The translations under genes and the position numbers were made by a program. The notes below the pieces were generated by a model. That model saw only the letters and a list, made by a program, of their open reading frames with translations, had not been told where the DNA came from and made no database searches. DNA of 64,000 bases from positions 56,718 to 120,717 of the forward strand of contig CAYNLN010000003.1 in the NCBI GenBank assembly GCA_964398065.1, given 5' to 3'. Each line of letters opens with the position of its first letter. The stretch's first letter is position 1. Shown here one piece after another: positions 1 to 64,000 of this stretch. The stretch comes from an uncultured Christensenella sp. (lineage in GTDB: Bacteria; Bacillota; Clostridia; Christensenellales; Borkfalkiaceae).

Positions 1-23
1 TCGACAGACAATATTTCATTCAT
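1..23 (-). CDS. 5' end of an unidentified gene running off the left edge (MNEILSV...)
   Basis: ATG at 21-23 (minus sense) lies 7 nt downstream of AGGAG (31-35, minus sense). Only 7 codons are visible. Confidence 0.25.
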
Positions 24-39
24 AATATATCTCCTTTAC

Positions 40-831
40 TTAAGAGAGAAGTTCGTTTATTATTTTTGCGACTCCGCTGTTGTCGCAACTGTCGGTAACG
101 ATGTCGCATTGCCGTTTTACTTCGTCTTCGCTGTTTCCCATAGCAACGGACAGCCCCGCCGCAGAAAGCATAGGTAAGTCGTTAAAATTGTCGCCTATCG
201 CGACGGTTTTAGATATGTCTATATCGTAGTAATCCGCCAAAACCTTTAACCCCGTACCTTTCGAGCAATTACAATTGACGAATTCCAAAAAATCTATTCT
301 CGACAAACAGCAAGATGCTTTACCCGTTACGATTTCATTCATTTCGCGAACGTACCTACTTGCCGTCGAAGGGTCGTCATACCAAACAATTTTGGTAACG
401 GGATTATTACAAATTTCCGATAAATCGTCTGTATAAACGGGCTCGGTGCACGCAAGTTTTTTGTAAAAATCGATTTTTGCGCAAGGAACTTTGGCGTACA
501 ACGCGTTATTTTGCCAAACGGTAAGCGTTGTGTTTCGTTTTTCACCCTCTCTTATGATTGTCTTTGCCGTATCTGGATCTATCGACAGCGTATAAATTTC
601 CTTGCCGTCCGCTATAACGGTAGCGCCGTTATAAATTATTGCCGAACAATTTTCCTGCCCTAACGCTTCTTGCAAACTTTTTATACCGCTAAGCGGGCGC
701 CCCGTGCAAATTATGAAACGAACGCCGCTTTTTTCCGCTCTTTTTACGGCTGCTATATTTTCTTCGGTAAGTTTTCTTTCGCTATTTAGAAGCGTTCCGT
801 CTACGTCGCACGCGATAAGTTTGTATTTCAT
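40..831 (-). CDS. Cof-type HAD-IIB family phosphatase
   Basis: 263-aa ORF with HAD motif I DVDGTLL near the N-terminus and the GDNFNDLPM motif near the C-terminus. Confidence 0.85.
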   Translation of the reverse strand: MKYKLIACDVDGTLLNSERKLTEENIAAVKRAEKSGVRFIICTGRPLSGIKSLQEALGQENCSAIIYNGATVIADGKEIYTLSIDPDTAKTIIREGEKRNTTLTVWQNNALYAKVPCAKIDFYKKLACTEPVYTDDLSEICNNPVTKIVWYDDPSTASRYVREMNEIVTGKASCCLSRIDFLEFVNCNCSKGTGLKVLADYYDIDISKTVAIGDNFNDLPMLSAAGLSVAMGNSEDEVKRQCDIVTDSCDNSGVAKIINELLS

Positions 832-998
832 AGTTATCTATAACCGCCCAAACACTTGTTACGTGACTATTTTACCTCAAAACACCGAAAAATCAAAGTA
901 AAATACGAGAAAAATCCGTCCGAACGCGAATTTTAGATAAAAAGAATTACGCATTCGAACGGATACCGCGATAAAAAGCGCTATACGAGTTATAAAGT

Positions 999-2447
999 TT
1001 AAATAAGCAAGTATATAAAGCCCGTGCGTTTTTCGTTTACCGCTTTGGTAACCGCACGTTTGAATTTGTTTTTCATTCCGTCGGGCAACACCGAGCATTT
1101 TTTTATGAGTGCGTCGCTTATAACTTCATCCAAACGTCTTCCGAAAACCGTCGCGTCGTAACCTTCGGTTTCCATAAGGTTTACAAAATTTTCACACTGC
1201 TCGTAGCTTCCGAAAACGGGTTCGACCTCTTCTACGATATCGGCACGGATAAGATGAAGGCTTTTCGACTCGACGCGGAGCCTTACGCAATATTGCCCCG
1301 ACTTTTTAACGATTTCGGGTTTATCGACGACGCTTCCTTTAAAATCCGCGTTTACCACACCGTAACCGTCCGACTCGGCGGTATGAAGGGCGTCCTTAAT
1401 TTTGTAATAATTTTTCTTTGCGTCGGTAAGTTCCTTCACGTAATCGATAAGCGCGGCTTCGCTATCGACCGTTTCGCCGGACGCCTCGGACAAAGCCCTA
1501 AAAAACGCACCGGGCTTAGAAAGACACTTTAAAGTAATTTTTCCTGTTGACATATCGGAAAAAGTTTCCGTTACGGGCTCGAAAATTTCCGAATCGTCGA
1601 AAATCGTTTCAAAACTTTCGAGGTCTTTCATTTTGTTTACGTTTTTAGCGCCGATTTTTATTTTCGACAATACTTCGCTCAAAATATTTCCGTTTGGCGA
1701 TAACGCCCGCATCCAGGACGGAATTTCCACATCTATAGTACGCATGGGAAACTCCTCTAAAACCTTGCCCAAAATACTTTCGAGCCCTTCTTTTCGAATA
1801 TTTAAAATATCAGCCGCCATTACGCTGACGCCGTACTTTGTTTGTAAATCTTCGCAAGTCTTTTTTGTCTCGTCGCTACTCGGGTTTTTAGTGTTAAAAA
1901 CAACGATAAACGGCTTATTGATGGACTTTAGTTCAGATATAACTTCTTCTTCACGGGCTTTGTAGTCCTCTCTTTTTATATCCGTAAAACTTCCGTCGGA
2001 GGTAACAACTACGCCCAACGTAGAATGCTCCGAGATAACTTTTCTCGTTCCCGTTTCGGCTGCGTCCTTAAAGGGGACGGGGTCTTTATCCCAAGGCGTG
2101 GTAACAAGCCTTGCCTCGCCGTCTTCCTCGCCGCCTAACGCGCCGTCGACCAAATACCCCACGCAATCTATAAGCCTTACTTTTGCCGATTTACCGCCGA
2201 GGTTTATTTTAACCGCCTCACCCGGGACGAATTTCGGTTCGGTCGTCATAACGGTCTTTCCCGAACCCGACTGCGGCATTTCGGTTACGGCGACGCTTTT
2301 TTTATCGCCGTCCATACAAGGAAGCACTATTTCTTCCATAAATTTAGTAATAAATGTTGATTTGCCCGTTCTTACGGGTCCGACGACGCCTATATATATA
2401 TCACCGCCCGTTCTTTCGGCGATGTCGCCGTAAATATCGTAATCCAT
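999..2447 (-). CDS. spoIVA: Stage IV sporulation protein A (spore coat morphogenetic ATPase)
   Basis: 482 aa. The N-terminus MDYDIYGDIAERTGGDIYIGVVGPVRTGKSTFI contains a Walker A motif. Length and overall pattern are typical of SpoIVA. Confidence 0.9.
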   Translation of the reverse strand: MDYDIYGDIAERTGGDIYIGVVGPVRTGKSTFITKFMEEIVLPCMDGDKKSVAVTEMPQSGSGKTVMTTEPKFVPGEAVKINLGGKSAKVRLIDCVGYLVDGALGGEEDGEARLVTTPWDKDPVPFKDAAETGTRKVISEHSTLGVVVTSDGSFTDIKREDYKAREEEVISELKSINKPFIVVFNTKNPSSDETKKTCEDLQTKYGVSVMAADILNIRKEGLESILGKVLEEFPMRTIDVEIPSWMRALSPNGNILSEVLSKIKIGAKNVNKMKDLESFETIFDDSEIFEPVTETFSDMSTGKITLKCLSKPGAFFRALSEASGETVDSEAALIDYVKELTDAKKNYYKIKDALHTAESDGYGVVNADFKGSVVDKPEIVKKSGQYCVRLRVESKSLHLIRADIVEEVEPVFGSYEQCENFVNLMETEGYDATVFGRRLDEVISDALIKKCSVLPDGMKNKFKRAVTKAVNEKRTGFIYLLI

Positions 2448-2580
2448 ATTTCCTCCGCATAAAAATTTCCTACGTTAACTTATGCAGACAAAAATGCCGA
2501 TTATGATAAACTTTACCGATAACGAAGTTTTTTGCTTTATTAATTTTTAAAAAACTTTTTGAAAATCATTATGTTTTCCG

Positions 2581-2609
2581 TTGACTACCGAAAAATTAAG
2601 TGTTACAAT
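2581..2609 (+). promoter_or_regulatory. sigma-A type promoter for the TPP riboswitch/thiT unit
   Basis: TTGACT (2581-2586), 17-nt spacer, TACAAT (2604-2609). Confidence 0.6.
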
Positions 2610-2614
2610 AAATT

Positions 2615-2734
2615 TAATAACGGGGTGCCTTTTGGCTGAGATTATACCCATTGAACCTAACAAGGTAATGCTTGACGGGGATTATATTAAGGTATTTTTT
2701 CTATTTTGGCGCCCTCTTTACGGAGGGTTTTTTT
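2615..2734 (+). promoter_or_regulatory. TPP (THI-box) riboswitch with intrinsic-terminator expression platform
   Basis: The aptamer carries the hallmarks CGGGGTGCC...GCTGAGA...ACCCATTGAACCT...GGTAATGC...GACGGGGA (about 2615-2686). It is followed by the hairpin CCCTC-TTTA-CGGAGGG plus a T7 run (2711-2734), immediately before the ATG at 2735. Confidence 0.85.
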
Positions 2735-3844
2735 ATGTACTTTAATTTACTTAGTACCGCAACCTGGTACTTATGGCGTTTCGATACGCCTTTGCTGTCT
2801 TTGCGAACGGTAGCCATTTGGCTTACTGCGGCGCTTGTTATAGCGTTTTTCGTTCTTTTTGCCGTTCTTGGCACGGAAAAACGAAAAAAACTTGTAAAAA
2901 GCAGTTTGACCTTTGCCGTTTGCTATGCGTGCACGCTAAGTTTGATTTTTATGGCACTTTCTTTTTCGGAAGACGCCAAAGACGGCGCACTGAACCTTTT
3001 ACTTTTGCTGCCGCTTTCGCTGCTTGTTTTATCGATTTTGGTAACGGCTGTTTTGCTTACCCGTTCAAAAAGCAAAAAAACAAAGCAACTGCTTTTTTTA
3101 ATCACGGGAATATTGTTTATCGTAACGCTTATTGCGATGGGTATTAGATTTTCGAGCGGCGACAGTGCCGAACTTAACGGACTAAACAAAGAAGACGTCA
3201 ATTCCTTGTGGCTGTATGTTGCGGCAATTACCGTGACCGTAATTATTGTTGCGGCGGGCTTTATTTTCGATAAAGGATATAAAGGTTTCGACACGCGCTC
3301 GATAACGTATGCGGGCGCACTTATCGCAATGAGTTACGCGCTTTCTTATTTAAAAATAGTAAGAATGCCCCAAGGCGGCTCGATAACGGTTGCTTCTCTT
3401 TTGCCCCTTATGTTGTATTCTTATATTTTCGGAACCAAAAAAGGCGTTTTCGTCGGGCTTATATACGGACTACTGCAAGCCTTGCAAGACCCGTATATCA
3501 TACACCCCGCTCAGTTCTTGCTCGATTACCCCTTAGCATTCGGCGCAGTCGGCTTAAGCGGAATATTCGCAAAAAACAAAAAACTCGAAAAAATGCCGCA
3601 ACTTAAATTTGCTTTCGGCGCCGTAATCGGCGGGCTTTCGAGATTTATAATGCACTTTTTAGCAGGCGCATTTGCTTTTGCCGCGTTTTCCGGGACGCAA
3701 AATCCGTTTATATACAGCTTTGTCTATCAAGCGGGATACGTGCTTCCCGATATGGCGGTAACTATTGTTGTCGGGATGATTTTGTTAAGTTCGAAATCTC
3801 TTGCTTCGTTTGTAGCCTCAAGGGGGCAAAAACAAACCGCTTAA
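2735..3844 (+). CDS. thiT: ThiT-family thiamine transporter S-component with a roughly 190-aa N-terminal multi-TM extension
   Basis: The C-terminal roughly 180 aa (ITYAGALIAMSYALSYLKIVRMPQGGSITVASLLPLMLYSYIFG...) look ThiT-like, and the gene sits directly behind a TPP riboswitch. I moved the start to the ATG at 2735 (in frame with the track ORF at 2672) because 2672-2734 is riboswitch/terminator. Confidence 0.7.
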   Translation: MYFNLLSTATWYLWRFDTPLLSLRTVAIWLTAALVIAFFVLFAVLGTEKRKKLVKSSLTFAVCYACTLSLIFMALSFSEDAKDGALNLLLLLPLSLLVLSILVTAVLLTRSKSKKTKQLLFLITGILFIVTLIAMGIRFSSGDSAELNGLNKEDVNSLWLYVAAITVTVIIVAAGFIFDKGYKGFDTRSITYAGALIAMSYALSYLKIVRMPQGGSITVASLLPLMLYSYIFGTKKGVFVGLIYGLLQALQDPYIIHPAQFLLDYPLAFGAVGLSGIFAKNKKLEKMPQLKFAFGAVIGGLSRFIMHFLAGAFAFAAFSGTQNPFIYSFVYQAGYVLPDMAVTIVVGMILLSSKSLASFVASRGQKQTA

Positions 3845-3858
3845 ATTGTTAAAACGAC

Positions 3859-3886
3859 GAATAACGGGCTTATAGGCGGACTTTTT
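3859..3886 (+). repeat. dispersed 26-nt motif copy (intergenic; its 3' half forms the thiT terminator arm)
   Basis: gaataacgggcttataggcggacttttt. Confidence 0.85.
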
Positions 3887-3910
3887 GTAAAAAAGTCCGC
3901 CCGATTTTTA
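3875..3910 (+). terminator. intrinsic terminator after thiT
   Basis: GGCGGACTTTTT-GT-AAAAAAGTCCGCC hairpin followed by a T-rich tract. The left arm is the 3' half of a dispersed-motif copy. Confidence 0.7.
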
Positions 3911-4058
3911 TTTTAAAAAAGATAAGTCGATAATTAAAAGAATAATTCCAAACCGAAAACAAAAGTTTTTGTGGCGAATTTTACTTTAATTTCGACGTGT
4001 AAAATGACAATTATTGTATCTATTTTGTAAAAATTCCGCCGCATTAAGCGAATATTAC

Positions 4059-4087
4059 TTGACAAAGAACTTAAATCGTAATATTAT
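4059..4087 (+). promoter_or_regulatory. sigma-A type promoter
   Basis: TTGACA (4059-4064), 17-nt spacer, TATTAT (4082-4087). It lies about 170 nt upstream of the ATG at 4263. Confidence 0.55.
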
Positions 4088-4262
4088 TATAGTAACGTTT
4101 TTCACAACATCTTCACCGTTTTTCGGTTTACATTCACAAAAAATACTCTTTTTTAAGAAAAATCGGGCTTTAGCTCGCGTGAAAACATAAGATAAGGGAT
4201 ACATCTGCCGGTATATTCTTAGAGGGCGCTGTATATATTATTAATAATAAGGAGTTTTTGTC

Positions 4263-5297
4263 ATGAACAATACCAATGACAACAATCAAAACTTTGTTGA
4301 TGCAAACAATGATTTACAAAACAATCAACAACCTAACGTAAATCAACAACAGCCTCAACAACCTCAACAACCTTACGGTCAGCAACCCTACGGTTACCAA
4401 GGTCAACAACCGCAACAACCTTACTACGGTCAACAACCTCAACAGCCGTACGGTTATCAACCTCAACAGCCGCAACAACCTTACTACGGTCAACAACCTC
4501 AACAACCCTACGGTTATCAACCTCAACAGCCGCAACAACCTTACTACGCTCCTCAGCCGCAACCCCAAGTTGTAGTTGTTCAGCAACAAGCACCCGTTGC
4601 AGCACCCGCAACCGAAGCCGAAAAGAAGGCTTACTTCGGTCCTGCTTCCTCATTGTTCATGCTTATTTTCTGTATCGTTTCCACGATCAACCTTTTCACC
4701 GGTCTTATCGGTAATATCGTATCTTTAAACATCGGTAACATCTTACTCGTAATATTCGACATACTTATTACTGCCGGTTTATGGGTTACCTTTGCTAAAG
4801 CTAAAAAGCAAAAAGAAGCCGTCGGCGGTCTTAAACTTATCAAGACGCCTTATACCATTAAGTTCGTCTTCTCGATTTTAGGCTTTGTAGGAAACATAGT
4901 AATCTGGTGCATTACTTTAAACGTATTAAGCCTCGTATTCGGTATCATCTCCTTCGTCTTTTCTTGCATTTGCTTTAATTCGATTAAGAAAACCCTTAAC
5001 GTTGCCATCGACATCAACAACAACCTTTCCGTTAAAGGTAAAAAAGCAGGTTCCTTTGCGGCAATCGTTATGATAATCGAAGCAGTTTTGGCTTTAGTAT
5101 CCGATATTATCGGTTACGTAACCTTAGCGGCTATCGTTGAAGGTCTCGAAGGCACTGCTTTTGAACCTATAGCGGCATTACTCGGCGGTGGCGGCACAAT
5201 CACGTTGGTTGTCGCAATAGTTGCTTTCTTAGCTTCTATCTCCGGCGCTATCGTAATCCTCAGCTTCGGCAAAAAGGTTAAACAAGCTAACGCTTAA
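4263..5297 (+). CDS. Membrane protein with an N-terminal Gln/Pro/Tyr-rich low-complexity repeat domain
   Basis: Residues about 1-100 are QQPQQPYGYQPQQPQQPYYGQ repeats. The C-terminal roughly 230 aa contain about 5-6 hydrophobic helices. AAGGAG lies upstream of the ATG. Confidence 0.7.
   Translation: MNNTNDNNQNFVDANNDLQNNQQPNVNQQQPQQPQQPYGQQPYGYQGQQPQQPYYGQQPQQPYGYQPQQPQQPYYGQQPQQPYGYQPQQPQQPYYAPQPQPQVVVVQQQAPVAAPATEAEKKAYFGPASSLFMLIFCIVSTINLFTGLIGNIVSLNIGNILLVIFDILITAGLWVTFAKAKKQKEAVGGLKLIKTPYTIKFVFSILGFVGNIVIWCITLNVLSLVFGIISFVFSCICFNSIKKTLNVAIDINNNLSVKGKKAGSFAAIVMIIEAVLALVSDIIGYVTLAAIVEGLEGTAFEPIAALLGGGGTITLVVAIVAFLASISGAIVILSFGKKVKQANA
4381..4560 (+). repeat. 3 x 60-nt in-frame tandem repeat (about 90% identical)
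   Basis: 4381-4440, 4441-4500 and 4501-4560 align column by column. They encode the Q/P/Y repeat. Confidence 0.9.
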
Positions 5298-5360
5298 TTA
5301 GTTTTAACTACGCTTAGTCGTAATTTATATTAAATATTTTGCGTTTTTAAGCGTTAAAAA

Positions 5361-5400
5361 GCGCTCTGCAAACAAGTTTTGCAGAGCGCTTTGTTTTTTT
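5361..5400 (+). terminator. intrinsic terminator
   Basis: 12-bp stem GCGCTCTGCAAA/TTTGCAGAGCGC followed by a T-run. Confidence 0.8.
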
Positions 5401-5408
5401 AAAATATT

Positions 5409-5436
5409 AAATAACGGGCTTATAGCCTATCTTTTT
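5409..5436 (+). repeat. dispersed motif copy (overlaps the stop codon of the decarboxylase gene)
   Basis: aaataacgggcttatagcctatcttttt. Confidence 0.8.
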
Positions 5437-6749
5437 ACTACTTTAACATTATTTATATCGTAATAGGTAAAAGCCTCGACGGCTTCTTTTGTTATCACCT
5501 CGCCTACGCAAAGCACGGGCACCGCCGGCGGACACGATACCGAAAGTTCCGCCAAAACCCGTCCGCACGCCTCGGTTACGGGGATTTCTTCTTTTAGGGA
5601 AAATACCGCATCGCGAATACTTAAAGCCCTTTCGCCTACCACCCTACGCGGAGGGCTCGTTGTAATCCCGTCTTTTTTAGGCAGAGTCTTCAAAAGTGCG
5701 CACAGTTTATCGATTGACGATTTTTTGTTTAGCGGGGATATCATAAAGGTTACGTAGTCTTTATCGAAAAACTCGGCATAAACGCCGTGTTTTTCTAAAA
5801 ACTCGGCAACCTCCGTGCCTAAATAACCGTAATTTTTCGGCATTAAAGTAATTTTTAAAGGTTCGTCGCCGCAAAGATCGAATCCGACTTTTTTCAACGC
5901 TTCTTTAACTTCGGAAACGTAACAAACGGTTTTTTTTACTTTTTCGGCGTACTTTTCGGCTAAACCGTTAAATTTATCGAGGGATTCTATTAATAAATAC
6001 GACGGACTTGTCGAAGCAAACAATCTTAAAGCATCGTTTGCATTGTCTAAAAAATAGTCGGGACAATTTTTTCCGAAATGAAGATACGCCGTACCCGTAA
6101 GACAAGGCAAGGTCTTATGTGCGGACTCGATGCAAATATCCGCGCCCGCGTCGAGCGGATGACTTTTGTTATCTACGAATTTAAGATAAGCACCGTGTGC
6201 GTTATCGACGACCAAAAGCGTTCCGTATTTGTGGCAAATGTCTGAAATTTGCGAGATAACCGACCTATAGCCCAAGTAATCGGGTGAAGTAATATATAAC
6301 GCAAGCGGCTTTTCGGCTTTTAAAAAAGCGTCCAACGCAACCAAATTAAGATTTGTCGACATCATATTGTCTTCGTCGCCGTAAAGCCAAACGGGGTCAA
6401 CGCCCGAAAGCGCGCAAGCCGAAATAAAGGAGGAATGAACGTTGCGTGCCGCCGCGATTTTTACAGATTGCATGCCTATGCGACGTGTCGATAGCAAATA
6501 CACTACCGCCCTTATTAGAAGCGATGAACCTTCTACAGAGAAAAACGTCGCACTCGATTCGAATATTTTGCTTGCTATTTTTTCGCTTTGCAAAATAATA
6601 CCGCTCGGCGAATACAAAACATCGGCACCGACAATTTCGGTAATATCGTCTTTTTCGACTTTTCCCGCACCCTTGTGCCCGGGCATATGAAACCGCTTAG
6701 ATATTTTGCGGTATTTTTTTATAAAATCGCAAACAGGGGTTTTTGTCAT
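5427..6749 (-). CDS. Orn/Lys/Arg decarboxylase-family PLP-dependent enzyme
   Basis: 440 aa. The N-terminal FHMPGHKG motif and an internal SAHKTLP (PLP-lysine) motif are typical of this family. Confidence 0.75.
   Translation of the reverse strand: MTKTPVCDFIKKYRKISKRFHMPGHKGAGKVEKDDITEIVGADVLYSPSGIILQSEKIASKIFESSATFFSVEGSSLLIRAVVYLLSTRRIGMQSVKIAAARNVHSSFISACALSGVDPVWLYGDEDNMMSTNLNLVALDAFLKAEKPLALYITSPDYLGYRSVISQISDICHKYGTLLVVDNAHGAYLKFVDNKSHPLDAGADICIESAHKTLPCLTGTAYLHFGKNCPDYFLDNANDALRLFASTSPSYLLIESLDKFNGLAEKYAEKVKKTVCYVSEVKEALKKVGFDLCGDEPLKITLMPKNYGYLGTEVAEFLEKHGVYAEFFDKDYVTFMISPLNKKSSIDKLCALLKTLPKKDGITTSPPRRVVGERALSIRDAVFSLKEEIPVTEACGRVLAELSVSCPPAVPVLCVGEVITKEAVEAFTYYDINNVKVVKR
6255..6273 (+). 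repeat. dispersed motif copy (coding; encodes GYRSVI in the decarboxylase)
   Basis: gataaccgacctatagccc. Confidence 0.65.
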
Positions 6750-6794
6750 AATAATAAATCGGCAATAAAACCGCTCGAAATATAGTTTGTAAGT

Positions 6795-8174
6795 TTAAGA
6801 CTGTTCCTTCGAAACCTCTAACATAATTGCGCATTCGATACGCTTTTTAAAAAGGTCGCAGCCGCTTTTATATACGCCGTTGACAGACCCCGTGGCGTGG
6901 TAAGCGTTCGCCGCACAACCGCCGGCGCAGTATAATTTTGCCCAGCAATTTTCACATTCTTCCCTCGTATAAACGTTACAGTCGGCAAATTCCTTCTGCG
7001 TTTCCCTGCTAGTAACTCCGTCAAAGACGTTGCCCAATTTAAACTTTTCCTCGCCCACGAATTGATGGCAAGGATACAAATCGCCCCAAGGGGTCACCGC
7101 CATGTATTCCGTTCCGCTTCCGCAGCCCGAAACACGCTTGTAAATACAAGGTCCGCCCTTTAAATCTATCATATAGTGATAGAAAGTAAACGGCTTGCCT
7201 TGGCGCCTACGCTCGTCCATAAGCACGGCAAGTTCTTCGTATTGTTTTTTAACGACTTCCCTGTCCTCTTCGGTAAGGGCAGACGGATCGTCTTCTTTAC
7301 AAACGACGGGCTCCATACTGAGCTCTGTAAAGCCAAGATCCAACATCGCCTTAATATCGTTTAGAAAATCGGGATTATGATGGGTAAACGTGCCGCGCAT
7401 ATAATAATTTTTACCGCCGCGCGCCTTGACGAATTTTTGAAACAGCGGAACAATTCTGTCAAAACTACCGTTGCCGTCTTTATCGACCCTGAAACGGTCG
7501 TTAACTTCCTTTCTGCCGTCCAAAGAGAGCACGACGTTACTCATTTCCTTATTGGAAAACTCTATAACGTCATCGTCTATGAGCATACCGTTTGTCGTAA
7601 GCGTAAATCTGAAGTTTTTGTTTTTCTTTTTTTCGATGGAACGCGCGTACGCGACAAGCCTTTTTACGACATCGAAATTCATAAGCGGCTCTCCGCCGAA
7701 AAAATCGACTTCCAAATTGCGCCTCGTTCCCGAATTTTCCACGAGAAAATCGAGGGCGCATTTACCGACCTCGTAACTCATAACGGCGCGGTTGCCGTGA
7801 TATTTTCCTTGACTTGCGAAACAATACGAACAGTTTAAGTTGCAAGTATGGGCAACGTGCAAGCACAGTGCTTTTACGATACCGCTGCTTTTTTGTTTTA
7901 ACTTACCGGCAAGCGGCTTAAATTCATCCTTTGAAAACAACTTACCGTTTTCTTTCAGCGTAGAAATCTCGTCGTATAAAACCGCTAAATCTTCGGCGTT
8001 TTCGTTAGGATATTTTTCTAAAAGTAGGGCTATAAGCCCGTTTTTAGCGGTATTTTCATAACCCGCTATCATATCGTAAGCAATGTCGTCGACAACGTGC
8101 ACCGACCCCGATGAAGAGTCTAAAACTATATCGTATCCGTTTAATTTATATTGATGTACCATTTTTACACGCAA
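6795..8174 (-). CDS. scfB: Radical SAM/SPASM thioether-forming maturase for the SCIFF peptide
   Basis: CNLNCSYC radical-SAM cluster motif and a Cys-rich C-terminal SPASM region (CGSGTEY...CHQF...CENCWAKLYCAGGCAA). It lies immediately downstream of a SCIFF precursor gene. Confidence 0.85.
   Translation of the reverse strand: MRVKMVHQYKLNGYDIVLDSSSGSVHVVDDIAYDMIAGYENTAKNGLIALLLEKYPNENAEDLAVLYDEISTLKENGKLFSKDEFKPLAGKLKQKSSGIVKALCLHVAHTCNLNCSYCFASQGKYHGNRAVMSYEVGKCALDFLVENSGTRRNLEVDFFGGEPLMNFDVVKRLVAYARSIEKKKNKNFRFTLTTNGMLIDDDVIEFSNKEMSNVVLSLDGRKEVNDRFRVDKDGNGSFDRIVPLFQKFVKARGGKNYYMRGTFTHHNPDFLNDIKAMLDLGFTELSMEPVVCKEDDPSALTEEDREVVKKQYEELAVLMDERRRQGKPFTFYHYMIDLKGGPCIYKRVSGCGSGTEYMAVTPWGDLYPCHQFVGEEKFKLGNVFDGVTSRETQKEFADCNVYTREECENCWAKLYCAGGCAANAYHATGSVNGVYKSGCDLFKKRIECAIMLEVSKEQS
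8018..8045 (-). repeat. dispersed motif copy (coding; encodes KNGLIALLL in scfB)
   Basis: ctaaaagtagggctataagcccgttttt (+ strand as written). Confidence 0.75.
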
Positions 8175-8266
8175 AGAAAAAGCCGCCCGAGTGCCGCCCG
8201 TGCCGAAAAATTCGACAAACCGACGGAAAGTAAGGCGACCTATTCTTTTTAATTATTATCCTTTAA

Positions 8267-8419
8267 TTATTTGCTTTCTTTGGAATTCTCGCACTTTTGG
8301 TTAGCAATGCCGCAGCTTGTCTTACAAGCGGATTGGCAAGAAGTTTGGCATTCGCCGCAACCGCCGTTTTTAGCGCTTTCGCAAAGGTTACGCGTTTCGA
8401 TAGTCTTAATGTGTTTCAT
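8267..8419 (-). CDS. scfA: SCIFF (six-cysteines-in-forty-five) ribosomal peptide precursor, 50 aa
   Basis: Hand translation of the minus strand gives MKHIKTIETRNLCESAKNGGCGECQTSCQSACKTSCGIANQKCENSKESK. AAGGAG lies upstream. The gene is not in the ORF track because it is under 60 aa. Confidence 0.9.
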   Translation of the reverse strand: MKHIKTIETRNLCESAKNGGCGECQTSCQSACKTSCGIANQKCENSKESK

Positions 8420-8451
8420 AACTACACTCCTTATATGCTGTTTATATACCG

Positions 8452-8480
8452 ATTATATCACACGACGGAATAAAAATCAA
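8452..8480 (-). promoter_or_regulatory. strong sigma-A type promoter for scfA-scfB
   Basis: Minus sense reads TTGATT (8475-8480), 17-nt spacer, TGA-TATAAT (extended -10, 8452-8460). Confidence 0.6.
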
Positions 8481-8716
8481 CAAAATACGCTTATTCTGCG
8501 CCATTATTAAAGATTTTTCTTTTATTTAACGCCCAAAACCTCGATTTATCGGTAATTTTTTACTTTTATAGCCGACTTTGACTTTTTATAGCGAAGCGTC
8601 GCACCTTTCAAACGTAGGGTTTATTTTGATTGCGAATAATCCCTTGTTTAAAAAACTCTTTAACGAAAGGCTAAGGTATGTAAAAACAAAACGACGACCT
8701 TGCTAACGAGGCAAAA

Positions 8717-10648
8717 CTAACACTTTGACAGTACTAAAACCTCATACGGCGCTACCGTAACTTTTCCGCAAAGTTTTTTGTTTGTAATACGGTCGATATA
8801 GTCATCTTCCAAAACGACGTAACCCTGACAATTTTCCGTTTCAACTACGGTCACGACGCCGTTGTCGCGCTCCGTCAATATAACGTTCAAACTCGCCTCC
8901 GCTATAGGCGCAACGCCTACAAGTTTAAGTAAGTCGTTATGATCAATGACGCTGCCTAATAATACTACCTTCCCCTTGCCTACCTTGCGACTTGCAACGA
9001 CTGTCAACCCGTAAAATTCTTCGCAAGTGTACGTCGCTAAACTTTCGGTGCCGTCCAAGCATTCGTACGCATCGAAATTAACGCCCGTTCTGCACGGTCT
9101 GCCGTCCGACCATTTTGCCGTAAACACGTCGTTATCGACAGGTTTTTGATACTTTGTATAAACGCCCGCAAAATCCTCCAAAAAGCCGTAAGGCGCGTCC
9201 GTGTATTTCGTTACGTTGCTGTCTAAAACGTCCGACATCGGTCCGACAATCCAAGTTCCGCCGCCCTCGACCCATTTTGTAATGCGATTTTTCAAGTCCT
9301 CGCTTATGTACGCTAAAAAGGGCGAAACGACGACGCTGTATTCGGACAAATCGTGCGACACGTCGATTACGTCGACGTTGTGGTGGCGGAACGCATAATA
9401 AAATTTGTTCAAAAGTTCGGTACGATACTTAAATCCCTTAACAAGCGGCGCAACGTTAAAAAGATTCATCGCCTCGGAAGAATAATGTAAGGCAATTTTA
9501 CTTTTAATCTTACCGCCCTCCAAAAGGCCTCGGCAGCAACTTATGTCTTTAGCGGCTTTTCTTACTTCCTCGCTGACGCGATAAGGCCTCCCCACGGCGG
9601 AATACAGCGCGCCGTGCCCTAATTCGTGTCCGTTGGGGTGAGTGCGGAAAAGCCAATACATATTCATTTCGGCGCCTTTTGTTACGGGAAGCCAAGTGTT
9701 TACGTAACAGTTGCCCATCGCTCTGTAACCGCAATCGGCGTATATACTGCCGTTCCATCCCACCTGCGTTTCCGTTACCCAAAAAGGTTTGTCTTTTACC
9801 GCACGGCAAAAGTCGTAGGAAAAAGCCGTCTCGGAAAGTTCTTCCGCGGGCTGGTAATGATTGAATTGCACGACGTCCAAGTTCTCGTTTACCTCGTAAT
9901 AACTTAAATCGTTGTGCTGCATCATATCCGTACCGACGTTTTTACAGCCGAAACTATGCAAAACCTCGGCTTGTTCGTCAACATAAGTTTTTATTTGACG
10001 ACATTGGAAATCCCACCACGCCTTTCTTAGCGACGGATGCTTCCATTGTTTAGGGTATACGGGCATTACGGCGTCGAAATCGTCGTATTTAAGCGACCAG
10101 CGCACCATTCCCCAAGCATTGTTTAGATTTTCAATGCTTCCGTATTTATCCTTCAGCCAAAGTCTGAAAGCCCTTTTGCAGTTTTCGCAATAGCAACCGC
10201 CGTCATAAGGGAAAATTTCATTGTCGATTTGCCACCCGATTACGCCTTTATGCGTTGCAAACGCCTCGGCAAGTTTCGTAACGATAATTCTGTTTTTCTC
10301 TCTTGCGATTTTAGACGTTTTGCAAACGTGACAACGCGAAGCAACGTCGGTTCTTGTTAAGTCGGACATAACAAGACGCATTTCGGTATATTTATCGAGC
10401 ATCCACCTCGGCGGAGTCGCCGTCGGCGTACACATAATCGTGTAAATGCCGTTTTCGTATAATTTGTCCACGACTTTTTTGAGCCATTCGAGGTTAAAAT
10501 TTCCCTCGGACGGTTCCATTTCGCCCCAAGCAAATTCCCCGACACGTAAAACGTTTATACCGAGGTCTTTGCACCTTTGTATGTCTTTCTCTACCTCTTT
10601 ATCGTCCCACATTTCGGGATAGTAAGCCGCGCCTAAATAAATGCTCAT
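8717..10648 (-). CDS. GH42-family beta-galactosidase
   Basis: N-terminus GAAYYPEMW...INVLRVGEFAWGEMEPSEGNFNLEWL, and the Cys cluster GGCYCENCKRAF typical of GH42. 643 aa. Confidence 0.8.
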   Translation of the reverse strand: MSIYLGAAYYPEMWDDKEVEKDIQRCKDLGINVLRVGEFAWGEMEPSEGNFNLEWLKKVVDKLYENGIYTIMCTPTATPPRWMLDKYTEMRLVMSDLTRTDVASRCHVCKTSKIAREKNRIIVTKLAEAFATHKGVIGWQIDNEIFPYDGGCYCENCKRAFRLWLKDKYGSIENLNNAWGMVRWSLKYDDFDAVMPVYPKQWKHPSLRKAWWDFQCRQIKTYVDEQAEVLHSFGCKNVGTDMMQHNDLSYYEVNENLDVVQFNHYQPAEELSETAFSYDFCRAVKDKPFWVTETQVGWNGSIYADCGYRAMGNCYVNTWLPVTKGAEMNMYWLFRTHPNGHELGHGALYSAVGRPYRVSEEVRKAAKDISCCRGLLEGGKIKSKIALHYSSEAMNLFNVAPLVKGFKYRTELLNKFYYAFRHHNVDVIDVSHDLSEYSVVVSPFLAYISEDLKNRITKWVEGGGTWIVGPMSDVLDSNVTKYTDAPYGFLEDFAGVYTKYQKPVDNDVFTAKWSDGRPCRTGVNFDAYECLDGTESLATYTCEEFYGLTVVASRKVGKGKVVLLGSVIDHNDLLKLVGVAPIAEASLNVILTERDNGVVTVVETENCQGYVVLEDDYIDRITNKKLCGKVTVAPYEVLVLSKC

Positions 10649-11014
10649 AATTTTTCCTCCGATAAAACAGTTTAAAAAAGTAAAATATGTTTGTCGTATG
10701 ATATTTTAACATTTTATCGGCGTTTCGCCAAGCATTTGGAAAGCCGCGTAATCAAAAAAACAGATATCATTGATTTTTTCAATCCCTTTCATATTGTTAA
10801 AAATAAGTTTATTACAAAAAAATTCAAAAGGCATCGGGCGAATTCTTGACTATACGCGCGATTTGTCGCCAAGTTATGAATATTTCTATAAGGTCAAGTT
10901 TATTAGTAGCTCTAACACGGCAATGCAATCTAAATCGTTTTTCATACCATGTCTGGCAATTATTTCAGATAAAGAAGTCGAAAGTTTATTCAACAATCTT
11001 TTTTTACATTGAAA

Positions 11015-11047
11015 GACTGTCGCTTAACGCGACAGTCCCATTTTTTA
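11015..11047. terminator. 9-bp GC-rich hairpin, probably the terminator downstream of the giant surface-protein gene
   Basis: GACTGTCGC-TTAAC-GCGACAGTC. The T-run is better on the + strand than on the - strand. Confidence 0.4.
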
Positions 11048-11139
11048 TATTCAATTTTTCCGCCAATGGTAGCAACAAATGCACATATAAACATTACGTC
11101 GATTCAATCGTGTCGGTATATTTTTTACGAATGCCGTTG

Positions 11140-14100
11140 TTACTTAATCCCTTTTTTTCGAAGAAAAAACATCAGCAAAGGCACAATCGCACCACACGAC
11201 AAGCCGAACAAAACTATCGACACAATCATCCAAGCGGTAACAGAGCTTAGTTTGTCGTTAAGCTCCTCGATATTCTCCGTCGCACCGCTCAAATCGCCGT
11301 TTAGCGAGTCAATCTTGCTTTGAGCATCGGCAACCTCGGTTTGGGTTTTGCCAAGTTCCGATTTTGTGTCGCTTAGTTCCGATTTTGTGTCATCCAGCTC
11401 GGTTTGGGTTTTGCCAAGTTCCGATTTTGTGTCGCTTAGTTCCGACTTTGTGTTATCAAGCTCGGCATTTGTTTCGTCCAGCTCGGTCTTAGTGTTATCA
11501 AGCTCGGTTTGCGTTTTATCCAGTTTGTCAGTCAAATCATCGGCAACCTCTGCCGTAACGTACCATTGAGCGCGCAACACCAAGTCCGCGACGACTTGCT
11601 TATCAAAGTCGTATGCAACGTCCCCGTTGAGCCAAACGTACATATAGCCGTCGTACGCCGGCAGCGAAACGGCTATTGCTTTTTGTCCACGCTCGACAAC
11701 AAGCTTTGTTACCGTTTGGTCGCCGTTTAGGTACGTTACGGTGAAAGAGTTTGAAGTATCCGCGCCCTCCACGTCGGAAAGATAAAATCCGCCCTTGATT
11801 GCAGAGTTATCGCAATAAACGTTTCGATTAAAAGTTGTAGAACTAACGCTTCCTTCCGGCATAACCACGGCGGATTCTTTCAAGTGCACGGTGCCGTCCA
11901 CGATTCCGCCCGATGCGTTAAGCGTGCTTTCCTTTAGATACAATGCGTCGGATTTGCCGTTGCTTTCCGTGCCGCTCGACGTGCAGTTTGTAATGCCGCC
12001 GTCCTTGATATCGATATCGCTTTCCGAATGGATACCGCCGCCTTCCGTTGCGTTGCAATTTTCAACGGAACCGCCTTCGAGCGATAGATACGACAGAGCC
12101 GATACATATATGCCGCCGCCGTACGTCGCGCGGCAATCATATACTGTGCCGCCGGCAAATATAAGCCCGCCTTTTTCTATCAAGACACCTCCGCCAAGGG
12201 AGCCGTCGTCTGCACTAAGCACACATCCCGTGCCGCCACTTATGAGCCCGCCGAGTGGCAAGTCGGTGTTCGAATGCACCGCGCCGGGATCGCTGTCGGT
12301 GATGGTAAGATATGCGTCATTGACGATTCTGATAACGCTACCCGAAGCTTCCGAATTTTGATAGCTTAAGATGTGACCGGCGAGATCCAAGGTGATATTA
12401 TTATTAACAATGACAGTTGCGCTCGGAGATATATCGTCAAGAAGCTTAAACTCTGTCATTCCGTTCCGCAGTGCATCCAGAAGCTCTTGCTCCGTCTTTA
12501 CATAACCGCTCCTCACGGTGAGCGTCACGGGCTCCGTAACAACGGACTCGAACACGTCCCCTATGGCGTTGGTGACCGTGCATCTGAACATTGCGCCGTT
12601 CATGCCGTGGGTCGTTGTATTGCACAGCAGGGAATAATCTGTTTCGCCCGCTTCGCACTGAATAGGAGCGACTGCGCTTTCCCAAGTCACGCCTCCGTCG
12701 TTGCTTATCTCCCAAAGCACCGTGTAGTTTGTTGTCGGATTATCTATCTGCAATATAAACTTAACGGCACTTCCGAGCCAGACGGTCTGGTCGACAGGTT
12801 CAGCCGTGATTATGGGCGCAAGCACCAATACCGGCGCAACCTCGTTTGTGTAAACAGTAACGCTAATATCGTCGTTCAACTTGTAGCCCACAAAGCATCT
12901 GTATTTTTCGTAGGAAGGCAGCGAAGCCCCGAACATATACATTGCTTGCTTATCCGTATCGAAATAGTTTTCGCTCGCAAGTTCCACCCAACCGAGAACG
13001 GAATCGTATCCCTGCCATTGATACGTCACGCTCACATTGCTTGAATACTCGTGCTTTGCGGACATGATAAACTTGCCCGTACTTGTCGCCGCCAAGCCTT
13101 GCGAATCGTCTATCGACAGATCGGAAATAACCCCCACGCTCACAACGTCCGAGTACGAGCACACGGTAAGGTCGTTTTTCGATATGCTAACCTTGCAGCG
13201 GTATAAGCCGCCGTCTGCCACGGTCAAGTTCTGCAAGTCAAAGGTGAACACCGTGTTTAAGTACGACTGCGTAAACACATCGCCCACGCTTTGCCAAGTA
13301 TCGCCGCCGTCCGTGCTTATTTCAAATTGATAGGTCTTGTAATAGTGGAAAAATACGCCGTTGTCGTCTACTTTCCAAGACGCGCCGTCGCCCTCGGTAT
13401 ATATGCCGTCCGCCATATTACTTATAACCACACCGCCGTCATCGAATGCGGGCGGAAACAAGATGTACACATAGGCGTAGTCGCTGTATCTTGTGTAATT
13501 CACGTTCTTGTACTTAAACTTGACCTGCAACCTGTATCTCGAAACAGAGCCGATCCCCGATACGTTTTCGTAATACAGCGTAGTCGCGGTGATTTTGTTT
13601 TCGGTATTGACTTTATCATAGTTGCCGTTCGACCAAGTTTCGTATATCCACTCATAGGTCACGTCGGATATGCCGTTGCCGTCCCCGTCCGTGTAATCCT
13701 CATCGAAAGCAGCCGTTAACGACAAGGAATCGGACGACGTTAAAGTGACGGTGCTCTCCGGTTGAACGATAAATCCCGCAAAATCGAGAACCGTAAACGT
13801 TGCCTCGTTCGAATATACCGTGTAGTCGCCGGATCGCATAACGCAACGTAGCTTCCAGCCGTTCATTTCTGTAGTAAAAGTAACTTCTACTCCCAAGCTG
13901 CCATACCAGCTATCCGTTACTTCGGAGTTTCCGTACGGGCTCAAATACTTAGTTGAAAAAATAATACTAAGCCCGGATTTAAAAGCCGGATTGTCCAAGG
14001 CGCGTTGCCAGGTCTCTCCGTCATCGGTGCTATATTCGTACCAGCAATCGACAACGCCCATATAACAGTTTTTTAAGTTGATTGAAAAATATTTGGTCAC

Positions 14101-16983
14101 TCCCGCGTAATTATCTGCCGGTGAAACACTTAATCCGCCGCTAAAGTACGGTAGTTCTCTGAACGTCAGATTCGTCGTGGTCGTGTAATACGTCGGGTAA
14201 GACTTAAAAGCCGTGCCTGACACATAATATTTGCTCGAATAACATCTCACACGATACAGCACCTTGTACGAATCGTCGCTCTCGACGGTAACAGAAAACG
14301 TGTTTTGATTTTCCGTTCCCGCAATATCCACGAAGCCGCTGCCGTCCTCGTTTTTTTGCCAGATAAAGTTATAATTGTTTGCTATCCAATCGTTATATCC
14401 CTTGAAATCGTCGAAGGAAAACGTAAAGCTTTTCGTTTCGTCTTTGCCCACCAATTTAGGTGCCAATCCGGTCGGATTGTAATCGAACACGAAAACGGAT
14501 GCATTAAACTCGCTCACTTGCGTGTTGCCTTGACGTATCGAGCAGGTGTACACGCTACCGTCATCTTTGAGAGCCTTGACTTGCTCCGTCAAACTAAGTC
14601 CCGAGCCGAGTTTCGTAACCTTCCCGTCCCTATCCGTGCAAGTCCAATTCACTGTAAATCCGTCGGGGACGGTCGTTGTTGTCGAGCCTTGCAATATCTC
14701 GGTCGACGTACTGCCTCCGAACGTGGTTACCGGTCTTGTTACTTGTTTTGCAAATGTGCCGACCGATATTGTGAGCGTGTCGCCGTCTGCCAAATAGTAT
14801 TTGGTGTCCGCATTGCCGCCGACAAACACGTCGGTTTCGACCAAGCGATACATAGAAAACGTTCTTTCCGCCTCTGCCGCCGTGGGATACAAGTAGTACA
14901 TGTATCCGTCGGTCGGGTTAACCACCGCATACTTAAACAATCTGGACGACAAGCCGACCGTTTGATACTTATCCCAAGAGTACAGCTTGCCGTCTATCGG
15001 ATAAAGTCCGGTGCTATCGTAAGAGCCGGAGGAAAACGAGAGGTCTGTTTGGAAGTTTACCGAGTCGGCATATTCGCCGAAGTCGAACGTCCACTTGCGG
15101 TAAGGACTGCTCTCTGACGTGTCCTCGTAAGCGACGTTGATATTTCCGCCGTAAAAAATAACGTCGCAGCCGCTGTTAATCCAGCCGCTTTTTACCGTTC
15201 CTCCACGGAAGTTTACCGAGCCATAGCTTACAAATCTCCGCACGCCTAATTCGTTGCAACCGTCTGCGTTCAACGAATTGACTATTCCGTCGCCGGAAAA
15301 GTAAATCGTCGCGCCCGTATATGTATACAAATTAAACGCACCGTAGGTATTGCCGCCGCCCAATTCCAGCGAAATGCTATCGTCCAGCGCAACAAAGGTG
15401 CTTGTAGTATCGCCTGCAATCGGCTTTATTTTCCAATCGCCGGATACGGAATAAACGTTGTAACCGTTGACATCGGCAAAGTCCGCCATATCGATTATGC
15501 TACTTGAAAGCGTTATTGCATCGTTGAACAAAATGTTCCGTGCGTATTGCAACGTGCCGATGTTATTGCGCAAATAGAGGGCGCTTATGTTTGCCGTATA
15601 GTTGTACTTTGTATCCTCGATACTTGTGGACATCGTCCCAAACGGGAGCGGAAAGCTGTGCATAAAAGACTCCAGCTTGAAGCTTTTTGACCCCGATTTA
15701 ATTAACTCGCCTTGTATCGTTGTGTTACCGCCAAGGAAATATGCATAATCCTCTATATTGAAACCGCTCAAATATGCATTGTCGGGCATTGTGTCGTGGG
15801 TGGTAATTTTGGTGTACAGCCTGCCGCCGTCATACGAAGTGCAGCTCGATGCATATATGCCCGTTGCCTTGAATGTGACGTTTTTAGTAACATCGGAGAT
15901 AAACGCCATATCAACAGTAACGCCTGCGCCGCCCTTGATGTTCAAAGAGCCTGCCTTTATTCCGTAAACGTCTATCGGGAAAGCCGCCCAAATCGAACCA
16001 ACCTTGGGTGCGGTGTTGTGCACATACACATCAACGGATGCCCCCGTAAAAGTGACGCTGCCCGTTGCCAATATTGCGGCAGTAGCATGACCAATGATAC
16101 CGTTATATATATTATTGCCGTGTTGAGTGCGGGCTATTATACGGTTATAGGTCGCAGATAAGTCGTGGCAATTAATACCGCTGCCGATGCAGGAATCGGC
16201 TCGCAAACCGCCACCGCCCGTGAGAGTCAAATTTTTACAGTACACGGCGTCTCTGTGCGTATAAATCTGCAGCGGATAATAAGTGGGGTTATATTTCATC
16301 GGGGCATAGTCGTCCTCGATGTCAATTATCAAATCTACGCCCGGGGCGTAAATGCCGTAATAAATAGAACCGTCCTTGTCGTAATCATCCGCATCGTCGA
16401 TGTCGCCAAAATAAGAAGCGTATTCCCCCTTTACCTTGATATTAAGAGAGGAGCACACTGAGGAATCTATCGCAAGGTGAGCTTGGCTCGATTTACCGCT
16501 AAAATCGGGAAAACGTTCATGGGTTAACCCTAAGGTGCTATCCAAGCTTGTAGCGCTGTAATAACCGTTCAGCGTTAGCGTATTGGTGCTAAAATTGTAG
16601 CTCCACCCTCCGCCGTTATGCCTATCGCTTGTTATTTCTCCGCCGCCGATATATATACCCGTCTTTGTAGACGAGGTGCTTGCCCTTGCTGCGGATTTTT
16701 GGGAATTACTTTTATCCACAGTCGTTGCACGCTGTGCGGTTGCCAAGGCAAGGTTATCGGTATTTGTACACTCGGCTTGACTTGTAACCGTGTCGCCACT
16801 GTCCAAGTCCGCATCGCCACTGCTTGCAACAAGGCTTTCGGCAGCTATACAATCGGCTTGACTTGAAACCGTGTCGTTGTCGATTGCGCTTGCATCACTA
16901 CTGCATGCAACGAAAAGCATGGAACAGCAAAGAAGCAGCGTCAAAGTGACAAGTGAAACAAATAGATTTCGTTTGGCTTTCAT
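11140..16983 (-). CDS. Giant (1947 aa) cell-surface lipoprotein with beta-helix/PbH1-like repeats, Ig-like modules carrying Asp-box motifs, a Listeria-Bacteroides-type repeat, a coiled-coil repeat and a C-terminal TM anchor
   Basis: Signal peptide plus lipobox (LFVAC). Repeated SxDxGxTW motifs (STDDGETWQ, STDGGDTWQ, SNDGGVTWE). GGG-rich beta-helix repeats (GGGVLIEKGG..., YGGGIYV, EGGGIHS). C-terminal TELDxTKSEL repeats followed by a hydrophobic helix and KKGIK. Confidence 0.8.
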   Translation of the reverse strand: MKAKRNLFVSLVTLTLLLCCSMLFVACSSDASAIDNDTVSSQADCIAAESLVASSGDADLDSGDTVTSQAECTNTDNLALATAQRATTVDKSNSQKSAARASTSSTKTGIYIGGGEITSDRHNGGGWSYNFSTNTLTLNGYYSATSLDSTLGLTHERFPDFSGKSSQAHLAIDSSVCSSLNIKVKGEYASYFGDIDDADDYDKDGSIYYGIYAPGVDLIIDIEDDYAPMKYNPTYYPLQIYTHRDAVYCKNLTLTGGGGLRADSCIGSGINCHDLSATYNRIIARTQHGNNIYNGIIGHATAAILATGSVTFTGASVDVYVHNTAPKVGSIWAAFPIDVYGIKAGSLNIKGGAGVTVDMAFISDVTKNVTFKATGIYASSCTSYDGGRLYTKITTHDTMPDNAYLSGFNIEDYAYFLGGNTTIQGELIKSGSKSFKLESFMHSFPLPFGTMSTSIEDTKYNYTANISALYLRNNIGTLQYARNILFNDAITLSSSIIDMADFADVNGYNVYSVSGDWKIKPIAGDTTSTFVALDDSISLELGGGNTYGAFNLYTYTGATIYFSGDGIVNSLNADGCNELGVRRFVSYGSVNFRGGTVKSGWINSGCDVIFYGGNINVAYEDTSESSPYRKWTFDFGEYADSVNFQTDLSFSSGSYDSTGLYPIDGKLYSWDKYQTVGLSSRLFKYAVVNPTDGYMYYLYPTAAEAERTFSMYRLVETDVFVGGNADTKYYLADGDTLTISVGTFAKQVTRPVTTFGGSTSTEILQGSTTTTVPDGFTVNWTCTDRDGKVTKLGSGLSLTEQVKALKDDGSVYTCSIRQGNTQVSEFNASVFVFDYNPTGLAPKLVGKDETKSFTFSFDDFKGYNDWIANNYNFIWQKNEDGSGFVDIAGTENQNTFSVTVESDDSYKVLYRVRCYSSKYYVSGTAFKSYPTYYTTTTNLTFRELPYFSGGLSVSPADNYAGVTKYFSINLKNCYMGVVDCWYEYSTDDGETWQRALDNPAFKSGLSIIFSTKYLSPYGNSEVTDSWYGSLGVEVTFTTEMNGWKLRCVMRSGDYTVYSNEATFTVLDFAGFIVQPESTVTLTSSDSLSLTAAFDEDYTDGDGNGISDVTYEWIYETWSNGNYDKVNTENKITATTLYYENVSGIGSVSRYRLQVKFKYKNVNYTRYSDYAYVYILFPPAFDDGGVVISNMADGIYTEGDGASWKVDDNGVFFHYYKTYQFEISTDGGDTWQSVGDVFTQSYLNTVFTFDLQNLTVADGGLYRCKVSISKNDLTVCSYSDVVSVGVISDLSIDDSQGLAATSTGKFIMSAKHEYSSNVSVTYQWQGYDSVLGWVELASENYFDTDKQAMYMFGASLPSYEKYRCFVGYKLNDDISVTVYTNEVAPVLVLAPIITAEPVDQTVWLGSAVKFILQIDNPTTNYTVLWEISNDGGVTWESAVAPIQCEAGETDYSLLCNTTTHGMNGAMFRCTVTNAIGDVFESVVTEPVTLTVRSGYVKTEQELLDALRNGMTEFKLLDDISPSATVIVNNNITLDLAGHILSYQNSEASGSVIRIVNDAYLTITDSDPGAVHSNTDLPLGGLISGGTGCVLSADDGSLGGGVLIEKGGLIFAGGTVYDCRATYGGGIYVSALSYLSLEGGSVENCNATEGGGIHSESDIDIKDGGITNCTSSGTESNGKSDALYLKESTLNASGGIVDGTVHLKESAVVMPEGSVSSTTFNRNVYCDNSAIKGGFYLSDVEGADTSNSFTVTYLNGDQTVTKLVVERGQKAIAVSLPAYDGYMYVWLNGDVAYDFDKQVVADLVLRAQWYVTAEVADDLTDKLDKTQTELDNTKTELDETNAELDNTKSELSDTKSELGKTQTELDDTKSELSDTKSELGKTQTEVADAQSKIDSLNGDLSGATENIEELNDKLSSVTAWMIVSIVLFGLSCGAIVPLLMFFLRKKGIK
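11335..11530 (-). repeat. In-frame tandem repeat (2 x 63 nt near-identical plus degenerate 21-nt subunits)
   Basis: 11335-11397 and 11398-11460 are near-identical. They encode (D/E)xTKSEL heptad-like repeats. Confidence 0.85.
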
Positions 16984-17062
16984 ATGATTACCTCCTCAAA
17001 GTAACTAAGCCTGTTTTATTTTGTAACAGCTCACCGCCGTTTACAATTCCGATGGGGTGCTT

Positions 17063-17103
17063 GTGTAGTATATTAATACTACACAAAAGGGATATCCCTT
17101 TTG
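17063..17103. promoter_or_regulatory. Two adjacent palindromes between the TetR gene and the giant surface-protein gene (candidate operator and/or terminator)
   Basis: GTGTAGTA-TATTAA-TACTACAC (17063-17084) and the perfect 20-bp palindrome CAAAAGGGATATCCCTTTTG (17084-17103). Confidence 0.4.
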
Positions 17104-17134
17104 TGCGTTTTTGAATTCTTGCGTTTGTTTTATT

Positions 17135-17716
17135 TTATGCTTGGGGCTTGTATTTTTCGTAGAACAGCGCAATGCTTTGTTTTAAGAAACGAAGCTGCTC
17201 CTGCAAATAAAATTCGTCCTCGTAAAGTGCGTAATGCACGCAAGCGCGAACAAATACGAAGATCATCGGTCGCAATACGTCGGAAGGAAATCCGATCTTT
17301 TCCGCCAAGCCGTCGGCATAGTCGGAATACCGCTTGTTTACGCCCTCGAAGAATTTTTTGCCGTGTTCACGGTATTTGGGGTTGGTGTAAATCTGATACA
17401 TTAAGCGATACTGTTTGCCGTGATGCTCCGCCGTCCAATACGGTACTTCGCTTATAAACCGCTCCAGATCGTCCGCCCCCGTCGGTGCAAGCGACATAAA
17501 GTCGTCCTCGACTTTCGACATACAATGCTCGGTGGCTTGAATGACCAACTCGTCAAGGTCGGTAAAGTAAGCATATAAGTTGGCGGAAGAAAATCCGCAA
17601 TACTTTCCTAAACCTTTGATACCCACGTTTCCGAAGCCTTGCTCGGCATAACACTCGAAGCATTTTTCAAGGATCTCGTTTTTTCTTTTTTCGTGATGAT
17701 TTATGATTTCATCCAT
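17135..17716 (-). CDS. TetR/AcrR-family transcriptional regulator
   Basis: 193 aa with an N-terminal HTH (FECYAEQGFGNVGIKGLGKYCGFSSANLYAYF). Confidence 0.8.
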   Translation of the reverse strand: MDEIINHHEKRKNEILEKCFECYAEQGFGNVGIKGLGKYCGFSSANLYAYFTDLDELVIQATEHCMSKVEDDFMSLAPTGADDLERFISEVPYWTAEHHGKQYRLMYQIYTNPKYREHGKKFFEGVNKRYSDYADGLAEKIGFPSDVLRPMIFVFVRACVHYALYEDEFYLQEQLRFLKQSIALFYEKYKPQA

Positions 17717-17989
17717 CTGTTACAACCTCCTGACTTATCAATCAATAAGATTACATCATAGGCTGCTGCATTCTGCAACCGTTTTTATCTAAAAAAGTCA
17801 AATTTGTTTTGCAAATATTCTATTAATTACGAGACGCTTTTGCGTAAACATAAGGTGCTTTGCATTTTTACGCTGTTAAATTTAGAAAAATAGAGGCAAA
17901 CGAATGAAGTAATACTTGCCGTATTACAAACGAGTTTAACAAAGATTTTGCAAATTAAACAGTGCTAAAACTTAATCGATTTGGCTCGC

Positions 17990-18640
17990 TAACGGCTAAG
18001 CAAACGCAACATCGTTGCGTTTGGTCGGTCTGCTTTCATAAAAAACAAACTTCCGTTGCAAGCCGACTTTCCGCCCGCTTGGTTCCCCTCTTTCATGTCT
18101 TTATACACGGAAAAAGGAAAGGACAAGCCTTTCCTTTTTCCGTGGCGGAGGCAGAGGGATTCGCTCCGCTCGGCTTCCGCCTATTAGGCTCTTACTCCCT
18201 TTATGCTTTGACTATCGTCAAAGACAATTACAATTCGTTTTTACCTATCTTGCCTCGCTATCACGCCTGTACGGCAAACGGCAAGAGCAATTGCCGTTTG
18301 GTCGTCTTGCCTTACGTTCTTGTTTTTCTTTCTTTTGCAAGGCGACTTCCCGCCCGTTCGAACCCCTCTTTATACTATCAAAGCCCCCCGAAGTCGAAAA
18401 ACTTCGGGGGGCTTTGGCGGAGGCAGAGGGATTCGCTCCGCAAAACTTTTGTTTTGCTATCACGCCTGTGCGGCAAACGACCGATTCAACGGTCCTTTGG
18501 TCGACTTGCATTGAAAATATTTAAACTAACCATTGCAAGTCGACTTCCCGCCCGTTCGAATCCCTCTTTCATGTCTTTATACACGAAAAAAGGAAAGGAC
18601 AAAGCCTTTCCTTTTTCCGTGGCGGAGGCAGAGGGATTCG
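17990..18640. repeat. Three tandem units (spacing 272 and 205 bp), each ending in the 3'-terminal 21 nt of tRNA-Ser
   Basis: TGGCGGAGGCAGAGGGATTCG occurs at 18143-18163, 18415-18435 and 18620-18640; the last copy is the real tRNA 3' end. Each copy is preceded by a terminator hairpin, a conserved box TTGCAAGNCGACTTYCCGCCCG...CCCTCTTT, and two hairpins with compensatory changes. Confidence 0.85.
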
Positions 18641-18708
18641 AACCCCCGTGGGCGTGAACCCAAACGGTTTTCAAGACCGCCTCGTTGTGACCGCTTCGAT
18701 ATGCCTCC
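18620..18708 (-). tRNA. tRNA-Ser (anticodon UGA), CCA encoded
   Basis: Minus sense reads GGAGGCA-TA-TCG..CGA-G-GCGGT-CTTGAAA-ACCGT-long variable arm-GGGGGTTCGAATCCCTC-TGCCTCC-G-CCA. The cloverleaf was folded by hand. Confidence 0.9.
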
Positions 18709-18903
18709 GTAATATTGAGTTGTAACTTATAAAAAAGCGCTTATTGTAAATAAAGCGCAACTTAATTACCGCTTTTTTGATTACCGAAACATTATATAAT
18801 AATTTTTTTGAAAAATCAAGGATTTGATACACATTTTTTTAATTTGTGTAACTTTGGTTGCAAAATCGAAGTTCATATGGTAAAATGTAAAATCATATCA
18901 TAG

Positions 18904-21825
18904 GTGTATAGTATGATCTTTTCTAAAACAAACAAACATATTTTTAATAATCAAACAGCGGAAAAGAATGCGGAAAAGTCCGCCTATAAGCCCGTTTTCG
19001 ACGGTTTTTCTAAAAACAGGCATTTAGACAGCCTTACTAAAAAACTACGTTTTCGTTTGTGGGACTGCTATCATTATATCTTCGTCGCAACGTTTATTAT
19101 CGCACTGTTTTCATTTGCGCTTTCGATATATAAAATCTACCCTTTCGGCGATAAAATTATAGCAAGTTACGATATGCTTGCGCAAATAGTACCGTTTATA
19201 GAACACCTTTTTGATGTTTTCAGCGGAAAGTCATCGCTCTTTTATTCAACCGCTGTGGGCGGAGGTACGGATGTTTTCGGAACGCTTTGCTATTGTCTTA
19301 TAAGTCCGTTCACTTGGATTTTTCTGCTTTTCGGAAGCGGCAACGTATACTACGGCGTCTCGATAGTTTTACCGCTTAAACTTATTGTAATAGGCTTTTC
19401 GGCGCTCTATTTTTTAGGCAAAGTTTTTCCTTCCCTCAGTAAAACCGTGCGCATTGTTTTTGCTCTTTTATACTCCTATTGCGGATACGTATTTGTGGCA
19501 AACACATACATCAATTGGCTCGATTTATTGATTTATCTGCCGTTTACGGTAATCGGGTTTAAAAAAATCGTTAGCGAAGGTAAAATATTATACTTTTCAA
19601 TTGCCTATGCATTAATGATATACACCTGCTTTTCGCTCGCTTCGTTTGCCATGATTATCGTATTTATGATAATCGTTCTCTATTATATCTTTGTTTGCAG
19701 ACCAAACAAAGACGTTTTCGTAAAAAGTTGCCTTGCCCTACTACTTTCGGTAACAATGGCTTTACCGGTACTCGTCCCCTCGTTTTTATGCTATCTTAGT
19801 TCGGAAAGGAGCACTTCTATTTTCGATAATTTAGGCTCTGCAATAGACGCAACGCATCTTTATCGCAAGTTGACCTATATAATATCGGATGTGTTTTTCT
19901 TGTTTTTAACGCTCGTCTATTTCGTAAAAAACGGCGTTAATCGACCTATAGACAGGTTTTTACTTGCAACAGGCGTATTACTTTTAATGCCCGTGCTTGT
20001 CGACGAATGTTGCAACCTTTTGAATTTCGGTTCTTACTTAGGTTATGCGCAAAGGTTTGGTTTTTTGCATTCGTTTTATCTTTTCTTCGTCTCTTCGAAA
20101 CTTACCGCCGAATGGACCCTTAGTAAGCCTAAACCTTACAAAGCAAGCGTAAAGCAAAATATCGTCTTCGGTTTAATTATCGGCGTCACTGTTTTACTTA
20201 GTGTGCTTTATGCCGTTTTTGCCGACGAAATCATAGGGGTTATCGACAAAATATATAAAGCAAAGGACTCTGAAAGTTCATACGGATTTTATTCGCTTTT
20301 CGCACACGCATTAGGCGGCTTAGAATACATCGGTCCCTATGCCCTACTTGTTGCAATATCATTAGCGATTTGCCTTACGTGCTATTTAAAAAGAAAATGC
20401 GACCTAAAAATTATCGCTACGTTTCTATGCGTTACGATTGCCATAAGCCTCGGTCTATATAATGTTTCGTTGGTGAAAGGTAACAAAAACAGCACAACGT
20501 ATTACGAACAATTTGACCAAGCCATAAGTCTTATCTCAAACGACGACGAAAATAACAACGGCTATTTTAGGATAAAGGACACTACGGATTCGTTAACCGC
20601 CGACGCTGCGCTAACCACGCACACGAATTCCTTTGCGATTTTTTCATCGGCAGTCGATTCCAAAAACTTTACCGCGACGGAATTTTTCAAATACTTAGGA
20701 AACGGCATCAACAACGCAAAAAGCACTAACGGAATGTTTTTGGGCGATATGCTTTTAGGCTACAAGTATTATTTTCACCGCGAAGACCGAGGCGAAAATA
20801 CCGAGTATTTATCGGCAGTCGACAGACCTTATATCGAAAAACTCGATTACACCGAATTAAACAATTTCACGATTTACGAAAACAAAGCGGTTTTCCCGAC
20901 GGCTTTCACCGTTAAAAGCGGGGATTTGAAGTTTAACGGGCTTAATTACGCGCAAAAACTCGATAAACTTTATAATTTTTTAGGCGGCGAAGGCGTTTTG
21001 TGCGACGAATACCCGCTTTTAATCAGCGACGAATACGACAGTGCTGTTTTAGACCTCGGCAACGGAATTTTTCAAATTTCGGTCGTTATCGAAACAAAAC
21101 ATTCATATTGGTTTTTAACTACGGATTTTCCCGAAGAATTCGACGTATATTACTGTAAAGCCCACGATTACAACGACGAAAGCGCAAAAAAACTTGAAAA
21201 AGGTCAAGATATCTACCTTAATTATTACAAAAGTCGTTACGCCTCCTACGTCATAACGATTAAAGATTTAAACGGAAAACTCACAAAAGAAGACGTTGCC
21301 GCTTACTGTAAATATTACGGCGTACAGACAAAGACGGTTTATAATCCCGACGGCGATAACGAAACGCTTTACGACACCGTATGGAAAAATAAAGTAGACT
21401 TTAGCATATCCGGCGGAAACACGTTTACCGTGTCTTGTAATGCAGCCGACGATAACACCTATCTTTTCTTAAGTTACGTAAAGTTAGGCGGACATAAAGT
21501 AACGATAAACGGAAAATCTTCCGAATTTATCGACAACGACCTTGACTTTATGCTTATAAAGCTAAACAAAGGTGTTAACTTAGTTACGATACAATACCGC
21601 TCTCCGTATATAAAATATGCCGTTTTCGGGCTTATAGGTGCACTTTTATTGGGGCTTCTGATATTTTTCATCGTTAAAAAGATAGCCTTGTTTAGCCTCA
21701 CGAAAGGTGTAATTTACATTGCGGGGATAGTCCTGTTTGTTATTGTTTTCGGATTTTTCATACTGCTTCCTTTGGGGGCGTTTTTATCCAAGCTTATCTA
21801 TGCCGCATTATCCGCGATATTCTAA
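18904..21825 (+). CDS. YfhO-family polytopic membrane protein (putative glycosyltransferase)
   Basis: 973 aa with many TM helices. The N-terminal region (LAQIVPFIEHL...GGGTDVFGTLCYCLISPFTW) resembles YfhO. The start could instead be the ATG at 18913. Confidence 0.6.
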   Translation: MYSMIFSKTNKHIFNNQTAEKNAEKSAYKPVFDGFSKNRHLDSLTKKLRFRLWDCYHYIFVATFIIALFSFALSIYKIYPFGDKIIASYDMLAQIVPFIEHLFDVFSGKSSLFYSTAVGGGTDVFGTLCYCLISPFTWIFLLFGSGNVYYGVSIVLPLKLIVIGFSALYFLGKVFPSLSKTVRIVFALLYSYCGYVFVANTYINWLDLLIYLPFTVIGFKKIVSEGKILYFSIAYALMIYTCFSLASFAMIIVFMIIVLYYIFVCRPNKDVFVKSCLALLLSVTMALPVLVPSFLCYLSSERSTSIFDNLGSAIDATHLYRKLTYIISDVFFLFLTLVYFVKNGVNRPIDRFLLATGVLLLMPVLVDECCNLLNFGSYLGYAQRFGFLHSFYLFFVSSKLTAEWTLSKPKPYKASVKQNIVFGLIIGVTVLLSVLYAVFADEIIGVIDKIYKAKDSESSYGFYSLFAHALGGLEYIGPYALLVAISLAICLTCYLKRKCDLKIIATFLCVTIAISLGLYNVSLVKGNKNSTTYYEQFDQAISLISNDDENNNGYFRIKDTTDSLTADAALTTHTNSFAIFSSAVDSKNFTATEFFKYLGNGINNAKSTNGMFLGDMLLGYKYYFHREDRGENTEYLSAVDRPYIEKLDYTELNNFTIYENKAVFPTAFTVKSGDLKFNGLNYAQKLDKLYNFLGGEGVLCDEYPLLISDEYDSAVLDLGNGIFQISVVIETKHSYWFLTTDFPEEFDVYYCKAHDYNDESAKKLEKGQDIYLNYYKSRYASYVITIKDLNGKLTKEDVAAYCKYYGVQTKTVYNPDGDNETLYDTVWKNKVDFSISGGNTFTVSCNAADDNTYLFLSYVKLGGHKVTINGKSSEFIDNDLDFMLIKLNKGVNLVTIQYRSPYIKYAVFGLIGALLLGLLIFFIVKKIALFSLTKGVIYIAGIVLFVIVFGFFILLPLGAFLSKLIYAALSAIF
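18973..18999 (-). repeat. dispersed motif copy (coding; encodes EKSAYKPVF in yfhO-like)
   Basis: gaaaagtccgcctataagcccgttttc. Confidence 0.8.
19936..19961 (+). repeat. dispersed motif copy (coding; encodes VNRPIDRFL in yfhO-like)
   Basis: gttaatcgacctatagacaggttttt. Confidence 0.75.
21622..21647 (+). repeat. dispersed motif copy (coding; encodes VFGLIGALL in yfhO-like)
   Basis: gttttcgggcttataggtgcactttt. Confidence 0.75.
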
Positions 21826-21856
21826 ATTTTAGTTATAAAAAATCCCTCTTTTTAGT

Positions 21857-21885
21857 CGATAACCGACCTATAGAGGGACTTTTTT
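21857..21885 (+). repeat. dispersed motif copy (intergenic; forms a terminator arm between yfhO-like and cotH)
   Basis: cgataaccgacctatagagggactttttt. Confidence 0.85.
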
Positions 21886-21886
21886 A

Positions 21887-23650
21887 TTATAAACAGCTTT
21901 CCGCAACGGTTCTTTTTCTTTCGAAATACGCTTTTGTCTGCATATTTTCGGAAGTCGAGCCTAATGCGGCGCCGTCTTCGGAAAAATAGAACAAATACGT
22001 TCTCAAATTATTTTTTACGTTGTTTATAACGGTTTGCGAGGGCATTGCCGCGTCGGAATAATTTTTAGCGTAACTATTGTACATTGTCGAAAAATTATCG
22101 TATAAAAACCATTCCCCTTTCAAAATCAATTTAAGTTTTGCGCTATAATCGAGCCTTAACGTGTTTTTGCGAAGACCGAGTATGGTTTTTACATATAGCG
22201 GCGCGTCAATATAAAAGTTCGGACCTTGCCTTTCGAAGGGTTGTTCCTCGACAAGCGCTTTACCGTCGGGATTCCATTCCATCGTAACGCCCAAACACCT
22301 ATCATAGTCATAAGGGATAAAATAACCTACACCGTCCGGTGTAAAATACAAATAATAGTTGTTTGCGTTATGTCTTATGCAGTCGGGGTTGCCGAGCAAA
22401 TAATTTACAGCCTCATACGTCGTGTAATAATCGGTATCCAAAACCGTATTCAGCGTTTCGACAAAGTCTTTGTCGGAAACGTCTAACGAGTTTAGCGTAT
22501 TTATAAGCGCCTTTAGGTGAGCGTTATGATGATAATCGGGCGCGTCCCTGTCGTCGTTTGTTTTTAAACTGTAAGTAAAACGCTGAGTCGGGGTTTCCAC
22601 ACCGTAATTGGCGACGTCTTTTAAGTTTGCCGGTCCGTTAACGTAGCCGCACTTATATAAGTCGCCTCCTTGGAGCGATTTTTCCATATTGCGCTTGATG
22701 AATTTTTTGTCAACAGTTTCGTAAAGCCCTCCGACGCCTATGTTTTCCATAACTCCGTTTTGCTTGATTTTGATTTGGCAAAGCGTAATATGCGGCGCCA
22801 AAATTCCGTACGCTTGAAACATTTTGTTGGCGTAAACTTCTCTTATATAAGTATTGTCGAAGTTTTTATTCCACTTATAATAGAACTTTTCCATCGTGGC
22901 AAAAGTTCTGTTTTTTCTTTGTTTGCGAATTGTTTTATCCGTCCATTCGTGATAAATATCGCTACCCCACGCACCGTTTTCGTACTCGTCGCCGTCAAAA
23001 GTTTCTGTAAGATTAAACCGCAAATGAACGAAATCATACATTGTGCCGTCACTTTTACAAAAGTTCCGACGAGAGGTGTTGCCGCGCATCCTTACGCCGA
23101 CTTCTTCGTAATAATAATCGACGCCGTTTACTGTTACGGTAAGATTGCAACGTCTATACGTATCGGCTTTCGTTTTGTCGCCCGTATTTACGTAATCCTC
23201 GTAAGCCTCTTGAATTTTATATAGTTCCTTTGGCTCGATATCGACGGAAACCGTAATTTTTACGTCGGTCTCCCACAAGGAATAATAAAGGTCTTTTTCT
23301 TCCTTGGAAAAGTCTTCGTAAAAATCATCGTTCGTAACGGAAAAGTCGTCTCCGAGTTTTACGCTTTGCACATGTGCCGACGTCGGCGCTAAATAATTTT
23401 GGTTGTCGTAATTGCCGCCGAGAGAAGAACTATCTTCTGTCTTAGACGAATCGGCGCTTCCTCCGCCGTTCGAGTTATCCTGCTCGGCGCCCGTCGAACA
23501 CCCGACGGAAAACAAAATGCAGAGCGCGACTAACGTAGATACAAAACACTTTAATGCTTTTTTCATCATCCCTTTAAAATCCTTTTTAATCGCTATTAGT
23601 ACGTTAAACGTAATATAAAAAGTTTTTGCTTTGCAAAGATTTTGCTGCAA
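21887..23650 (-). CDS. cotH: CotH-family (spore-coat kinase-like) lipoprotein
   Basis: CotH-like motifs (GGLYETVDKKFIKRN; NNYYLYF...IPYDYDRCLG). A signal peptide plus lipobox (FSVGC) starts at the internal MMKKALKCF, so the true start is probably near 23569. Confidence 0.7.
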   Translation of the reverse strand: MQQNLCKAKTFYITFNVLIAIKKDFKGMMKKALKCFVSTLVALCILFSVGCSTGAEQDNSNGGGSADSSKTEDSSSLGGNYDNQNYLAPTSAHVQSVKLGDDFSVTNDDFYEDFSKEEKDLYYSLWETDVKITVSVDIEPKELYKIQEAYEDYVNTGDKTKADTYRRCNLTVTVNGVDYYYEEVGVRMRGNTSRRNFCKSDGTMYDFVHLRFNLTETFDGDEYENGAWGSDIYHEWTDKTIRKQRKNRTFATMEKFYYKWNKNFDNTYIREVYANKMFQAYGILAPHITLCQIKIKQNGVMENIGVGGLYETVDKKFIKRNMEKSLQGGDLYKCGYVNGPANLKDVANYGVETPTQRFTYSLKTNDDRDAPDYHHNAHLKALINTLNSLDVSDKDFVETLNTVLDTDYYTTYEAVNYLLGNPDCIRHNANNYYLYFTPDGVGYFIPYDYDRCLGVTMEWNPDGKALVEEQPFERQGPNFYIDAPLYVKTILGLRKNTLRLDYSAKLKLILKGEWFLYDNFSTMYNSYAKNYSDAAMPSQTVINNVKNNLRTYLFYFSEDGAALGSTSENMQTKAYFERKRTVAESCL

Positions 23651-23764
23651 GGCAAAAGATTACCTTTTAAAGTATACTATATAAACGCAAAAAAGTCAAT
23701 ACCAATTACCAAAATTAAAGGGTTTTTACTTGAGAATAATTGCACTCGGCTATGCCCAAGAGAT

Positions 23765-24031
23765 TTACTCTTCCTCGTTTCGCCTATGGCGCATATCGGA
23801 ATTTCTTTCCTTTAAGCACACAAGCACCGTATCGTCGCCGATTTTATTGATGTCGCACGGAAGAATAACGTATTCCTCTCTGCAAAACACAGACTTTTTG
23901 TCTCCGCAAATAAACGAAGTGATTTTGCACTCGGGATAATCGAAATTAACGTCGTATATATAACCGAGCATTTTGCCGTCCATAACGTTTACGACCTTTT
24001 TCTTTTTGAGTTCGGAAAATTTAACCTGCAT
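23765..24031 (-). CDS. YlmC/YmxH-family sporulation protein (PRC-barrel)
   Basis: 88 aa with a FSELKKKKVVNVMDGKMLGYIYDVNFD pattern. It lies directly downstream of sigG. Confidence 0.7.
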   Translation of the reverse strand: MQVKFSELKKKKVVNVMDGKMLGYIYDVNFDYPECKITSFICGDKKSVFCREEYVILPCDINKIGDDTVLVCLKERNSDMRHRRNEEE

Positions 24032-24120
24032 AAAATTTTTACCCGTGTTATCATATGCCGAAACCGTAAACTTTATGTTTTTGATTTGCCGTGTATACGA
24101 AAAACCACACGGCTCGATAC

Positions 24121-24149
24121 ATAAAAGTGCCGCTATAGGTCGATTATTG
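24121..24149 (-). repeat. dispersed motif copy (intergenic, sigG / ylmC-like)
   Basis: ataaaagtgccgctataggtcgattattg. Confidence 0.85.
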
Positions 24150-24157
24150 ACGATTTT

Positions 24158-24931
24158 TTAAGATATTTTATTCTTAATTGCCGACAGTGCGTTTTTCTCG
24201 AGCCTCGAAACCTGCGCTTGCGACAAACCTATTTCGCCGGAGATTTCAGTCTGTGTTTTGCCCTCGTAATATCTTAAGTAAATGATTTTTCTTTCTCTTT
24301 CGCCCAAGCCAAAAACAGCGTTTTTAAGCGCGGCGTTTTCGGTCCAGCGCTCCTCTGTATTTATTTCGTCCGAAAGTTGATCCATAATAAGAAGGGTATC
24401 GCCTTCTTTGTTGTATACGGGATCATAAAGCGAAACAGTGTCCGATATCGCGTCGAGGGCGTAAGCGACTTCGGATTCTTTAATGGCAAGCCGTCTTGCG
24501 ATTTCCGAAGAAGTCGCTTCCTCGTACTCTTTTTCGATTTGGTTGCGGGTTTTTAAAACTTTATATGCCGTATCGCGAATACTCCTCGCGACCCGCATAC
24601 TGTTTCTCGAGCGCAAAAACCTTTTTACCTCGCCTATTATCATGGGAACGGCATAAGTGGAAAATTTAACGCCGACAGATAAATCGAAATTACCCGCCGC
24701 CTTTATAAGTCCCACACAACCGGCTTGAAACAAATCGTCTTTAGAAACCGTAGATACGTTTATTTTTTTGATAACTGAAAGCACTAAACGCATATTGGCA
24801 AGGATTAATTTATCTTTTGCCGACTTGTCGCCCGATTGCATTTTTTTGATAAGTTCGTTACACTGCATACAGTTGATTTTGGGAAGTTCTGAAGTATTTA
24901 TCCCGCAAATTTTAACGCTTTGATTTGACAA
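24158..24931 (-). CDS. sigG: Sporulation sigma factor SigG (forespore, group 3 sigma-70)
   Basis: 257 aa with close pattern similarity to B. subtilis SigG (ICGINTSELP..., LRLVLSVI, KFSTYAVPMIIGE..R..R, GLSQAQVSRLEK). TTG start with GGAGAA upstream. Confidence 0.85.
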   Translation of the reverse strand: MSNQSVKICGINTSELPKINCMQCNELIKKMQSGDKSAKDKLILANMRLVLSVIKKINVSTVSKDDLFQAGCVGLIKAAGNFDLSVGVKFSTYAVPMIIGEVKRFLRSRNSMRVARSIRDTAYKVLKTRNQIEKEYEEATSSEIARRLAIKESEVAYALDAISDTVSLYDPVYNKEGDTLLIMDQLSDEINTEERWTENAALKNAVFGLGERERKIIYLRYYEGKTQTEISGEIGLSQAQVSRLEKNALSAIKNKIS

Positions 24932-24943
24932 TAAATTCTCCTT

Positions 24944-25037
24944 TTGACATAAAAGTCGGGCTATAAGCCCGTTATCTTTGGTTTTTATTAGGTTATTATC
25001 GTCAAATCGAAAATTTTTATACCCTATTTATTTTTTG
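24944..25037. repeat. 94-nt direct repeat, left copy (sigG upstream region)
   Basis: Identical except for 1 nt to 28949-29042. It contains a dispersed-motif copy and a GTATA-N17-GATAATA element (minus sense) resembling a forespore-type promoter. Confidence 0.9.
24951..24976 (-). repeat. dispersed motif copy (sigG leader, inside the 94-nt direct repeat)
   Basis: aaaagtcgggctataagcccgttatc. Confidence 0.85.
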
Positions 25038-25083
25038 CCTAATAAAAAAAATTTAATGTTGTCAAAAAAATATTTGCAAACTA

Positions 25084-25112
25084 TTGACAAATTTTGTTTC
25101 CTATGCTATTAT
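25084..25112 (+). promoter_or_regulatory. consensus sigma-A promoter for the insert genes
   Basis: TTGACA (25084-25089), 17-nt spacer, TATTAT (25107-25112). Confidence 0.6.
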
Positions 25113-25277
25113 AGAATTATAGGAACAGTTGTCCTTAAACCGCTTACAAAAATGTGGTGCGAGAAATAAAAGGAGATGATGTGAAGTTGATTACTATTGA
25201 ACAGCAATATGTATTTGTAAAAAATTTCAGCATTTAATAGATTAACTTAAAAATACGATTATTGGAGGAATTTTATT

Positions 25278-26477
25278 TTGAAAAGATTAATTGCACGGTT
25301 CTTTATTATACCAATTATTGTCTCGGCACTGATTATCCCCACGCTTCTACTTTCGAACCCCGTCACTAAAGCGTACGCAGATGACGAAACCGAACCTAAA
25401 ACACTATATTATTTTAGCGATGACGCACATTGTGTATCTTATAGAACAAATTTATTGACTGAAGGTATAGTTGATATTTGTTATCTTTATAATTGGACAC
25501 AACTTGAGGCGGGCGCCGGTGTAAGCCAATATTACGAATTTATGTACGGAATAAACAATGCTTACGTTATCGTCGAAATTAATAAATTTATATCGGGAAA
25601 TACGTTTAGCGACACAAACACCGTCTTTTTTAATCTACTTAGTAGTTTGTTTTACGAGATGAAATCAAACGGATGTAAAATTATGTTCGTTTGCGGAACG
25701 GAAGAAGCCTTGTTTGAAAATTGTACCGATTTTTTAGATTATGTCGACATTCATGTTAATACAGATATATTCAGTATGTTCCTAATAAATATTTTCTTAA
25801 GAGCGGAATATGATTGCGGTACGGCACAATTAGAAAACTGTACTTTCTTGTTAGACGATAGTTTTTATTCAAGCAGTAGCGATTTCAACAATTCATTTAT
25901 TGCCAATTGGTTAATCCCTTACCTAAAACGAGTATATAATTCGGAATATCAAGCCCCAGACTTTCCCTGTGAATCTCTGTGCAGTAATAAAAATATAAAA
26001 ATATTCTGGTGATCTTCAAACAATATCTTTTACGATATTTTTACTCTACAGGCAAACGGATCCTATTCTACTGCTCTTGATTACGAAAACGACGCAGAAA
26101 GTTTTTCCGAATACATAAATAATGATCACATATATGCAATTGGCAATGCATTAATGGGATACAACGAAACTACTAGTTGGATTAATAGCATCGATGAAAT
26201 AAGTGTGATCATGGATAGGTCTATTCCCATGTACATATACAATCCACAAGACTATATATTCAGTTGTAACCACGCAACAAAATACGAAGCCCATGCGAAT
26301 ACAGATTATTATGATATCATAGTAGACTTTCTAAGCGATGCAGATCTTAATTCCTGGCATAACAGTGACGGCGCCTGCGAGATAAGCCATAAAGCAGTCA
26401 GGACCGGAATAGGAGGATGGATGTTTTCGTGTAACGGACTCCTTTCTGATTACCCCAAAGATGATCCGATTCCATAA
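25278..26477 (+). pseudogene. Secreted hypothetical protein; a 399-codon frame interrupted by one in-frame TGA (26010-26012)
   Basis: ORFs 25278-26012 and 26154-26477 are in the same frame, and there is no other stop between them. The N-terminus has a signal peptide. Confidence 0.55.
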
Positions 26478-26530
26478 AACCGACAAGTCATTACTGCTCA
26501 ATCTAATTATAACTACGGAGGTATATCGAT

Positions 26531-28753
26531 ATGAAACACAATGTGCTTAAATTATTGTTTGTATTGATGTGTGCGCTATCTTTATGTCTTTTTGTATTTA
26601 CTTCTTGCAATAGCAAAGACGACGGGGTGTTATCGACGCCAAACAATTTAAATGTCTCCGACTACGTGCTTACTTGGGCTTCGGTTGACGGTGCCGAAAG
26701 TTACGTTGTCGATATTAACGGCTTGGAGTTTCAAACAACCGAAAACCGACTTGACATATTGATGCTTACTAAGGAATTAAAAAATCGCGCATTGCTAAAA
26801 GAAGAAAACGTAGCAAAAGTTATGGCACTCGGTGATTTGAAAATTTCTTTCGATTCCGAGTGGTCAAACGAAATAAAATACAATGCCGAAATCGTTTCCG
26901 GTGTCAACTACAGTTTTATAAACAACGATACGGAATGCGAAATCCTATCTGTCGATAAAGACGACTATCGCGGTGTAATGATTGTACCTGAAGAAATCAA
27001 AGGAAAAACCGTTACCAAGGTCGCTGAACACGGGTTTGACAATTGCAACTATTTAACCGACGTCGTTTTTTTAGGTGAAGACGTTCAACTCGGCCAAGGG
27101 GCGTTTCGAAAGTGCACCGGTCTCAAACGCATAATACTCCCCTCTCTTATTTCGACAATAACAGGTTCGGCATTTTACGGATGCACATCGTTAGTATCGA
27201 TCGACATTCCTGACTCGGTTACCCTAATCGGCCAAAATGCATTTAAAGATTGTATCGGATTAACAGAAATCGAGTTACCTGCAACTTTAAGCGACATAAA
27301 AAATACAGCTTTTTCGGGGTGTGGTAATTTAAAAACTATTACCGTTGACGCAAATAACCCCACGTTTAGAAGCGAGGGTAATTGCATAATACGTAAATCC
27401 GACAACTCACTTATTTTAGGCTGCTCCGGCAGCGTAATACCGAATGGCGTCGAATCTATCGCAAGTTACGCTTTTTACGGGTGCGACGAACTAACGAAAA
27501 TCGACATACCGGACGGGGTTACGTCAATTGAGAATTATGCTTTTTACAAATGCACAAATTTAAATGCTATTAATTATCCCTCGACGATTCAAGAGATTAC
27601 AGCCGAACAAATTAAGTATTCGCCACACGTCGAAACTATTACCGTTGACGCAAATAACCCCACGTTTAGAAGCGAGGGTAATTGCATAATACGTAAATCC
27701 GACAACTCACTTATTTTAGGCTGCTCCGGCAGCGTAATACCGAATGGCGTCGAATCTATCGCAAGTTACGCTTTTTACGGGTGCGACGAACTAACGAAAA
27801 TCGACATACCGGACGGGGTTACGTCAATTGAGAATTATGCTTTTTACAAATGCACAAATTTAAATGCTATTAATTATCCCTCGACGATTCAAGAGATTAC
27901 AGCCGAACAAATTAAGTATTCGCCACACGTCGAAACTATTACCGTTGACGCAAATAACCCCACGTTTAGAAGCGAGGGTAATTGCATAATACGTAAATCC
28001 GACAACTCACTTATTTTAGGCTGCTCCGGCAGCGTAATACCGAATGGCGTAAAAACAATAGGTAGTTGCGCCTTTGCTTATTCGAATATCGAAAAAGTAA
28101 ACATTCCATCTTCCGTAGAAGTTATTGAAAACAACGCATTCGAATCATGTCGTTATTTGTCCGACATCACAATACAAAACGGAGTACGGACAATAGACGA
28201 AAACGCCTTTTCGAAATGTATTAACCTTAAACATATTTGTATTCCCGAAAGCGTAACCGAAATCGGCGCGTCGGCTTTCTTCGATTGCCCTGTTTCGGCA
28301 ATTTTACTCGGAAACACCGTTGTAAGCGAAAACGCTTTCGGAGACTTCTCGTTTAACAATTCCGGCAGTCATACCGTATATGCAGCACACAACTATGACT
28401 CGAAGATGGTGTCTTCCCGCAATTTTGTTTGTTCGTGTGAATTTGCATATGACGAGGATATGCCTTACGTAAACTACTTTGTCTTAGTAAAATATAATCA
28501 GCAATCCGCCCAAAACAATACTGCTACGACAAGCGGCTATATCGTGCCGCCATATCGTCAAGGGTATGTCTTCGTCGGTTGGGCTTTAGACAAAGAGGCT
28601 ACTAATATGGTATCCGAAGTATATACCGAAGTGTATACCATAGAAAATGAAACTTATACATATACTTATACATGTACTTATACACTTACCCTCGCGGATA
28701 TCTTGCATATCGAAAACGGATCGCTTTTGTATGCTGTATGGGAAAAGGAATAA
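26531..28753 (+). CDS. BspA-type leucine-rich-repeat surface lipoprotein with a C-terminal Listeria-Bacteroides-type repeat
   Basis: Signal peptide plus lipobox (FTSC). Repeated units of the form IP..V..I...AF..C..L. C-terminal YRQGYVFVGWALDKEA motif. Confidence 0.75.
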   Translation: MKHNVLKLLFVLMCALSLCLFVFTSCNSKDDGVLSTPNNLNVSDYVLTWASVDGAESYVVDINGLEFQTTENRLDILMLTKELKNRALLKEENVAKVMALGDLKISFDSEWSNEIKYNAEIVSGVNYSFINNDTECEILSVDKDDYRGVMIVPEEIKGKTVTKVAEHGFDNCNYLTDVVFLGEDVQLGQGAFRKCTGLKRIILPSLISTITGSAFYGCTSLVSIDIPDSVTLIGQNAFKDCIGLTEIELPATLSDIKNTAFSGCGNLKTITVDANNPTFRSEGNCIIRKSDNSLILGCSGSVIPNGVESIASYAFYGCDELTKIDIPDGVTSIENYAFYKCTNLNAINYPSTIQEITAEQIKYSPHVETITVDANNPTFRSEGNCIIRKSDNSLILGCSGSVIPNGVESIASYAFYGCDELTKIDIPDGVTSIENYAFYKCTNLNAINYPSTIQEITAEQIKYSPHVETITVDANNPTFRSEGNCIIRKSDNSLILGCSGSVIPNGVKTIGSCAFAYSNIEKVNIPSSVEVIENNAFESCRYLSDITIQNGVRTIDENAFSKCINLKHICIPESVTEIGASAFFDCPVSAILLGNTVVSENAFGDFSFNNSGSHTVYAAHNYDSKMVSSRNFVCSCEFAYDEDMPYVNYFVLVKYNQQSAQNNTATTSGYIVPPYRQGYVFVGWALDKEATNMVSEVYTEVYTIENETYTYTYTCTYTLTLADILHIENGSLLYAVWEKE
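27334..28050 (+). repeat. 2.4 copies of a 300-bp tandem repeat, 100% identical
   Basis: 27334-27633 equals 27634-27933 exactly. A third partial copy runs to about 28050. The repeat is in frame (100 aa per unit). Confidence 0.95.
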
Positions 28754-28846
28754 CAATCCGTCATTTAATAATATTTGCGTTCCATTTTAAGCGATCGTTA
28801 AAAGAATAATCCGCACAAACTATTTAAAACCGTGCAATTTTGCACA

Positions 28847-28956
28847 AAAAGACCGTCGTTAGTCTATGCTGCTCACGTCGGTCTTTTTTGTACTTTGACA
28901 TAAAAGACCGTCGTTAGTCTATGCTGCTCACGTCGGTCTTTTTTGTACTTTGACAT
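28847..28956 (+). repeat. 2 x 55-nt tandem duplication of a terminator hairpin
   Basis: AAAAGACCGTCGTTAGTCTATGCTGCTCACGTCGGTCTTTTTTGTACTTTGACAT occurs twice back to back. Confidence 0.9.
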
Positions 28957-29042
28957 AAAAGTCGGGCTATAAGCCCGTTATCTTTGGTTTTTATTAGATT
29001 ATTATCGTCAAATCGAAAATTTTTATACCCTATTTATTTTTT
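28949..29042. repeat. 94-nt direct repeat, right copy
   Basis: Matches 24944-25037 with 93 of 94 nt identical. Confidence 0.9.
28957..28982 (-). repeat. dispersed motif copy (inside the right 94-nt direct repeat)
   Basis: aaaagtcgggctataagcccgttatc. Confidence 0.85.
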
Positions 29043-29227
29043 AAGTCTTGCGGTGTTTGTTTAAACTAAGCGTTGTCTCGTTTTCTTCTTAAGCGGATAA
29101 AACCAAATTAATTTTTGAATATATTAAGTTTTTCTTAAAAAAGGTTTGAAAAATTTTCATATTGTGTTATAATATTACGTGCATTCCCAAAGAAGTAAAA
29201 ACACCGTAAAAAGGAGGGTGACAAAAA

Positions 29228-30331
29228 ATGCAATTTACCAAGCCCGATTTTAACAACAGTATTTTAAACGTTACGGCAACGCTTGCCGAATATTTAGGTG
29301 CGCCGAACAATAACCCCGTTCTTCCTTACTTAAAAAAGCGTTTGGAAAAAAATTACAGAAACGTAGTTTTTGCTTTGTTTGACGGTATGGGGACGCACCC
29401 GCTCGACATAAACCACCCGAAAGACGGTTTTTTGCACAAAAACCGCGTTGCCACGCTTACGTCGACGTTTCCTTCCACAACCACCAACGCAACCACGTCG
29501 GTTAACACGAACAAACTTCCGTTAGAGCACGGCTGGTTCGGTTGGATACTTCATTTTAACGAAATCAATAAAAACGTCGCGCTTTTTCCTCACGTCGAAG
29601 AAGAAACGGGCGAACGCGTCGATTACGAATACCCTATAAAACAAAGCGACGATTATTGGTTTGACTACGCAAATACCGATTACGAAATTACAACCGTTAT
29701 GCCAAGGTACTGTAGGGGCAAAGAGAGTAGTTCGATAATCGCGCACACTCCGAAAGAATGTATAGACGGGATAAAGTCCGTTTTAGATAAAGAAGGCAAG
29801 CATTTTGTATTCGCCTACTGTCCCGACCCCGACATGACAATGCACGATTACGGCGTAACGAGCGCTGAGGCAAATCGTGTAATAAACGATATATCCGAAA
29901 GGCTTGAAAACTTGCAACAAACGACAAAAGACACGCTGTTTATCGTCGTTGCGGACCACGGTCAAATCGACGTCGAAGGAGAAATCGAGTTTTATAAAGA
30001 TACGGAACTTAACGATATGCTTTTATGCGCGCCTTTTTTAGACGCCAGAACCCCCGCTTTTATCGTAAAACCCGAATGTAAAGAAAGTTTTGAAAAACTT
30101 TTTACTAAGCGTTACGGCAAAGACTTCGTGCTATACAAAACCGAAACCCTTATAAAGGAAAATTATTTCGGAAGCCGTGGCGAGTACGGGTATCTTTTGG
30201 GCGACTATATCGCTATCGGCACGGACACGAACAAATTATTTTTACCATCGCCGAAAAAATTTAATTTCAAGGGGCATCATACGTCGCTGACGAAAGAAAT
30301 GACCGTTCCCCTGATAATTTTCGACAATTAA
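29228..30331 (+). CDS. Alkaline-phosphatase-superfamily protein (type I phosphodiesterase/nucleotide pyrophosphatase-like)
   Basis: FDGMGTH, STFPSTT(T) nucleophile-type motif, ADHGQ and GHHT motifs. 367 aa. Confidence 0.6.
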   Translation: MQFTKPDFNNSILNVTATLAEYLGAPNNNPVLPYLKKRLEKNYRNVVFALFDGMGTHPLDINHPKDGFLHKNRVATLTSTFPSTTTNATTSVNTNKLPLEHGWFGWILHFNEINKNVALFPHVEEETGERVDYEYPIKQSDDYWFDYANTDYEITTVMPRYCRGKESSSIIAHTPKECIDGIKSVLDKEGKHFVFAYCPDPDMTMHDYGVTSAEANRVINDISERLENLQQTTKDTLFIVVADHGQIDVEGEIEFYKDTELNDMLLCAPFLDARTPAFIVKPECKESFEKLFTKRYGKDFVLYKTETLIKENYFGSRGEYGYLLGDYIAIGTDTNKLFLPSPKKFNFKGHHTSLTKEMTVPLIIFDN

Positions 30332-30357
30332 CGAAAACCCATCATCGAAAAGAGGTA

Positions 30358-30912
30358 ATGATTATGAAATCTTATACAGTTGATATTAAAGGCTTTAAAA
30401 TAGATCTTCCCGTTCTTCCCATATCGCCGACGCTCGAAATAGCGTTTTTCAACCTACACGGCAATCAACGCCTTACCGAGCATTGCGGAAAGGAATTATC
30501 CAAACTTTTAAGCGACTGCGACGTTTTGCTTACTGCGGAATCTAAAGGTCTGCAACTGACGCACGTCATCGCAAGAGAATTAAACCACGACTTTTACGCC
30601 GTTGCAAGAAAGTCCAAAAAACTTTACATGCAAGACGGTATCGAAGTAAAAATCGACTCTTCCATCACAACAGGCAGAGAACAGCAGTTTTACCTATCTA
30701 AACACGACGTGGATTTGCTTAAAGGAAAGAAAGTCGGTATTATCGACGACGTTGTTTCGACGGGGGCTTCGCTTATGGGCTTAGAAAAGTTAGTCGAACT
30801 TTCAGGCGGCATAATACATAAAAAGGCTTTCGTTTTAGCCGAAAGCGCCGCAAAAGACAGAACCGACGTTATTTATCTTGCGTCGATTCCCGTTTTTCCT
30901 ATAACGAAATAA
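30358..30912 (+). CDS. Phosphoribosyltransferase-family protein (Apt-like)
   Basis: PRPP-binding loop VGIIDDVVSTGASL. 184 aa. Confidence 0.7.
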   Translation: MIMKSYTVDIKGFKIDLPVLPISPTLEIAFFNLHGNQRLTEHCGKELSKLLSDCDVLLTAESKGLQLTHVIARELNHDFYAVARKSKKLYMQDGIEVKIDSSITTGREQQFYLSKHDVDLLKGKKVGIIDDVVSTGASLMGLEKLVELSGGIIHKKAFVLAESAAKDRTDVIYLASIPVFPITK

Positions 30913-30926
30913 CAAGCAAAAAACAC

Positions 30927-30953
30927 CGATAACGGGCTTATAGACCGATTTTT
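30927..30953 (+). repeat. dispersed motif copy (intergenic, next to the IS200 remnant)
   Basis: cgataacgggcttatagaccgattttt. Confidence 0.85.
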
Positions 30954-30959
30954 GATGTT

Positions 30960-31450
30960 TTTATTCCTAGTCATGTACCACTGGCCAAGTCGGTGGCTTG
31001 ATTTGGCACATCAAGCGCATGGTACCAGCGGCTCTACTCGCGCTTGAATTTGACTGACACTTGCACCGCTTTCCCATCTGCCACCTATTGTTGGCTTTTA
31101 TTTTGCTTTGCTTTACCGACTCACCCGTAAACAAGTCTATGTATTCGCTTATACTTATTTGATCGTCTATTTTGTCTTCCTCTATTTGGTTTTGTATGTA
31201 TTTTGCACTCGCAGTTTTATTTCTTCCTACTGTTGTAGCACATTTTTATGGACACTTTTTATGTGATACTTACAATTCCATTTTGTATGTGCTAAACTAT
31301 TTGTGGTGTTAGATACATCTTTCATTTTAATATCCTCCGATTGTGTATTTGTTTTTGACTGACAGGTCTTAATTTTATTGTACACAATCGGAGTTTTTAT
31401 TTCAAGACTCATCGGTAAACCTCTACTGAACCACGCGACTATCGCGTGAT
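30960..31450 (-). mobile_element. Decayed IS200-type element: tnpA (Y1 transposase) pseudogene with an internal deletion
   Basis: N-terminal fragment MKDVSNTTNSLAHTKWNCKYHI (ATG at 31325). A C-terminal fragment KYIQNQIEEDKIDDQISISEYIDLFTGESVK lies in another frame (about 31110-31205). The HUH/Tyr core is missing. A 13-bp stem CTCCGATTGTGTA/TACACAATCGGAG occludes the RBS, as in IS200. Confidence 0.7.
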
Positions 31451-31463
31451 TTTTCTTTATATC

Positions 31464-31498
31464 AAAAAAGCACGGACGAGAAATTACCGTTCGTGCTT
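31464..31498 (-). terminator. intrinsic terminator after the TIR-protein gene
   Basis: Minus sense reads AAGCACGAACGG-loop-CCGTCCGTGCTT followed by TTTTTT. Confidence 0.7.
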
Positions 31499-31522
31499 AT
31501 GAATTTTAAACTATTAGTATCT

Positions 31523-33724
31523 CTATTTCATATTCATCTCCCGCAATGCGATAAAAGGACAAACCGAAATTGTACAAGCTAAAACAAAAATGATTATAAA
31601 TCCAAAAACGCTACCTTCGCAATATGCAAAACATCCGTAAATTGTCTTTACAACGCCGTAAACACAACAGAAAATACACCATGCGTCACCATAACTTCCG
31701 CGAATGTTTTTCACACATATTTTGCCAAGCAATCCGTTAACAAGCGGCACTATACCCGTAGTCAGAAGAAACATAACAACATCTACGCCCACTTTATTCC
31801 ATTCAACGGATTTTATATACAAAGTAAGTATTGCATCGCCAACACAAACAAGCAGACCTATAATTGACAAAATAGTCTTAGCAGTAGACTTGCCTCGTTT
31901 TAACTTTTCTATTTTTACCAAAACTTGATTTTTTCTCTGATCTGCGTCCTTGTAGCCCGCTATACTCGAATACAATTCAACGGCTTTTTCATAATGTACT
32001 GTATCATAGTACCACTCACTGTCAGTCCGTCCGTTACTACAAACCCATTCTCGCCAAGTCGCCATATAATTTGCTTGTTTTAAAATTAAATCCTTACGCC
32101 TTTCGTCCGCATCCTTAAAACCTGATAATTGCGCATACAATTTAATCGCATCTAAACACTCTTTTGTATAAGTATGGTGATTTTCATCGAATGCCTTTAA
32201 CGCTAATTGGTTAGCGTCTTGAAGCAAACTTTCTTTGCGAATAAGATCTCCTCGTTTTACGCGCTCCTCGCATTCAAGTTGAGCTTGTCTTGCACGTTCA
32301 AGTTCGGCTTGTCTTTGTTTTTCACGTACAACAACAAGTTGTCTGTCGCATTCGGCGGCAAGTTCTTCCGAATCTTTATATGCGCTTATCGAATTAAACA
32401 ACTCAACGGCTTGTCTTAAGGCAGCTTCGCTTCCGTTATCTTTAAGCCCTTTAGCCGTACTGTATACACCGGACAAACGGATTTCTTCATTTCTTTGCTT
32501 TATATGATCGACATAACGCGACAACTCCGTTTTTAAATCTTCGCTACCGAAACGCATTATTTTTTTATAGTTGTTATTATCGTCGAAAGGTTTTTCGCAA
32601 TCACGAAATTCAAATTTGTTATGAATGCGGCAGTCGGCCATTAATTCTCCTAAATAGGCTAAAACGTTTTCGGGCTCGATATCGAGAACTTTTTCACAAT
32701 ATTCGTGTGCGCTTCTAAAATCACCGTCTTCTAAAAATAAACTTACCCTTTTTAAATAAGTATCCACGTTGCCGCCGACTTCGACTTTTGCAGCGCCTCC
32801 CTTTTGATTAGCGGAAGATTTTTTACTATCGCCGGCAATTTTTTTTATGCCGTGAATCAAATCCTGCATAAAGCCGAGTTTTGACATATCTTGGGCTTGA
32901 AGGTGAGAAAAAGCTTCGGGCAAATCGTAAGGGTCCATATCCTTATATGCGGGAATAAGAATTTTGTTTTCGCCGTTTTTAATAAGCGAAAGGAAACGAC
33001 TCCATTCGTTTTTAACCCAAACGGCATCGAAATATTCGCGCCTGGTGCCAATTACAACCATAACTTTAGCCGAATTTAACGCTGCGAATATGTAAGGTTC
33101 GTAAGCGGTGCCTAATTTGTCTTCAAGGGTAATGCGAGAAAAGAACACCTTAAAACCTTCTTGTGTTAATTGGTGATACAAGTCGTTTGCAAGTACGCTG
33201 TCTCGAGTACGTTCTTTAGTGTTGTCATCCGTTTCCTTATAGCAAATAAAAACATCGTAAGGGGGTTCCTTTTGGGAAATTGAAAGAAAACCTTTTTGAA
33301 TTTCGTTTATTATTTTCGCTTCGTTTTCAAAAACGCTTCTTTGCAAAGTATCGCAATAGTTTAACGCCTTTTTATAATTATCGTCATCGTAAACGGAAGT
33401 AAATTGAGCTCGATGTATGGTTGGTATGCGTTTACGGGTAACGGAATCGTCTACGTATTCGACGCCGTACTTACACAAAACAATCGACCAGTAAGCTTCG
33501 GCATCTGTCGCGTCCTCGTTTAAAATTTGTTCGTATATACCGATTGCCTTATCGAACTCGTTATTGCGCCGAAAATGGTTAGCCCTATCGTACATATTGA
33601 TTGTTCTGTCGTCGTCCAATTTAGGTAAAGTTTGCTTTACGTGACAATAATCGCATTCGATTACCGTAACGTCCGAGTCTATTTGTAGTGCCGCTCCGCA
33701 CATTTTGCAATGAAATGTCGCCAT
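31523..33724 (-). CDS. Zinc-ribbon / TPR / TIR-domain protein with helical repeats and a C-terminal 4-5 TM anchor
   Basis: N-terminus CKMCGA...CDYC. TIR-like core YDVFICYKETD...KVFFSRITLE...AVWVKNEWSRF. Three AxxLYxxIxGYKDADxR repeats. Hydrophobic C-terminus. Confidence 0.7.
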   Translation of the reverse strand: MATFHCKMCGAALQIDSDVTVIECDYCHVKQTLPKLDDDRTINMYDRANHFRRNNEFDKAIGIYEQILNEDATDAEAYWSIVLCKYGVEYVDDSVTRKRIPTIHRAQFTSVYDDDNYKKALNYCDTLQRSVFENEAKIINEIQKGFLSISQKEPPYDVFICYKETDDNTKERTRDSVLANDLYHQLTQEGFKVFFSRITLEDKLGTAYEPYIFAALNSAKVMVVIGTRREYFDAVWVKNEWSRFLSLIKNGENKILIPAYKDMDPYDLPEAFSHLQAQDMSKLGFMQDLIHGIKKIAGDSKKSSANQKGGAAKVEVGGNVDTYLKRVSLFLEDGDFRSAHEYCEKVLDIEPENVLAYLGELMADCRIHNKFEFRDCEKPFDDNNNYKKIMRFGSEDLKTELSRYVDHIKQRNEEIRLSGVYSTAKGLKDNGSEAALRQAVELFNSISAYKDSEELAAECDRQLVVVREKQRQAELERARQAQLECEERVKRGDLIRKESLLQDANQLALKAFDENHHTYTKECLDAIKLYAQLSGFKDADERRKDLILKQANYMATWREWVCSNGRTDSEWYYDTVHYEKAVELYSSIAGYKDADQRKNQVLVKIEKLKRGKSTAKTILSIIGLLVCVGDAILTLYIKSVEWNKVGVDVVMFLLTTGIVPLVNGLLGKICVKNIRGSYGDAWCIFCCVYGVVKTIYGCFAYCEGSVFGFIIIFVLACTISVCPFIALREMNMK

Positions 33725-33789
33725 AAATATCTCCTTAAATTAAAATTATCTCTTGTAAAATTATGTTTTTGATTTGGTTACGATGTTTT

Positions 33790-34494
33790 TTATTTTAAAA
33801 GTTTGCACTTAACGTTTCTTTCTTTTATCAACGCAAGTAAGTTTTCAGCCAAAGGCTTAACGCTCTCGATCTCGCCTTTCTTCACCGCATCCGAAAACAA
33901 TAAAAACTCGTTAGCAATCTTAGTGTCGATAACGTGAAGAGAAGCAACGCCCATCGGGTCGGAATACCTTATGGTTTCGTAAACTTTTATACATTCTTCC
34001 TTTACCTCGTCACCTTTGGCACACCCAAGGAGCGCTTCGGCGTTTGCCGAAAGTTCTTTAATGAAAAAAGTTTTCACTTTTACTTCTTGGTCGATTTCGT
34101 TAACGTAATTTACCGCTGCCGACGGCACCGCGCAAGCAATCACCGTAAGACCCGTGACCATCAAACACACCGACGCCCCTATCCATGTAGGAATAACAGG
34201 CAGTAACATAAATAGTAATCCTACTACAAGACAAATCGTAACCGACGTGCAAACTATCTTCATAAGTGGAATTCTTAAAAAAGTTTTCATATCGTTTTCT
34301 TCGTTTATAAATTTATAAGCGATTACAAGTTCTAATGCGAAAGAAAGTACGACTAATGAAAAAGCAATCCAAAATATCACTTTATCAAAACGGGTAATGC
34401 CAAAAATTTTGTTCGGTGCCAAAAAAGTTGCCCCGACAAACAAAATAAATTCGACTATCCAAATTATTATAAAATTTTTAAAGTTTTTAGCCAT
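33790..34494 (-). CDS. Hypothetical membrane protein (about 4 TM plus a roughly 100-aa helical C-terminal domain)
   Basis: 234-aa ORF packed tightly between the SPFH and TIR genes. I recognise no family. Confidence 0.6.
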   Translation of the reverse strand: MAKNFKNFIIIWIVEFILFVGATFLAPNKIFGITRFDKVIFWIAFSLVVLSFALELVIAYKFINEENDMKTFLRIPLMKIVCTSVTICLVVGLLFMLLPVIPTWIGASVCLMVTGLTVIACAVPSAAVNYVNEIDQEVKVKTFFIKELSANAEALLGCAKGDEVKEECIKVYETIRYSDPMGVASLHVIDTKIANEFLLFSDAVKKGEIESVKPLAENLLALIKERNVKCKLLK

Positions 34495-34507
34495 AAAAGC
34501 ATTCTCC

Positions 34508-35911
34508 TTATAATTTTTTCCCGCATTCTAAGCAGTATTTTGCGTTATTGGGGAGTTCCGCTCCACAATTTTCGCAAGTCGCTTTCAATAAAGCGCCGCA
34601 ATGAATGCAAAACTTGCCTTTTTTAGTTACTTGTTTGCATGCAGGACATTGGATTTCGTCATCGCTTAACAAGTCCATGCGGTTTCCGCAACTTAAACAG
34701 AATTTTGAATTTTCAGGGACATCTTCATGACAAACAGGACAACGTTTTGCCGTTTTAAAAGACATTTTTTGCTCAGCAGAATTATTTCCGTCTACATTAT
34801 TTAAAAAAGTATTGCCTTTTAAGGCGCTAACTACTTGGGCGCCTAACGTACCCGCTGCAGCCATTCCCACACCCAAGCCCAAAACGTCACCGCCGCCGCT
34901 CATATTGCCAAGCCCTTCGGCGTAGGCTTTTTGGACTTCTGCTTGAAGAATATCCTTTCCGTCGAAACCTTTTGCGTGCATGACTTCGGCTTCGACAAAG
35001 CCCGCCATTTTAGCTGCCTGTGCTTCGGCTTGGGCTTTGATTAAATTTCTTTCGGCTTCACGGCGGGCTATTTCCGTTGTGGTAGTTTCTTTTTCCAATA
35101 AATTTCTACGTTCGGCAACGGTCACTTGTGCGTCGCTATCGGCTATTGCGGTTCTAACCGCCATATCGGCTTCAACCATTTTCTTTTGCAAAGATATGGT
35201 TCTGAGTTCGCTCATACGCTTAAAGTTGCAATCATTTTCCGGCAACGCAACGTGGGTAACAAAGAAATTAGGAATGGTTAAGCCGTATTCTTCAAAACCC
35301 GTAACAAGACTTTTTCTTAATTCTTTAGATAACAGTTCTAAGTTTTCGTCAATATTGAAAATGTCAATGTTTTTTTCCCTAATACATTTTGCAAGATTTG
35401 CTTTTACCGCCGTCGAAATAAGGGGACGGAAAGACGATTCCAAAGATTTTGTAAAACCATCGCCGACGGCACCCCACGCAACGCCTTGCATCGTACCGAC
35501 GAGTTTTACAAGTAGTTTGCGTGAATCCGATACCATTAAATTCAATTCGCCGCATGCGCCTATCTCGATAGGAACGCCGTAAGTTGGCTCGGTAAACCGG
35601 ACTTTTGTGTCGGTTCCCCATTTAACACTCATTTGAACGGTCTTATTAATATAATAAACCTCGCAATGGAATGGCGTTTCGTCGGTAGCAAGTTTATTCA
35701 AAAGTTTACCTATCTGCGGAATATTTTGCGTTTTTAACGTATACCGCCCTGCGCCGAATAAATCAAGTGTTTGCCCATTCATCATAAAAATTGCTTCTTG
35801 CGATTCGTGCACGATAAGCTGGGTGTAACTGTTGAAATCTTCGCACGGGTGTTTCCATACAAATATGTCGTTGCTGCCTTCGTACTTAATAACGTTTGCC
35901 GCCACATTCAT
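34508..35911 (-). CDS. SPFH/Band-7-superfamily protein (YdjI / 'virion core protein'-like) with three C-terminal zinc ribbons
   Basis: N-terminus VIKYEGSNDIFVWKHP...LIVHESQEAIFMMNG. A central Ala/Glu-rich helix. C-terminus CPVC...CLSCG, CPAC...CIHCG and CENCG...CLECG. AGGAGG lies upstream. Confidence 0.7.
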   Translation of the reverse strand: MNVAANVIKYEGSNDIFVWKHPCEDFNSYTQLIVHESQEAIFMMNGQTLDLFGAGRYTLKTQNIPQIGKLLNKLATDETPFHCEVYYINKTVQMSVKWGTDTKVRFTEPTYGVPIEIGACGELNLMVSDSRKLLVKLVGTMQGVAWGAVGDGFTKSLESSFRPLISTAVKANLAKCIREKNIDIFNIDENLELLSKELRKSLVTGFEEYGLTIPNFFVTHVALPENDCNFKRMSELRTISLQKKMVEADMAVRTAIADSDAQVTVAERRNLLEKETTTTEIARREAERNLIKAQAEAQAAKMAGFVEAEVMHAKGFDGKDILQAEVQKAYAEGLGNMSGGGDVLGLGVGMAAAGTLGAQVVSALKGNTFLNNVDGNNSAEQKMSFKTAKRCPVCHEDVPENSKFCLSCGNRMDLLSDDEIQCPACKQVTKKGKFCIHCGALLKATCENCGAELPNNAKYCLECGKKL

Positions 35912-35935
35912 TTTCTCATCCTCCTATAATTTTAT

Positions 35936-35972
35936 AAATAAAAAAGTGCGACTTCGATAGAAGAACGCACTA
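35936..35972 (-). terminator. terminator-like hairpin about 25 nt upstream of the SPFH RBS (candidate attenuator)
   Basis: Minus sense reads AGTGCG-TT-CTTC-TATC-GAAG-T-CGCACT followed by TTTTTT. Confidence 0.5.
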
Positions 35973-36161
35973 AAAAACGCAAACTCCTATCGTTGCCACA
36001 CAATTCTCAACAAGACGGGTACTCTTCCGCAATCTCAAGCCGGAATTTGCATTTTTATCAAATTCATACTTGAAATTGCTAAAATAAAGTATAGTAACCC
36101 CTACACAAAAAATAAAGAGTACTCCCCTACGATCCTGTTGATTAAATTATGTGGCGATTTT

Positions 36162-36189
36162 ATTGTAACACATTTTTTATACCTTGCAA
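36162..36189 (-). promoter_or_regulatory. sigma-A type promoter heading a roughly 240-nt leader of the SPFH operon
   Basis: Minus sense reads TTGCAA (36184-36189), 16-nt spacer, TGT-TACAAT (extended -10; -10 hexamer at 36162-36167). Confidence 0.5.
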
Positions 36190-36344
36190 TAAATTTTAAG
36201 ATAAAAAACTGTTTTTCTCAAAAAACATAACCGTTTAAATACAGTTCACCTTCTCGCGATAACTTTTAATTCAACTTTCGCATAAGGGATTTTTAAACTC
36301 GAAAATAACAAAAATATTTTATCTTAATTTCCCAAAAACACGTC

Positions 36345-36370
36345 GAAAACCGACCTATAGGTCGGTTTTT
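36345..36370. repeat. dispersed motif copy, palindromic variant (intergenic)
   Basis: gaaaaccgacctataggtcggttttt. Confidence 0.75.
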
Positions 36371-36393
36371 AACGTGTTTTTGTTTATAAACGA

Positions 36394-36432
36394 CAAAAAA
36401 ACGTCCGGCGAAAACTTGCCCGACGTTTTTTT
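36394..36432 (-). terminator. intrinsic (bidirectional) terminator after the DedA-family gene
   Basis: AAAAAACGTCGGGC-loop-GCCGGACGTTTTTTT in minus sense. Confidence 0.65.
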
Positions 36433-36440
36433 GCTTATTA

Positions 36441-37322
36441 TTAACTTTTCTTTTTAGTAATATTTTTAAACTTTTCCTCAATTTTTGTTTGGTATTTGCA
36501 ATAGAGCAGAAAAATCAAAACAAAAATTATGAAAATCCCTATCCACACGGGAATTCCCCACCCGCTGAAAGGTATTAATTCGCCCGTGCCGAAAAAGCAC
36601 ACCGCTGCAATGTATACGGGGCGAACAAAAAGCATAACGGCAAAAAAGAAAGTAAACTTCATCTTTGTAAGCCCCGCAACCATACACAATATATCGTCGG
36701 GAAAAAACGGAAGAAGTTGCATTAAAAAAAACAAAACGTTTCCTTTGTTTCCTAAAATATTGACGTACTTTTCGGTCGCTTCTTTGCCGACGCACCAATA
36801 CACCACGGGCTTCCCTGCGAGGCGCCCTATATAAAACGCTATTACCGAACCTAAAACGACGGATGCGTAAGAAATCCAAAAAGCCTGTACGGGTCCGTAT
36901 ATTGCGGTACCCGCAAGATAAAAGATAAACCCCGGAGCGGGCAAAATAATTACTTGAAACAGTTGAAGCAGAATATATATTACGTACCCGTAAGCACCCG
37001 CGTCCAAGATAAGTTGTTTTATTTTTACCAAGTCCTTAAGTCCGTCGAAAAGCCCTAATACGTTGAGAAGGAAAAACGTTCCTACGAAAATCGCCGTTAC
37101 GACGTTGCAAACAAAGGCGGTTTTGTAATAAGATTCCTTTTCAAGAACCGCAAAAACGGCGCACGATACCGTAAACGCCGTTATAAGCCCGTAGATAAGC
37201 ACTTTTAAGTACCATTCGACGGTACTTAAAAACGTTGCCATGATTATGGTCATCGATATGCCTAAAATTAAATTTATCACAAATATCGATACCGTTTGAA
37301 TTTTTTTATTTTTTGTTTTCAT
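36441..37322 (-). CDS. TVP38/TMEM64 (DedA-superfamily, VTT-domain) membrane protein
   Basis: LPAPGFIFYLAGTAIYGP...GSVIAFYIGR...FFPDDILCMVAG motifs. Confidence 0.75.
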   Translation of the reverse strand: MKTKNKKIQTVSIFVINLILGISMTIIMATFLSTVEWYLKVLIYGLITAFTVSCAVFAVLEKESYYKTAFVCNVVTAIFVGTFFLLNVLGLFDGLKDLVKIKQLILDAGAYGYVIYILLQLFQVIILPAPGFIFYLAGTAIYGPVQAFWISYASVVLGSVIAFYIGRLAGKPVVYWCVGKEATEKYVNILGNKGNVLFFLMQLLPFFPDDILCMVAGLTKMKFTFFFAVMLFVRPVYIAAVCFFGTGELIPFSGWGIPVWIGIFIIFVLIFLLYCKYQTKIEEKFKNITKKKS

Positions 37323-37917
37323 CTATACAGTCGTTACAAGATTTTATTCTACGCAAATTTTGCTTAGTATATACCAATAACGAGATACATACGAAAGAAA
37401 TACTTATTCCCATAACTATGCAAGACGTCCAATAAGGAATCTTTTTCCACACGATATGCAACAAAATATTAAAGTACAATACGACTGTGGTTGCCTTGCC
37501 TAAAACGTTTGCGCTGTAAGTCGTGCCCGTTTTGCGTATAACCATTATGCCTTCAATCCCCATTACCGTTTCCTTTAAGGCAAAAATAACCAAAAGCACA
37601 AAGATCGGAGGCGATTTTATGTAGTCGCACATAAGTACGAGCAGAGCAAGTAAAGTCAGCTTATCCGCAATCGGGTCGAGCGCTTTTCCGACCGCAGTTA
37701 TCATATTAAATTTGCGTGCGATTATTCCGTCCGCTATGTCCGACACCGCCGATAACACTATCAATACGACCATAAAAGTTTTGCGCCCTAAAAAATACGA
37801 CCATACTATAAACGGAATAAGCAGTATTCTAAATAGCGTTAAAATGTTAGGTATCGTAAAAAATTTTTCTTTCATTCGTCCACCGCTGTTTACATAATTT
37901 TTCCCAAGTATATACAA
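37306..37917 (-). CDS. CDP-alcohol phosphatidyltransferase-family protein (PgsA-like)
   Basis: IPNILTLFRILLIP and the DGxxAR...G..LDP.ADK motif (SDIADGIIARKFNMITAVGKALDPIADKL). The likely start is the internal MKEKFF. Confidence 0.8.
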   Translation of the reverse strand: MYILGKNYVNSGGRMKEKFFTIPNILTLFRILLIPFIVWSYFLGRKTFMVVLIVLSAVSDIADGIIARKFNMITAVGKALDPIADKLTLLALLVLMCDYIKSPPIFVLLVIFALKETVMGIEGIMVIRKTGTTYSANVLGKATTVVLYFNILLHIVWKKIPYWTSCIVMGISISFVCISLLVYTKQNLRRIKSCNDCIDENKK

Positions 37918-37976
37918 GTATACATTGGTAATTTTACATAAACGTTAAAAATAAGTGTATGTTTTGTTAAAAAACG

Positions 37977-38381
37977 TCAATTTATAGGGAAATACGGCGG
38001 ATTTATCGGTAAAATTACCGAAAATACGTTTGCCGAGCCCGTAAGCGTTATCACGGCGTTGCGCACGTAATGGTAAAGTTCACGCGTGGCTTGCGCTATA
38101 AAACTTTCGTAATCTTCCTTGTTTTGCAAATCGAAAACTTCGTAACACCCGACAAAGGAAACGTATAAATCGAAAATCTTCGGCGCCGTTTCGGTAGACT
38201 CTACCTTAGCGGTCAAAACTATCATCATTTCGTTTTCGCTTACCTTCGAGGTTTTTACCTGACGTTGAAACAATGGTTTTTCTTGCACGGTCTCCTGCGA
38301 GGGTTTTACGGGATTAAGTTTAAAACGGATTTCTTCTGCGTTAATACCTTTAGTTTTGTAATTCATATATATATCCACCAA
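37977..38381 (-). CDS. Hypothetical protein, possibly a SecB-like chaperone fold
   Basis: The pattern FDLYVSFVGCYEV...ATRELYHYVRNAVITLTG...VILPINPPYF resembles the SecB C-terminal region. Weak call. Confidence 0.35.
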   Translation of the reverse strand: MVDIYMNYKTKGINAEEIRFKLNPVKPSQETVQEKPLFQRQVKTSKVSENEMMIVLTAKVESTETAPKIFDLYVSFVGCYEVFDLQNKEDYESFIAQATRELYHYVRNAVITLTGSANVFSVILPINPPYFPIN

Positions 38382-38386
38382 ATAAT

Positions 38387-38416
38387 AAAAAGTAGCGCTA
38401 TAAGCCCGTTATCGGG
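38387..38416 (-). repeat. dispersed motif copy (intergenic, upstream of the 134-aa gene)
   Basis: aaaaagtagcgctataagcccgttatcggg. Confidence 0.85.
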
Positions 38417-38443
38417 CAATTTTAAAGTCAAACACAACTTATG

Positions 38444-39349
38444 TCAGCCGACGACGGAGTCGCAAAAAGCAATTATGTCGTTCTTGGCGGCTTCCCTCGA
38501 AGTATCGTTTAGATATTCGTGCAAAACGCCGTCGTACAAAATAAGCGTTACGCTTTTTACGCCGATTTGCTTATAAGTATCGTAAAGCTTTTCGGTAAGT
38601 TTTGAAAACCCTCCGACGGGGTCGTTAGCGCCGCTCATGATAAGCATAGGCATATCGGGATTGATTTTTGCAAGGTTTTTCTTTCTATAAACCTGTCTAA
38701 GTCCCTTAAAAAAGTATCTGTAAAAATTATACGAGCAAATAAATCCGCAACACGGGTCGTCGTCGTAACGTTTTGCCTCTTCTTCTATAGTAGAAATAAA
38801 GCTGTCGCGTTTTAATTGCTTTTTGTAGCTTTCGAAAGTAATATCGTTAAGAAGTTTAGCGGGTTTGTTTTTACCTTTAAAAGTACATCCTATACCCGCA
38901 ACGATCCCTCCGAAAACGGGAAGCATGCCCGCCATCGAAGCGCTTCCGCCGAATATTACGCCCGATAAATATCGACCGTATTCCTCGACGAAACGTTGCG
39001 TCAAAAAGGAACCGTAGCTATGCGAAAACAATATTATTTTGAGTTCGGGGTACTTTTCGGAATACATTTTGCAAAGCGTCGCCATATCTTTTAAGGTATC
39101 GTTATACATATCGCCTTGAGAAAAGCCGAAAGTTTCCCTATCCGTTTCGCCGTGTCCCCTATGGTCGTCGCCGATAACGAGATAACCTGCGGTATTTAGT
39201 TTTTCGGCAATAAAAGTATACCTTAAAATGTGCTCGCACATGCCGTGCGCGATAAGGACTATCGCCTTAGGGTTTTCAATATCCCATTCGACATAGGAAA
39301 TTCTTTTTCCGTCGTAAGCTGTAAAATTCAAACGTTTCATAATACGCAC
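38444..39349 (-). CDS. Alpha/beta hydrolase (lysophospholipase/monoacylglycerol-lipase-like)
   Basis: HGMCEH oxyanion region and nucleophile elbow FSHSYGS. 301 aa. Overlaps the 3' end of glpK by 13 nt. Confidence 0.75.
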   Translation of the reverse strand: MRIMKRLNFTAYDGKRISYVEWDIENPKAIVLIAHGMCEHILRYTFIAEKLNTAGYLVIGDDHRGHGETDRETFGFSQGDMYNDTLKDMATLCKMYSEKYPELKIILFSHSYGSFLTQRFVEEYGRYLSGVIFGGSASMAGMLPVFGGIVAGIGCTFKGKNKPAKLLNDITFESYKKQLKRDSFISTIEEEAKRYDDDPCCGFICSYNFYRYFFKGLRQVYRKKNLAKINPDMPMLIMSGANDPVGGFSKLTEKLYDTYKQIGVKSVTLILYDGVLHEYLNDTSREAAKNDIIAFCDSVVG

Positions 39350-40791
39350 CTTTCTACGGCTTTAAGCCAATCGTTATATTCTTTGTCGTGACTATTTCGC
39401 GGTTCGTAGGTTTTTACCGCCCCATCCCCCGTGTAGTCATCGATCGAAAGTCCTTTCATACAAAGTTTAATAGCACCGAGTACTGTAGATTCAGTCGAAG
39501 CGGGAACCTCCACCTTGACGCCGAGTTCGTCCGCTTGATACCCCATTAAAAAGCCGTTTGCGGCGGCACCGCCGTCGGCGCGGATGACTTTAAGTTTTAT
39601 TCCGCTTTCGTCTTCCATTATCGAAAACAGTTGCCGCGAGGCAAACGCCATGGCTTCGAGCGCCGCTCTTACGATATGGGCGCGGGAAGTGTTTCTGGTA
39701 ATACCCGTAATAAGCCCGGTTGCGTCGGGTTTCCAATAGGGCGCACCTAAGCCCGTAAAGGCGGGAACGAATGAAACACCGCCCGAATCCTCAACGGAGT
39801 TTGCCAAAAGTTCGCTTTCCGCCGCATCCGTAATTATACCCATTTTATCGCGAAGCCACTGTATTGCGGTCCCTGCGTTAAACACCGAGCCTTCTAACGC
39901 ATAGCACACCTCGCCGTTTGTTTTATAAGCAACCGTGGATAAAATTCCGTTCCGCGAGTCTGTTATGACGCTTCCCGTGTTAAAGAGCATAAACATCCCC
40001 GTTCCGTAAGTAATTTTACCCGTGCCCGCTTGCAAGCAATTTTGTCCGAAAAGCGCCGATTGCTGGTCGCCTATCACTCCGCATATAGGAAAAGATACGC
40101 CTTCGTAAACATATTCGCCCACGTTTGCGTCGTTATCGACTATATCGGGCAAAATATCGCGGGAAATCCCGAAAAGATTTAAAAGCGTTTCGTCGTAATC
40201 GAGCGTATGTATATTAAAAAGCATAGTTCTCGATGCGTTTGTAACGTCGGTTACGAAACTTTTTCCGCCCGTCAGCCTATAGATAAGATAGGTTTCTATA
40301 GTGCCGACCATAAGCCTGCCTTCCGAAAACGCAACTTTTACGGCGTCGACGTTATCTAACAGCCAACGTATTTTGCTTGCCGAAAAGTAAGCGTCGACGA
40401 CAAGCCCCGTTCTCTCTTTTATCAGCGTTTTTGCCTCTTCGCTTAACGCCTCACAATAATCTTTTGTGCGACGACATTGCCAAATAATCGACCTATAGAG
40501 GGGTTTTTGCGTAAATTTATCCCAAGCGACAACGGTTTCACGCATATTGGTAATGCCTATACCCTTTGCCTTTAACTTGGTGTAATCGAGCGCGTCGTTT
40601 AAGCACAAAAGCGTTGACAAATAGATTTCCTCGGCGTCTTCTTCAACCCAGCCCGGATGCGGATAGTATTGGTCGACGGACTTTTGTTTAATAATTTTCA
40701 GTTTTCCGTTTTTCGTGTCGTAGCAGGCAGAACGTATCGATGTAGTACCTGCGTCTATACCTATTATTTTGCTCATATATATATTGTACAC
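39337..40791 (-). CDS. glpK: Glycerol kinase
   Basis: 484 aa with IGIDAGTTS, NMRETVVAWD, IIWQCRRT and GDQQSALFGQ motifs. Confidence 0.9.
   Translation of the reverse strand: MYNIYMSKIIGIDAGTTSIRSACYDTKNGKLKIIKQKSVDQYYPHPGWVEEDAEEIYLSTLLCLNDALDYTKLKAKGIGITNMRETVVAWDKFTQKPLYRSIIWQCRRTKDYCEALSEEAKTLIKERTGLVVDAYFSASKIRWLLDNVDAVKVAFSEGRLMVGTIETYLIYRLTGGKSFVTDVTNASRTMLFNIHTLDYDETLLNLFGISRDILPDIVDNDANVGEYVYEGVSFPICGVIGDQQSALFGQNCLQAGTGKITYGTGMFMLFNTGSVITDSRNGILSTVAYKTNGEVCYALEGSVFNAGTAIQWLRDKMGIITDAAESELLANSVEDSGGVSFVPAFTGLGAPYWKPDATGLITGITRNTSRAHIVRAALEAMAFASRQLFSIMEDESGIKLKVIRADGGAAANGFLMGYQADELGVKVEVPASTESTVLGAIKLCMKGLSIDDYTGDGAVKTYEPRNSHDKEYNDWLKAVERCVL
40483..40508 (+). repeat. dispersed motif copy (coding; encodes KPLYRSIIW in glpK)
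   Basis: aataatcgacctatagaggggttttt. Confidence 0.8.
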
Positions 40792-40915
40792 TATGTTTTT
40801 AACTTTTTCAATAGTTTTTGAAAAATTTCACATTAATTTTTTATAAAAGAAGGCAAAAAGAATAAAAAAACGCCTCGCTAAGATAAAAAACGGCGCTTTT
40901 AGCATAATATATAGT

Positions 40916-41977
40916 ATGAAATCCATTGTATTGACAGGCGGAGGCACCGCAGGGCACGCACTTCCCCACCTTGCCGTGTACCCGTATATAGAAAACGACT
41001 TCGACAAGTTTTATTATATAGGTTCCGAAAACGGAATCGAAAATGAACTTATGAGTAAACACTTCGAGTATTTTAGCATAACTACGACAAAACTTGTGCG
41101 GTCTTTTACGCTTAAAAACTTAAAAATCCCCTATCTTCTTGTAAAAGGCATTAACGAAGCAACGGATATTTTAAAAAAGCTAAAACCTTCGGTCGTGTTC
41201 TCTAAAGGCGGTTACGTAGCGCTACCCGTCACTTTTGCGGCATTTAGATTAAAAATACCAGTAATCGTACACGAATCCGATTACACGATGGGGTTGAGCA
41301 ATAAATTGGTTGCTAAAAAAAGCGACTTTGTTTTAACGTCTTTCGACAATGTGTGCGGCAAGATGAAAAACGGGATTTTTACCGGCCCGCCCGTAAGAGA
41401 ATTCACCTTGCAAAAAAGCCGCGCGCTATCGTTTTTCGGATTTAGCGGACAAAAAAAAGTACTTCTTATCATGGGCGGCAGCAGCGGAAGCCGAACGATA
41501 AATAATGCGATAACGGGCTTATTGCCCGACTTATGCAATAAATACGATGTAATTCATTTATGCGGAAAAGCCACGCCACCGCTACAAAAAAGCGGCTATA
41601 GAAGGCTTCCTTATTTAGAAGACATGTCGCTTGCATACTCTATCGCTTCATTGTGCGTTTCCCGCGCGGGCGCGGGCGCGGCGTTCGAACTTATGAATTT
41701 AAAAATACCGACCTTGTTTATTCCCCTAACGAAAAAAACGTCGAGGGGCGACCAAATACTTAACGCACGCTACTTTTACGAAAGAGGCGCTTGCAATATG
41801 CTGTCGGAAGAAAACTTAACGCCTTCTTCGCTTTCTGCGCATATAGAAACAACGTTAGAAAAAAGGCGGGAATATATCGACAATATGAAAAGCCTTAAAA
41901 ACGTTTGCGGAAGTCAAAACATCGCAAACATAATTAAAAAATACGGAAAGAGCCCTCATTCACACGCTAAAGTTTGA
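40916..41977 (+). CDS. murG: Undecaprenyldiphospho-muramoylpentapeptide beta-N-acetylglucosaminyltransferase
   Basis: LTGGGTAGH N-terminal motif, GGSSGS, and a C-terminal GT28 pattern. 353 aa. Confidence 0.85.
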   Translation: MKSIVLTGGGTAGHALPHLAVYPYIENDFDKFYYIGSENGIENELMSKHFEYFSITTTKLVRSFTLKNLKIPYLLVKGINEATDILKKLKPSVVFSKGGYVALPVTFAAFRLKIPVIVHESDYTMGLSNKLVAKKSDFVLTSFDNVCGKMKNGIFTGPPVREFTLQKSRALSFFGFSGQKKVLLIMGGSSGSRTINNAITGLLPDLCNKYDVIHLCGKATPPLQKSGYRRLPYLEDMSLAYSIASLCVSRAGAGAAFELMNLKIPTLFIPLTKKTSRGDQILNARYFYERGACNMLSEENLTPSSLSAHIETTLEKRREYIDNMKSLKNVCGSQNIANIIKKYGKSPHSHAKV

Positions 41978-42035
41978 CTAAACGGCGACAAAGTGTTATC
42001 ATTGACTTATAATAACTTTATGATATGGTAACCTT

Positions 42036-42389
42036 ATGAAATTTCAGATACTTATAGAACTAGTCTTTTTATTGCTTAGCAAAAGATCAATTACCGTAAA
42101 AGAAATAATGAACCGTTTCGAAATTTCGAGAAGCACCGTATTTAGATACATCGACGAACTAACGCTTGCGTCCGTACCGATTGCCGTTCGACACGGAAGA
42201 AACGGCGGTTTTTATATTCCCGACGACTATAAATTAAGTTACGGCTTTTTTACCGATGCCGAAATACGACTTTTAAAACAAGCGCTTGAAAATATTTCCT
42301 CTTTCGAAAATCGCAAAGACCTCGATTACGATATGGAAAAAACAAAGCGGTCTTTACAAGAAAAACTTTCGGCATTTGTTAAAGACTAA
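42036..42389 (+). CDS. Stand-alone HTH (YafY/DeoR N-terminal-type) transcriptional regulator
   Basis: ITVKEIMNRFEISRSTVFRYIDEL. 117 aa with no WYL domain. Confidence 0.6.
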   Translation: MKFQILIELVFLLLSKRSITVKEIMNRFEISRSTVFRYIDELTLASVPIAVRHGRNGGFYIPDDYKLSYGFFTDAEIRLLKQALENISSFENRKDLDYDMEKTKRSLQEKLSAFVKD

Positions 42390-42562
42390 TGCTTAAAACC
42401 GCATATTTTAATTTTGCACGCCTTCATTATGCATTACGTATAAGAAAGCGTGCGTTTTTTATGAAACAATCACCTTTACCCGAATAAAAGACCAACACTT
42501 AAAAAAAATGTAAATTTAAACAAAATTTCACATAAATTGCAATAACCTTTTCACACAAACCA

Positions 42563-42591
42563 TTGACAAACAGGTAATTTAGTGTTAATAT
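42563..42591 (+). promoter_or_regulatory. sigma-A type promoter for the paralog cluster
   Basis: TTGACA (42563-42568), 17-nt spacer, TAATAT (42586-42591). Confidence 0.55.
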
Positions 42592-42631
42592 ACTATGCGC
42601 AAACATTAAAGTTAACTTTTTATAAACCGTT

Positions 42632-43198
42632 ATGAACCTTAAACAAAAAGAAATAGAACAAACGAAAGCGGATTTAGACGCGTCTTTAGACGCATTTATT
42701 TGCGAAGAAGAATTAAAAATCAAAAAGCAAGAAGAACTTACACGCGTCCTTTACGACGAAATTTGCAAAATTGTCGGTAGCCCGTGTAAAACCGATTATC
42801 GCGGTAAAGAAAGATTTTCATTTGCGCAAGTAACGTCGTATTTAAAAGAAAAATATTCCGCCGTAGAAATCGCTCATAATGAAATCGTCGACTATTTGCC
42901 TAAAGACAGTTCGCTTTTAAGACAAGCAAAAAGATACGGAAGCAACCTTGATTTGCCTTTAAAGGCAAAATTCGGTTACTCGGCTAATCCGGTCGCTTAC
43001 GTTTTACAATCCCCTTGCAAAAACTTGGGCAAAAAGTCTGCAAAAAAAGAAGGTGTTCTTGTAATATTGAGCGAAATTTTCGGCGTTTTGCAAAACGCCT
43101 ACATAAGCCCGGCGTCGAACAGTCTCGTTTTGGAAACCGAACTTATCGTTTTTACCGACAACAAAAGAAAGGTCGAATCCGCTTACTGTCTATCTTAG
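42632..43198 (+). CDS. Hypothetical cytoplasmic protein, paralog family member 1 (188 aa)
   Basis: Shares the ...Y(D/E)EIC..VG.P......G..RFSF.Q...(F/Y)L..K(Y/F).A.E(I/V)... core with 44488-45060, 45170-45714 and 45777-46349. Confidence 0.65.
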   Translation: MNLKQKEIEQTKADLDASLDAFICEEELKIKKQEELTRVLYDEICKIVGSPCKTDYRGKERFSFAQVTSYLKEKYSAVEIAHNEIVDYLPKDSSLLRQAKRYGSNLDLPLKAKFGYSANPVAYVLQSPCKNLGKKSAKKEGVLVILSEIFGVLQNAYISPASNSLVLETELIVFTDNKRKVESAYCLS

Positions 43199-43291
43199 AA
43201 AGGCAAAATCTACTGATTTTAACGTCAGCCTTAACAAAAAACATTTAAGCATGACATAAATTTAAAATTCATAAAAAAGGAGGTAGCTTAA

Positions 43292-44482
43292 ATGAAAAAA
43301 TTAATTTCTTTTTTACTTGTAGTAGCGCTGTTTACTTGCGGAATATTTATTTGCCCCAATGAAACAATCAATGCGGTACACGCATCCGATGAGTATTACA
43401 TGATCGAATACGACGATCGTCCCGACTATACTCCGATCGAATACGATCCCGATATAGAGTATACAGCAGAGGAACTTTGCTACGATTGTTTATGGTGGTA
43501 TAATGTCGAATCGATTGTTTATACGCACGTAAGCGAAACTGAATATATCTATACCGGCACAAAACTGTTTTCAGCGTCCGATATTGACTCTTCTCTCGAC
43601 GGAGAAGACGACGCCTACGTTGACATAACTATTCATTATAACGCCGACGGCGACGAAAGGACACGCTTGGTTTTATCTTGTGAAGATTATTGCTTGGATG
43701 ACGGTATGTATGTCACTCCCGTTTTTTACGGCGAATATTTTGACGGTACGGTTGAATTAGAATTTGACGACCATTCTACAACCGTAATCAATGTTTTTGA
43801 TGACGGAGGAGACGATGGTTTCGAAGACGATGACGACGATATAGAAATCGAATCGAATATCGATTTTCCTAACGCAACTAATGCCGTAACTAATAAAGCC
43901 ACTCCGCGTGTTGCTATAACCGTTTCAACCGGAACGGTTTATCTTCTCGGTGCCCTGCTTGTTTGTATGGTAGGTTTTTTCCAAAAAAACAGAACGTTTC
44001 CTACTTATACGGATTCTGAATTCGGCTATACGGTTCCTTCCTCTTCCGACGTAACCGAGCTCATCAATCGAGTAAAATATAAGTTTGAACAACTTTCGTA
44101 TGAATTAACAGTTGAAATCAGTGAGAAAGTACAAACTGGAAAAGTATATTATATCGTAATACCTATTACTTCAAAAAATGCACATAAGTTTTCTGATTGT
44201 ACCGACGGCGATATGCTTATCTGCCCCGAGGCGATTTCTTTAGAAAATGCAAAAAAAGTACTTAAAGCGGGTTACAGTATTTATACGTTTCGTCCTAAAA
44301 GAGCACGTCATATTTTGACATTAGTCTGGCCTAACGACTATTATTCTCAACACATTACAGCTAAATCTGGTTACTATGACCACTATCACCCATGTATAGG
44401 AAACACCGATCACGAAAGAGTAGGATATATTCGAGGAGTAGAAATATCGATACATAGTTTTTACGGATTTCCCAAGGTTTAA
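43292..44482 (+). CDS. Hypothetical secreted/membrane-anchored protein (signal peptide, acidic ectodomain, one TM, roughly 170-aa C-terminal domain)
   Basis: GGAGG RBS. N-terminal signal MKKLISFLLVVALF... Asp/Glu-rich tract DDGGDDGFEDDDDDIEIE. TM VYLLGALLVCMVGFF. The C-terminus has a GYYDHYHP...H motif. Confidence 0.65.
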   Translation: MKKLISFLLVVALFTCGIFICPNETINAVHASDEYYMIEYDDRPDYTPIEYDPDIEYTAEELCYDCLWWYNVESIVYTHVSETEYIYTGTKLFSASDIDSSLDGEDDAYVDITIHYNADGDERTRLVLSCEDYCLDDGMYVTPVFYGEYFDGTVELEFDDHSTTVINVFDDGGDDGFEDDDDDIEIESNIDFPNATNAVTNKATPRVAITVSTGTVYLLGALLVCMVGFFQKNRTFPTYTDSEFGYTVPSSSDVTELINRVKYKFEQLSYELTVEISEKVQTGKVYYIVIPITSKNAHKFSDCTDGDMLICPEAISLENAKKVLKAGYSIYTFRPKRARHILTLVWPNDYYSQHITAKSGYYDHYHPCIGNTDHERVGYIRGVEISIHSFYGFPKV

Positions 44483-44487
44483 TATTT

Positions 44488-45060
44488 ATGAAAAAGAAAA
44501 AGAACGGAAACAAGAATAATTACAGCTATAATTTAGACCTTGCTTACGAGCGTATCGCTAAGGAAAAAGTAGAAAAACAAGAAAAAGAACTTTCTACCAG
44601 AGCAAGGATTTATGAGGAAATCTGTTCGCTTGTAGGAGAGCCAACTTTACTTGACAGCAAAGGCAGAATAAGGTTTTCCTTTAAACAAAGCGTAGATTTT
44701 TTAATGAAAAAGTTCAACGCATTTGAAGTTTCGATAGAAGAATCTTTTTATTATGTACCCAACGGAGAGACCTTCTTCGAACTTTATCGTCCTCGTGGCG
44801 AAGACGCACTTAACGCTTTATCCGGATGTTATTGTTCTGAAGACATGGTTTCAAAAGTATTAATCGTTCCGATAAAATGGAAATACCTTGGACCACACAC
44901 ACCCTCTAAAGAAGGAGAGGCTATTTATCTCGTGAAAGAAAACGACGTTCTTCGCTATGTTTGGATGAGTCCGCTATACAAATGTTGCGACACAGATCTG
45001 GCAGAAGAAATAGCAATTTTAACGAATAACTGTTATGACTGTGGCCGTAATATTTTGTAA
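44488..45060 (+). CDS. Hypothetical cytoplasmic protein, paralog family member 2 (190 aa)
   Basis: It starts 6 nt after the preceding stop. C-terminus WMSPLYKCCDT. Confidence 0.65.
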   Translation: MKKKKNGNKNNYSYNLDLAYERIAKEKVEKQEKELSTRARIYEEICSLVGEPTLLDSKGRIRFSFKQSVDFLMKKFNAFEVSIEESFYYVPNGETFFELYRPRGEDALNALSGCYCSEDMVSKVLIVPIKWKYLGPHTPSKEGEAIYLVKENDVLRYVWMSPLYKCCDTDLAEEIAILTNNCYDCGRNIL

Positions 45061-45117
45061 ACGTGTGCGTTGCAAAAATTGAACTTCAGACAAAATAAAA
45101 CAACAAACACTTAATAT

Positions 45118-45142
45118 AAACCCGCCTATAAGTCCGTTATCG
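45118..45142 (-). repeat. dispersed motif copy (intergenic, within the paralog cluster)
   Basis: aaacccgcctataagtccgttatcg. Confidence 0.75.
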
Positions 45143-45169
45143 AGAGATTCCGGCAAAAATAATTAAATT

Positions 45170-45714
45170 ATGAAAAAGAAAAAGAACGGTAACAAAAATA
45201 AGACCTTATTTACGAACGTATCGCTAAGGAAAAAGTAGAAAAACAAGAAAAAGAACTTTCTACCCAAGCAAGGATTTATGAGGAAATCTGTTCGCTCGTA
45301 GGCGAGCCTACTTTACTTGACAGCAAAGGGAGAATAAGGTTTTCCTTTAAACAAAGCGTAGATTTTTTAATGAAAAAGTTCAACGCATTTGAAGTTTCGA
45401 TGGATGAATCAATTTTTTATCTACCGCGCGGGGAAAAATATGTTGAGCGTTATATTCAAGTCGAAGAAGCTATCGATAGATTAACGGAATACTCGTATAT
45501 GCCTAAAACGGGAACAAAAGTTTTAATCGTTCCGACGAAATGGGAATACACGGGCCCTTATCCGCCGAGCAAAAAGGGTCTGGTGATTTATCTTGAGGAA
45601 GAAAACGACATTCTTGACCATGCTTGGATGAGTCCGCTATACAAATGTTGTGATACAGCTCTCGAACAAGCAATAGAAATCTTAGCGAATAGCTATTCTA
45701 CCTGGCAATGGTAA
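45170..45714 (+). pseudogene. Frameshifted paralog family member 3
   Basis: The first roughly 230 nt are near-identical to 44488-44720, but a 16-nt deletion after codon 10 gives a stop at 45236-45238. The remaining frame (track ORF 45370-45714) keeps AWMSPLYKCCDT. Confidence 0.75.
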
Positions 45715-45776
45715 TCCGCTAAAGTTGAATTTCGAGCGTAGCAAGACATACGAATACTTAAATATTAAAACAAAAA

Positions 45777-46349
45777 ATGTTATTCATAAAAAAACGCGAT
45801 AAAAAACGGGAAAAAATAGAATTTTTGGTAGAGGGCATAGACTTTTTAACAAAGGTGGCTCTAAAAAAAGATTTACTCAATTTGGAAGTCCCCTTGGCGT
45901 ATACCGAGATAAAAAGTTTATCGGGCGCACCTACGTATAACGAAACTTATAAAACCGAAAGGTTTACTTTTACGCAAAGCATTGATTTTTTTATAAAAAA
46001 GTACAATGCGAAAAAAGTAACGTTTTTGCAATCTTTAGATTACTTGCCTAACGATTCCGAAAGGATTAACGAAGCAAAAACACAAGAAGACCCCATAGCA
46101 TATCTAACATATAACGACTTAAACAAGGATACCGTCGTCGCGCTTGTTTTTCCGATTTCATCGGAAAAAAGCGATAACGGATGTGCAATGCAAAACAATT
46201 TAGTCGCATATTTGGAACCTTGTAACGACGTATTAAACAGCGTGTGGATAAGCCCCGTAACAATTGATTTCTATAAACGCCTCAACGCGGAATGTATCGT
46301 TTTAATCGATCACGAAAGCGGTTTTTACGTAATAGATAAAAACTATTAA
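45777..46349 (+). CDS. Hypothetical cytoplasmic protein, paralog family member 4 (190 aa, most divergent)
   Basis: Same length and the same E(I/V)..L.G.P......RF(S/T)F.QS.DF..KK(F/Y)NA core. Confidence 0.6.
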   Translation: MLFIKKRDKKREKIEFLVEGIDFLTKVALKKDLLNLEVPLAYTEIKSLSGAPTYNETYKTERFTFTQSIDFFIKKYNAKKVTFLQSLDYLPNDSERINEAKTQEDPIAYLTYNDLNKDTVVALVFPISSEKSDNGCAMQNNLVAYLEPCNDVLNSVWISPVTIDFYKRLNAECIVLIDHESGFYVIDKNY

Positions 46350-46385
46350 CCTTGTGATTGCACGGGTTTATCTTTATTAACGTAC

Positions 46386-46425
46386 AAAAAGTAGCGGACG
46401 TATAATATAACGCTCGCTACTTTTT
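46386..46425. terminator. bidirectional terminator between convergent genes
   Basis: AAAAAGTAGCG...CGCTACTTTTT. Confidence 0.5.
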
Positions 46426-46524
46426 ATATACTCGCTTTATTTATATATATTGATATATACAAAAACTCCCCCTACCGGCATCAAACGTGCCTGTCGAGGA
46501 GTTTTTAATTACCTTAAAACCGAA

Positions 46525-48630
46525 TTAGTCTTCATCCTCTTCGGTGATAAGATCGTCATAAGTCTTTTTGAAAAGCGTAACCGAGTATTGATCGTCTTCT
46601 TCGTCGAGATAAGGATTGATAATCTTTTCGACGAGTTTATTGATTTCGGTGCTTACGACAGCGTTCTTTTTAACTTCTCTGTAATTGTATGCGAGCGTAC
46701 CTTTTTGAGAAAGGTCTTGAACGAAACTCGTCTTACCGTCTTCGCTGATTTCGTAAGGAGTATCGACAAGCTTGGTGCACATAATGATATGATAACCGTA
46801 ATCGGTTGCGACTATCGTATATGCGCCTACGCCGTTTTCGACAACGAGTTTAGCCGCCGCCGCGAATTCTTCTACGTAAGTAGAAGCGCTCGTGAAGTCG
46901 GAATAAAGATATCCGTATTCTTTATTTAAGCAACCGGTGTCAGTGCTGAAAGCGAATAACAAGTCGTTAAACTTGTCGTAAAGTTCGTCGGTATAAGTAA
47001 CCTTGCCGAACTTATCCGCGTCGTTAGCTGCCTCGAAGTACTTAGCGTCGCCTAAAAGTTCTTTTACATAAGTGTTATAAAATGTTTCGAAACCGATCTT
47101 GGTCGGGGTAACTTCGGTATAAGACCAAGCGCCCTTCTTGACGCCGTTGTCGTCTTCTTCGGTAGTGCCCTGTTTATCCTTGGCGGTAACCGTACCGACA
47201 AAGTTTTTAACGGATTCCAAAGAAGAAACCCTATAATCGCTACCGAATTCGAAAGTGCCCTTATTTGCGTCGTCTTCGCTATAAGTACCGTAATTTAACT
47301 GTACCCAAGTAGTTCTTTGGTCGTAAGCTTCCAAACTTTGTAAAAGGCCCGCTCTGTACTTAACGATGTCGGCTTCGGTAACGCCTTTCTTGGAAGAATA
47401 GTTAGACAAAAGCGTAGATTGTTCGTCGGAAAAACCTATTAAAAGGTTGGTAACGTAACCGTAAGCACCTTGATGGGGCGTATATAATACGAAAGAGGTA
47501 TCGGAAGCGCCCTCTAAAGCGGTTTCGTAAGATTCGATGTCGTTTCTGTACAATGCTTCCTGAGTAGCGTATTCGCTTTGATATTGCTGCCAAAGACCTT
47601 CTTCGGTAAGTTCGTTTGCCTCTACGGAAGAAACGAGCGAATCTTCATACTTAGAAATAACCGCGCTTTCCAAACGAGAAACCAAAAGTGCTTCGAAATA
47701 AGTGCAATTCAAAGAATTTTCGGGGTTATTGTAGTCGTAATATTTATCCTTGTCGGACTTTTTATCTTCGGCTTTAGTCGCCCACTTGTCGCCTTCTTTG
47801 TTAAGACCGTTGGTTTCGAGATAATCGAAAAGTTGACTTGCGGCTTGCTTTCTCTCTCTCGAAGAGTTAAAGTCGATTTTGTAATTATTGAACAAGTACA
47901 TGTTCAAATCGTACACGGAAGGATTAGACGCAACAAGTTCGGTAAACGCAACGGGAACGGTTTCCGCTTCGTCGTATTCGAGCGTTGCTTCGACAACTTT
48001 GATTTCGTAATCGGTTGCCTTTCTTTGTTTTAATTCTTCCTCGGTTTCGTCCTCGTCCTCATCTGCGGTAGGCGTAGTACGCGCGGTATAAGTAACGTCT
48101 TCCTTTTCGTCTTCGTCGTCTTCGGTTTCCTCAAAAGTGGTAACCATGGAGTTTACGGAAGAACGAACGAGATAAAGCGCATTGGCGATTTCGTACTCGC
48201 TCAAATATTTTTCGAGATTTTGAACGTAATCGGCGTTAAGACCTTTGTTGTCTTCGTTTACGTTGAATTTAAGTTCGACGTTTGAAGTCTTTGAAAGTTC
48301 GTATCTGGCAAGTTGGACAATGACCTTGTTGCTTATTACGTTGTCTAAAACTACTTGGTAAGCTTGGCTTGCGGTGTAGCCGTAAGACGTAACGTATTGA
48401 TAGCCGTAGGACATGTAACCGGCGATAAGATCTCTTTTATAAATCTTTTCGTCGTTTAACTTGTTCTTGAGTTGTTCGTCCGTGGTGTTTGCCGAAATAT
48501 TGACCGTTGCGACAACTTGGTCCATATCTCTGTCAACAATGGTGGTAACCCAATCACATGCGGCAAACGCCGATAATACGAACGTTACCGAAAGTACCAA
48601 AGTTACGATTTTTGCGATAAGTTTTTTCAT
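46525..48630 (-). CDS. PrsA/SurA-like lipoprotein with a C-terminal parvulin-type PPIase domain
   Basis: Signal peptide plus lipobox (FAAC). C-terminal ...TDYGYHIIMC... parvulin signature. 701 aa. Confidence 0.6.
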   Translation of the reverse strand: MKKLIAKIVTLVLSVTFVLSAFAACDWVTTIVDRDMDQVVATVNISANTTDEQLKNKLNDEKIYKRDLIAGYMSYGYQYVTSYGYTASQAYQVVLDNVISNKVIVQLARYELSKTSNVELKFNVNEDNKGLNADYVQNLEKYLSEYEIANALYLVRSSVNSMVTTFEETEDDEDEKEDVTYTARTTPTADEDEDETEEELKQRKATDYEIKVVEATLEYDEAETVPVAFTELVASNPSVYDLNMYLFNNYKIDFNSSRERKQAASQLFDYLETNGLNKEGDKWATKAEDKKSDKDKYYDYNNPENSLNCTYFEALLVSRLESAVISKYEDSLVSSVEANELTEEGLWQQYQSEYATQEALYRNDIESYETALEGASDTSFVLYTPHQGAYGYVTNLLIGFSDEQSTLLSNYSSKKGVTEADIVKYRAGLLQSLEAYDQRTTWVQLNYGTYSEDDANKGTFEFGSDYRVSSLESVKNFVGTVTAKDKQGTTEEDDNGVKKGAWSYTEVTPTKIGFETFYNTYVKELLGDAKYFEAANDADKFGKVTYTDELYDKFNDLLFAFSTDTGCLNKEYGYLYSDFTSASTYVEEFAAAAKLVVENGVGAYTIVATDYGYHIIMCTKLVDTPYEISEDGKTSFVQDLSQKGTLAYNYREVKKNAVVSTEINKLVEKIINPYLDEEDDQYSVTLFKKTYDDLITEEDED

Positions 48631-48865
48631 AAACTCTCCTGCGGCGGGCAGACCTTAATTTTCGCACCGATAGATTTCGAGGCGGAAAGCCGATACCCGA
48701 CGGATATTATTTGTAATTTTTAGCGCCTTTTTTGCTTGCGGAAACCGCCAAGCGCCACTTGTACTTGACTATTATACTAAATTATAAGAAGTAAATCAAG
48801 GTTTTTGAGGCGGTATTCGCATCTATTTTTTATTTATTTTATATTTTGACGAAAAAAGTTAACGT

Positions 48866-51800
48866 CTAATTTCGATTTGCAAGGGAATTTTTTACGAATT
48901 CGACCGCCAACGACAAGTTGATTTCGGCATTTCGAGCCCCGGCGGACAGCGTTACGACAGGGTTTTCGGTAAACGATAATGCCGAGTTTTTCTTGAATTT
49001 AGCGAGAGAGGCATTAAGCCCGCCGTCCGAAAAAGCGTTAAGGTCTTTAAAAATCAGCGTGGCGCACTCTTGCGTAACAGTAACTTTAACGACCTCTAAC
49101 TTCCTTGCAAGATACTTAAGTTCGGATACGGAAATAAGATTGCACACTTGTTTCGGCATTTTTCCGTAAACTTCGGTAAGTTCGTTTTCAACCCGCTTTT
49201 TGTCGTCGTCCGACGTTATTTCGGCTATTTGCTTGTATACGTCCATCCTCGACGAGGCAACGGACACGTAATCGTTTGGGATATATGCGTCGAGACGAAT
49301 ATCAAGTTCGGTTTCGTAATCTTTGGTGACTTCGCCGAGTTGTTCTCGCAAAAGTTTAGAGTAAAGTTCGTACCCGATTTTATCCATATGCCCGTGCTGT
49401 TCTTTGCCTAAAACGTTACCCGCACCGCGTATTTCGAGGTCCCGCATGGCGATTTTATAACCGCTGCCGAGTTCGTTGTGTTCGACAAGGGCGGAAAGCC
49501 TTTTATACGCCGCCTCGCCTATTGCTTTATCGGGCTTAAAAGTAAAATAAGCGTGCGCCATTTTGTCGCTTCTACCGACCCTTCCCTTTAGTTGGTAAAG
49601 GGTAAAAAGTCCGAATCTGTCCGCGTCTATTACTATAAGGGTGTTAGCGTTAGGCAAATCGATGCCGTTTTCTATTATTGTAGTGCACAAAAGAACGTCG
49701 TATTCCCCGTTATAGAACGCCATAATGTTGTTTTCGAGCGTTCTTTTATCCATCTGACCGTGGCAAACAACTATCTTTGCTTCGGGTAAAAGTGAGGCTA
49801 TATGCCCGTTAAACGCATTTATCGTTTCAACGCGGTTGTATAAAATAAAGGTTTGACCTCCGCGGGATAATTCCTTTAAAACGGCGTCGCGTATGGTTGC
49901 GTCGCTTTCTTCCAAAACGTAAGTTTGTACGGGTATACGCTTCATCGGCGGAGTGTTAATCAAACTCATTCCGCGTATTCCCGACAGCGACATATGAAGC
50001 GTCCTCGGGATTGGCGTTGCGGTCATTGTAAGCGTGTCGACGCTGCTTTTAAGCGAACGAAGTTTTTCTTTTGCCTCGACGCCGAAGCATTGTTCTTCGT
50101 CTAAAATAAGCAAACCTAAATCATAAAAGGACACGTCCTTTCCCAAAAGGCGGTGGGTACCTATTATCAGATTGTAACTTCCGTCCGCTATGCCTTTAAG
50201 GTATTCTTTTAGTCTTTTAGAGGAAACGAATCTGTTTAATACGGCTATTTTTACGCCGAAACCTTTAAACCTTTCCGTCGCCGTGCGGTAATGCTGTTCG
50301 CTTAAAATGGTGGTAGGCGTCATAATAGCCACTTGCTTTCCGTCGAGTATGGCTTTGAAGGCAGCCCTGAAGGCAACTTCGGTTTTACCGAATCCCACGT
50401 CGCCCATCAAAAGCCTGTCCATTATCCTATCGCTTTCCATATCCTTTTTGATTTCCGCGACGGATTGCGCTTGATCCTCGGTAAGGGCAAATTCGAAAGC
50501 GTCGTCGAATTCCGCAGTCATTTCGTTGTCGGGCGAAAACTTAAAACCTTTCTTTTCAGCCCTTTCGCGATAAAGTTGTTTAAGGTTTATCGTCATACGG
50601 GAAATGGATTCCCTTGCATGACGTTTTATTCTGTCGAATTCCGCCCCGCCTATTTTATTAAGGTGCGGGGATTTTTCGCCCCCTAAATACTTGGTAAGTT
50701 TATCTAATTGCTCTACGGGAACATATAAAAAGTCCCCGCCGGCGTATTCGAGCGCCACGTAATCTTTAGTTCCGTCCGAAGTCGAAATTCTTTCAGTCCC
50801 GCGCACGATACCGATGCCGTGCGTTTCGTGTACGGCAAAGTCGCCCGGTTCGGGTGCGGTAAAGGTGTCTTTTCTTCGACGTATAACTTTTTTATCCTTA
50901 ACGCCGCTTAAAAAGACGTCGCACGTACCTATAACCGCGAGTTTTTCGTCGTGTAAGACAAAACCCGTGTTTATAAACGAAGGTAAAATATATACGCCCG
51001 CAGTAGCGCTCGGGCTGTCGGTGATGACCGCTAAGATCCCTTGAGAATACAAATTGTCTTTAAGTCTGTTTGCTCTTTCGCTGCTTCCTGCGGCGATAAT
51101 CGACCTATAGCCGCGTTTTTGCCAATTGCCAAGGTCAACGGGAAGATCCTCCGGCTTAGAAACGTATCTCGGAACCGCCGTTACGTTTAGTCTAAATGTA
51201 AGGTTGGGTTTAAAAAAATCCGTAGACGCCGCTATACTTTGAAACGCTATGCCCTTTTTCGATTTTAAAAGCCCGTAAAATTCATTGCTGTCGGTAATTT
51301 GGCGCGAGGTAAACGATAAAGCCTCGCCCGCGTCGTAAAGACCCGAACATCTTTCGAAATGTTCTCTATATATTCCGTTTATCGAATCGGCAATCATTTT
51401 CGGCTCGACAAACACGCAAGTTATATCGCCCGATATAAGTTTAAAAAAGTCCGAGGTCGTATTTTTAAAGAGCGGATACAAAAACGATAAGGAGTAGTCG
51501 GAATAGTTTCCGCTTTCCAAAACCTCTTTAAGTTCGCCTACAATCTGCCTTGCTTTTGTGGTCTGTCTAAGTGTTTTTAACTTTTTAAAAGATGCGGAAA
51601 GTCGGTCTATAAGCCCGTTAACCTCGTCTTTTTCAATTAAAAAATCAACGGCGGGCAAGATTTCGAAACTTCTTACCTCATCTAAGCCCACGTGTTTAAC
51701 CGTATCGAGAATTCTTATTTTTTCAATCTCGTCGCCGAAAAAGTCGCACCTAAAAGCCTCTTGCGAGTTTACGGGAAAAACCTCGAAAATGTCCCCTCTT

Positions 51801-52306
51801 AAAGAAAACTCTCCTTTATTTTCGGAAAATTCCGTCCGCTTATAACCTATTTCGACAAGAGTCGAAATAAGTTCGTCTAAAGGGATTTCCCCCGCAACGG
51901 AAAGTTTTATTTTAGGTAATTTTAAAGGAAACGGCTGCATTAACGCTTCGGGCGCGGTAACTATAAACCTTGTTCCTCGGTTAATTTTGTCTATTGCCGT
52001 AATGCGGGCAAACAAACTTTCCTTGTTAAAAAATTTTTTGTAAAGTAAAACGTCGTCTTTGGGCGGAAGGTAAACGCTTTCTTCGCCGGTATAAGCGTAA
52101 AGGTCTTCGTAAACGCTTTTTGCCGTAACGATATCTTTACATAAAATAAGCACCCTGCCTTCGATAAGCGAAGACAGGTAAACGGCAAGCGGTTTAGATA
52201 CGCCAAATACCGCAGCGGAACTTCCGCTGCGGGTATCGTCGTAAAGATTTATCAAATCTCGATTAGTATTAGGTTGTATATATTTGTTAAGCATAGCCAC
52301 CCGCAC
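48866..52306 (-). CDS. mfd: Transcription-repair coupling factor
   Basis: 1146 aa. It has the GDVGFGKTEVA Walker A, DEEQCFG DEAH-like box and CarD-like region HETHGIG. The mfd-pth-prs neighbourhood fits. Confidence 0.9.
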   Translation of the reverse strand: MRVAMLNKYIQPNTNRDLINLYDDTRSGSSAAVFGVSKPLAVYLSSLIEGRVLILCKDIVTAKSVYEDLYAYTGEESVYLPPKDDVLLYKKFFNKESLFARITAIDKINRGTRFIVTAPEALMQPFPLKLPKIKLSVAGEIPLDELISTLVEIGYKRTEFSENKGEFSLRGDIFEVFPVNSQEAFRCDFFGDEIEKIRILDTVKHVGLDEVRSFEILPAVDFLIEKDEVNGLIDRLSASFKKLKTLRQTTKARQIVGELKEVLESGNYSDYSLSFLYPLFKNTTSDFFKLISGDITCVFVEPKMIADSINGIYREHFERCSGLYDAGEALSFTSRQITDSNEFYGLLKSKKGIAFQSIAASTDFFKPNLTFRLNVTAVPRYVSKPEDLPVDLGNWQKRGYRSIIAAGSSERANRLKDNLYSQGILAVITDSPSATAGVYILPSFINTGFVLHDEKLAVIGTCDVFLSGVKDKKVIRRRKDTFTAPEPGDFAVHETHGIGIVRGTERISTSDGTKDYVALEYAGGDFLYVPVEQLDKLTKYLGGEKSPHLNKIGGAEFDRIKRHARESISRMTINLKQLYRERAEKKGFKFSPDNEMTAEFDDAFEFALTEDQAQSVAEIKKDMESDRIMDRLLMGDVGFGKTEVAFRAAFKAILDGKQVAIMTPTTILSEQHYRTATERFKGFGVKIAVLNRFVSSKRLKEYLKGIADGSYNLIIGTHRLLGKDVSFYDLGLLILDEEQCFGVEAKEKLRSLKSSVDTLTMTATPIPRTLHMSLSGIRGMSLINTPPMKRIPVQTYVLEESDATIRDAVLKELSRGGQTFILYNRVETINAFNGHIASLLPEAKIVVCHGQMDKRTLENNIMAFYNGEYDVLLCTTIIENGIDLPNANTLIVIDADRFGLFTLYQLKGRVGRSDKMAHAYFTFKPDKAIGEAAYKRLSALVEHNELGSGYKIAMRDLEIRGAGNVLGKEQHGHMDKIGYELYSKLLREQLGEVTKDYETELDIRLDAYIPNDYVSVASSRMDVYKQIAEITSDDDKKRVENELTEVYGKMPKQVCNLISVSELKYLARKLEVVKVTVTQECATLIFKDLNAFSDGGLNASLAKFKKNSALSFTENPVVTLSAGARNAEINLSLAVEFVKNSLANRN
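51095..51120 (+). repeat. dispersed motif copy (coding; encodes KRGYRSIIA in mfd)
   Basis: gataatcgacctatagccgcgttttt. Confidence 0.8.
51597..51622 (-). repeat. dispersed motif copy (coding; encodes VNGLIDRLS in mfd)
   Basis: gaaagtcggtctataagcccgttaac. Confidence 0.75.
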
Positions 52307-52320
52307 AAAAACCTGTTAAG

Positions 52321-52893
52321 TTAAATGCGCTTGTTGTATTCTTGCATCAAATCGTCGGGCGAGGCGCCTTTTAAAAAGTCTATCGCGCAGTCGCCCGCTC
52401 TGTCAATAGCCTTGTTTAAATCGGAGTACTGTTCTTTGGGAATTTGCGAAAGCACGTAATCTATAAGCGGAATTTCGGGATTTTGCGGTTTCGAACCTAT
52501 TCTTAACCGTCTAAACTCGTTATTCTTAATAAGCGCCGAAATATTACGCATTCCGTTGTGCGTTCCCGCCGAACCGTGAGGGCGAAAACGTATTTGACCT
52601 ATTTCTATATCGATATCGTCGTAAATAACCAAAAGGTCTTCGACACGAACGTCGTAATACGCCAATACTTTAGCAATGCATTCGCCGCTTAAATTCATAT
52701 AAGTCGTCGGTTTTACGAGTAAAAACCTTTCGCCGTTATATCTGCCCTCCGACAGTGCGCATTTAAGGGAACTTTTAAGTTTGTACTCGAGGTTTAACTT
52801 TTTAGCGACGTTGTCTATTGCTATAAAGCCTAAGTTGTGATAAGTATTTTCGTACTTTTTCTCGGGATTACCGAGTCCTGCTATAACCTTCAT
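52321..52893 (-). CDS. pth: Peptidyl-tRNA hydrolase
   Basis: MKVIAGLGNPEKKYENTYHNLGF and GTHNGMRNI motifs. Confidence 0.9.
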   Translation of the reverse strand: MKVIAGLGNPEKKYENTYHNLGFIAIDNVAKKLNLEYKLKSSLKCALSEGRYNGERFLLVKPTTYMNLSGECIAKVLAYYDVRVEDLLVIYDDIDIEIGQIRFRPHGSAGTHNGMRNISALIKNNEFRRLRIGSKPQNPEIPLIDYVLSQIPKEQYSDLNKAIDRAGDCAIDFLKGASPDDLMQEYNKRI

Positions 52894-52905
52894 TGTTAAA
52901 AACGC

Positions 52906-53856
52906 TTAGTTGTTGTAAATATCCGCCATCTGCTTGTCCGAATAAACGAACTTTATCGCCTTTGCGACAAGCGGAGCGACCGACAAGATTTCGATTTTAT
53001 CGATTTTCTTTTCTTCGGGAAGTTCTATCGTGTCTAAAACTACAAGTTTGTCGATGTAGGAATTTTTAATTCTTTCGATTGCGGGACCGCTTAAAACGGG
53101 GTGGGTGCAGCAAGCGTAAATCTTTTTAACGCCCGCTTTATGAAGTGCTTCCGCGCCGAAACACAAAGTGCCCGCGGTATCTACCATATCGTCGACCAAC
53201 AGACAGTTTTTACCCTTTACGTCGCCGATGATGTTCATAATCTCGACTTGGTTTGCCTTAGGACGGCGCTTATCGATAATCGCCATGGGAACGTTTAACT
53301 TAGAGGCAACGTTTCTCGCTCTGCCGACGCTGCCCATATCGGGTGAAACGACGACAAAATTATCGTCTGCGTACTTTTCGAAATATTGACACAAAATGGG
53401 GTTTCCGACAAGGTGATCGACGGGGATGTCGAAAAAGCCCTGTATCTGTGGTGCGTGCAAGTCTATCGACAAAAGCCTGTCCGCACCCGCCGACGTAATT
53501 ATATCCGCCACGAGTTTTGCGGTAATCGGATCGCGCGGCTTGGCTTTTCTGTCTTGTCTTGCATACCCGAAATACGGTATAACCGCCGTAATACGACCCG
53601 CCGACGCACGGCGTGCCGCGTCTATCATAACAAGAAGTTCCATAAGGTTCTCGTTTACGGGATAAGAGGTCGACTGAATAATAAATACGTCGCGACCGCG
53701 AATGCTGTTAGTGATGTGAACACTTGTTTCGCCGTCGGAAAAATGCCCTACCTCGACGCTGAATAAAGACATGTCGAGTTCTTTTGCTATGGCTTCCGCC
53801 AATGGTCTGTTGGAATTACCGCTAAAAAGCACCAATTCGGTATTATGCGTAATCAT
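52906..53856 (-). CDS. prs: Ribose-phosphate pyrophosphokinase
   Basis: GYARQDRK and DDMVDTAGT motifs. 316 aa. Confidence 0.9.
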
Positions 53857-53970
53857 GCTGCCTCCTAACTAAAAATATGCCTTATGTTTATTTTTGTCGT
53901 ACGGAAAAGCCCGTAACACTTATATCATAATTGAAATTGAAATTTAAGTCAAACTAAGTAATTGCCTTTT

Positions 53971-54444
53971 TTAAAATTCCGTATCTTTAATTTTATTTTC
54001 TTTGCGGCGCGCTTTGAAAAAATCCGTTATTAGGGTAGAACACTCCTCTTCCATAATGCCGCCCTCGTAATCGGTCTGCCAATTCAGAACGCCCGAAGAA
54101 AGCAAATTAAACCTACTTTCGCAAGCGCCGCCTTTAGGTTCTCTCGCGCCGAAGTAAACTTTTTTGATTCTCGCGTTTATAATAGCCCCCGCACACATTA
54201 TGCAAGGCTCTAAAGTAACGTAAAGTTCGCAATCGTCAAGCCGCCAACTACCGAGTTTTTTACAGGCTTTTTCGATTGCCGAAAGTTCGGCGTGACAGGT
54301 CGCCACATTCTTTCTTTCCCTTTCGTTGTGGGCTTTTGAAATTATTTTACCGTCCCTGACTACAACGGCGCCCACGGGGACTTCGCCTTTTAAAAAAGCC
54401 TTTTTGGCTTCCTTTAAAGCGGCTGACATAAAAATATCTTTCAT
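53971..54444 (-). CDS. tadA: tRNA adenosine(34) deaminase
   Basis: CHAE...PCIMCAGA zinc-binding CDA motifs. 157 aa. Confidence 0.85.
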   Translation of the reverse strand: MKDIFMSAALKEAKKAFLKGEVPVGAVVVRDGKIISKAHNERERKNVATCHAELSAIEKACKKLGSWRLDDCELYVTLEPCIMCAGAIINARIKKVYFGAREPKGGACESRFNLLSSGVLNWQTDYEGGIMEEECSTLITDFFKARRKENKIKDTEF

Positions 54445-54914
54445 TTGTGGTAAGTCGAATTATTGATAATGGTAAAAGCCCTATAAATTTGTTCTAAAAG
54501 TATAAGTCTTGCCATAGTGTGCGGAAAGGTCATATCCGAAAAAGACAACTTTTTGTCCGCAATCTTTTTTACTTTTTCCGATAGTCCGTACGAGCCGCCT
54601 ATTACGAAAGTAATTTCCTCGCCGCAGTCGATATATTTTTGTATTAAAGAAGAAAACTTTTCGCTCGATTGTTTTTCGCCTTCGATACAAAGCGCGATTG
54701 TTTTTCCCTTCGCCTTTTTCAAAATATTTTCGGCTTCGGCTTCGATAATTTGCTTTCTTTCGGTTTCGGTTTCGCCTTTTAAAAAATTCTCTTCTTTTAC
54801 TTCCGTAATTTGAACGTTAGCGTATTTAGAAAGTCTTTTTTGATATTCTTTTATTCCGTCTAAAAAGTAATTTTCTTTAACCTTACCCACGGCAACAATA
54901 TTGATTTTTACCAT
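54441..54914 (-). CDS. rlmH: 23S rRNA (pseudouridine1915-N3)-methyltransferase
   Basis: 157-aa SPOUT protein (VGKVKE...IGGSYG...LSFS.MTFPH...R..L.EQ.YRA). Confidence 0.85.
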   Translation of the reverse strand: MVKINIVAVGKVKENYFLDGIKEYQKRLSKYANVQITEVKEENFLKGETETERKQIIEAEAENILKKAKGKTIALCIEGEKQSSEKFSSLIQKYIDCGEEITFVIGGSYGLSEKVKKIADKKLSFSDMTFPHTMARLILLEQIYRAFTIINNSTYHK

Positions 54915-54941
54915 AAAAGTCCACCTATAAGCCGATTATTA
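54914..54941 (-). repeat. dispersed motif copy (fills the whole 24-nt spacer between the CPBP stop and the rlmH ATG; supplies AGGTGGA as the SD)
   Basis: taaaagtccacctataagccgattatta. Confidence 0.85.
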
Positions 54942-55847
54942 CGCAAAAAGGTTTGCAACCCACATAACGATGCAAATCAAAAACCCGGGGATTAAATATC
55001 CTAAATAATCAACGAGTTCTTGCTTTTTGTAATCTTTTTTATCGTTTAATTTTTCGCCTTTCGGCATTAGAAAAAGCCCCGCTAAAAGCGCTAAAACGCC
55101 GCAAATCGTTATTATGATTTTACCTACGCCCTCAACCGAAAAGTTGGGGAAAAAGTAATAAATCGTAATTATTATAAAGTTGTTTAAAAAGTGTAGTATC
55201 ATAGTGGGTATTACGCTACCCGACTTTATAGCCACAAGCCCGTAAATAACGCCTATTATAAACTGGTAAACAGTTTGCGCGGGCGACATATGATAAAGCG
55301 AAAACGCCGCCGCCGTAACCAAAACCGCTTGAAGTTTACCGAAATATTCCGCACCTTTTAGCATTAGCCCGCGAAAAACAAGTTCTTCCGAAAAAGCAGG
55401 AATAACGGCAACGAAAATTATAGTCATAATAACGGCAGCCGCCGACTTACCGGGAAGGGTTACCGTGTTAGCGACGTAGCCGAAAAGTTCCAATAAAGAA
55501 ACGAAATAGTCGTTTAAATTGCTAAGACCGAACAGCGCACCCAAAGCAATCAGCGGAATTACCGCCAAAAACTTTTTGCTGAATTTTAAATTTGTTACGT
55601 CGTAAAGGACTAGTTTGTTTTTTCGGTAAGTTATAAAAAAGCCGATAAGTAAGGCAAGACTTATAACAAAATAGTTAGCCGAAAAGTAGATAAGGCTTTT
55701 ATCTAAATCGACCTTATCTTTTATCAGCGACACAATGACGCTCATTATAACGTAAACGCCCATTACCGCAACCATCGAAAGCGTAAATACGGACGATGCT
55801 TTATACGGCGTAGATAACTGTTTTGTAATTTCAAAGTCTTTTTTCAT
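54939..55847 (-). CDS. CPBP-family intramembrane glutamic endopeptidase
   Basis: EELVFRG motif and a downstream HxxxN (HFLNN). Polytopic. Confidence 0.75.
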   Translation of the reverse strand: MKKDFEITKQLSTPYKASSVFTLSMVAVMGVYVIMSVIVSLIKDKVDLDKSLIYFSANYFVISLALLIGFFITYRKNKLVLYDVTNLKFSKKFLAVIPLIALGALFGLSNLNDYFVSLLELFGYVANTVTLPGKSAAAVIMTIIFVAVIPAFSEELVFRGLMLKGAEYFGKLQAVLVTAAAFSLYHMSPAQTVYQFIIGVIYGLVAIKSGSVIPTMILHFLNNFIIITIYYFFPNFSVEGVGKIIITICGVLALLAGLFLMPKGEKLNDKKDYKKQELVDYLGYLIPGFLICIVMWVANLFA

Positions 55848-55868
55848 ATCGGCTAAAACATCTAACGG

Positions 55869-56657
55869 TTACTTATCGTTCTCGCCCGCGTTTTTATCGG
55901 GCTCGGCGTTAAGTTTTTCCGCTTCGGCTTGTTTTTTCAATTTTCTTTTAAGTTTAATGTCTTTTATCATTTGCAGCCATTCCGTAGGGTGCTCGTCCCC
56001 CGACAAAAGGCGCCGTATATTTTGCCTGTGTGCAATCCAAGTAAGCGCGACTATTCCTAAAATAAATGCGTTTACGAAGATAAGATAAGCGATTCTGTAT
56101 TCGACGTTAGGCTCTAACTCGAGATAATCTTTGTAAATATGCAAACTTGCGAAAATCGCGGGAGGCGTCGTCGCCAAAAAAGACCCCATGGAGCCTATTC
56201 CCGTCGACAAAATGAAAAGCAGTGCGACAATTGCGAAAATCACCGCGACAACGGTATCGCAAACCAAAAACACGCCTATCGTGGTAGCAATCCCCTTTCC
56301 GCCTTTAAATCGATAAAAACAAGGAAAGATGTGCCCTAAAACCACGAAAAAGCCCGCCATGTATTTTGCCATTTCCCTTACGGGAAGGGTTGAAAACTCG
56401 AAAACCTCGTCGGAAAAGGCAAGCGTTGCGATAAGCGTAGGTATTACGCCTTTTAGAATATCCAAAAACAGCACTATGACCGCCGCCTTAAGCCCTAACG
56501 TACGACTGACGTTCATTGTTCCCGGGTTTCCGCTTCCCAAATTACGGATATCCTTGCCGTGGATTTTCGAATATATAATAGCGTTGTTGACGCTTCCCAA
56601 AAGGTAGGAGCCTATTATCAGCAAGGCAAAAGACCACCATAAAGACGTAAAATTCAT
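55869..56657 (-). CDS. plsY: Glycerol-3-phosphate acyltransferase PlsY with a Lys-rich C-terminal tail
   Basis: GSGNPGTMNV motif and FKGGKG. Confidence 0.8.
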   Translation of the reverse strand: MNFTSLWWSFALLIIGSYLLGSVNNAIIYSKIHGKDIRNLGSGNPGTMNVSRTLGLKAAVIVLFLDILKGVIPTLIATLAFSDEVFEFSTLPVREMAKYMAGFFVVLGHIFPCFYRFKGGKGIATTIGVFLVCDTVVAVIFAIVALLFILSTGIGSMGSFLATTPPAIFASLHIYKDYLELEPNVEYRIAYLIFVNAFILGIVALTWIAHRQNIRRLLSGDEHPTEWLQMIKDIKLKRKLKKQAEAEKLNAEPDKNAGENDK

Positions 56658-56658
56658 T

Positions 56659-57975
56659 TTATTCCTCGTTTTTCTCTCTGAAGATTATTCTTATCGGCGT
56701 GCCCGTAAAATCGAAGGCTTTGCGTATAACGTTTTCGATATATCTTCTGTATGAAAAATGAACAAGTTCGGAATCGTTGACGAAAATTATAAAGGTCGGC
56801 GGGCATACGCCGTCTTGCACGCTGTAATATATCTTAAGACGCTTACCGTGAAACGAAGGCGGCTCGTTCATTCTTACCGCGTCGTTTATGACGTCGTTTA
56901 ACGTACCCGTGGTAATTCTTCTTTTTGCGTTACCTAAAGATTCTAGCGCCGTAGACAAAACTTTGGGAACCCTTTGTCCCGTCTTTGCCGAAATAAACAC
57001 CGCTTTATGATAATCCATAAAGGCAAGGTCGCAATTAAGTTTCTTTTTAAAACTTTCGATGGTGAAAGTATCTTTTTCGACGGCGTCCCACTTGTTCATT
57101 ACTATAACGGAAGGCTTGGCTTGTTCGTGAATGTAGCCCGCAATCTTTACGTCTTGCTCGGTAAGCCCTTGCGTTGCGTCGACGACGAGTAGACTAACGT
57201 CCGAACGCCTTACTGCGCCGAAAGCCCTTATAACGGAATAGTATTCGATATCTTCGTCGACGGCTTTCTTTTTGCGTATACCGGCGGTGTCGATTATTTT
57301 GTATTTTTGTTCGTCGAGCGTAAAGGGCGTATCGATGGCGTCCCTTGTCGTTCCGGCAATACCCGACACTATGGTTCTGTCATAACCGAGTATGGTGTTT
57401 ACAAGGCTCGACTTACCCGCATTGGGCTTTCCGACAACGGCGATTTTAACGACGTCGCTTTCGTCCTCTTCCTCTATTTTGGAAATGTAATTGCAAACTT
57501 CTTCCAAACAATCGCCGAAACCTTTGGATTGCTCTGCGGAAACGCCGAAAGGCTCGCCTAAGCCTAATTCGTAAAACTCGAACAAATCTTCACGTTTATA
57601 GTTGTCGAGTTTATTAACGACCAAAACTATGGGCTTTTTCGAACGGCGAAGTTTTTCCGCAACGTCTCTGTCGGCGGTGGTTACGCCCTCTTTGGCACTA
57701 CACATAAAGATAATGACGTCGGCTGTTTCGATAGCGATTTCCGCTTGTTTTTTAATGTGTTGCCACATCTCGTCTTCGCTTTTTAGTTCGATACCGCCCG
57801 TGTCTATCATCGTAAAGTTATACCCGCACCATTCGGCGTCGCAATAAATCCTGTCGCGAGTAACGCCGGGCTTGTCTTCAACGATGGCGATTTTCGTGCC
57901 CGTTATTTTATTAAAGAACGTCGATTTACCGACGTTAGGTCTTCCGACAATGGCAATAATCGGCTTCATAATCAC
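56659..57975 (-). CDS. der: Ribosome-associated GTPase Der/EngA
   Basis: Two G-domains (GRPNVGKST, GKPNAGKSS) plus a KH-like C-terminus. Confidence 0.9.
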   Translation of the reverse strand: MIMKPIIAIVGRPNVGKSTFFNKITGTKIAIVEDKPGVTRDRIYCDAEWCGYNFTMIDTGGIELKSEDEMWQHIKKQAEIAIETADVIIFMCSAKEGVTTADRDVAEKLRRSKKPIVLVVNKLDNYKREDLFEFYELGLGEPFGVSAEQSKGFGDCLEEVCNYISKIEEEDESDVVKIAVVGKPNAGKSSLVNTILGYDRTIVSGIAGTTRDAIDTPFTLDEQKYKIIDTAGIRKKKAVDEDIEYYSVIRAFGAVRRSDVSLLVVDATQGLTEQDVKIAGYIHEQAKPSVIVMNKWDAVEKDTFTIESFKKKLNCDLAFMDYHKAVFISAKTGQRVPKVLSTALESLGNAKRRITTGTLNDVINDAVRMNEPPSFHGKRLKIYYSVQDGVCPPTFIIFVNDSELVHFSYRRYIENVIRKAFDFTGTPIRIIFREKNEE

Positions 57976-59249
57976 TCCTTCCCCGCCAAGACGTTAAAGA
58001 AATGATTACCTTGAACGTCCGCAAGTTTTACGGGTTTTTTGATTTGTTTTTGTAAGTTTTCCAAAGTCATACCGTCGAGGAAAACGTTTTCCGTTTCCTT
58101 CATCATGTTTTTCGGCAACACGACTTCGTCAAAATCTTTGTCGAAATTAAGTATCGCTTCTTTTACGTCTCCGCCCGTAAGCAAGCCCGAAGCCGTTATC
58201 GTCGGCCCGAAAAATTTGTTTACCGGCGCTATGACATACACCTTAAGCCCTTCGACGAAACTTTCGGTTTTTTTAGCGTATTCTTCGATAAACGGCTTTG
58301 CCGCAACGCCCGTAACGATAAGAAAAGTCCGCCTATAAGCCGTTTTTTGGCACACTTCGTTGTAATCGTGTATAAATGCGCTAAACATTCCGACGCCGTT
58401 TTCTATCTGATCGAAATTGCCGTAAGCGTCATATCTCGGGAAAGGTCTTTTCGCGCGAACGTAAAAATCGTCGGAGGCAAAAATAAAGTTCCTGCCAAAC
58501 TCTTTATTTAAACTTTCGACCGTATCGATAAGACCTTTTGCGTACTCCCCGTCGATATCGTCGATTTTCGCAAGACCTTCTCTGTGTCCCGATATTCCGC
58601 ACGGCACGACAGCCAAAGTTTTTACGTTTTTGATAGGCGCTAAATACTCGCACGTCGTTTTAAGGGCAACTCCGTCGTTTACGCCTTTGACCAAAACTAT
58701 TTGCGCGTGTATTTCGATGCCGCCGTCAGTCAAAGTCTTTATCATATCGTAAAGCTTACCCGCAAAGCGGTTGCCCATCATGGTTTGGCGCAAATCTTTG
58801 TACAGCGTGTGCACCGAAATATATAACGGCGAAAGATGAAGCCTTATGATTCTTTCGATGTCGCCGTCCGTTACGTTTGTAAGGGTAACGTAGTTTCCGC
58901 ATAAAAAACTTTGGCGGTAATCGTCGTCCTTTACGTAAAGACTTTCGCGCATTCCTTTGGGGAGCTGCTGAACAAAACAAAACATACAATTGTTGCGGCA
59001 AAGTTTCATATCTAAGCCGTCGGACTCGAAAGTAAGCCCTAAAGTTTCGTCGTCGTCTTTTTCTATATCGCAATCGACCTCTTTACCGCGCGTACCGATT
59101 GTCATCGTAAACTTTTCTTTTGCGTCGTAATAAACGTAGTCCAAAATATCGACGACCTCGTGTCCGTCGAATTTTACAACCGCGTCGCCGACTTCTAAGC
59201 CGATTTCTTCGCCTATGCTGTTTTTTTCAATCTCTTTAATAATTAACAT
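57972..59249 (-). CDS. PDZ/radical-SAM DUF512-family protein
   Basis: N-terminal PDZ-like region (IGEEIGLEVGDAVVKFDG) and CRNNCMFC (Cx3Cx2C). It sits upstream of der, with a 4-nt overlap. Confidence 0.65.
   Translation of the reverse strand: MLIIKEIEKNSIGEEIGLEVGDAVVKFDGHEVVDILDYVYYDAKEKFTMTIGTRGKEVDCDIEKDDDETLGLTFESDGLDMKLCRNNCMFCFVQQLPKGMRESLYVKDDDYRQSFLCGNYVTLTNVTDGDIERIIRLHLSPLYISVHTLYKDLRQTMMGNRFAGKLYDMIKTLTDGGIEIHAQIVLVKGVNDGVALKTTCEYLAPIKNVKTLAVVPCGISGHREGLAKIDDIDGEYAKGLIDTVESLNKEFGRNFIFASDDFYVRAKRPFPRYDAYGNFDQIENGVGMFSAFIHDYNEVCQKTAYRRTFLIVTGVAAKPFIEEYAKKTESFVEGLKVYVIAPVNKFFGPTITASGLLTGGDVKEAILNFDKDFDEVVLPKNMMKETENVFLDGMTLENLQKQIKKPVKLADVQGNHFFNVLAGKE
58322..58348 (-). repeat. dispersed motif copy (coding; encodes KTAYRRTF in the DUF512 gene)
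   Basis: gaaaagtccgcctataagccgtttttt. Confidence 0.8.
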
Positions 59250-59327
59250 ACTTATTATATTTTATAATAAAAAAGGCAGTTTGTAAAGGAATAAACTCAA
59301 ACTGCCGAAATTTTTATAATAACTTTA

Positions 59328-59948
59328 TTATTTATCTTTTTTATTTTGCCAAGCCTCGTAAGAAAAAACGCATCCGCAATAGTTTTGGCGGTAAAGCCCA
59401 TACTCTTTTGATAACTCGATAGACCTTACGTAACCTTGCTTTTTCTTAAAGTCCGACGGTAAAAAAGGAACGCCGATTTCTTCGGCAATTCGGCTGCCTA
59501 TTTCGTTTAACTTTTCGGCGTTTTTATACGGGCTTACGGATAAAGTAGTGCAATAACAGTCATATAGACCGACTTTTGCCGCTTTTGCCGTTTCATACAA
59601 TCTGTCTTCGTAGCAGTAAAAACAACGCTTTCCGCCCTCGGGCAAGTCTTCTAAGCCTTTAGAGTTTAAAAAGAATTTTTGCGGGTTAAACTCGCCCTCT
59701 GCTATGTTTACTTTATCGCCGTAAACGGTTTTTGTAAATCTATAAAGTTCGCTTAATCTTTTATTGTATTCTTCCCTTTCGGTAATGTTGGGATTATAGA
59801 AAAACAAAGTAACGTCAAAATACGGCGTTACCCTCTCCAAAACGCTCGAGGAGCACGGCGCGCAACAAGCGTGAAGTAAAAGTTTTTGTTTTTTTTCTAA
59901 TTTGTTTACGTATTCGGTAAACGCTTTGTCATAATTGATTTTTTCCAT
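59328..59948 (-). CDS. queH: Epoxyqueuosine reductase QueH
   Basis: LLLHACCAPCSS and C-terminal NYCGC motifs. 206 aa. Confidence 0.8.
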   Translation of the reverse strand: MEKINYDKAFTEYVNKLEKKQKLLLHACCAPCSSSVLERVTPYFDVTLFFYNPNITEREEYNKRLSELYRFTKTVYGDKVNIAEGEFNPQKFFLNSKGLEDLPEGGKRCFYCYEDRLYETAKAAKVGLYDCYCTTLSVSPYKNAEKLNEIGSRIAEEIGVPFLPSDFKKKQGYVRSIELSKEYGLYRQNYCGCVFSYEAWQNKKDK

Positions 59949-59956
59949 TTTTACTT

Positions 59957-59984
59957 AAAAAGTGCCTCTATAGGTCGATTATCG
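59957..59984 (-). repeat. dispersed motif copy (intergenic; overlaps the stop codon of the 212-aa gene, upstream of queH)
   Basis: aaaaagtgcctctataggtcgattatcg. Confidence 0.85.
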
Positions 59985-60617
59985 ACGATTTTTATTTCCG
60001 TCGTCTTGAACGTTAGGCTTGGCAAGCGCTATTTTTATTATCAAAACTATAAGCATTATTACGGCAATAATCAGCATCCCGGTAATAATCAAGTCGACGT
60101 AAGGCTCGAAAAAGAAAGTTAATAAGGTAATACATGTCCCTGCGACAAAGTTACCTAATGCAAGCGGCAACAAGGAATCTTTAAAACTCATATTCAAAAA
60201 AACCGCTATCGCCGCGCCCGTCCATATCCCGGTTAAAGGAAGTGGTATCGCGACAAATACAAATAGAGAAATCATCAAAAACCTTCTTTTGACCTCTTTC
60301 GGTTTATCGTTCGATTTTGCCGACAACTCTGTCGCTTTCTTTTCAAAGAGGGCTTCCAGTTTATAAATTACTTTTTTCACGAAAGGTATTTTTTTAAGCA
60401 ATTTAAAAACATATATCAGCAAGAAAAATATCGGTATAACGATAATTGTCGAACCCAAATAGGAAAATAGGGCGCTTTCGTAAAGTTTAAGACCCGACTT
60501 AAGCCCTATCGGTATCGCCCCTTTAAGTTCTATAAGCGGAAACATCGCAACGATAACGACCAAAACATAAGGGTTTTTTATAAAGGATTGTAAAAATTCA
60601 ACAACTATATCTGCCAT
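59979..60617 (-). CDS. Small multidrug-export-like membrane protein (COG2426-type)
   Basis: FPLIELKGAIPIG motif and 5-6 TM helices. Confidence 0.55.
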   Translation of the reverse strand: MADIVVEFLQSFIKNPYVLVVIVAMFPLIELKGAIPIGLKSGLKLYESALFSYLGSTIIVIPIFFLLIYVFKLLKKIPFVKKVIYKLEALFEKKATELSAKSNDKPKEVKRRFLMISLFVFVAIPLPLTGIWTGAAIAVFLNMSFKDSLLPLALGNFVAGTCITLLTFFFEPYVDLIITGMLIIAVIMLIVLIIKIALAKPNVQDDGNKNRR

Positions 60618-60733
60618 ATTGCATTCAAAAAATTGATTTTTGTCTAAAAATATTATATCATAAGTTAGATAAAAGTATTACGTTTATATTTTAACACAAT
60701 AATATCTTGTTGTAAAGATTTTTTAAGGAATTT

Positions 60734-61501
60734 ATGACTACACAGCAAATGTTATCGCCCTTAAGACGGGCTGTCGAAGTTTTTAATATGATCGAGGAAA
60801 ACGACCGCATTGCCGTCGGTCTGTCGGGCGGAAAAGACAGCGTTACCCTTTTAACGCTTATGGCAAAACTAAAAGTCTTTTACCCTAAAAAGTTTTCCGT
60901 CGTCGCAATAAGAATCGATATGGGTTTAGCTTGCGACGAAAAAGAAGTTTTAGACATGGAAAATTATTGCCATGACTTAGGTGTGGAATACGTTGTCGAA
61001 AAAACCGATATAGGCGCAATACTTTTCGATATACGTAAAGAATCCAACCCTTGCAGTCTTTGTAGCAAAATGAGGCGCGGCGCTTTAAATACCGTCGCGG
61101 CAAAACTCGGGTGCAACAAGCTTGCTTTGGGGCATCACGCCGACGACTTGGTAGAAACGTTCTTTTTATCAATGATTTTCGAAGGCAGATTTTCAACGTT
61201 CGAGCCCGTTACTTATCTTTCGAGGACGGGTATGACCGTAATACGCCCCATGATATACATCGAGGAAAAAGACGTTTCGGCGTATTCCAAAAACTTACCC
61301 GTTATCCACAACCCGTGTCCCGCCGACAAGCACACGAAACGCCAATACGTAAAAGAACTTATCGCCTCGATAAAAAAAGACGTCCCGTTTGCGAAAGACA
61401 GAATGCTTTCGGCAATTTACCACCCGGAAAGAAATCATCTTTTCGGCGAAGCAATCAAGAAAATGAACGATAAAGGCACAGAAAAAACCGATAACGTATA
61501 A
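60734..61501 (+). CDS. ttcA: TtcA-family tRNA 2-thiocytidine synthetase (PP-loop ATPase)
   Basis: SGGKDS PP-loop, CSLCSKMRRG and HNPC motifs. Confidence 0.75.
   Translation: MTTQQMLSPLRRAVEVFNMIEENDRIAVGLSGGKDSVTLLTLMAKLKVFYPKKFSVVAIRIDMGLACDEKEVLDMENYCHDLGVEYVVEKTDIGAILFDIRKESNPCSLCSKMRRGALNTVAAKLGCNKLALGHHADDLVETFFLSMIFEGRFSTFEPVTYLSRTGMTVIRPMIYIEEKDVSAYSKNLPVIHNPCPADKHTKRQYVKELIASIKKDVPFAKDRMLSAIYHPERNHLFGEAIKKMNDKGTEKTDNV
61001..61026 (+). repeat. dispersed motif copy, weaker (coding; encodes KTDIGAILF in ttcA)
   Basis: aaaaccgatataggcgcaatactttt. Confidence 0.55.
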
Positions 61502-61548
61502 CAAAATCCGTGACATTTTCTTTCTTTTTACTTAATTTAAGTATTTTC

Positions 61549-61580
61549 GCCGCCCGCTTTTAAAAGCAGGCGGCTTTTTT
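61549..61580 (+). terminator. intrinsic terminator after ttcA
   Basis: GCCGCCCGCTTTT/AAAAGCAGGCGGC hairpin plus T6. Confidence 0.75.
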
Positions 61581-61603
61581 CTTAGCATTACTTTAAAAAA
61601 GTA

Positions 61604-61630
61604 CGATAACGGGCATATAGGCAGACTTTT
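61604..61630 (+). repeat. dispersed motif copy (intergenic, ttcA / mreB-like)
   Basis: cgataacgggcatataggcagactttt. Confidence 0.8.
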
Positions 61631-61635
61631 AAGCA

Positions 61636-61680
61636 AAAACGGACTTAGCGTTTTACTAAAGTCCGTCTTTGTTTTTCTAT
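61636..61680 (-). terminator. intrinsic terminator after the mreB-like gene
   Basis: ACGGACTT...AAGTCCGT hairpin followed by a T-run in minus sense. Confidence 0.6.
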
Positions 61681-61700
61681 AAAAACTTGCGTTTTTTAAA

Positions 61701-62708
61701 TTAAGTTTTATTGATTCTTAACTTTTTCAAAAGTTGTTTGTTTTCGGCTAAATAACCGCCGCCTAAAATAACCGCGGCTTGAGCGTCCTTATATATATTT
61801 GCACGTATGCCCATCTTTTCACGGAAGTATTCCTCGAGCCCGGGCATTTGCGAAACGCCGCCGGAAAAATAAATACCGCTTTTTCTTACGTCAGAAGAAA
61901 CCTCTGCGGGAAGCTTGGATAAAACCATACCCGTAATTTGGAATATTTTGTCGAAAAACATTTGAATCGGTTCTTTTAAATCCTCGGCGGAAATTCTTAT
62001 CGAATGGGGTCTGCCCGTTTCGACTGACTGACCGCTTACGACCATAGTCGTCATATCGCCCTCGATAAGGGAGCAAATTTTTTGTTTTACGACCTCGGCT
62101 GTTAAAGAACCTATCCTTATAGCGTAATTTTCTCGTATATGGTTAATAATCATGGCATCGATACTCATGCCGCCCATATTTACGGTTATGCCGCAAATAA
62201 TTCCGTCGAGCGATACCGCCGCGATTTGCGTCGAGCCTCCGCCGATGTCGACGATAAACGCGGGTGACGCGTCTGTCATAGGAAGCCCTAATCCCAACGC
62301 CGTAAGCACGGGGGCTTCCACGAACACGTAGTCTGTTACGCCCGAATTACGCAAAACCCTTTCCGCCGTTTTTATATCGCTTGCGCTTACTCCGCAAGGA
62401 ACGGAAAACACGACTGACGGTCTTGACGAAAAACGTTTTACCGTGATTTTGTTTAAAAACCTGTTAAGCATGAGCGAGCACGCTTTTTCGTCCGTTATGC
62501 GCGATTCGAAAACCGGCGCAACGATAACCGTACTGCCGGTTGTTCTTCCGACGAGTTTTTTGGCGTCGAAACCGACCTCCTTAACGGTAGGGTTCGAGTC
62601 TGTCGAAAACGCAACAAGACTCGGTTCGAACAAAACGACGCTTGCGCCGACTTGATAAATACCGGTGTTTGAAGAGCCTATATCGACGGCTATCATATTG
62701 CTACTCAT
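61701..62708 (-). CDS. MreB/Mbl-family actin-like protein (divergent)
   Basis: IAVDIGSSNT and VDIGGGST phosphate motifs. 335 aa. It is adjacent to maf, as in maf-mreB clusters. Confidence 0.7.
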   Translation of the reverse strand: MSSNMIAVDIGSSNTGIYQVGASVVLFEPSLVAFSTDSNPTVKEVGFDAKKLVGRTTGSTVIVAPVFESRITDEKACSLMLNRFLNKITVKRFSSRPSVVFSVPCGVSASDIKTAERVLRNSGVTDYVFVEAPVLTALGLGLPMTDASPAFIVDIGGGSTQIAAVSLDGIICGITVNMGGMSIDAMIINHIRENYAIRIGSLTAEVVKQKICSLIEGDMTTMVVSGQSVETGRPHSIRISAEDLKEPIQMFFDKIFQITGMVLSKLPAEVSSDVRKSGIYFSGGVSQMPGLEEYFREKMGIRANIYKDAQAAVILGGGYLAENKQLLKKLRINKT

Positions 62709-63265
62709 ATTAACTCCTTAAGTAATTCGTTTATTTTTTCCATCGGTAGTCCGATGACGTTTGTAAAACTGCCTATATATTCCTTAACGAAGGGATAACC
62801 GTTTTGAATACCGTATCCGCCCGCCTTGTCAAGCCCTAACCCTTTGTCGACGTAATCGTTTATAAGTTCGTCGGATAAATCGTTGAAAACCACCTCGGTT
62901 TTAATATAGCCCGACGTTTCATAGCCGTTATCTATGACGGCATAGCCCGTATAAACATAATGACTCCGCCCTGACAACTTTTTTAAAAAAGCGACGTTTT
63001 CGGGCTTATCCGCGGGCTTTTCTAAAATTTTACCGTCTAAAACGACTATAGTGTCGGCAGCAAGACAAAGGACTTTTTCGCGTTTGAAAACGTCGTTTGC
63101 CTTAGCCTTTGCAAGATGCTCGACGTAAACCCACGGCTGCAAATTTTTATCTTCACACTCGGGACATTCCGCGGGCACAACCCTAAACTTATAACCTTCT
63201 TGTAAAAGAAGTTCTTTTCTCCTCGGCGAAGCGCTCGCCAATACGAATTCTTTCATAAACAACAA
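62705..63265 (-). CDS. maf: Maf-family nucleoside-triphosphate pyrophosphatase
   Basis: LASASPRRKELL and GAYGIQ-like (GGYGIQ) motifs. Confidence 0.85.
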   Translation of the reverse strand: MLFMKEFVLASASPRRKELLLQEGYKFRVVPAECPECEDKNLQPWVYVEHLAKAKANDVFKREKVLCLAADTIVVLDGKILEKPADKPENVAFLKKLSGRSHYVYTGYAVIDNGYETSGYIKTEVVFNDLSDELINDYVDKGLGLDKAGGYGIQNGYPFVKEYIGSFTNVIGLPMEKINELLKELI

Positions 63266-63288
63266 TGTCCAAGTTGATATTTTTTGTG

Positions 63289-63315
63289 CGATAATCGACC
63301 TATAGGCGGACTTTT
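63289..63315 (+). repeat. dispersed motif copy (intergenic, maf / ROK)
   Basis: cgataatcgacctataggcggactttt. Confidence 0.85.
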
Positions 63316-63325
63316 GTGTAAAAGC

Positions 63326-64000
63326 CTAATCTATTTTCGTAAGCGATGCGGCGGCAATGCTTTGACCGACGCGTTTAAATTCCTCGTCGGGAAGCGTTAT
63401 GTCTATACTCGAAAGTTCAGGGTATTCGCACGCCAAAACCTTTTTAGCGGTTTCCGTAATAATCGTCCCGCCCTTGCCGCTCGTAACCCTGCCTAAAAGC
63501 AAAAGGTGTCTGATTTTATAAAACTCCGAATAATAAGCTATCGCATAACCTAAATATATACCGACGTCTTCGTAAATCTTTTCCGCGACGGGGCTACCGT
63601 CTGAGAGCATTTTCTGCACGACGACGAGTTTTTGTGCGGGCGTAAGACCGTCTTCGAACACTACTCCCGCATTATCGGCAAGTTTAATAATGCCGTCTTG
63701 CGAAAAATATTTAACGCCGACGCCAAAGTCGCCGGACCATTCGTCGCGCATAGCAAGCGGCGAAAGATCGACAGGGACGAAAGCGAGTTCGCTAAGCCAA
63801 TCGTTAAGGTTTCCTTCCTCGTTTATATAGCCGCCCGCCTCGCTTGTTCCCATAGCGATACCCAAAACGCAGTTATCTTTAAGATTAATCGCACCCGCAA
63901 GCGCGGTAACGTCACCATCGTTTGCGACTTTTATCGGAACACCCATTTCCTTTCCGATATCGAGATACATATTTTTAACATGCGCCTCGTAATCGCTTTC
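63326..64000 (-). CDS. ROK/ASKHA-type sugar-kinase-like protein, 5'-truncated by the window edge
   Basis: The frame stays open upstream of the track's Met up to position 64000. It has an ANDGDVTALAGA...GIAMGTSEAGG pattern. Confidence 0.5.
   Translation of the reverse strand, partial: ESDYEAHVKNMYLDIGKEMGVPIKVANDGDVTALAGAINLKDNCVLGIAMGTSEAGGYINEEGNLNDWLSELAFVPVDLSPLAMRDEWSGDFGVGVKYFSQDGIIKLADNAGVVFEDGLTPAQKLVVVQKMLSDGSPVAEKIYEDVGIYLGYAIAYYSEFYKIRHLLLLGRVTSGKGGTIITETAKKVLACEYPELSSIDITLPDEEFKRVGQSIAAASLTKID

Follow-up and report, generated by a model that had tools for sequence, protein, structure and literature searches.

A long, helically phased sequence motif dispersed through genomes of one Clostridia clade: a candidate protein docking site or DNA-uptake tag

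A 64,000-nucleotide stretch of DNA from an uncultured Christensenella sp., hereafter the window, is strewn on both strands with copies of a motif of consensus AAAAA-n5-CGATAACGGGCTTATAGGCGGACTTTT, which lie in and between genes such as spoIVA, yfhO, glpK, murG, mfd and maf. The asymmetric 27-bp core, CGATAACGGGCTTATAGGCGGACTTTT, is preceded 5-6 bp upstream by an A5 tract and consists of GC and AT blocks that alternate every 10 bp. The AT blocks are centred at 5.5, 15.5, 25.5 and 36.5 in a dyad-like AT/GC pattern; the core measures 27-36 bp and carries about 36-40 bits of information. The copies in the window are as follows.

1904..1930, plus: copy, 23.3 bits; in the spoIVA ORF (999-2447, minus strand), antisense; encodes LKSINKPFI
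3859..3885, plus: copy, 41.3 bits; intergenic, directly 3' of ORF 2672-3844; its GGCGGACTTTTT end is the left arm of hairpin 3875-3901
5409..5435, plus: copy, 26.6 bits; across the stop-codon end of the decarboxylase ORF 5427-6749 (minus strand)
6254..6280, plus: copy, 18.0 bits; in the decarboxylase ORF, antisense; encodes DYLGYRSVI
8020..8046, minus: copy, 32.0 bits; in the radical-SAM ORF 6795-8174, sense; encodes KNGLIALLL
18974..19000, minus: copy, 43.2 bits; within codons 1-32 of the YfhO ORF when GTG 18904 is taken as the start, and possibly upstream of the true yfhO start, since the Pfam match begins at residue 64
19935..19961, plus: copy, 27.5 bits; in yfhO, sense; encodes VNRPIDRFL; conserved in related genome L084
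21621..21647, plus: copy, 30.2 bits; in yfhO, sense; encodes VFGLIGALL
21857..21883, plus: copy, 37.1 bits; yfhO/cotH convergent spacer, within hairpin 21835-21887 (z -5.0)
24123..24149, minus: copy, 32.2 bits; intergenic, downstream of the sigma-factor ORF 24158-24931
24951..24977, minus: copy, 41.8 bits; intergenic, in a 94-nt direct repeat (unit 24943-25036)
28957..28983, minus: copy, 41.8 bits; intergenic, in the second unit of that repeat (28949-29042)
30927..30953, plus: copy, 40.6 bits; intergenic, directly 3' of ORF 30358-30912
36344..36370, both strands match: palindromic copy, 27.7 bits; centre of the near-perfect palindrome 36333-36382, which has one unpaired position per arm and its dyad between TA and TA
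38388..38414, minus: copy, 38.0 bits; spacer between SecB-like and hydrolase ORFs; also in L189
40482..40508, plus: copy, 23.0 bits; in glpK, antisense; encodes QKPLYRSII
41508..41534, plus: copy, 35.0 bits; in murG, sense; shared, without a gap, only by the closest relatives (L189, L022)
45116..45142, minus: copy, 34.1 bits; intergenic, in the accessory island 42.6-46.3 kb
49788..49814, minus: copy, 27.5 bits; in mfd, sense; encodes FNGHIASLL
51094..51120, plus: copy, 32.2 bits; in mfd, antisense; encodes QKRGYRSII
51597..51623, minus: copy, 35.4 bits; in mfd, sense; encodes VNGLIDRLS
54915..54941, minus: copy, 34.0 bits; fills the 24-nt spacer between the Rce1-like ORF and rlmH; overlaps the stop codon
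58323..58349, minus: copy, 35.1 bits; in the DUF512 gene, sense; encodes QKTAYRRTF
59551..59577, plus: copy, 27.1 bits; in queH, antisense; shared by the window with L189 alone
59958..59984, minus: copy, 33.4 bits; spacer between the small-exporter ORF and queH; overlaps the stop codon
61604..61630, plus: copy, 39.1 bits; intergenic, 3' of the PP-loop (ttcA-like) ORF
62995..63021, plus: degenerate copy, 20.5 bits; in the maf ORF, antisense
63289..63315, plus: copy, 40.8 bits; intergenic, between maf and ORF 63326-63970; perfect match to the consensus of the sequence-only reading that preceded this analysis

A 27-nt position weight matrix (PWM) detects 28 sites above 16 bits in the window, against a mean of 0.025 in 40 Markov-2 simulations, and a profile census counts 27 copies at E<0.01. 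With up to 3 mismatches allowed, a degenerate 26-mer matches 13 times versus never in 100 shuffles, and the 15-mer CTATAGGTCGATTAT occurs five times exactly and three times with one mismatch where 0 occurrences are expected. The sequence-only reading had described 24 good copies, 15-mers recurring beyond chance, two sequence variants, both orientations with one palindromic copy, and placement of about half of the copies in ORFs, all of which is borne out. The copies divide into about 15 on the plus strand, about 12 on the minus strand and 1 palindrome, and into 13-14 coding, 3 across a gene end and 11 intergenic; the variants CGGGCT and T/CCGACC both occur, together with intermediates. The weaker partial copies that it placed near 985, 8565, 37185 and 62770 were not recovered: no PWM score there exceeds 8 bits, and only an 11-nt fragment (37182-37192) and the degenerate copy at 62995-63021 lie nearby. 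The first copy in the window (1904-1930) falls just outside the range of that reading. The motif is absent from three accessory-looking stretches (8.05-18.97 kb, 31-36.3 kb and most of the 42.6-46.3 kb island). Copies are spaced roughly one per 2.4 kb along the chromosome and their cores make up about 1.5% of the DNA; about 12 bits would suffice to specify some 1000 sites, so the core carries approximately three times the information that the number of sites demands.

The placement of copies is orderly with respect to genes. In a set of 380 copies, 35% lie inside ORFs, and the coding copies use nearly one reading frame per orientation (62/69 and 52/64), which bears out the earlier claim that only stop-free frames are used. 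Copies per kb fall from 2.66 in convergent spacers through 1.89 in tandem and 0.60 in divergent spacers to 0.18 in coding DNA, and intergenic copies prefer gene 3' ends, the preceding stop codon being closer to them than the following start. The order of the spacer classes equally fits simple tolerance, because promoters occupy divergent spacers. The filling of a whole spacer, also claimed previously, is confirmed between the Rce1-like ORF and rlmH, a spacer that is likewise occupied in L189 and, with the opposite orientation, in L190. Orientations are balanced relative to both the host gene (69:64) and the upstream gene (72:66), and there is no strand skew relative to replication (odds ratio 1.4, p = 0.22). 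Additionally, coding copies shun the 500 bp around other copies (14% vs 31% in the null), and copy spacing is only weakly regular (CV 0.81-0.88).

Copies within genes have been made in place by stepwise point substitution rather than by insertion, and are not mobile DNA. At 7 of the 7 coding sites examined, which include the copies in glpK, mfd, murG, the DUF512 gene and queH, protein alignments are ungapped and motif-less orthologues have equal length; the glpK-encoded QKPLYRSII, for example, aligns gap-free with GKPIYNAIV of Escherichia coli. Gains of copies are nested along the phylogeny, with site scores rising from 8.4 to 17.2 to 25.8 bits in glpK and from 13-15 to 27-30 to 35 bits in the DUF512 gene, and these stepwise substitutions altered the protein. 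The oldest site found, mfd 51094..51120, is present in all lineages with Mfd identity of at least 55%, the site at 49788..49814 at identity of at least 71% (FNGHIASLL, aligned without a gap to outgroup FAERVKNIL), and that at 51597..51623 only at identity of at least 77%. Even conserved protein segments have been overwritten, as with 7 of 9 residues in Mfd. Furthermore, the same orthologous site can swap the CGGGCT and TCGACC variants, which would take 3-4 concerted changes.

The motif is confined to a clade of gut Clostridia labelled Christensenellaceae/Clostridia, represented by more than 20 species-level MAGs, so that the lineage-specificity raised as a question by the sequence-only reading is upheld. 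Its density drops with distance from the lineage of the window from 0.54 to 0.17 per kb and is zero in lineages with Mfd identity of 51% or less; a search of a viral collection gave a single, doubtful match. One consensus prevails throughout more than 20 species with GC contents of 36-49%, copies keep the same positions between species, and cores are 88.8% identical versus 70.8% for flanks, the core being the more conserved in 38 of 39 pairs. Copies have thus been kept more conserved than their surroundings while accumulating along one clade. Nothing like this motif is known to have been described for Gram-positive bacteria.

The flanking DNA shows an AT oscillation that keeps step with the motif over some 100 bp to either side, yielding approximately 200 bp of phased, presumably bendable DNA centred on the motif; the period is about 11.4 bp outside the core and 10 bp inside it. 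For 129 coding copies, periodogram power in the flanks reaches 0.12-0.155 at 11.5-11.75 bp, compared with a maximum of 0.021 over 300 random coding anchor sets and 0.0001-0.0027 for the control anchors AAAAA, TTTT, TTATAG and W5 in coding DNA. Each of 7 species shows the phasing when taken alone, as do 92% of copies; it fades out by about 100-140 bp and does not extend to motif-less orthologous sequences (correlation -0.04 vs 0.15). It points to a nucleoid or architectural protein site, akin to an alternative already raised in the earlier note, at least as strongly as to an analogy with the uptake signal sequences (USS) of Pasteurellaceae and the DNA uptake sequences (DUS) of Neisseriaceae. 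The phasing, the 27-36 bp core with its 36-40 bits and the rarity of inverted pairs were all absent from the earlier note.

These observations identify the motif as a feature of double-stranded DNA, and not of RNA, a hairpin or a mobile element. The two hairpins previously named as terminators fold well (z -2.7 and -5.0), but terminator use was overstated in general, since the GC block lies in a significantly stable hairpin in only about 21% of intergenic copies and only 6 of 247 have a near-perfect inverted partner (up to 1 mismatch) downstream. An RNA-level element, whether intrinsic terminator, mRNA stabiliser, small RNA or riboswitch piece, could draw on these stems, on the location of intergenic copies near gene 3' ends and on the third of 120-nt windows around them that fold with z < -2. 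It is contradicted, and very improbable, given the equal orientations relative to genes, a consensus fold of only -2.4 kcal/mol, the lack of covariation between the two motif halves and of any Rfam match, and coding copies and double-strand helical phasing for which it offers no explanation. Still less credible is a miniature mobile element (a MITE, a REP/REPIN with a RAYT/Y1 transposase, or a Rickettsia-type in-frame palindromic element), despite the high copy number, the 3' intergenic enrichment, the near-perfect palindromic copy and the pair of copies in the 94-nt direct repeat that brackets a 4-kb segment. The ungapped coding sites refute it for coding copies, over a third of copies are in ORFs, the core shows no folding excess (mean z -0.4) and no hairpin covariation, there are no element ends because sequence conservation stops at the core, and the window holds no transposase; the suggested Y1/RAYT target or footprint is accordingly rejected.

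Two further readings fit the data better, although to different degrees. The earlier likeness to USS and DUS held in every genomic test run (substitution, strands, frames, 3' ends, lineage, positions), and we consider a DNA uptake sequence a serious contender, nearly as plausible as the docking site discussed below. A competence receptor would bind the core, and core-bearing DNA would be preferentially taken up and recombined, so that mutations toward the consensus would spread through the population by drive; the phased flanks would assist in folding the DNA into a loop pulled through the thick cell wall. USS and DUS share many properties with the motif: their copies number in the hundreds to thousands and use both strands, reach into genes without indels and there keep to stop-free frames, are enriched near gene 3' ends, are lineage-specific and positionally stable between species, and occupy about 1-2% of the genome with more information than needed; USS also have helically phased AT tracts adjoining the core. 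The substitutions in conserved proteins, the use of both strands without polarity, the stepwise improvement of sites (13, 28 and 35 bits in the DUF512 gene, with a parallel rise in glpK), the growth of copy density along the lineage, the threefold excess of information and the share of copies in stable hairpins are all consistent with this reading. DNA uptake enhancing sequences (DUES), the class to which USS and DUS belong, are reported to occupy up to about 2% of DNA, close to the share of the cores here, and their frames, permissive regions and bending-aiding AT tracts match those of the motif (10.1101/2025.10.24.684340, PMC7811141). Against uptake, such specificity is known only from Pasteurellaceae and Neisseriaceae, where a kink is needed to pass the outer-membrane secretin, whereas the host clade consists of Gram-positive, spore-forming Clostridia; the core is 27-36 bp rather than 9-12 bp; phasing reaches about 100 bp on both flanks and has evolved together with the core, coding DNA included, which is much more than the pair of AT tracts found in USS; inverted pairs are rare; deep divergence shows no dialects; and a crude screen of about 0.95 Mb of clade DNA, a small part of each genome, found no competence gene. 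Some other sequence-directed drive or 'self' mark appears unlikely, for example a clade-specific nicking or repair enzyme that turns near-cognate sites cognate, as in very-short-patch repair, or the recognition word of a recombination or defence system that tells own from foreign DNA. Such a process would account for the excess information, the directional stepwise gain, the concerted variant swaps, the motif-free accessory-looking stretches and the near absence of the motif from the viral collection. Single steps suffice for the swaps, however, because CGGGCT/TCGACC intermediates exist; among known repair and defence systems, none recognises a 27-bp word at some 1000 sites; the phasing would not be accounted for by drive itself; and no associated gene was seen.

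Overall, the motif resembles either a site for protein docking or wrapping or a tag for DNA uptake. We tentatively favour the first reading, in which a protein particular to the clade sits on the core and bends or wraps the flanks for chromosome architecture or supercoiling. This protein or complex would read successive major grooves of the core along one helix face and bend the DNA sharply there, with the phased flanks then wrapping round the protein or interwinding next to it. Periods above 10.5 bp are compatible with DNA that follows a right-handed course, of the kind expected for a gyrase-type wrap or the arm of a plectoneme. Copies may serve as anchoring or loading sites in a hard-wired chromosome architecture or in the management of supercoils. 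They would preferentially occupy places of positive supercoil accumulation and weakest sequence constraint, at gene 3' ends and in convergent spacers, and tolerant codons where no spacer is available. We favour the docking site because phasing is motif-centred (129 coding copies, 7 species) and missing from motif-less orthologues, because covariation and folding excess are lacking, because cores exceed flanks in conservation under one consensus, because of the 3'-end and convergent-spacer preference and the mutual avoidance of coding copies, and because the architecture resembles the gyrase motif, with its 36-bp centre and periodic flanks. No candidate protein that binds the motif was identified. 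The weakly regular spacing counts against docking, and 36-40 bits are unusual for sites held by binding selection alone; excess information is typical of copying or molecular drive, with which the overwritten protein segments and the gradual rise in density also fit well.

The comparison with gyrase sites extends to several features. The mapped gyrase motif has a 36-bp centre and periodic flanks and shows enrichment past the 3' ends of transcription units (PMC6379681). Strong gyrase sites (Mu SGS, BIME-2 REPs) likewise show a centre of about 36 bp with flanking periodic AT/GC phasing, which reflects wrapping, and REPs, which recruit gyrase, are dispersed hard-wired repeats. The gyrase motif is nevertheless degenerate, dyad-symmetric and 130 bp long with a period of 10-10.75 bp, unlike the present clade-restricted motif with its highly conserved asymmetric core and phasing to about 240 bp, and REPs are extragenic hairpins spread by transposition, whereas the motif copies are neither. 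Gyrase itself cannot explain such a core, because it is universal and reads DNA indirectly. HIP1, the highly iterated palindrome of cyanobacteria (GCGATCGC), whose function is unsettled, is also an over-represented, substitution-made word of coding and non-coding DNA, but it is an 8-bp perfect palindrome and we know of no report of extended phasing around it. Chi and KOPS/SRS are polar, protein-recognised chromosome words that, like the motif, are written into genes by substitution and maintained genome-wide; they are 8-mers with strong replication strand skew, which the motif lacks. Finally, Rickettsia palindromic elements and other MITEs in genes are translated within unrelated proteins, as are the coding copies, but they insert and add residues, whereas the motif replaces residues and leaves protein length unchanged.

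The dispersed word of 27-36 bp that recurs through the window, with an AAAAA tract 5' of its core, is a real, lineage-wide DNA signal that was built by substitution and carries an unexpected mechanical signature. This motif is undescribed in the searchable literature, where neither its string nor any work on repeats or competence in Christensenella was found. The degenerate 26-mer by which the sequence-only reading had described it is matched 13 times at three or fewer mismatches, versus 0 times in 100 dinucleotide shuffles, and the recurring 15-mer CTATAGGTCGATTAT occurs five times exactly and three times with one mismatch where none is expected. A profile built from these matches retrieved 27 copies in the window at a cut-off of E<0.01, and a 27-nt weight matrix located 28 sites above 16 bits, compared with 0.025 expected from Markov-2 simulations. 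The weight-matrix scores are bimodal, with a single window site between 8 and 16 bits, and the scan did not support the weaker partial copies reported near 985, 8565, 37185 and 62770. The division into two sequence variants, the copy filling the spacer at 54915-54941 and the involvement of the motif in two terminator hairpins, each noted by eye, were all reproduced. In gene content the window is an unremarkable stretch of a spore former's housekeeping chromosome, with spoIVA, cotH, glpK, murG, mfd, pth, prs, tadA, rlmH, plsY, der, queH, mreB and maf, and no transposase is present among its genes.

An exact 19-mer scan with one genome per species returned more than 107 loci, from about 23 assemblies among the matches listed, and the species counts are lower bounds. 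These assemblies are labelled Christensenellaceae, Christensenella or uncultured Clostridia and originate from human, goat, deer and buffalo guts. The fetched loci and the window (893 kb), in which genes were called as simple ORFs of at least 100 aa, provided 380 non-redundant copies. Fetching by an exact 19-mer enriches good copies, and key results were re-checked with copies not ascertained in this way and with the window by itself. Every species sampled, at a GC content of 36-49%, has in common the consensus AAAAA-n5-CGATAACGGGCTTATAGGCGGACTTTT, of which positions 3-39 contain 36-40 bits of information; the same value was found in the window alone and in copies lacking the fetching 19-mer. 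By computation, approximately 12 bits suffice for ~1000 sites in a genome of ~2.5 Mb, a roughly threefold excess under the comparison of site information with the information needed to locate sites that is reportedly due to Schneider.

Across the 380 copies mutual information is purely local, linking positions 18-19-21-23 and positions 29-31-32, because the motif possesses alternative left blocks (CGGGCT, TCGACC and intermediates) and right blocks (GCGGAC, CCCCAC and CCCGAC). No covariation between its two halves was detected in this set, the 42-nt core folds no better than shuffled sequence (mean z -0.42; consensus folding energy -2.4 kcal/mol), and no Rfam family matches the motif, tRNA-Ser alone having reached gathering score in the window. 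Thus, the motif is a double-strand feature, and a reading as RNA or hairpin is rejected by mutual information, by folding of 42-nt and 120-nt segments and by Rfam. The core sequence is asymmetric, its dyad-like character being confined to the AT/GC pattern and GGCYTATAGSC. Compared by eye with the IHF, Fis, cre, DnaA-box and Spo0A-box consensuses, it has partial likeness at best, and ~10 of the 13 specified positions of the classical gyrase cleavage consensus match around G19-C22; we regard these as leads rather than tests.

The distribution of copies relative to genes is as follows, coding DNA making up 84% of the sampled sequence.

Location and density of motif copies
Intergenic: 220/380 copies, 58%
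Overlapping a gene end: 27/380 copies, 7%
Wholly within ORFs (at least 100 aa): 133/380 copies, 35%
Convergent spacers: 2.66 copies per kb
Tandem spacers: 1.89 copies per kb
Divergent spacers: 0.60 copies per kb
Coding DNA: 0.18 copies per kb

As the sequence-only reading had claimed, both strands are used (184 plus, 196 minus) and coding copies keep to stop-free frames, one per orientation (62/69 and 52/64), since the other frames contain TAA or TAG. Orientation is biased neither with respect to local GC skew (odds ratio 1.4, p = 0.22) nor with respect to the dominant gene strand (p = 0.14). Intergenic copies lie a median of 30-59 nt from the upstream stop versus 146-173 nt from the next start. 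Approximately one third of them reside in 120-nt segments that fold at z < -2, and in ~21% the GC block of the motif is within the stem of a stable hairpin; a near-perfect inverted partner is found downstream of 6/247 non-coding copies. The re-use in terminators proposed earlier is therefore real but a minority habit, and the stable hairpins that surround these copies are of the ordinary kind at gene 3' ends. Coding copies are depleted within 500 bp of other copies (14% versus 31% expected), and beyond this short-range avoidance no regular spacing was found (CV ~0.8-0.9).

The copies within genes reveal how the motif arises. In GlpK it encodes QKPLYRSII, ungapped against GKPIYNAIV of E. coli and among the most conserved parts of the enzyme, and the Mfd copies covered by the PDB alignment are likewise in ungapped stretches. 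In codon-level alignments with up to 15 orthologues the near-site windows are ungapped at 7/7 coding sites, including all three copies in mfd, with one exception, a single gap position at mfd site 1 in the motif-less outgroup locus L195; motif-less orthologues are equal in length at all seven. Nucleotide alignments with a motif-less partner were ungapped in 14/40 cases, and in the case re-checked, mfd 49788-49814, protein alignments revealed the nucleotide gaps to be alignment noise. With Mfd identity to the window as the yardstick of relatedness, gains of the motif are nested and follow the Mfd tree.

Coding sites and the lineages that carry them
mfd site 2, 51094-51120: every lineage with Mfd identity of at least 55%
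mfd site 3, 49788-49814: lineages with Mfd identity of at least 71%
mfd site 1, 51597-51623: lineages with Mfd identity of at least 77%
murG site: the window, locus L189 (84%) and locus L022
queH site: only the window and locus L189 (84%)

Copies improve stepwise along the tree, from 8.4 to 17.2 to 25.8 bits in glpK and from 13-15 to 27-30 to 35 bits in the DUF512 gene. The earliest Mfd site is one at which outgroups are already motif-like (GGnTATAAr, encoding G-Y-K). Protein sequences were altered to accommodate the motif: at Mfd 49788-49814, FAERVKNIL became FNGHIASLL, with 7/9 residues replaced. The ungapped coding sites and the nested, stepwise gains exclude MITE, REP/RAYT and RPE-type origins. 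An origin by insertion is rejected by the absence of gaps against PDB homologues and 15 orthologous loci, the single position in L195 aside. The alternative that the motif is the target or footprint of a Y1 (IS200/RAYT-like) transposase falls on the ungapped coding sites and on the absence of hairpin constraint. All three defining features of REP, BIME, REPIN and MITE elements fail: extragenic confinement is contradicted by the 133 copies wholly in ORFs, glpK and mfd among them, the hairpin palindrome is absent from the core, and spread by insertion is contradicted by the equal-length orthologues.

Scanned across relatives, the motif proves to be restricted to one lineage, present at Mfd identity of at least 53% and absent at 51% or less. 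More than 20 species carry it, at overall densities of 0.17-0.56 per kb.

Motif density by Mfd identity to the window
84%: 0.54 per kb
71%: 0.47 per kb
57%: 0.30 per kb
56%: 0.26 per kb
54%: 0.18 per kb
53%: 0.17 per kb
51% or less: 0 in all loci tested (~1 Mb)

No comparably repeated 11-mer replaces it in the nearest motif-less relatives, loci L112 and L118. Two unrelated Clostridia-type loci have dense repeats of their own, L138 (17 kb) with GTAGGGGCGGAT-type words 7-8 times, REP-like with a GTAG head, and L139 (23 kb) with AATTGACAATTG 10 times. In 64/104 cross-species comparisons, at 66-84% nucleotide identity, the motif is retained at the same place. For 39 unique pairs, identity is 88.8% in the core versus 70.8% in the 60 nt on either side, and the core is the more conserved in 38/39; for coding copies only, the values are 90.6% versus 69.5%, indicating that synonymous positions of the core are constrained. 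Variants can be exchanged at one orthologous site, as with CGGGCT and TCGACA in loci L086 and L024. The Rce1-like/rlmH spacer, which in the window holds the copy at 54915-54941, contains the motif in several species, and in locus L190 the copy (6861-6887) is in the opposite orientation, which argues for independent gain or turnover at one spot. In the window copy, AGGTGGA of the motif is 5 nt upstream of the rlmH ATG and may double as a ribosome-binding site. The motif also occurs at clade-typical density in assemblies of 40-48% GC labelled Parasutterella excrementihominis, Acidiphilium sp. and Subdoligranulum sp. (L004, L006, L032, L035, L044 and others in CAVJMJ; L011, L012 and L075 in CAYVKZ; L033 and L081 in CAYZWD; L015 in CAVJNC), and the taxonomic labels, or the bins, of these assemblies are probably wrong. 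A search for viral carriage matched one viral contig of 56% GC over a partial 21 nt, which is probably chance.

Aligning sequences on the motif reveals an oscillation of AT content in phase with it, with peaks at model positions -62, -51, -40, -29, -17, -4.5, 5.5, 15.5, 25.5, 36.5, 45.5, 57, 68, 81, 91 and 102, corresponding to a period of ~10 bp in the core and ~11.4 bp in the flanks. GC blocks alternate with AT blocks on one helical face of a double-strand site, and the minor grooves of the flanks narrow in phase. The flank amplitude in coding copies is 0.50-0.70, and their flank periodogram power is 0.12-0.155, versus a maximum of 0.021 over 300 random sets of 129 coding anchors and 0.0001-0.0027 for control anchors off the motif in coding DNA (AAAAA, TTTT, TTATAG and W5 tracts). 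The random sets and control anchors rule out generic genome periodicity as the cause. Phasing is evident in 7/7 species taken singly and in 92% of copies, and fades by ~100-140 bp, so that each unit spans ~200-240 bp around a specific central core; with 0.42 sites in every kb, such units shape roughly one tenth of the genome. Orthologues that keep the motif retain the phasing (correlation 0.11 versus 0.12), and motif-less orthologues are without it (-0.04 versus 0.15; ~12 independent sites). Over these ~12 sites, the latter observation rejects the possibility that pre-existing phasing merely attracted the motif, which has been created and maintained base by base.

In the way it populates the genome the motif resembles the DNA uptake enhancing sequences (DUES), which comprise the USS of Pasteurellaceae and the DUS of Neisseriaceae and are defined by raising DNA uptake in naturally competent cells through a specific receptor, and in physical anatomy it resembles a gyrase or architectural site; it cannot be assigned to either class. 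Shared with USS/DUS are genome-wide over-representation on both strands, coding copies acquired by substitution in stop-free frames, restriction to a lineage whose species have it in common, and location at gene 3' ends. Unlike USS/DUS, about half of which are in terminators, often as inverted pairs, the motif is paired in 6/247 non-coding copies and occupies stable hairpins in ~21% of intergenic ones. The gyrase motif has a 36-bp centre with periodic flanks that reflect DNA wrapping and is enriched downstream of transcription units (PMC6379681; S. pneumoniae, PMC12630141). Our motif resembles it in plan, with a central block of ~36 bp amid periodic AT/GC flanks. However, the gyrase motif has a 10-10.75 bp period over 130 bp and is degenerate, dyad-symmetric and read indirectly, whereas here the flank period is ~11.4 bp, the span ~240 bp, and the core asymmetric with 36-40 bits. 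Unlike the polar words Chi and KOPS/SRS, the motif has no orientation bias along the direction of replication, as judged by local GC skew. Among unexplained words written into coding DNA, HIP1 of cyanobacteria is the nearest precedent, but it is an 8-bp palindrome.

Roles in chromosome architecture and in DNA uptake fit these data almost equally. We tentatively lean, at somewhat less than even confidence, toward chromosome architecture or supercoil management, in which a clade-specific protein or complex would dock on the core and bend the DNA sharply, after which the flanks would wrap or interwind. Periods longer than 10.5 bp suit a right-handed path of the kind that DNA takes in the gyrase wrap or in the arm of a plectoneme; LrpC of B. 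subtilis is another right-handed wrapper. The phasing and its co-evolution with the core, the density order of convergent over tandem over divergent spacers, the short-range spacing, the absence of dialects and the likeness to the gyrase motif in centre, flanks and position downstream of transcription units all speak for such a role, but the threefold information excess, the overwritten conserved residues and the gradual rise in density have the appearance of drive. Molecular drive would account for the excess information were the motif a DNA uptake sequence, and apart from the inverted-pair habit the genomic hallmarks listed for DUES are present. An uptake role nonetheless ranks slightly lower, as a serious candidate, in view of the core length, the phasing over ~100 bp to either side, the scarcity of inverted pairs and the Gram-positive host. 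A crude regex screen of ~0.95 Mb, covering parts of each genome too small to be informative, gave no evidence of competence in the form of pilin, ComGA or ComEC signatures, its sole HxHxDH match being a generic N-terminal metallo-beta-lactamase domain. That the motif belongs to another sequence-directed conversion or self-marking system seems unlikely.

The motif could, at less than even odds, represent a previously undescribed kind of bacterial chromosome element. Each genome would then contain ~1000 hard-wired sites for nucleoprotein wrapping, with a specific 36-bp core amid ~200-240 bp of phased DNA and a predicted clade-specific reader protein, written by substitution even at cost to conserved proteins, so that DNA mechanics would shape ~10% of the sequence. 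Were the motif an architectural or topological site, it would mean that a bacterium can hard-wire ~1000 wrapping sites with phased flanks into coding DNA, which would constrain protein evolution at a new level and offer a natural system for DNA mechanics in chromosome organisation. Were it an uptake sequence, it would be the first of its kind from a Gram-positive bacterium and from a gut lineage that is abundant and associated with health; gene exchange among Christensenellales would then be biased by sequence, and the motif would offer a means of transforming them. In either case it marks the clade precisely and already exposes mislabelled MAGs, and its nested gains are a rare, datable record of how point mutation assembles a long DNA signal. 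Phylogenetic profiling across the sharp boundary at ~52% Mfd identity should be able to find the recognising protein.

Several other repeats and motif-poor stretches are present in the window. A 94-nt direct repeat that includes a motif copy (24943-25036 and 28949-29042, 99% identical) flanks a 4-kb segment with two unknown ORFs and a BspA-type leucine-rich-repeat gene, and this segment resembles a cassette acquired or duplicated through recombination at motif-bearing sequence. The leucine-rich-repeat gene (26531-28753) contains two perfect 300-nt tandem repeats and a partial third at 94% identity (27333-28075), and a 55-nt terminator-like hairpin in perfect tandem duplicate (28847-28956) adjoins the second 94-nt repeat. 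Between an HTH gene and a 701-aa gene, 42632-46349 holds one motif copy and five ORFs without a Pfam match; neither syntenic locus, L189 (84% Mfd identity) or L190 (71%), has these ORFs, and the region looks like an accessory island. The 11 kb at 8050-18970 are motif-free and carry a GH42 beta-galactosidase and a 1947-aa ORF (11140-16983) without a Pfam match, in a region of raised GC content (0.49 versus ~0.42); they may be more recently acquired DNA. Finally, the motif-free 31-36.3 kb interval includes a putative defence gene at 31523-33724, whose 733-aa product combines a TIR domain with TPR repeats.

Follow-up and report, generated by a model that had tools for sequence, protein, structure and literature searches.

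A three-gene SPFH–TIR operon of gut Clostridia, possibly a new type of immune or envelope sensor in bacteria

What role could bring an SPFH protein, a small membrane protein and a TIR protein together in one operon? We addressed this question for three minus-strand genes, g1, g2 and g3, in a 64,000-nucleotide stretch of DNA from an uncultured Christensenella sp. (the window; all operon features described here lie on its minus strand). Our literature search found no published SPFH+TIR system, and a first-pass annotation of the same DNA likewise knew of none. The genes are tightly packed, with gaps of 13 nt (g1/g2) and 65 nt (g2/g3), exactly as that annotation had placed them.

The first gene, g1 (34508..35911), encodes a soluble, YdjI-type SPFH protein of 467 aa. 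Pfam assigned residues 28-226 to Band_7_1 (1.8e-34, 119.6 bits against a cutoff of 24) and residues 382-467 to Zn_Ribbon_1/DZR, the latter spanning three CxxC...CxxC ribbons, which bears out the annotation's call of an SPFH protein with a triple ribbon. Hydropathy gave no strong TM segment in g1, and its homologues adjoining a TIR gene are 44-70% identical. The second gene, g2 (33790..34494, 234 aa), encodes a member of an uncharacterised family. As the annotation had proposed from its reading of about four TM helices, hydropathy and an AF2 model (pLDDT 90) place four TM helices ahead of a helical cytoplasmic domain, a three-helix bundle. Zero matches to g2 were returned by Pfam, NCBIfam, PADLOC and PHROG, and a fold search of the PDB gave no match with E below 0.3. 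The family nevertheless comprises 2597 clusters at 50% identity (E <= 1e-10), with an invariant E..RYSDP motif and a C-terminal RNxKCKLLK motif. Because its fusion partners include Ser/Thr kinases, a trypsin-like peptidase and RCC1 repeats, we interpret g2 as a membrane module linked to signalling or to effectors. One distant g2 homologue lies in an operon with an SPFH-zinc-ribbon gene and a third gene whose zinc-ribbon-helical-TM product lacks a TIR domain. The N-terminal ~150 residues of g3 are homologous to the N-terminus of that third protein (hhalign probability 84%, E 8e-6). The conserved core consists of the SPFH gene and the 4-TM gene together with a membrane protein that bears a zinc ribbon, and this third protein is swappable.

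The third gene, g3 (31523..33724), encodes a 733 aa protein that runs from a zinc ribbon through TPR-like helices, a TIR domain and a TPR/coiled-coil part to a multi-TM anchor. These are the parts that the annotation had described, with 3-4 TM helices in our count. The N-terminal ribbon (33644..33709; C6, C9, C24 and C27) has the form CxxC-X14-CxxC, which is invariant in 30 homologues. TPR_19/TPR_14 were also matched, and the coiled-coil part carries three GYKDA-type repeats ([AG][YF]KD[AS], at residues 448, 535 and 590). The C-terminal membrane region (residues ~610-733, 31526..31897) was delimited by hydropathy and AF2 helices. The TIR domain (residues 156-282, 32879..33259) matched TIR_2 at 4.7e-12 and 46.9 bits against a cutoff of 28, so that both the TIR and the SPFH assignments lie above their Pfam cutoffs. 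Foldseek matched it to the TIRs of L6 and Roq1 at probability 1.0, and the AF2 model is of moderate confidence in this part (pLDDT about 54-78). In an alignment with the L6/L7 and TcpB TIRs, E240 (codon 33005-33007) falls on the glutamate of flax L6 'WCLMEL' and Brucella TcpB 'WPAREL', and E240, W236, N239 and W241 are invariant in the 30 homologues. The annotation's WxxxE glutamate is thereby upheld. As the domain keeps the catalytic glutamate, NAD+ cleavage or an NAD-derived signal is probable.

The proposal of one promoter and leader and one terminator for the three genes fits the sequence. A consensus scan located a sigma-70-type site, TTGCAA-16 nt-(TG)TACAAT (36162..36189), 5' of g1 and just downstream of the hairpins that terminate the preceding VTT/DedA gene; this site would act as the promoter. 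The 249-nt 5' leader (35912..36160) is predicted to form a long imperfect hairpin with outer arms at 36155-36145 and 36005-35995, followed by a second hairpin, a U-rich stretch and the RBS. Shuffled sequences fold at -52.0 +/- 4.7 kcal/mol and the leader itself at an MFE of -85.7 kcal/mol (z = -7.2), and the pairing is strand-specific because many of the pairs are G-U. The leader has no Rfam match. It is kept in four related loci (L084-L087), where the changes are one-sided and all pair-compatible, and it was not found in other loci. Downstream of g3, a hairpin resembling an intrinsic terminator, AGCACGAACGG...CGUCCGUGCU followed by UUUUUU (31462..31498), folds at -13.5 kcal/mol (z = -2.4). 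It is also the point where similarity to the copy in L084, the nearest relative, stops.

Comparison with L084 delimited the mobile unit. Matches by blastn were confined to 36360..31466, at 86-91% identity, and the flanks were unrelated: downstream, L084 has a GH43 gene where the window has an IS200 remnant, and upstream, the window's lipid-gene neighbours are not kept. The annotation had inferred an accessory locus, and a copy about 90% identical, found elsewhere with only this cassette (31466..36360) in common, agrees with that. At the level of sequence comparison, this demonstrates cassette-like mobility of the operon. The relative used for dN/dS occurs on many metagenome contigs. Values of 0.105 for g1, 0.132 for g2 and 0.126 for residues 1-600 of g3 indicate that all three genes are under purifying selection. 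The C-terminal membrane region of g3 is fast-evolving (dN 0.69 against 0.05 for residues 1-600, versus L084), with blastn similarity fading between 31896 and 31522, and it stands in for the single TM helix and outside domain of most relatives. Two further signs of foreign origin in the annotation did not hold up. In composition the module does not stand out: its GC is 0.390, the 15th percentile in a window with 0.416 +/- 0.027. The dispersed motif ATAACGGGCTTATAG has about 14 copies, and the two that were inspected look like terminator-type elements between genes. None lies within 30931-37182, but a motif-free stretch of this length is not significant. The decayed IS200 element was supported in part, by a truncated ORF and a sub-threshold Rfam match to the IS200 5'UTR (STnc490, E 7.7e-6), but Pfam gave no match to it.

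The TIR protein belongs to a large family. Its N-terminal ~545 residues have >8000 relatives (49-69% identical), with at least 572 matches in species-representative genomes; all of the matches listed are Clostridia. Of 68 informative loci, 55 have the SPFH gene no more than 10 kb away from the TIR gene and on the same strand, and 52 of these 55 also carry the 4-TM gene. The distance from g1 start to g3 start has a median of 2161 nt, compared with 2187 nt in the window. The triad is thus syntenic across Clostridia, in line with its first description as one module. Most relatives are single-pass proteins with the TIR domain inside the cell and a variable domain outside. In a subset, a small tyrosine recombinase adjoins an invertible segment of 130-274 bp between inverted repeats, 5' of the SPFH gene, and the inner segment is found in both orientations. 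Clostridioides difficile has RecV-type invertible switches, for example at cwpV. The relatives are like these in having a tyrosine recombinase and an invertible segment just 5' of an envelope-related operon, a likeness of arrangement; the window has no such switch, as neither a recombinase nor an inverted-repeat pair was found there. The outside domains include LRR (LRR_5), RCC1 (RCC1_2) and DUF6273, which has a C-type-lectin fold (PMC10743442). At five loci, DGR TR/VR pairs lie in the DUF6273 outside domain of the TIR protein, and Avd-like genes lie downstream in DGR-type relatives. One locus (L001) has an ICE-like context. In the window copy, hydropathy gave no outside domain and no DGR was found; it is an atypical, stripped-down member of the family. 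The annotation had not picked up this family, its phase-variable and DGR-hypermutated subsets or its conserved core. The variable outside domains, DGRs, invertons and ICE-like context of relatives speak for a role in conflict. For a defence gene, the cytoplasmic part is conserved to an unusual degree (61-69% identity between Clostridial families), and the window copy lacks the outside domain, switch and DGR that give the family its conflict look; both speak against such a role.

Known TIR systems offer partial parallels. The TIR_2 domain keeps the catalytic glutamate position of Thoeris (including ThsB), TIR-STING, SPARTA and TIR-NLR proteins, which makes an NAD+-directed output plausible. However, the operon encodes neither an effector of the ThsA type nor any other known receptor for a TIR signal, and it is without a cyclase, an Argonaute and a STAND NTPase; its TIR domain sits in a membrane-anchored protein tied to an SPFH scaffold. 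A defence module had been suspected, but no PADLOC model matches g1, g2 or g3. The sole defence-family match was to ThcB4 of the Thoeris III model, at 22.5 bits against a cutoff of 220. No plasmid or phage match was found. Since defence genes neighbour related loci only sporadically, by raw count in the flank listing, there is no clear defence-island signal. Housekeeping lipid-gene flanks in the window and the lack of a PADLOC match are further observations that count against conflict. In architecture, most relatives recall Toll-like receptors, being single-pass with the TIR domain inside and a ligand-binding domain outside, which in some (e.g., P0007) is an LRR. The order is inverted, however: the TIR lies inside at the N-terminus, and the outside domain follows at the C-terminus. 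The bacterial TIR probably acts as an enzyme, and an outside domain is missing from the window copy. Convergence, and not whole-protein homology, probably accounts for the resemblance. DGR conflict systems of multicellular bacteria join a hypermutated C-type-lectin-fold domain to effectors such as TIR and are built on STAND or MoxR-vWA NTPases (Kaur et al. 2020, PMC7159879; Dore et al. 2024, PMC10907252), and DGR targets with a predicted localisation are mostly cytoplasmic (PMC10907252). The five DGR-bearing loci resemble them, but this TIR family has no NTPase, spans the membrane, is SPFH-linked and occurs in gut and rumen Clostridia, and the window copy is without a DGR.

The explanation we favour, with slightly less than even confidence, is that the TIR protein is an NADase effector under the control of a YdjGHI-like SPFH complex in the membrane, and that it probably serves in phage or other conflict. 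The three proteins would form a complex at the inner membrane face. The SPFH protein g1 would oligomerise beneath the membrane, anchored there by g2 and g3, with the zinc-ribbon/helical module of g3 as its docking part and the fast-evolving C-terminal region as its tether. The TIR domain would be the output, probably cleaving NAD+ or making an NAD-derived signal. At rest, the SPFH/g2 assembly would hold the TIR protomers apart or inactive; envelope disturbance would let them cluster and fire, so that the infected cell would stop growing or die, or a stress signal would be sent. The trigger in most relatives would be a ligand on the outside domain, and in the window copy probably a disturbance of the membrane as such. 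The most likely biological role is in conflict with invaders, whether phages or others. The conserved linkage, the YdjGHI parallel and, in the window lineage, a cassette found between different flanks, with purifying selection on its cytoplasmic parts and fast change in the membrane C-terminus of g3, also count in favour of this reading.

The main rival is envelope-stress signalling, in which a YdjGHI/SamGHI-like SPFH sensor serves membrane homeostasis and not immunity, and the TIR makes an NAD-derived signal or adjusts NAD levels. We consider this possible but rather unlikely. In Bacillus subtilis, ZnR-TM and TM proteins of YdjGHI/SamGHI recruit a cytosolic Band-7+ZnR protein (PMC11237479; PMC9239133; bioRxiv 10.64898/2026.02.06.704340). 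Compared by architecture and published descriptions, the layouts of YdjG (ZnR+TM), YdjH (TM) and YdjI (Band-7+ZnR) are matched here: in both systems the gene for a cytosolic Band_7_1 SPFH protein that ends in zinc-ribbon sequence accompanies genes for two membrane proteins, and one of the two combines an N-terminal zinc-ribbon region with a TM anchor. The VTT/DedA and CDP-alcohol phosphatidyltransferase genes that adjoin the operon in the window are housekeeping membrane-lipid genes and would suit such a role, but their absence beside the nearest relative weakens the point. The TIR-less third protein and the kinase fusions point to generic signalling, and the high cytoplasmic conservation and the negative PADLOC result also fit. 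On the other hand, the third protein here is TPR+TIR where YdjG has an NTF2-like domain, the SPFH gene comes first in a reversed gene order, and Pfam found no TPM domain in g2. The annotation had asked whether the triad travels with psp-type genes. It does not appear to: no pspA was found in the window flanks, and PspA_IM30 is not among the 25 families listed for the flanks of ~50 related loci, in tables of the most frequent families that reach down to one or two members. The operon is an accessory cassette with a patchy distribution, and the phase variation, DGR hypermutation and outside-domain swaps of its relatives would be unusual for a housekeeping sensor.

Those same traits could belong to a phase-variable surface receptor or adhesin that displays a variable domain for host, dietary or bacterial ligands, with the TIR as an oligomerisation or anchoring part, not an enzyme, and the binding part lost from the window copy. 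Surface proteins are classic targets of invertons and DGRs, and DUF6273, LRR_5 and RCC1_2 are domain types found in the surface proteins of Firmicutes and the receptor-binding proteins of phages. We consider this improbable: the glutamate at the catalytic position and its surrounding motif are invariant, the tight linkage to the SPFH and 4-TM genes is left unexplained, and purifying selection still acts on the window copy and its 80% relative, although both are devoid of an outside domain. That selection (dN/dS 0.10-0.13) also makes it very improbable that the window copy is just the non-functional residue of what was once a full switchable receptor operon, left beside an IS200 fragment, as do three intact ORFs and a promoter, RBS and terminator in place. 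The idea draws on the adjoining degraded IS200, on the missing recombinase, inverted repeats, outside domain and DGR, and on the outer arms of the leader hairpin, GCCACATAATT and AATTGTGTGGC, which resemble half of the repeat core of the relatives' invertons.

The favoured reading, an SPFH complex that controls a TIR enzyme, concerns a very large and undescribed family in gut Clostridia. Its other members look like switchable, hypervariable surface receptors, and the operon may therefore represent a new type of bacterial sensor, serving either immunity or the envelope.

Three minus-strand open reading frames lie in the window exactly where the first-pass annotation had placed them: g1 (35911..34508, 467 aa) encodes the SPFH protein, g2 (34494..33790, 234 aa) a small membrane protein, and g3 (33724..31523, 733 aa) the zinc-ribbon/TPR/TIR protein. 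They are separated by 13 nt and 65 nt. The SPFH and TIR domains read from the sequence agree with Pfam (Band_7_1, zinc ribbons, TIR_2, and TPR). The g1 protein matches Band_7_1 (PF13421) over residues 28-226 (1.8e-34, 119.6 bits versus a cutoff of 24), and three CxxC...CxxC zinc ribbons with Pfam zinc-ribbon matches occupy its C-terminus (residues 382-467). Its only hydrophobic stretch by hydropathy is weak and Gly/Ala-rich (343-361), and by its predicted features, C-terminal zinc ribbons and no TM helix, g1 classes as a cytosolic SPFH protein. Hydropathy assigns four TM helices to g2. In addition to TPR matches (Pfam), g3 has three GYKDA-type repeats (at residues 448, 535, and 590) and ends in three to four TM helices (hydropathy and AF2 model) without an outside domain.

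A promoter-like site (TTGCAA-16-TG-TACAAT, 36189..36162, minus strand) is located downstream of the terminators of the neighbouring VTT/DedA gene, and a hairpin followed by a U-run (~31498..31462, minus strand) is found downstream of g3; no terminator-like site was detected inside the operon on the operon strand. The closest relative of the operon, present on many metagenome contigs, shares 94%, 91%, and 78% amino-acid identity with g1, g2, and g3. The corresponding dN/dS values are 0.105 for g1, 0.132 for g2, and 0.126 for residues 1-600 of g3. The membrane C-terminus of g3 has diverged very rapidly (dN 0.69 versus 0.05 for the remaining g3). Judged from sequence, the genes of this operon are real and functional.

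The TIR domain of g3 scores 46.9 bits against TIR_2 (gathering cutoff 28, residues 158-282, Pfam). A sequence search against PDB chains aligned g3 'YFDAVWVKNEWSRF' with 'YADSKWCLMELAEI' of flax L6/L7 and 'FFSKQWPARELDGL' of Brucella TcpB, and thereby placed E240 of g3 at the glutamate of L6/L7 'WCLMEL' and TcpB 'WPAREL'. We take these L6 and TcpB glutamates to be their catalytic residues. Residues E240, W236, N239, and W241 are invariant across 30 homologues, so the glutamate of the WxxxE position is retained, as had been noted from the sequence. In the AF2 model of g3, pLDDT averages 70 and is ~54-78 across the TIR domain; despite this moderate confidence, Foldseek matched it to the TIR domains of L6 and Roq1 with a probability of 1.0. 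A profile search of g3 against the PDB returned chiefly designed TPR proteins and one marginal TIR (TLR15/TLR2, E 0.035). The g3 TIR domain appears enzymatic.

Homology searches revealed that g3 belongs to a large family, with at least 8000 matches, the best 120 of which share 52-66% identity across the first ~64-84% of the protein. At least 572 matches were confirmed in a one-genome-per-species scan. Of 80 of these matches, nearly all bear labels of Clostridia from the gut or rumen, among them Oscillospiraceae, Lachnospiraceae, Acutalibacteraceae, Ruminococcus, Anaerovoracaceae, Catabacter, and Anaerotignum; two MAG bins are labelled Sphaerochaetaceae and planctomycete. Anaerotignum sp. MSJ-24 (L060) and Ruminococcus sp. 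YRD2003 (L055) are carriers in culture. Most homologues have one TM helix at approximately residue 550, preceded by a Lys/Arg-rich stretch, and a further domain beyond it: DUF6273 in ~100 of the best 120 homologues, and LRR_5/LRR_8 or RCC1_2 in others. Because a cytoplasmic zinc ribbon at the N-terminus is combined with a single TM helix, an N-in, C-out receptor-like topology is predicted; for g3 and its homologues alike, hydropathy and flanking charges are the sole basis of the topology. Published work assigns DUF6273 a C-type-lectin fold and identifies it as a repeated target of diversity-generating retroelements (DGRs) in phage receptor-binding proteins (PMC10743442, PMC11792537). Among the matches listed, only the window g3 and its 80% relative have a multi-TM anchor without an outside domain. 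The window copy is a stripped-down member of the family, and the finding matters chiefly because it brings the family to light.

Tandem duplicates of the TIR-receptor gene occur within one operon at three related loci (L010:7026-12129, L027:5570-11021, and L068:6046-12307), and the genome CANQGK01 has two separate loci, L019 and L026. The window itself encodes, ~3 kb from the operon, a 740-aa BspA-type LRR_5 surface protein (26531-28753, plus strand). Its LRR_5 repeat is the outside-domain type of some TIR-receptor homologues; the protein has no sequence similarity to g3.

The association of the three genes extends to other genomes. In 55 of 79 loci, the TIR gene has a g1 homologue no more than 10 kb away on its own strand (49 upstream, 6 downstream); among the 68 informative loci the share is 55, the remaining 13 having sufficient flank and no g1 homologue. 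With a g2 homologue between the SPFH and TIR genes in almost all linked loci, the triad is syntenic elsewhere; a lack of such synteny was among the grounds for refutation named in the first-pass annotation. The spacing in the window (2187 nt) is close to the family median (2161 nt). Many loci have an optional fourth gene after g2 and before the TIR gene, which is absent from the window and encodes a soluble protein of 140-296 aa (L001:9308-9997, L006:8418-9086, L008:9114-10004, and many others); the single copy looked up, from L001, had no Pfam match.

A distant g2 homologue (30% identity) belongs to an operon in which the third protein lacks a TIR domain (L088:4826-8389). This operon encodes an SPFH-zinc ribbon protein and a g2-like one, then a 30-aa ORF, the zinc-ribbon/helical/TM third protein of 364 aa, and finally a protein of 143 aa, with a resolvase fragment upstream of it all. 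The first ~150 residues of the TIR-less third protein are homologous to the N-terminus of g3 (hhalign probability 84%, E 8e-6). Another related locus combines an SPFH-SHOCT protein with g2 and TIR. On the basis of these two loci, we interpret the core as an SPFH protein, a 4-TM protein, and a zinc-ribbon membrane protein, to which the TIR is a swappable output. The idea that g2 is a dedicated receptor for a TIR-made signal is weakened, since g2 homologues also accompany the TIR-less third protein.

The g2 family comprises 2597 clusters at 50% identity (E <= 1e-10). No match to g2 was found in Pfam, NCBIfam, PADLOC, or PHROGs, and 102 homologues were also without a Pfam domain. Its AF2 model (pLDDT 90) had no fold match in the PDB by Foldseek; for g1, no related chain turned up when its sequence was searched against the PDB. 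The g2 domain is occasionally fused to other domains: to an N-terminal Pkinase (Ser/Thr kinase) in P0275 and P0331, to Trypsin_2 (trypsin-like peptidase) in P0307, to RCC1_2 in P0233, and to Flg_new in P0332. These fusions suggest that g2 may be a general membrane signalling or effector-coupling module.

Several relatives carry features of regulated expression and diversification. Tyrosine recombinases account for 14 of the 129 ORFs immediately upstream of related modules; in eight loci examined, they are ~280 aa long and immediately precede the SPFH gene on its own strand. At 15 loci, a stretch of 130-274 nt immediately ahead of the SPFH gene is enclosed by two inverted copies of ACATAAT-N4-ATTATGT (L006:6154-6422, L009:4057-4325, L011:7112-7359, L017:7266-7534, L038:7797-8076, L043:7356-7665, L068:4588-4866, L078:6899-7178, and also L001-L004, L008, L015, and L032). 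The inner segment of L017 is in the opposite orientation to the homologous segments of L006 and L009, and an extended -10 promoter-like site is directed at the operon in L017 and turned the opposite way in L006. In these relatives, the segment looks like an invertible on/off switch of the operon. DGR template and variable repeats (TR/VR) were identified by self-blastn in five related loci: L008 (TR 13117-13243, VR 12424-12550), L018 (3383-3508, 2676-2801), L030 (13129-13250, 12422-12543), L058 (7213-7339, 6520-6646), and L068 (TR 12853-13012, VRs 8376-8535 and 12161-12316 in two tandem receptor genes). The VR is at the 3' end of the TIR-TM-DUF6273 gene, and 81-100% of mismatches fall on template adenines, which indicates that the outside domain of some family members is hypermutated. 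Among the related loci as a whole, a few carry Avd-like genes on the downstream side of the TIR gene. The surroundings of one relative (L001) are ICE-like, with ParA/ParB, TnpV, and a DUF4368 recombinase. The switch, hypermutation, and ICE-like features are all absent from the window: ACATAAT-N4-ATTATGT sites are missing around the operon, no recombinase lies upstream, and g3 has no DUF6273 domain (Pfam) that could serve as a DGR target.

The window operon has a 249-nt leader (35912-36160, minus strand) with a predicted minimum free energy of -85.7 kcal/mol (z = -7.2 versus shuffles). It folds into a ~160-nt imperfect hairpin with many G-U pairs, followed by a second hairpin that overlaps a small hairpin and U-run immediately before the RBS; this hairpin/U-run could be an attenuator. 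The outer arms of the leader, GCCACATAATT and AATTGTGTGGC, are similar to half of the core of the relatives' inverton repeat. The leader is conserved in L084-L087 only. We rejected a known riboswitch, as there was no Rfam match, and a family-wide element, as the leader is present in the nearest relatives only.

The cassette is bounded at 36360..31466, which is all that is shared with L084, its nearest relative and a ~90% identical copy with unrelated flanks. Genes for VTT/DedA, CDP-OH-P transferase, SecB-like, phosphodiesterase, and PRTase proteins flank it in the window. Directly upstream (36441-38381, minus strand) are the VTT/DedA, CDP-alcohol phosphatidyltransferase, and SecB-like genes, all of them genes of membrane lipids or export, a neighbourhood that the nearest relative lacks. 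Downstream of g3 is an internally deleted IS200-like element (~31130-31451, minus strand). The decayed IS200 reported beside the operon is backed by a sub-threshold Rfam match to the IS200 5'UTR RNA STnc490 (31335-31451, E 7.7e-6) and by a 61-aa ORF that starts like TnpA and then breaks off, but not by Pfam, where the element had no match.

Two signs of foreign origin put forward in the first-pass annotation did not hold. The module is not markedly AT-rich or CpG-poor against the window, as its GC and CpG are within 1 SD of the window, and we rejected an origin argued from composition for that reason. The CpG observed/expected ratio across the 64 kb is ~1.8, unusually high for a genome of ~42% GC. 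The other sign was the lack of a dispersed 'host motif', probably the ~15-nt ATAACGGGCTTATAG, of which the 64 kb contain ~14 copies (3863, 5413, 8031, 12160, 18985, 20935, 21627, 24962, 28968, 30931, 37182, 38399, 41512, and 51608). A related form, CGACCTATAGGTCG, is located at 36345-36370. This form and the copy at 30931 lie within intergenic, terminator-like hairpins, and from these two copies the motif looks like an intergenic terminator-type element. Its absence from the tightly packed operon is uninformative and not significant.

TIR domains have a central role in the immunity of animals, plants, and bacteria. Scans of g1-g3 with PADLOC, NCBIfam, and PHROG gave no usable defence or phage-family assignment; the search for a known defence model, proposed along with the operon, ended without a PADLOC match to any of the three genes. 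The only defence-family hit was that of g3 to NCBIfam ThcB4 (22.5 bits versus a cutoff of 220). Unlike Thoeris, the operon has no ThsB-family TIR above cutoff, no match to a PADLOC Thoeris model, and no ThsA-type effector (SIR2/SLOG or Macro/TM) among g1, g2, or the flanks. The ~240 flanking ORFs surveyed contained only scattered defence models, a raw count that supports no claim of enrichment. In tblastn searches of plasmids and phages, g3 had no match and g1 had one weak match, to an unannotated phage contig. A g3 relative was present on 1 of 2.9 million viral contigs, which argues that g3 is not a phage or plasmid gene. The literature searched, with few subscription journals, contained no description of SPFH+TIR, of DGR+TIR in Clostridia, or of a transmembrane bacterial TIR, in line with the first-pass annotation, which knew of no described SPFH+TIR defence system. 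Overall, the observation stands and its first reading is supported in part: the domains and synteny hold, the composition and host-motif arguments do not, and the defence role is a candidate one.

In Bacillus subtilis, YdjG (zinc ribbons and TM) and YdjH (TM) recruit cytosolic YdjI (Band-7 and zinc ribbon) (PMC11237479, PMC9239133, bioRxiv 10.64898/2026.02.06.704340). Compared by architecture, the window operon has a three-part layout that parallels this YdjGHI/SamGHI membrane-stress module, and it unites features of TIR effector systems with those of YdjGHI-type SPFH modules, both of them known. In the mechanism with most support, g1 would be held beneath the membrane by g2 and by the N-terminal module of g3, and the resulting SPFH complex would restrain the membrane-tethered TIR enzyme until an envelope event frees it. 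Signalling of envelope stress is a serious rival to a defence role and, in our view, the less likely of the two. Between an N-terminal ribbon and a C-terminal TM anchor, g3 carries TPR and TIR where YdjG has an NTF2-like domain; g2 lacks the TPM domain of YdjH; and, in contrast to PspA-YdjGHI, no pspA is linked in the window. Linkage to psp genes, named at the outset as a pointer to a housekeeping stress role, was not seen: pspA is missing from the window flanks, and PspA_IM30 is not among the top 25 families in either flank of ~50 related loci. We tentatively favour conflict or abortive infection, to which we would give slightly less than an even chance, because the relatives' receptors are variable, phase-switched, and DGR-diversified, the operon shows cassette-like mobility, and the C-terminus of g3 is fast-evolving. 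The lack of a defence model, the sporadic defence neighbours, and the near-absence from phages and plasmids keep this defence role a proposal.

A more far-reaching reading, which we consider improbable, would make the family the bacterial equivalent of Toll-like receptors, with surface receptors signalling to an SPFH-gated TIR NADase. The outside domain, swapped between members and in subsets DGR-hypermutated or under an invertible operon switch, would recognise extracellular threats such as adsorbing phage particles. Passed on through the membrane, the signal would reach a cytoplasmic TIR NADase whose assembly and gating take place on an SPFH microdomain scaffold. Lacking an outside domain, the window copy would sense damage to the membrane itself. 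Most homologues share with Toll-like receptors a single TM between the outside domain and the cytoplasmic TIR, but in inverted order, and the window g3 does not.

To our knowledge, every bacterial TIR system characterised so far detects infection from within the cell. In this operon family, a TIR enzyme would sit at the membrane beneath an SPFH scaffold and, in most members, behind a variable, switchable outside domain, which, if true, would give the first hint that TIR signalling in bacteria can run from the outside in. SPFH proteins would gain a concrete client, and the operon lends itself to testing how SPFH assemblies control enzymes. The g3 family is abundant in gut and rumen Clostridia (at least 572 species-representative matches), and that of its 4-TM partner runs to thousands of clusters; given this scale, explaining the family would annotate a large block of microbiome 'dark matter'.
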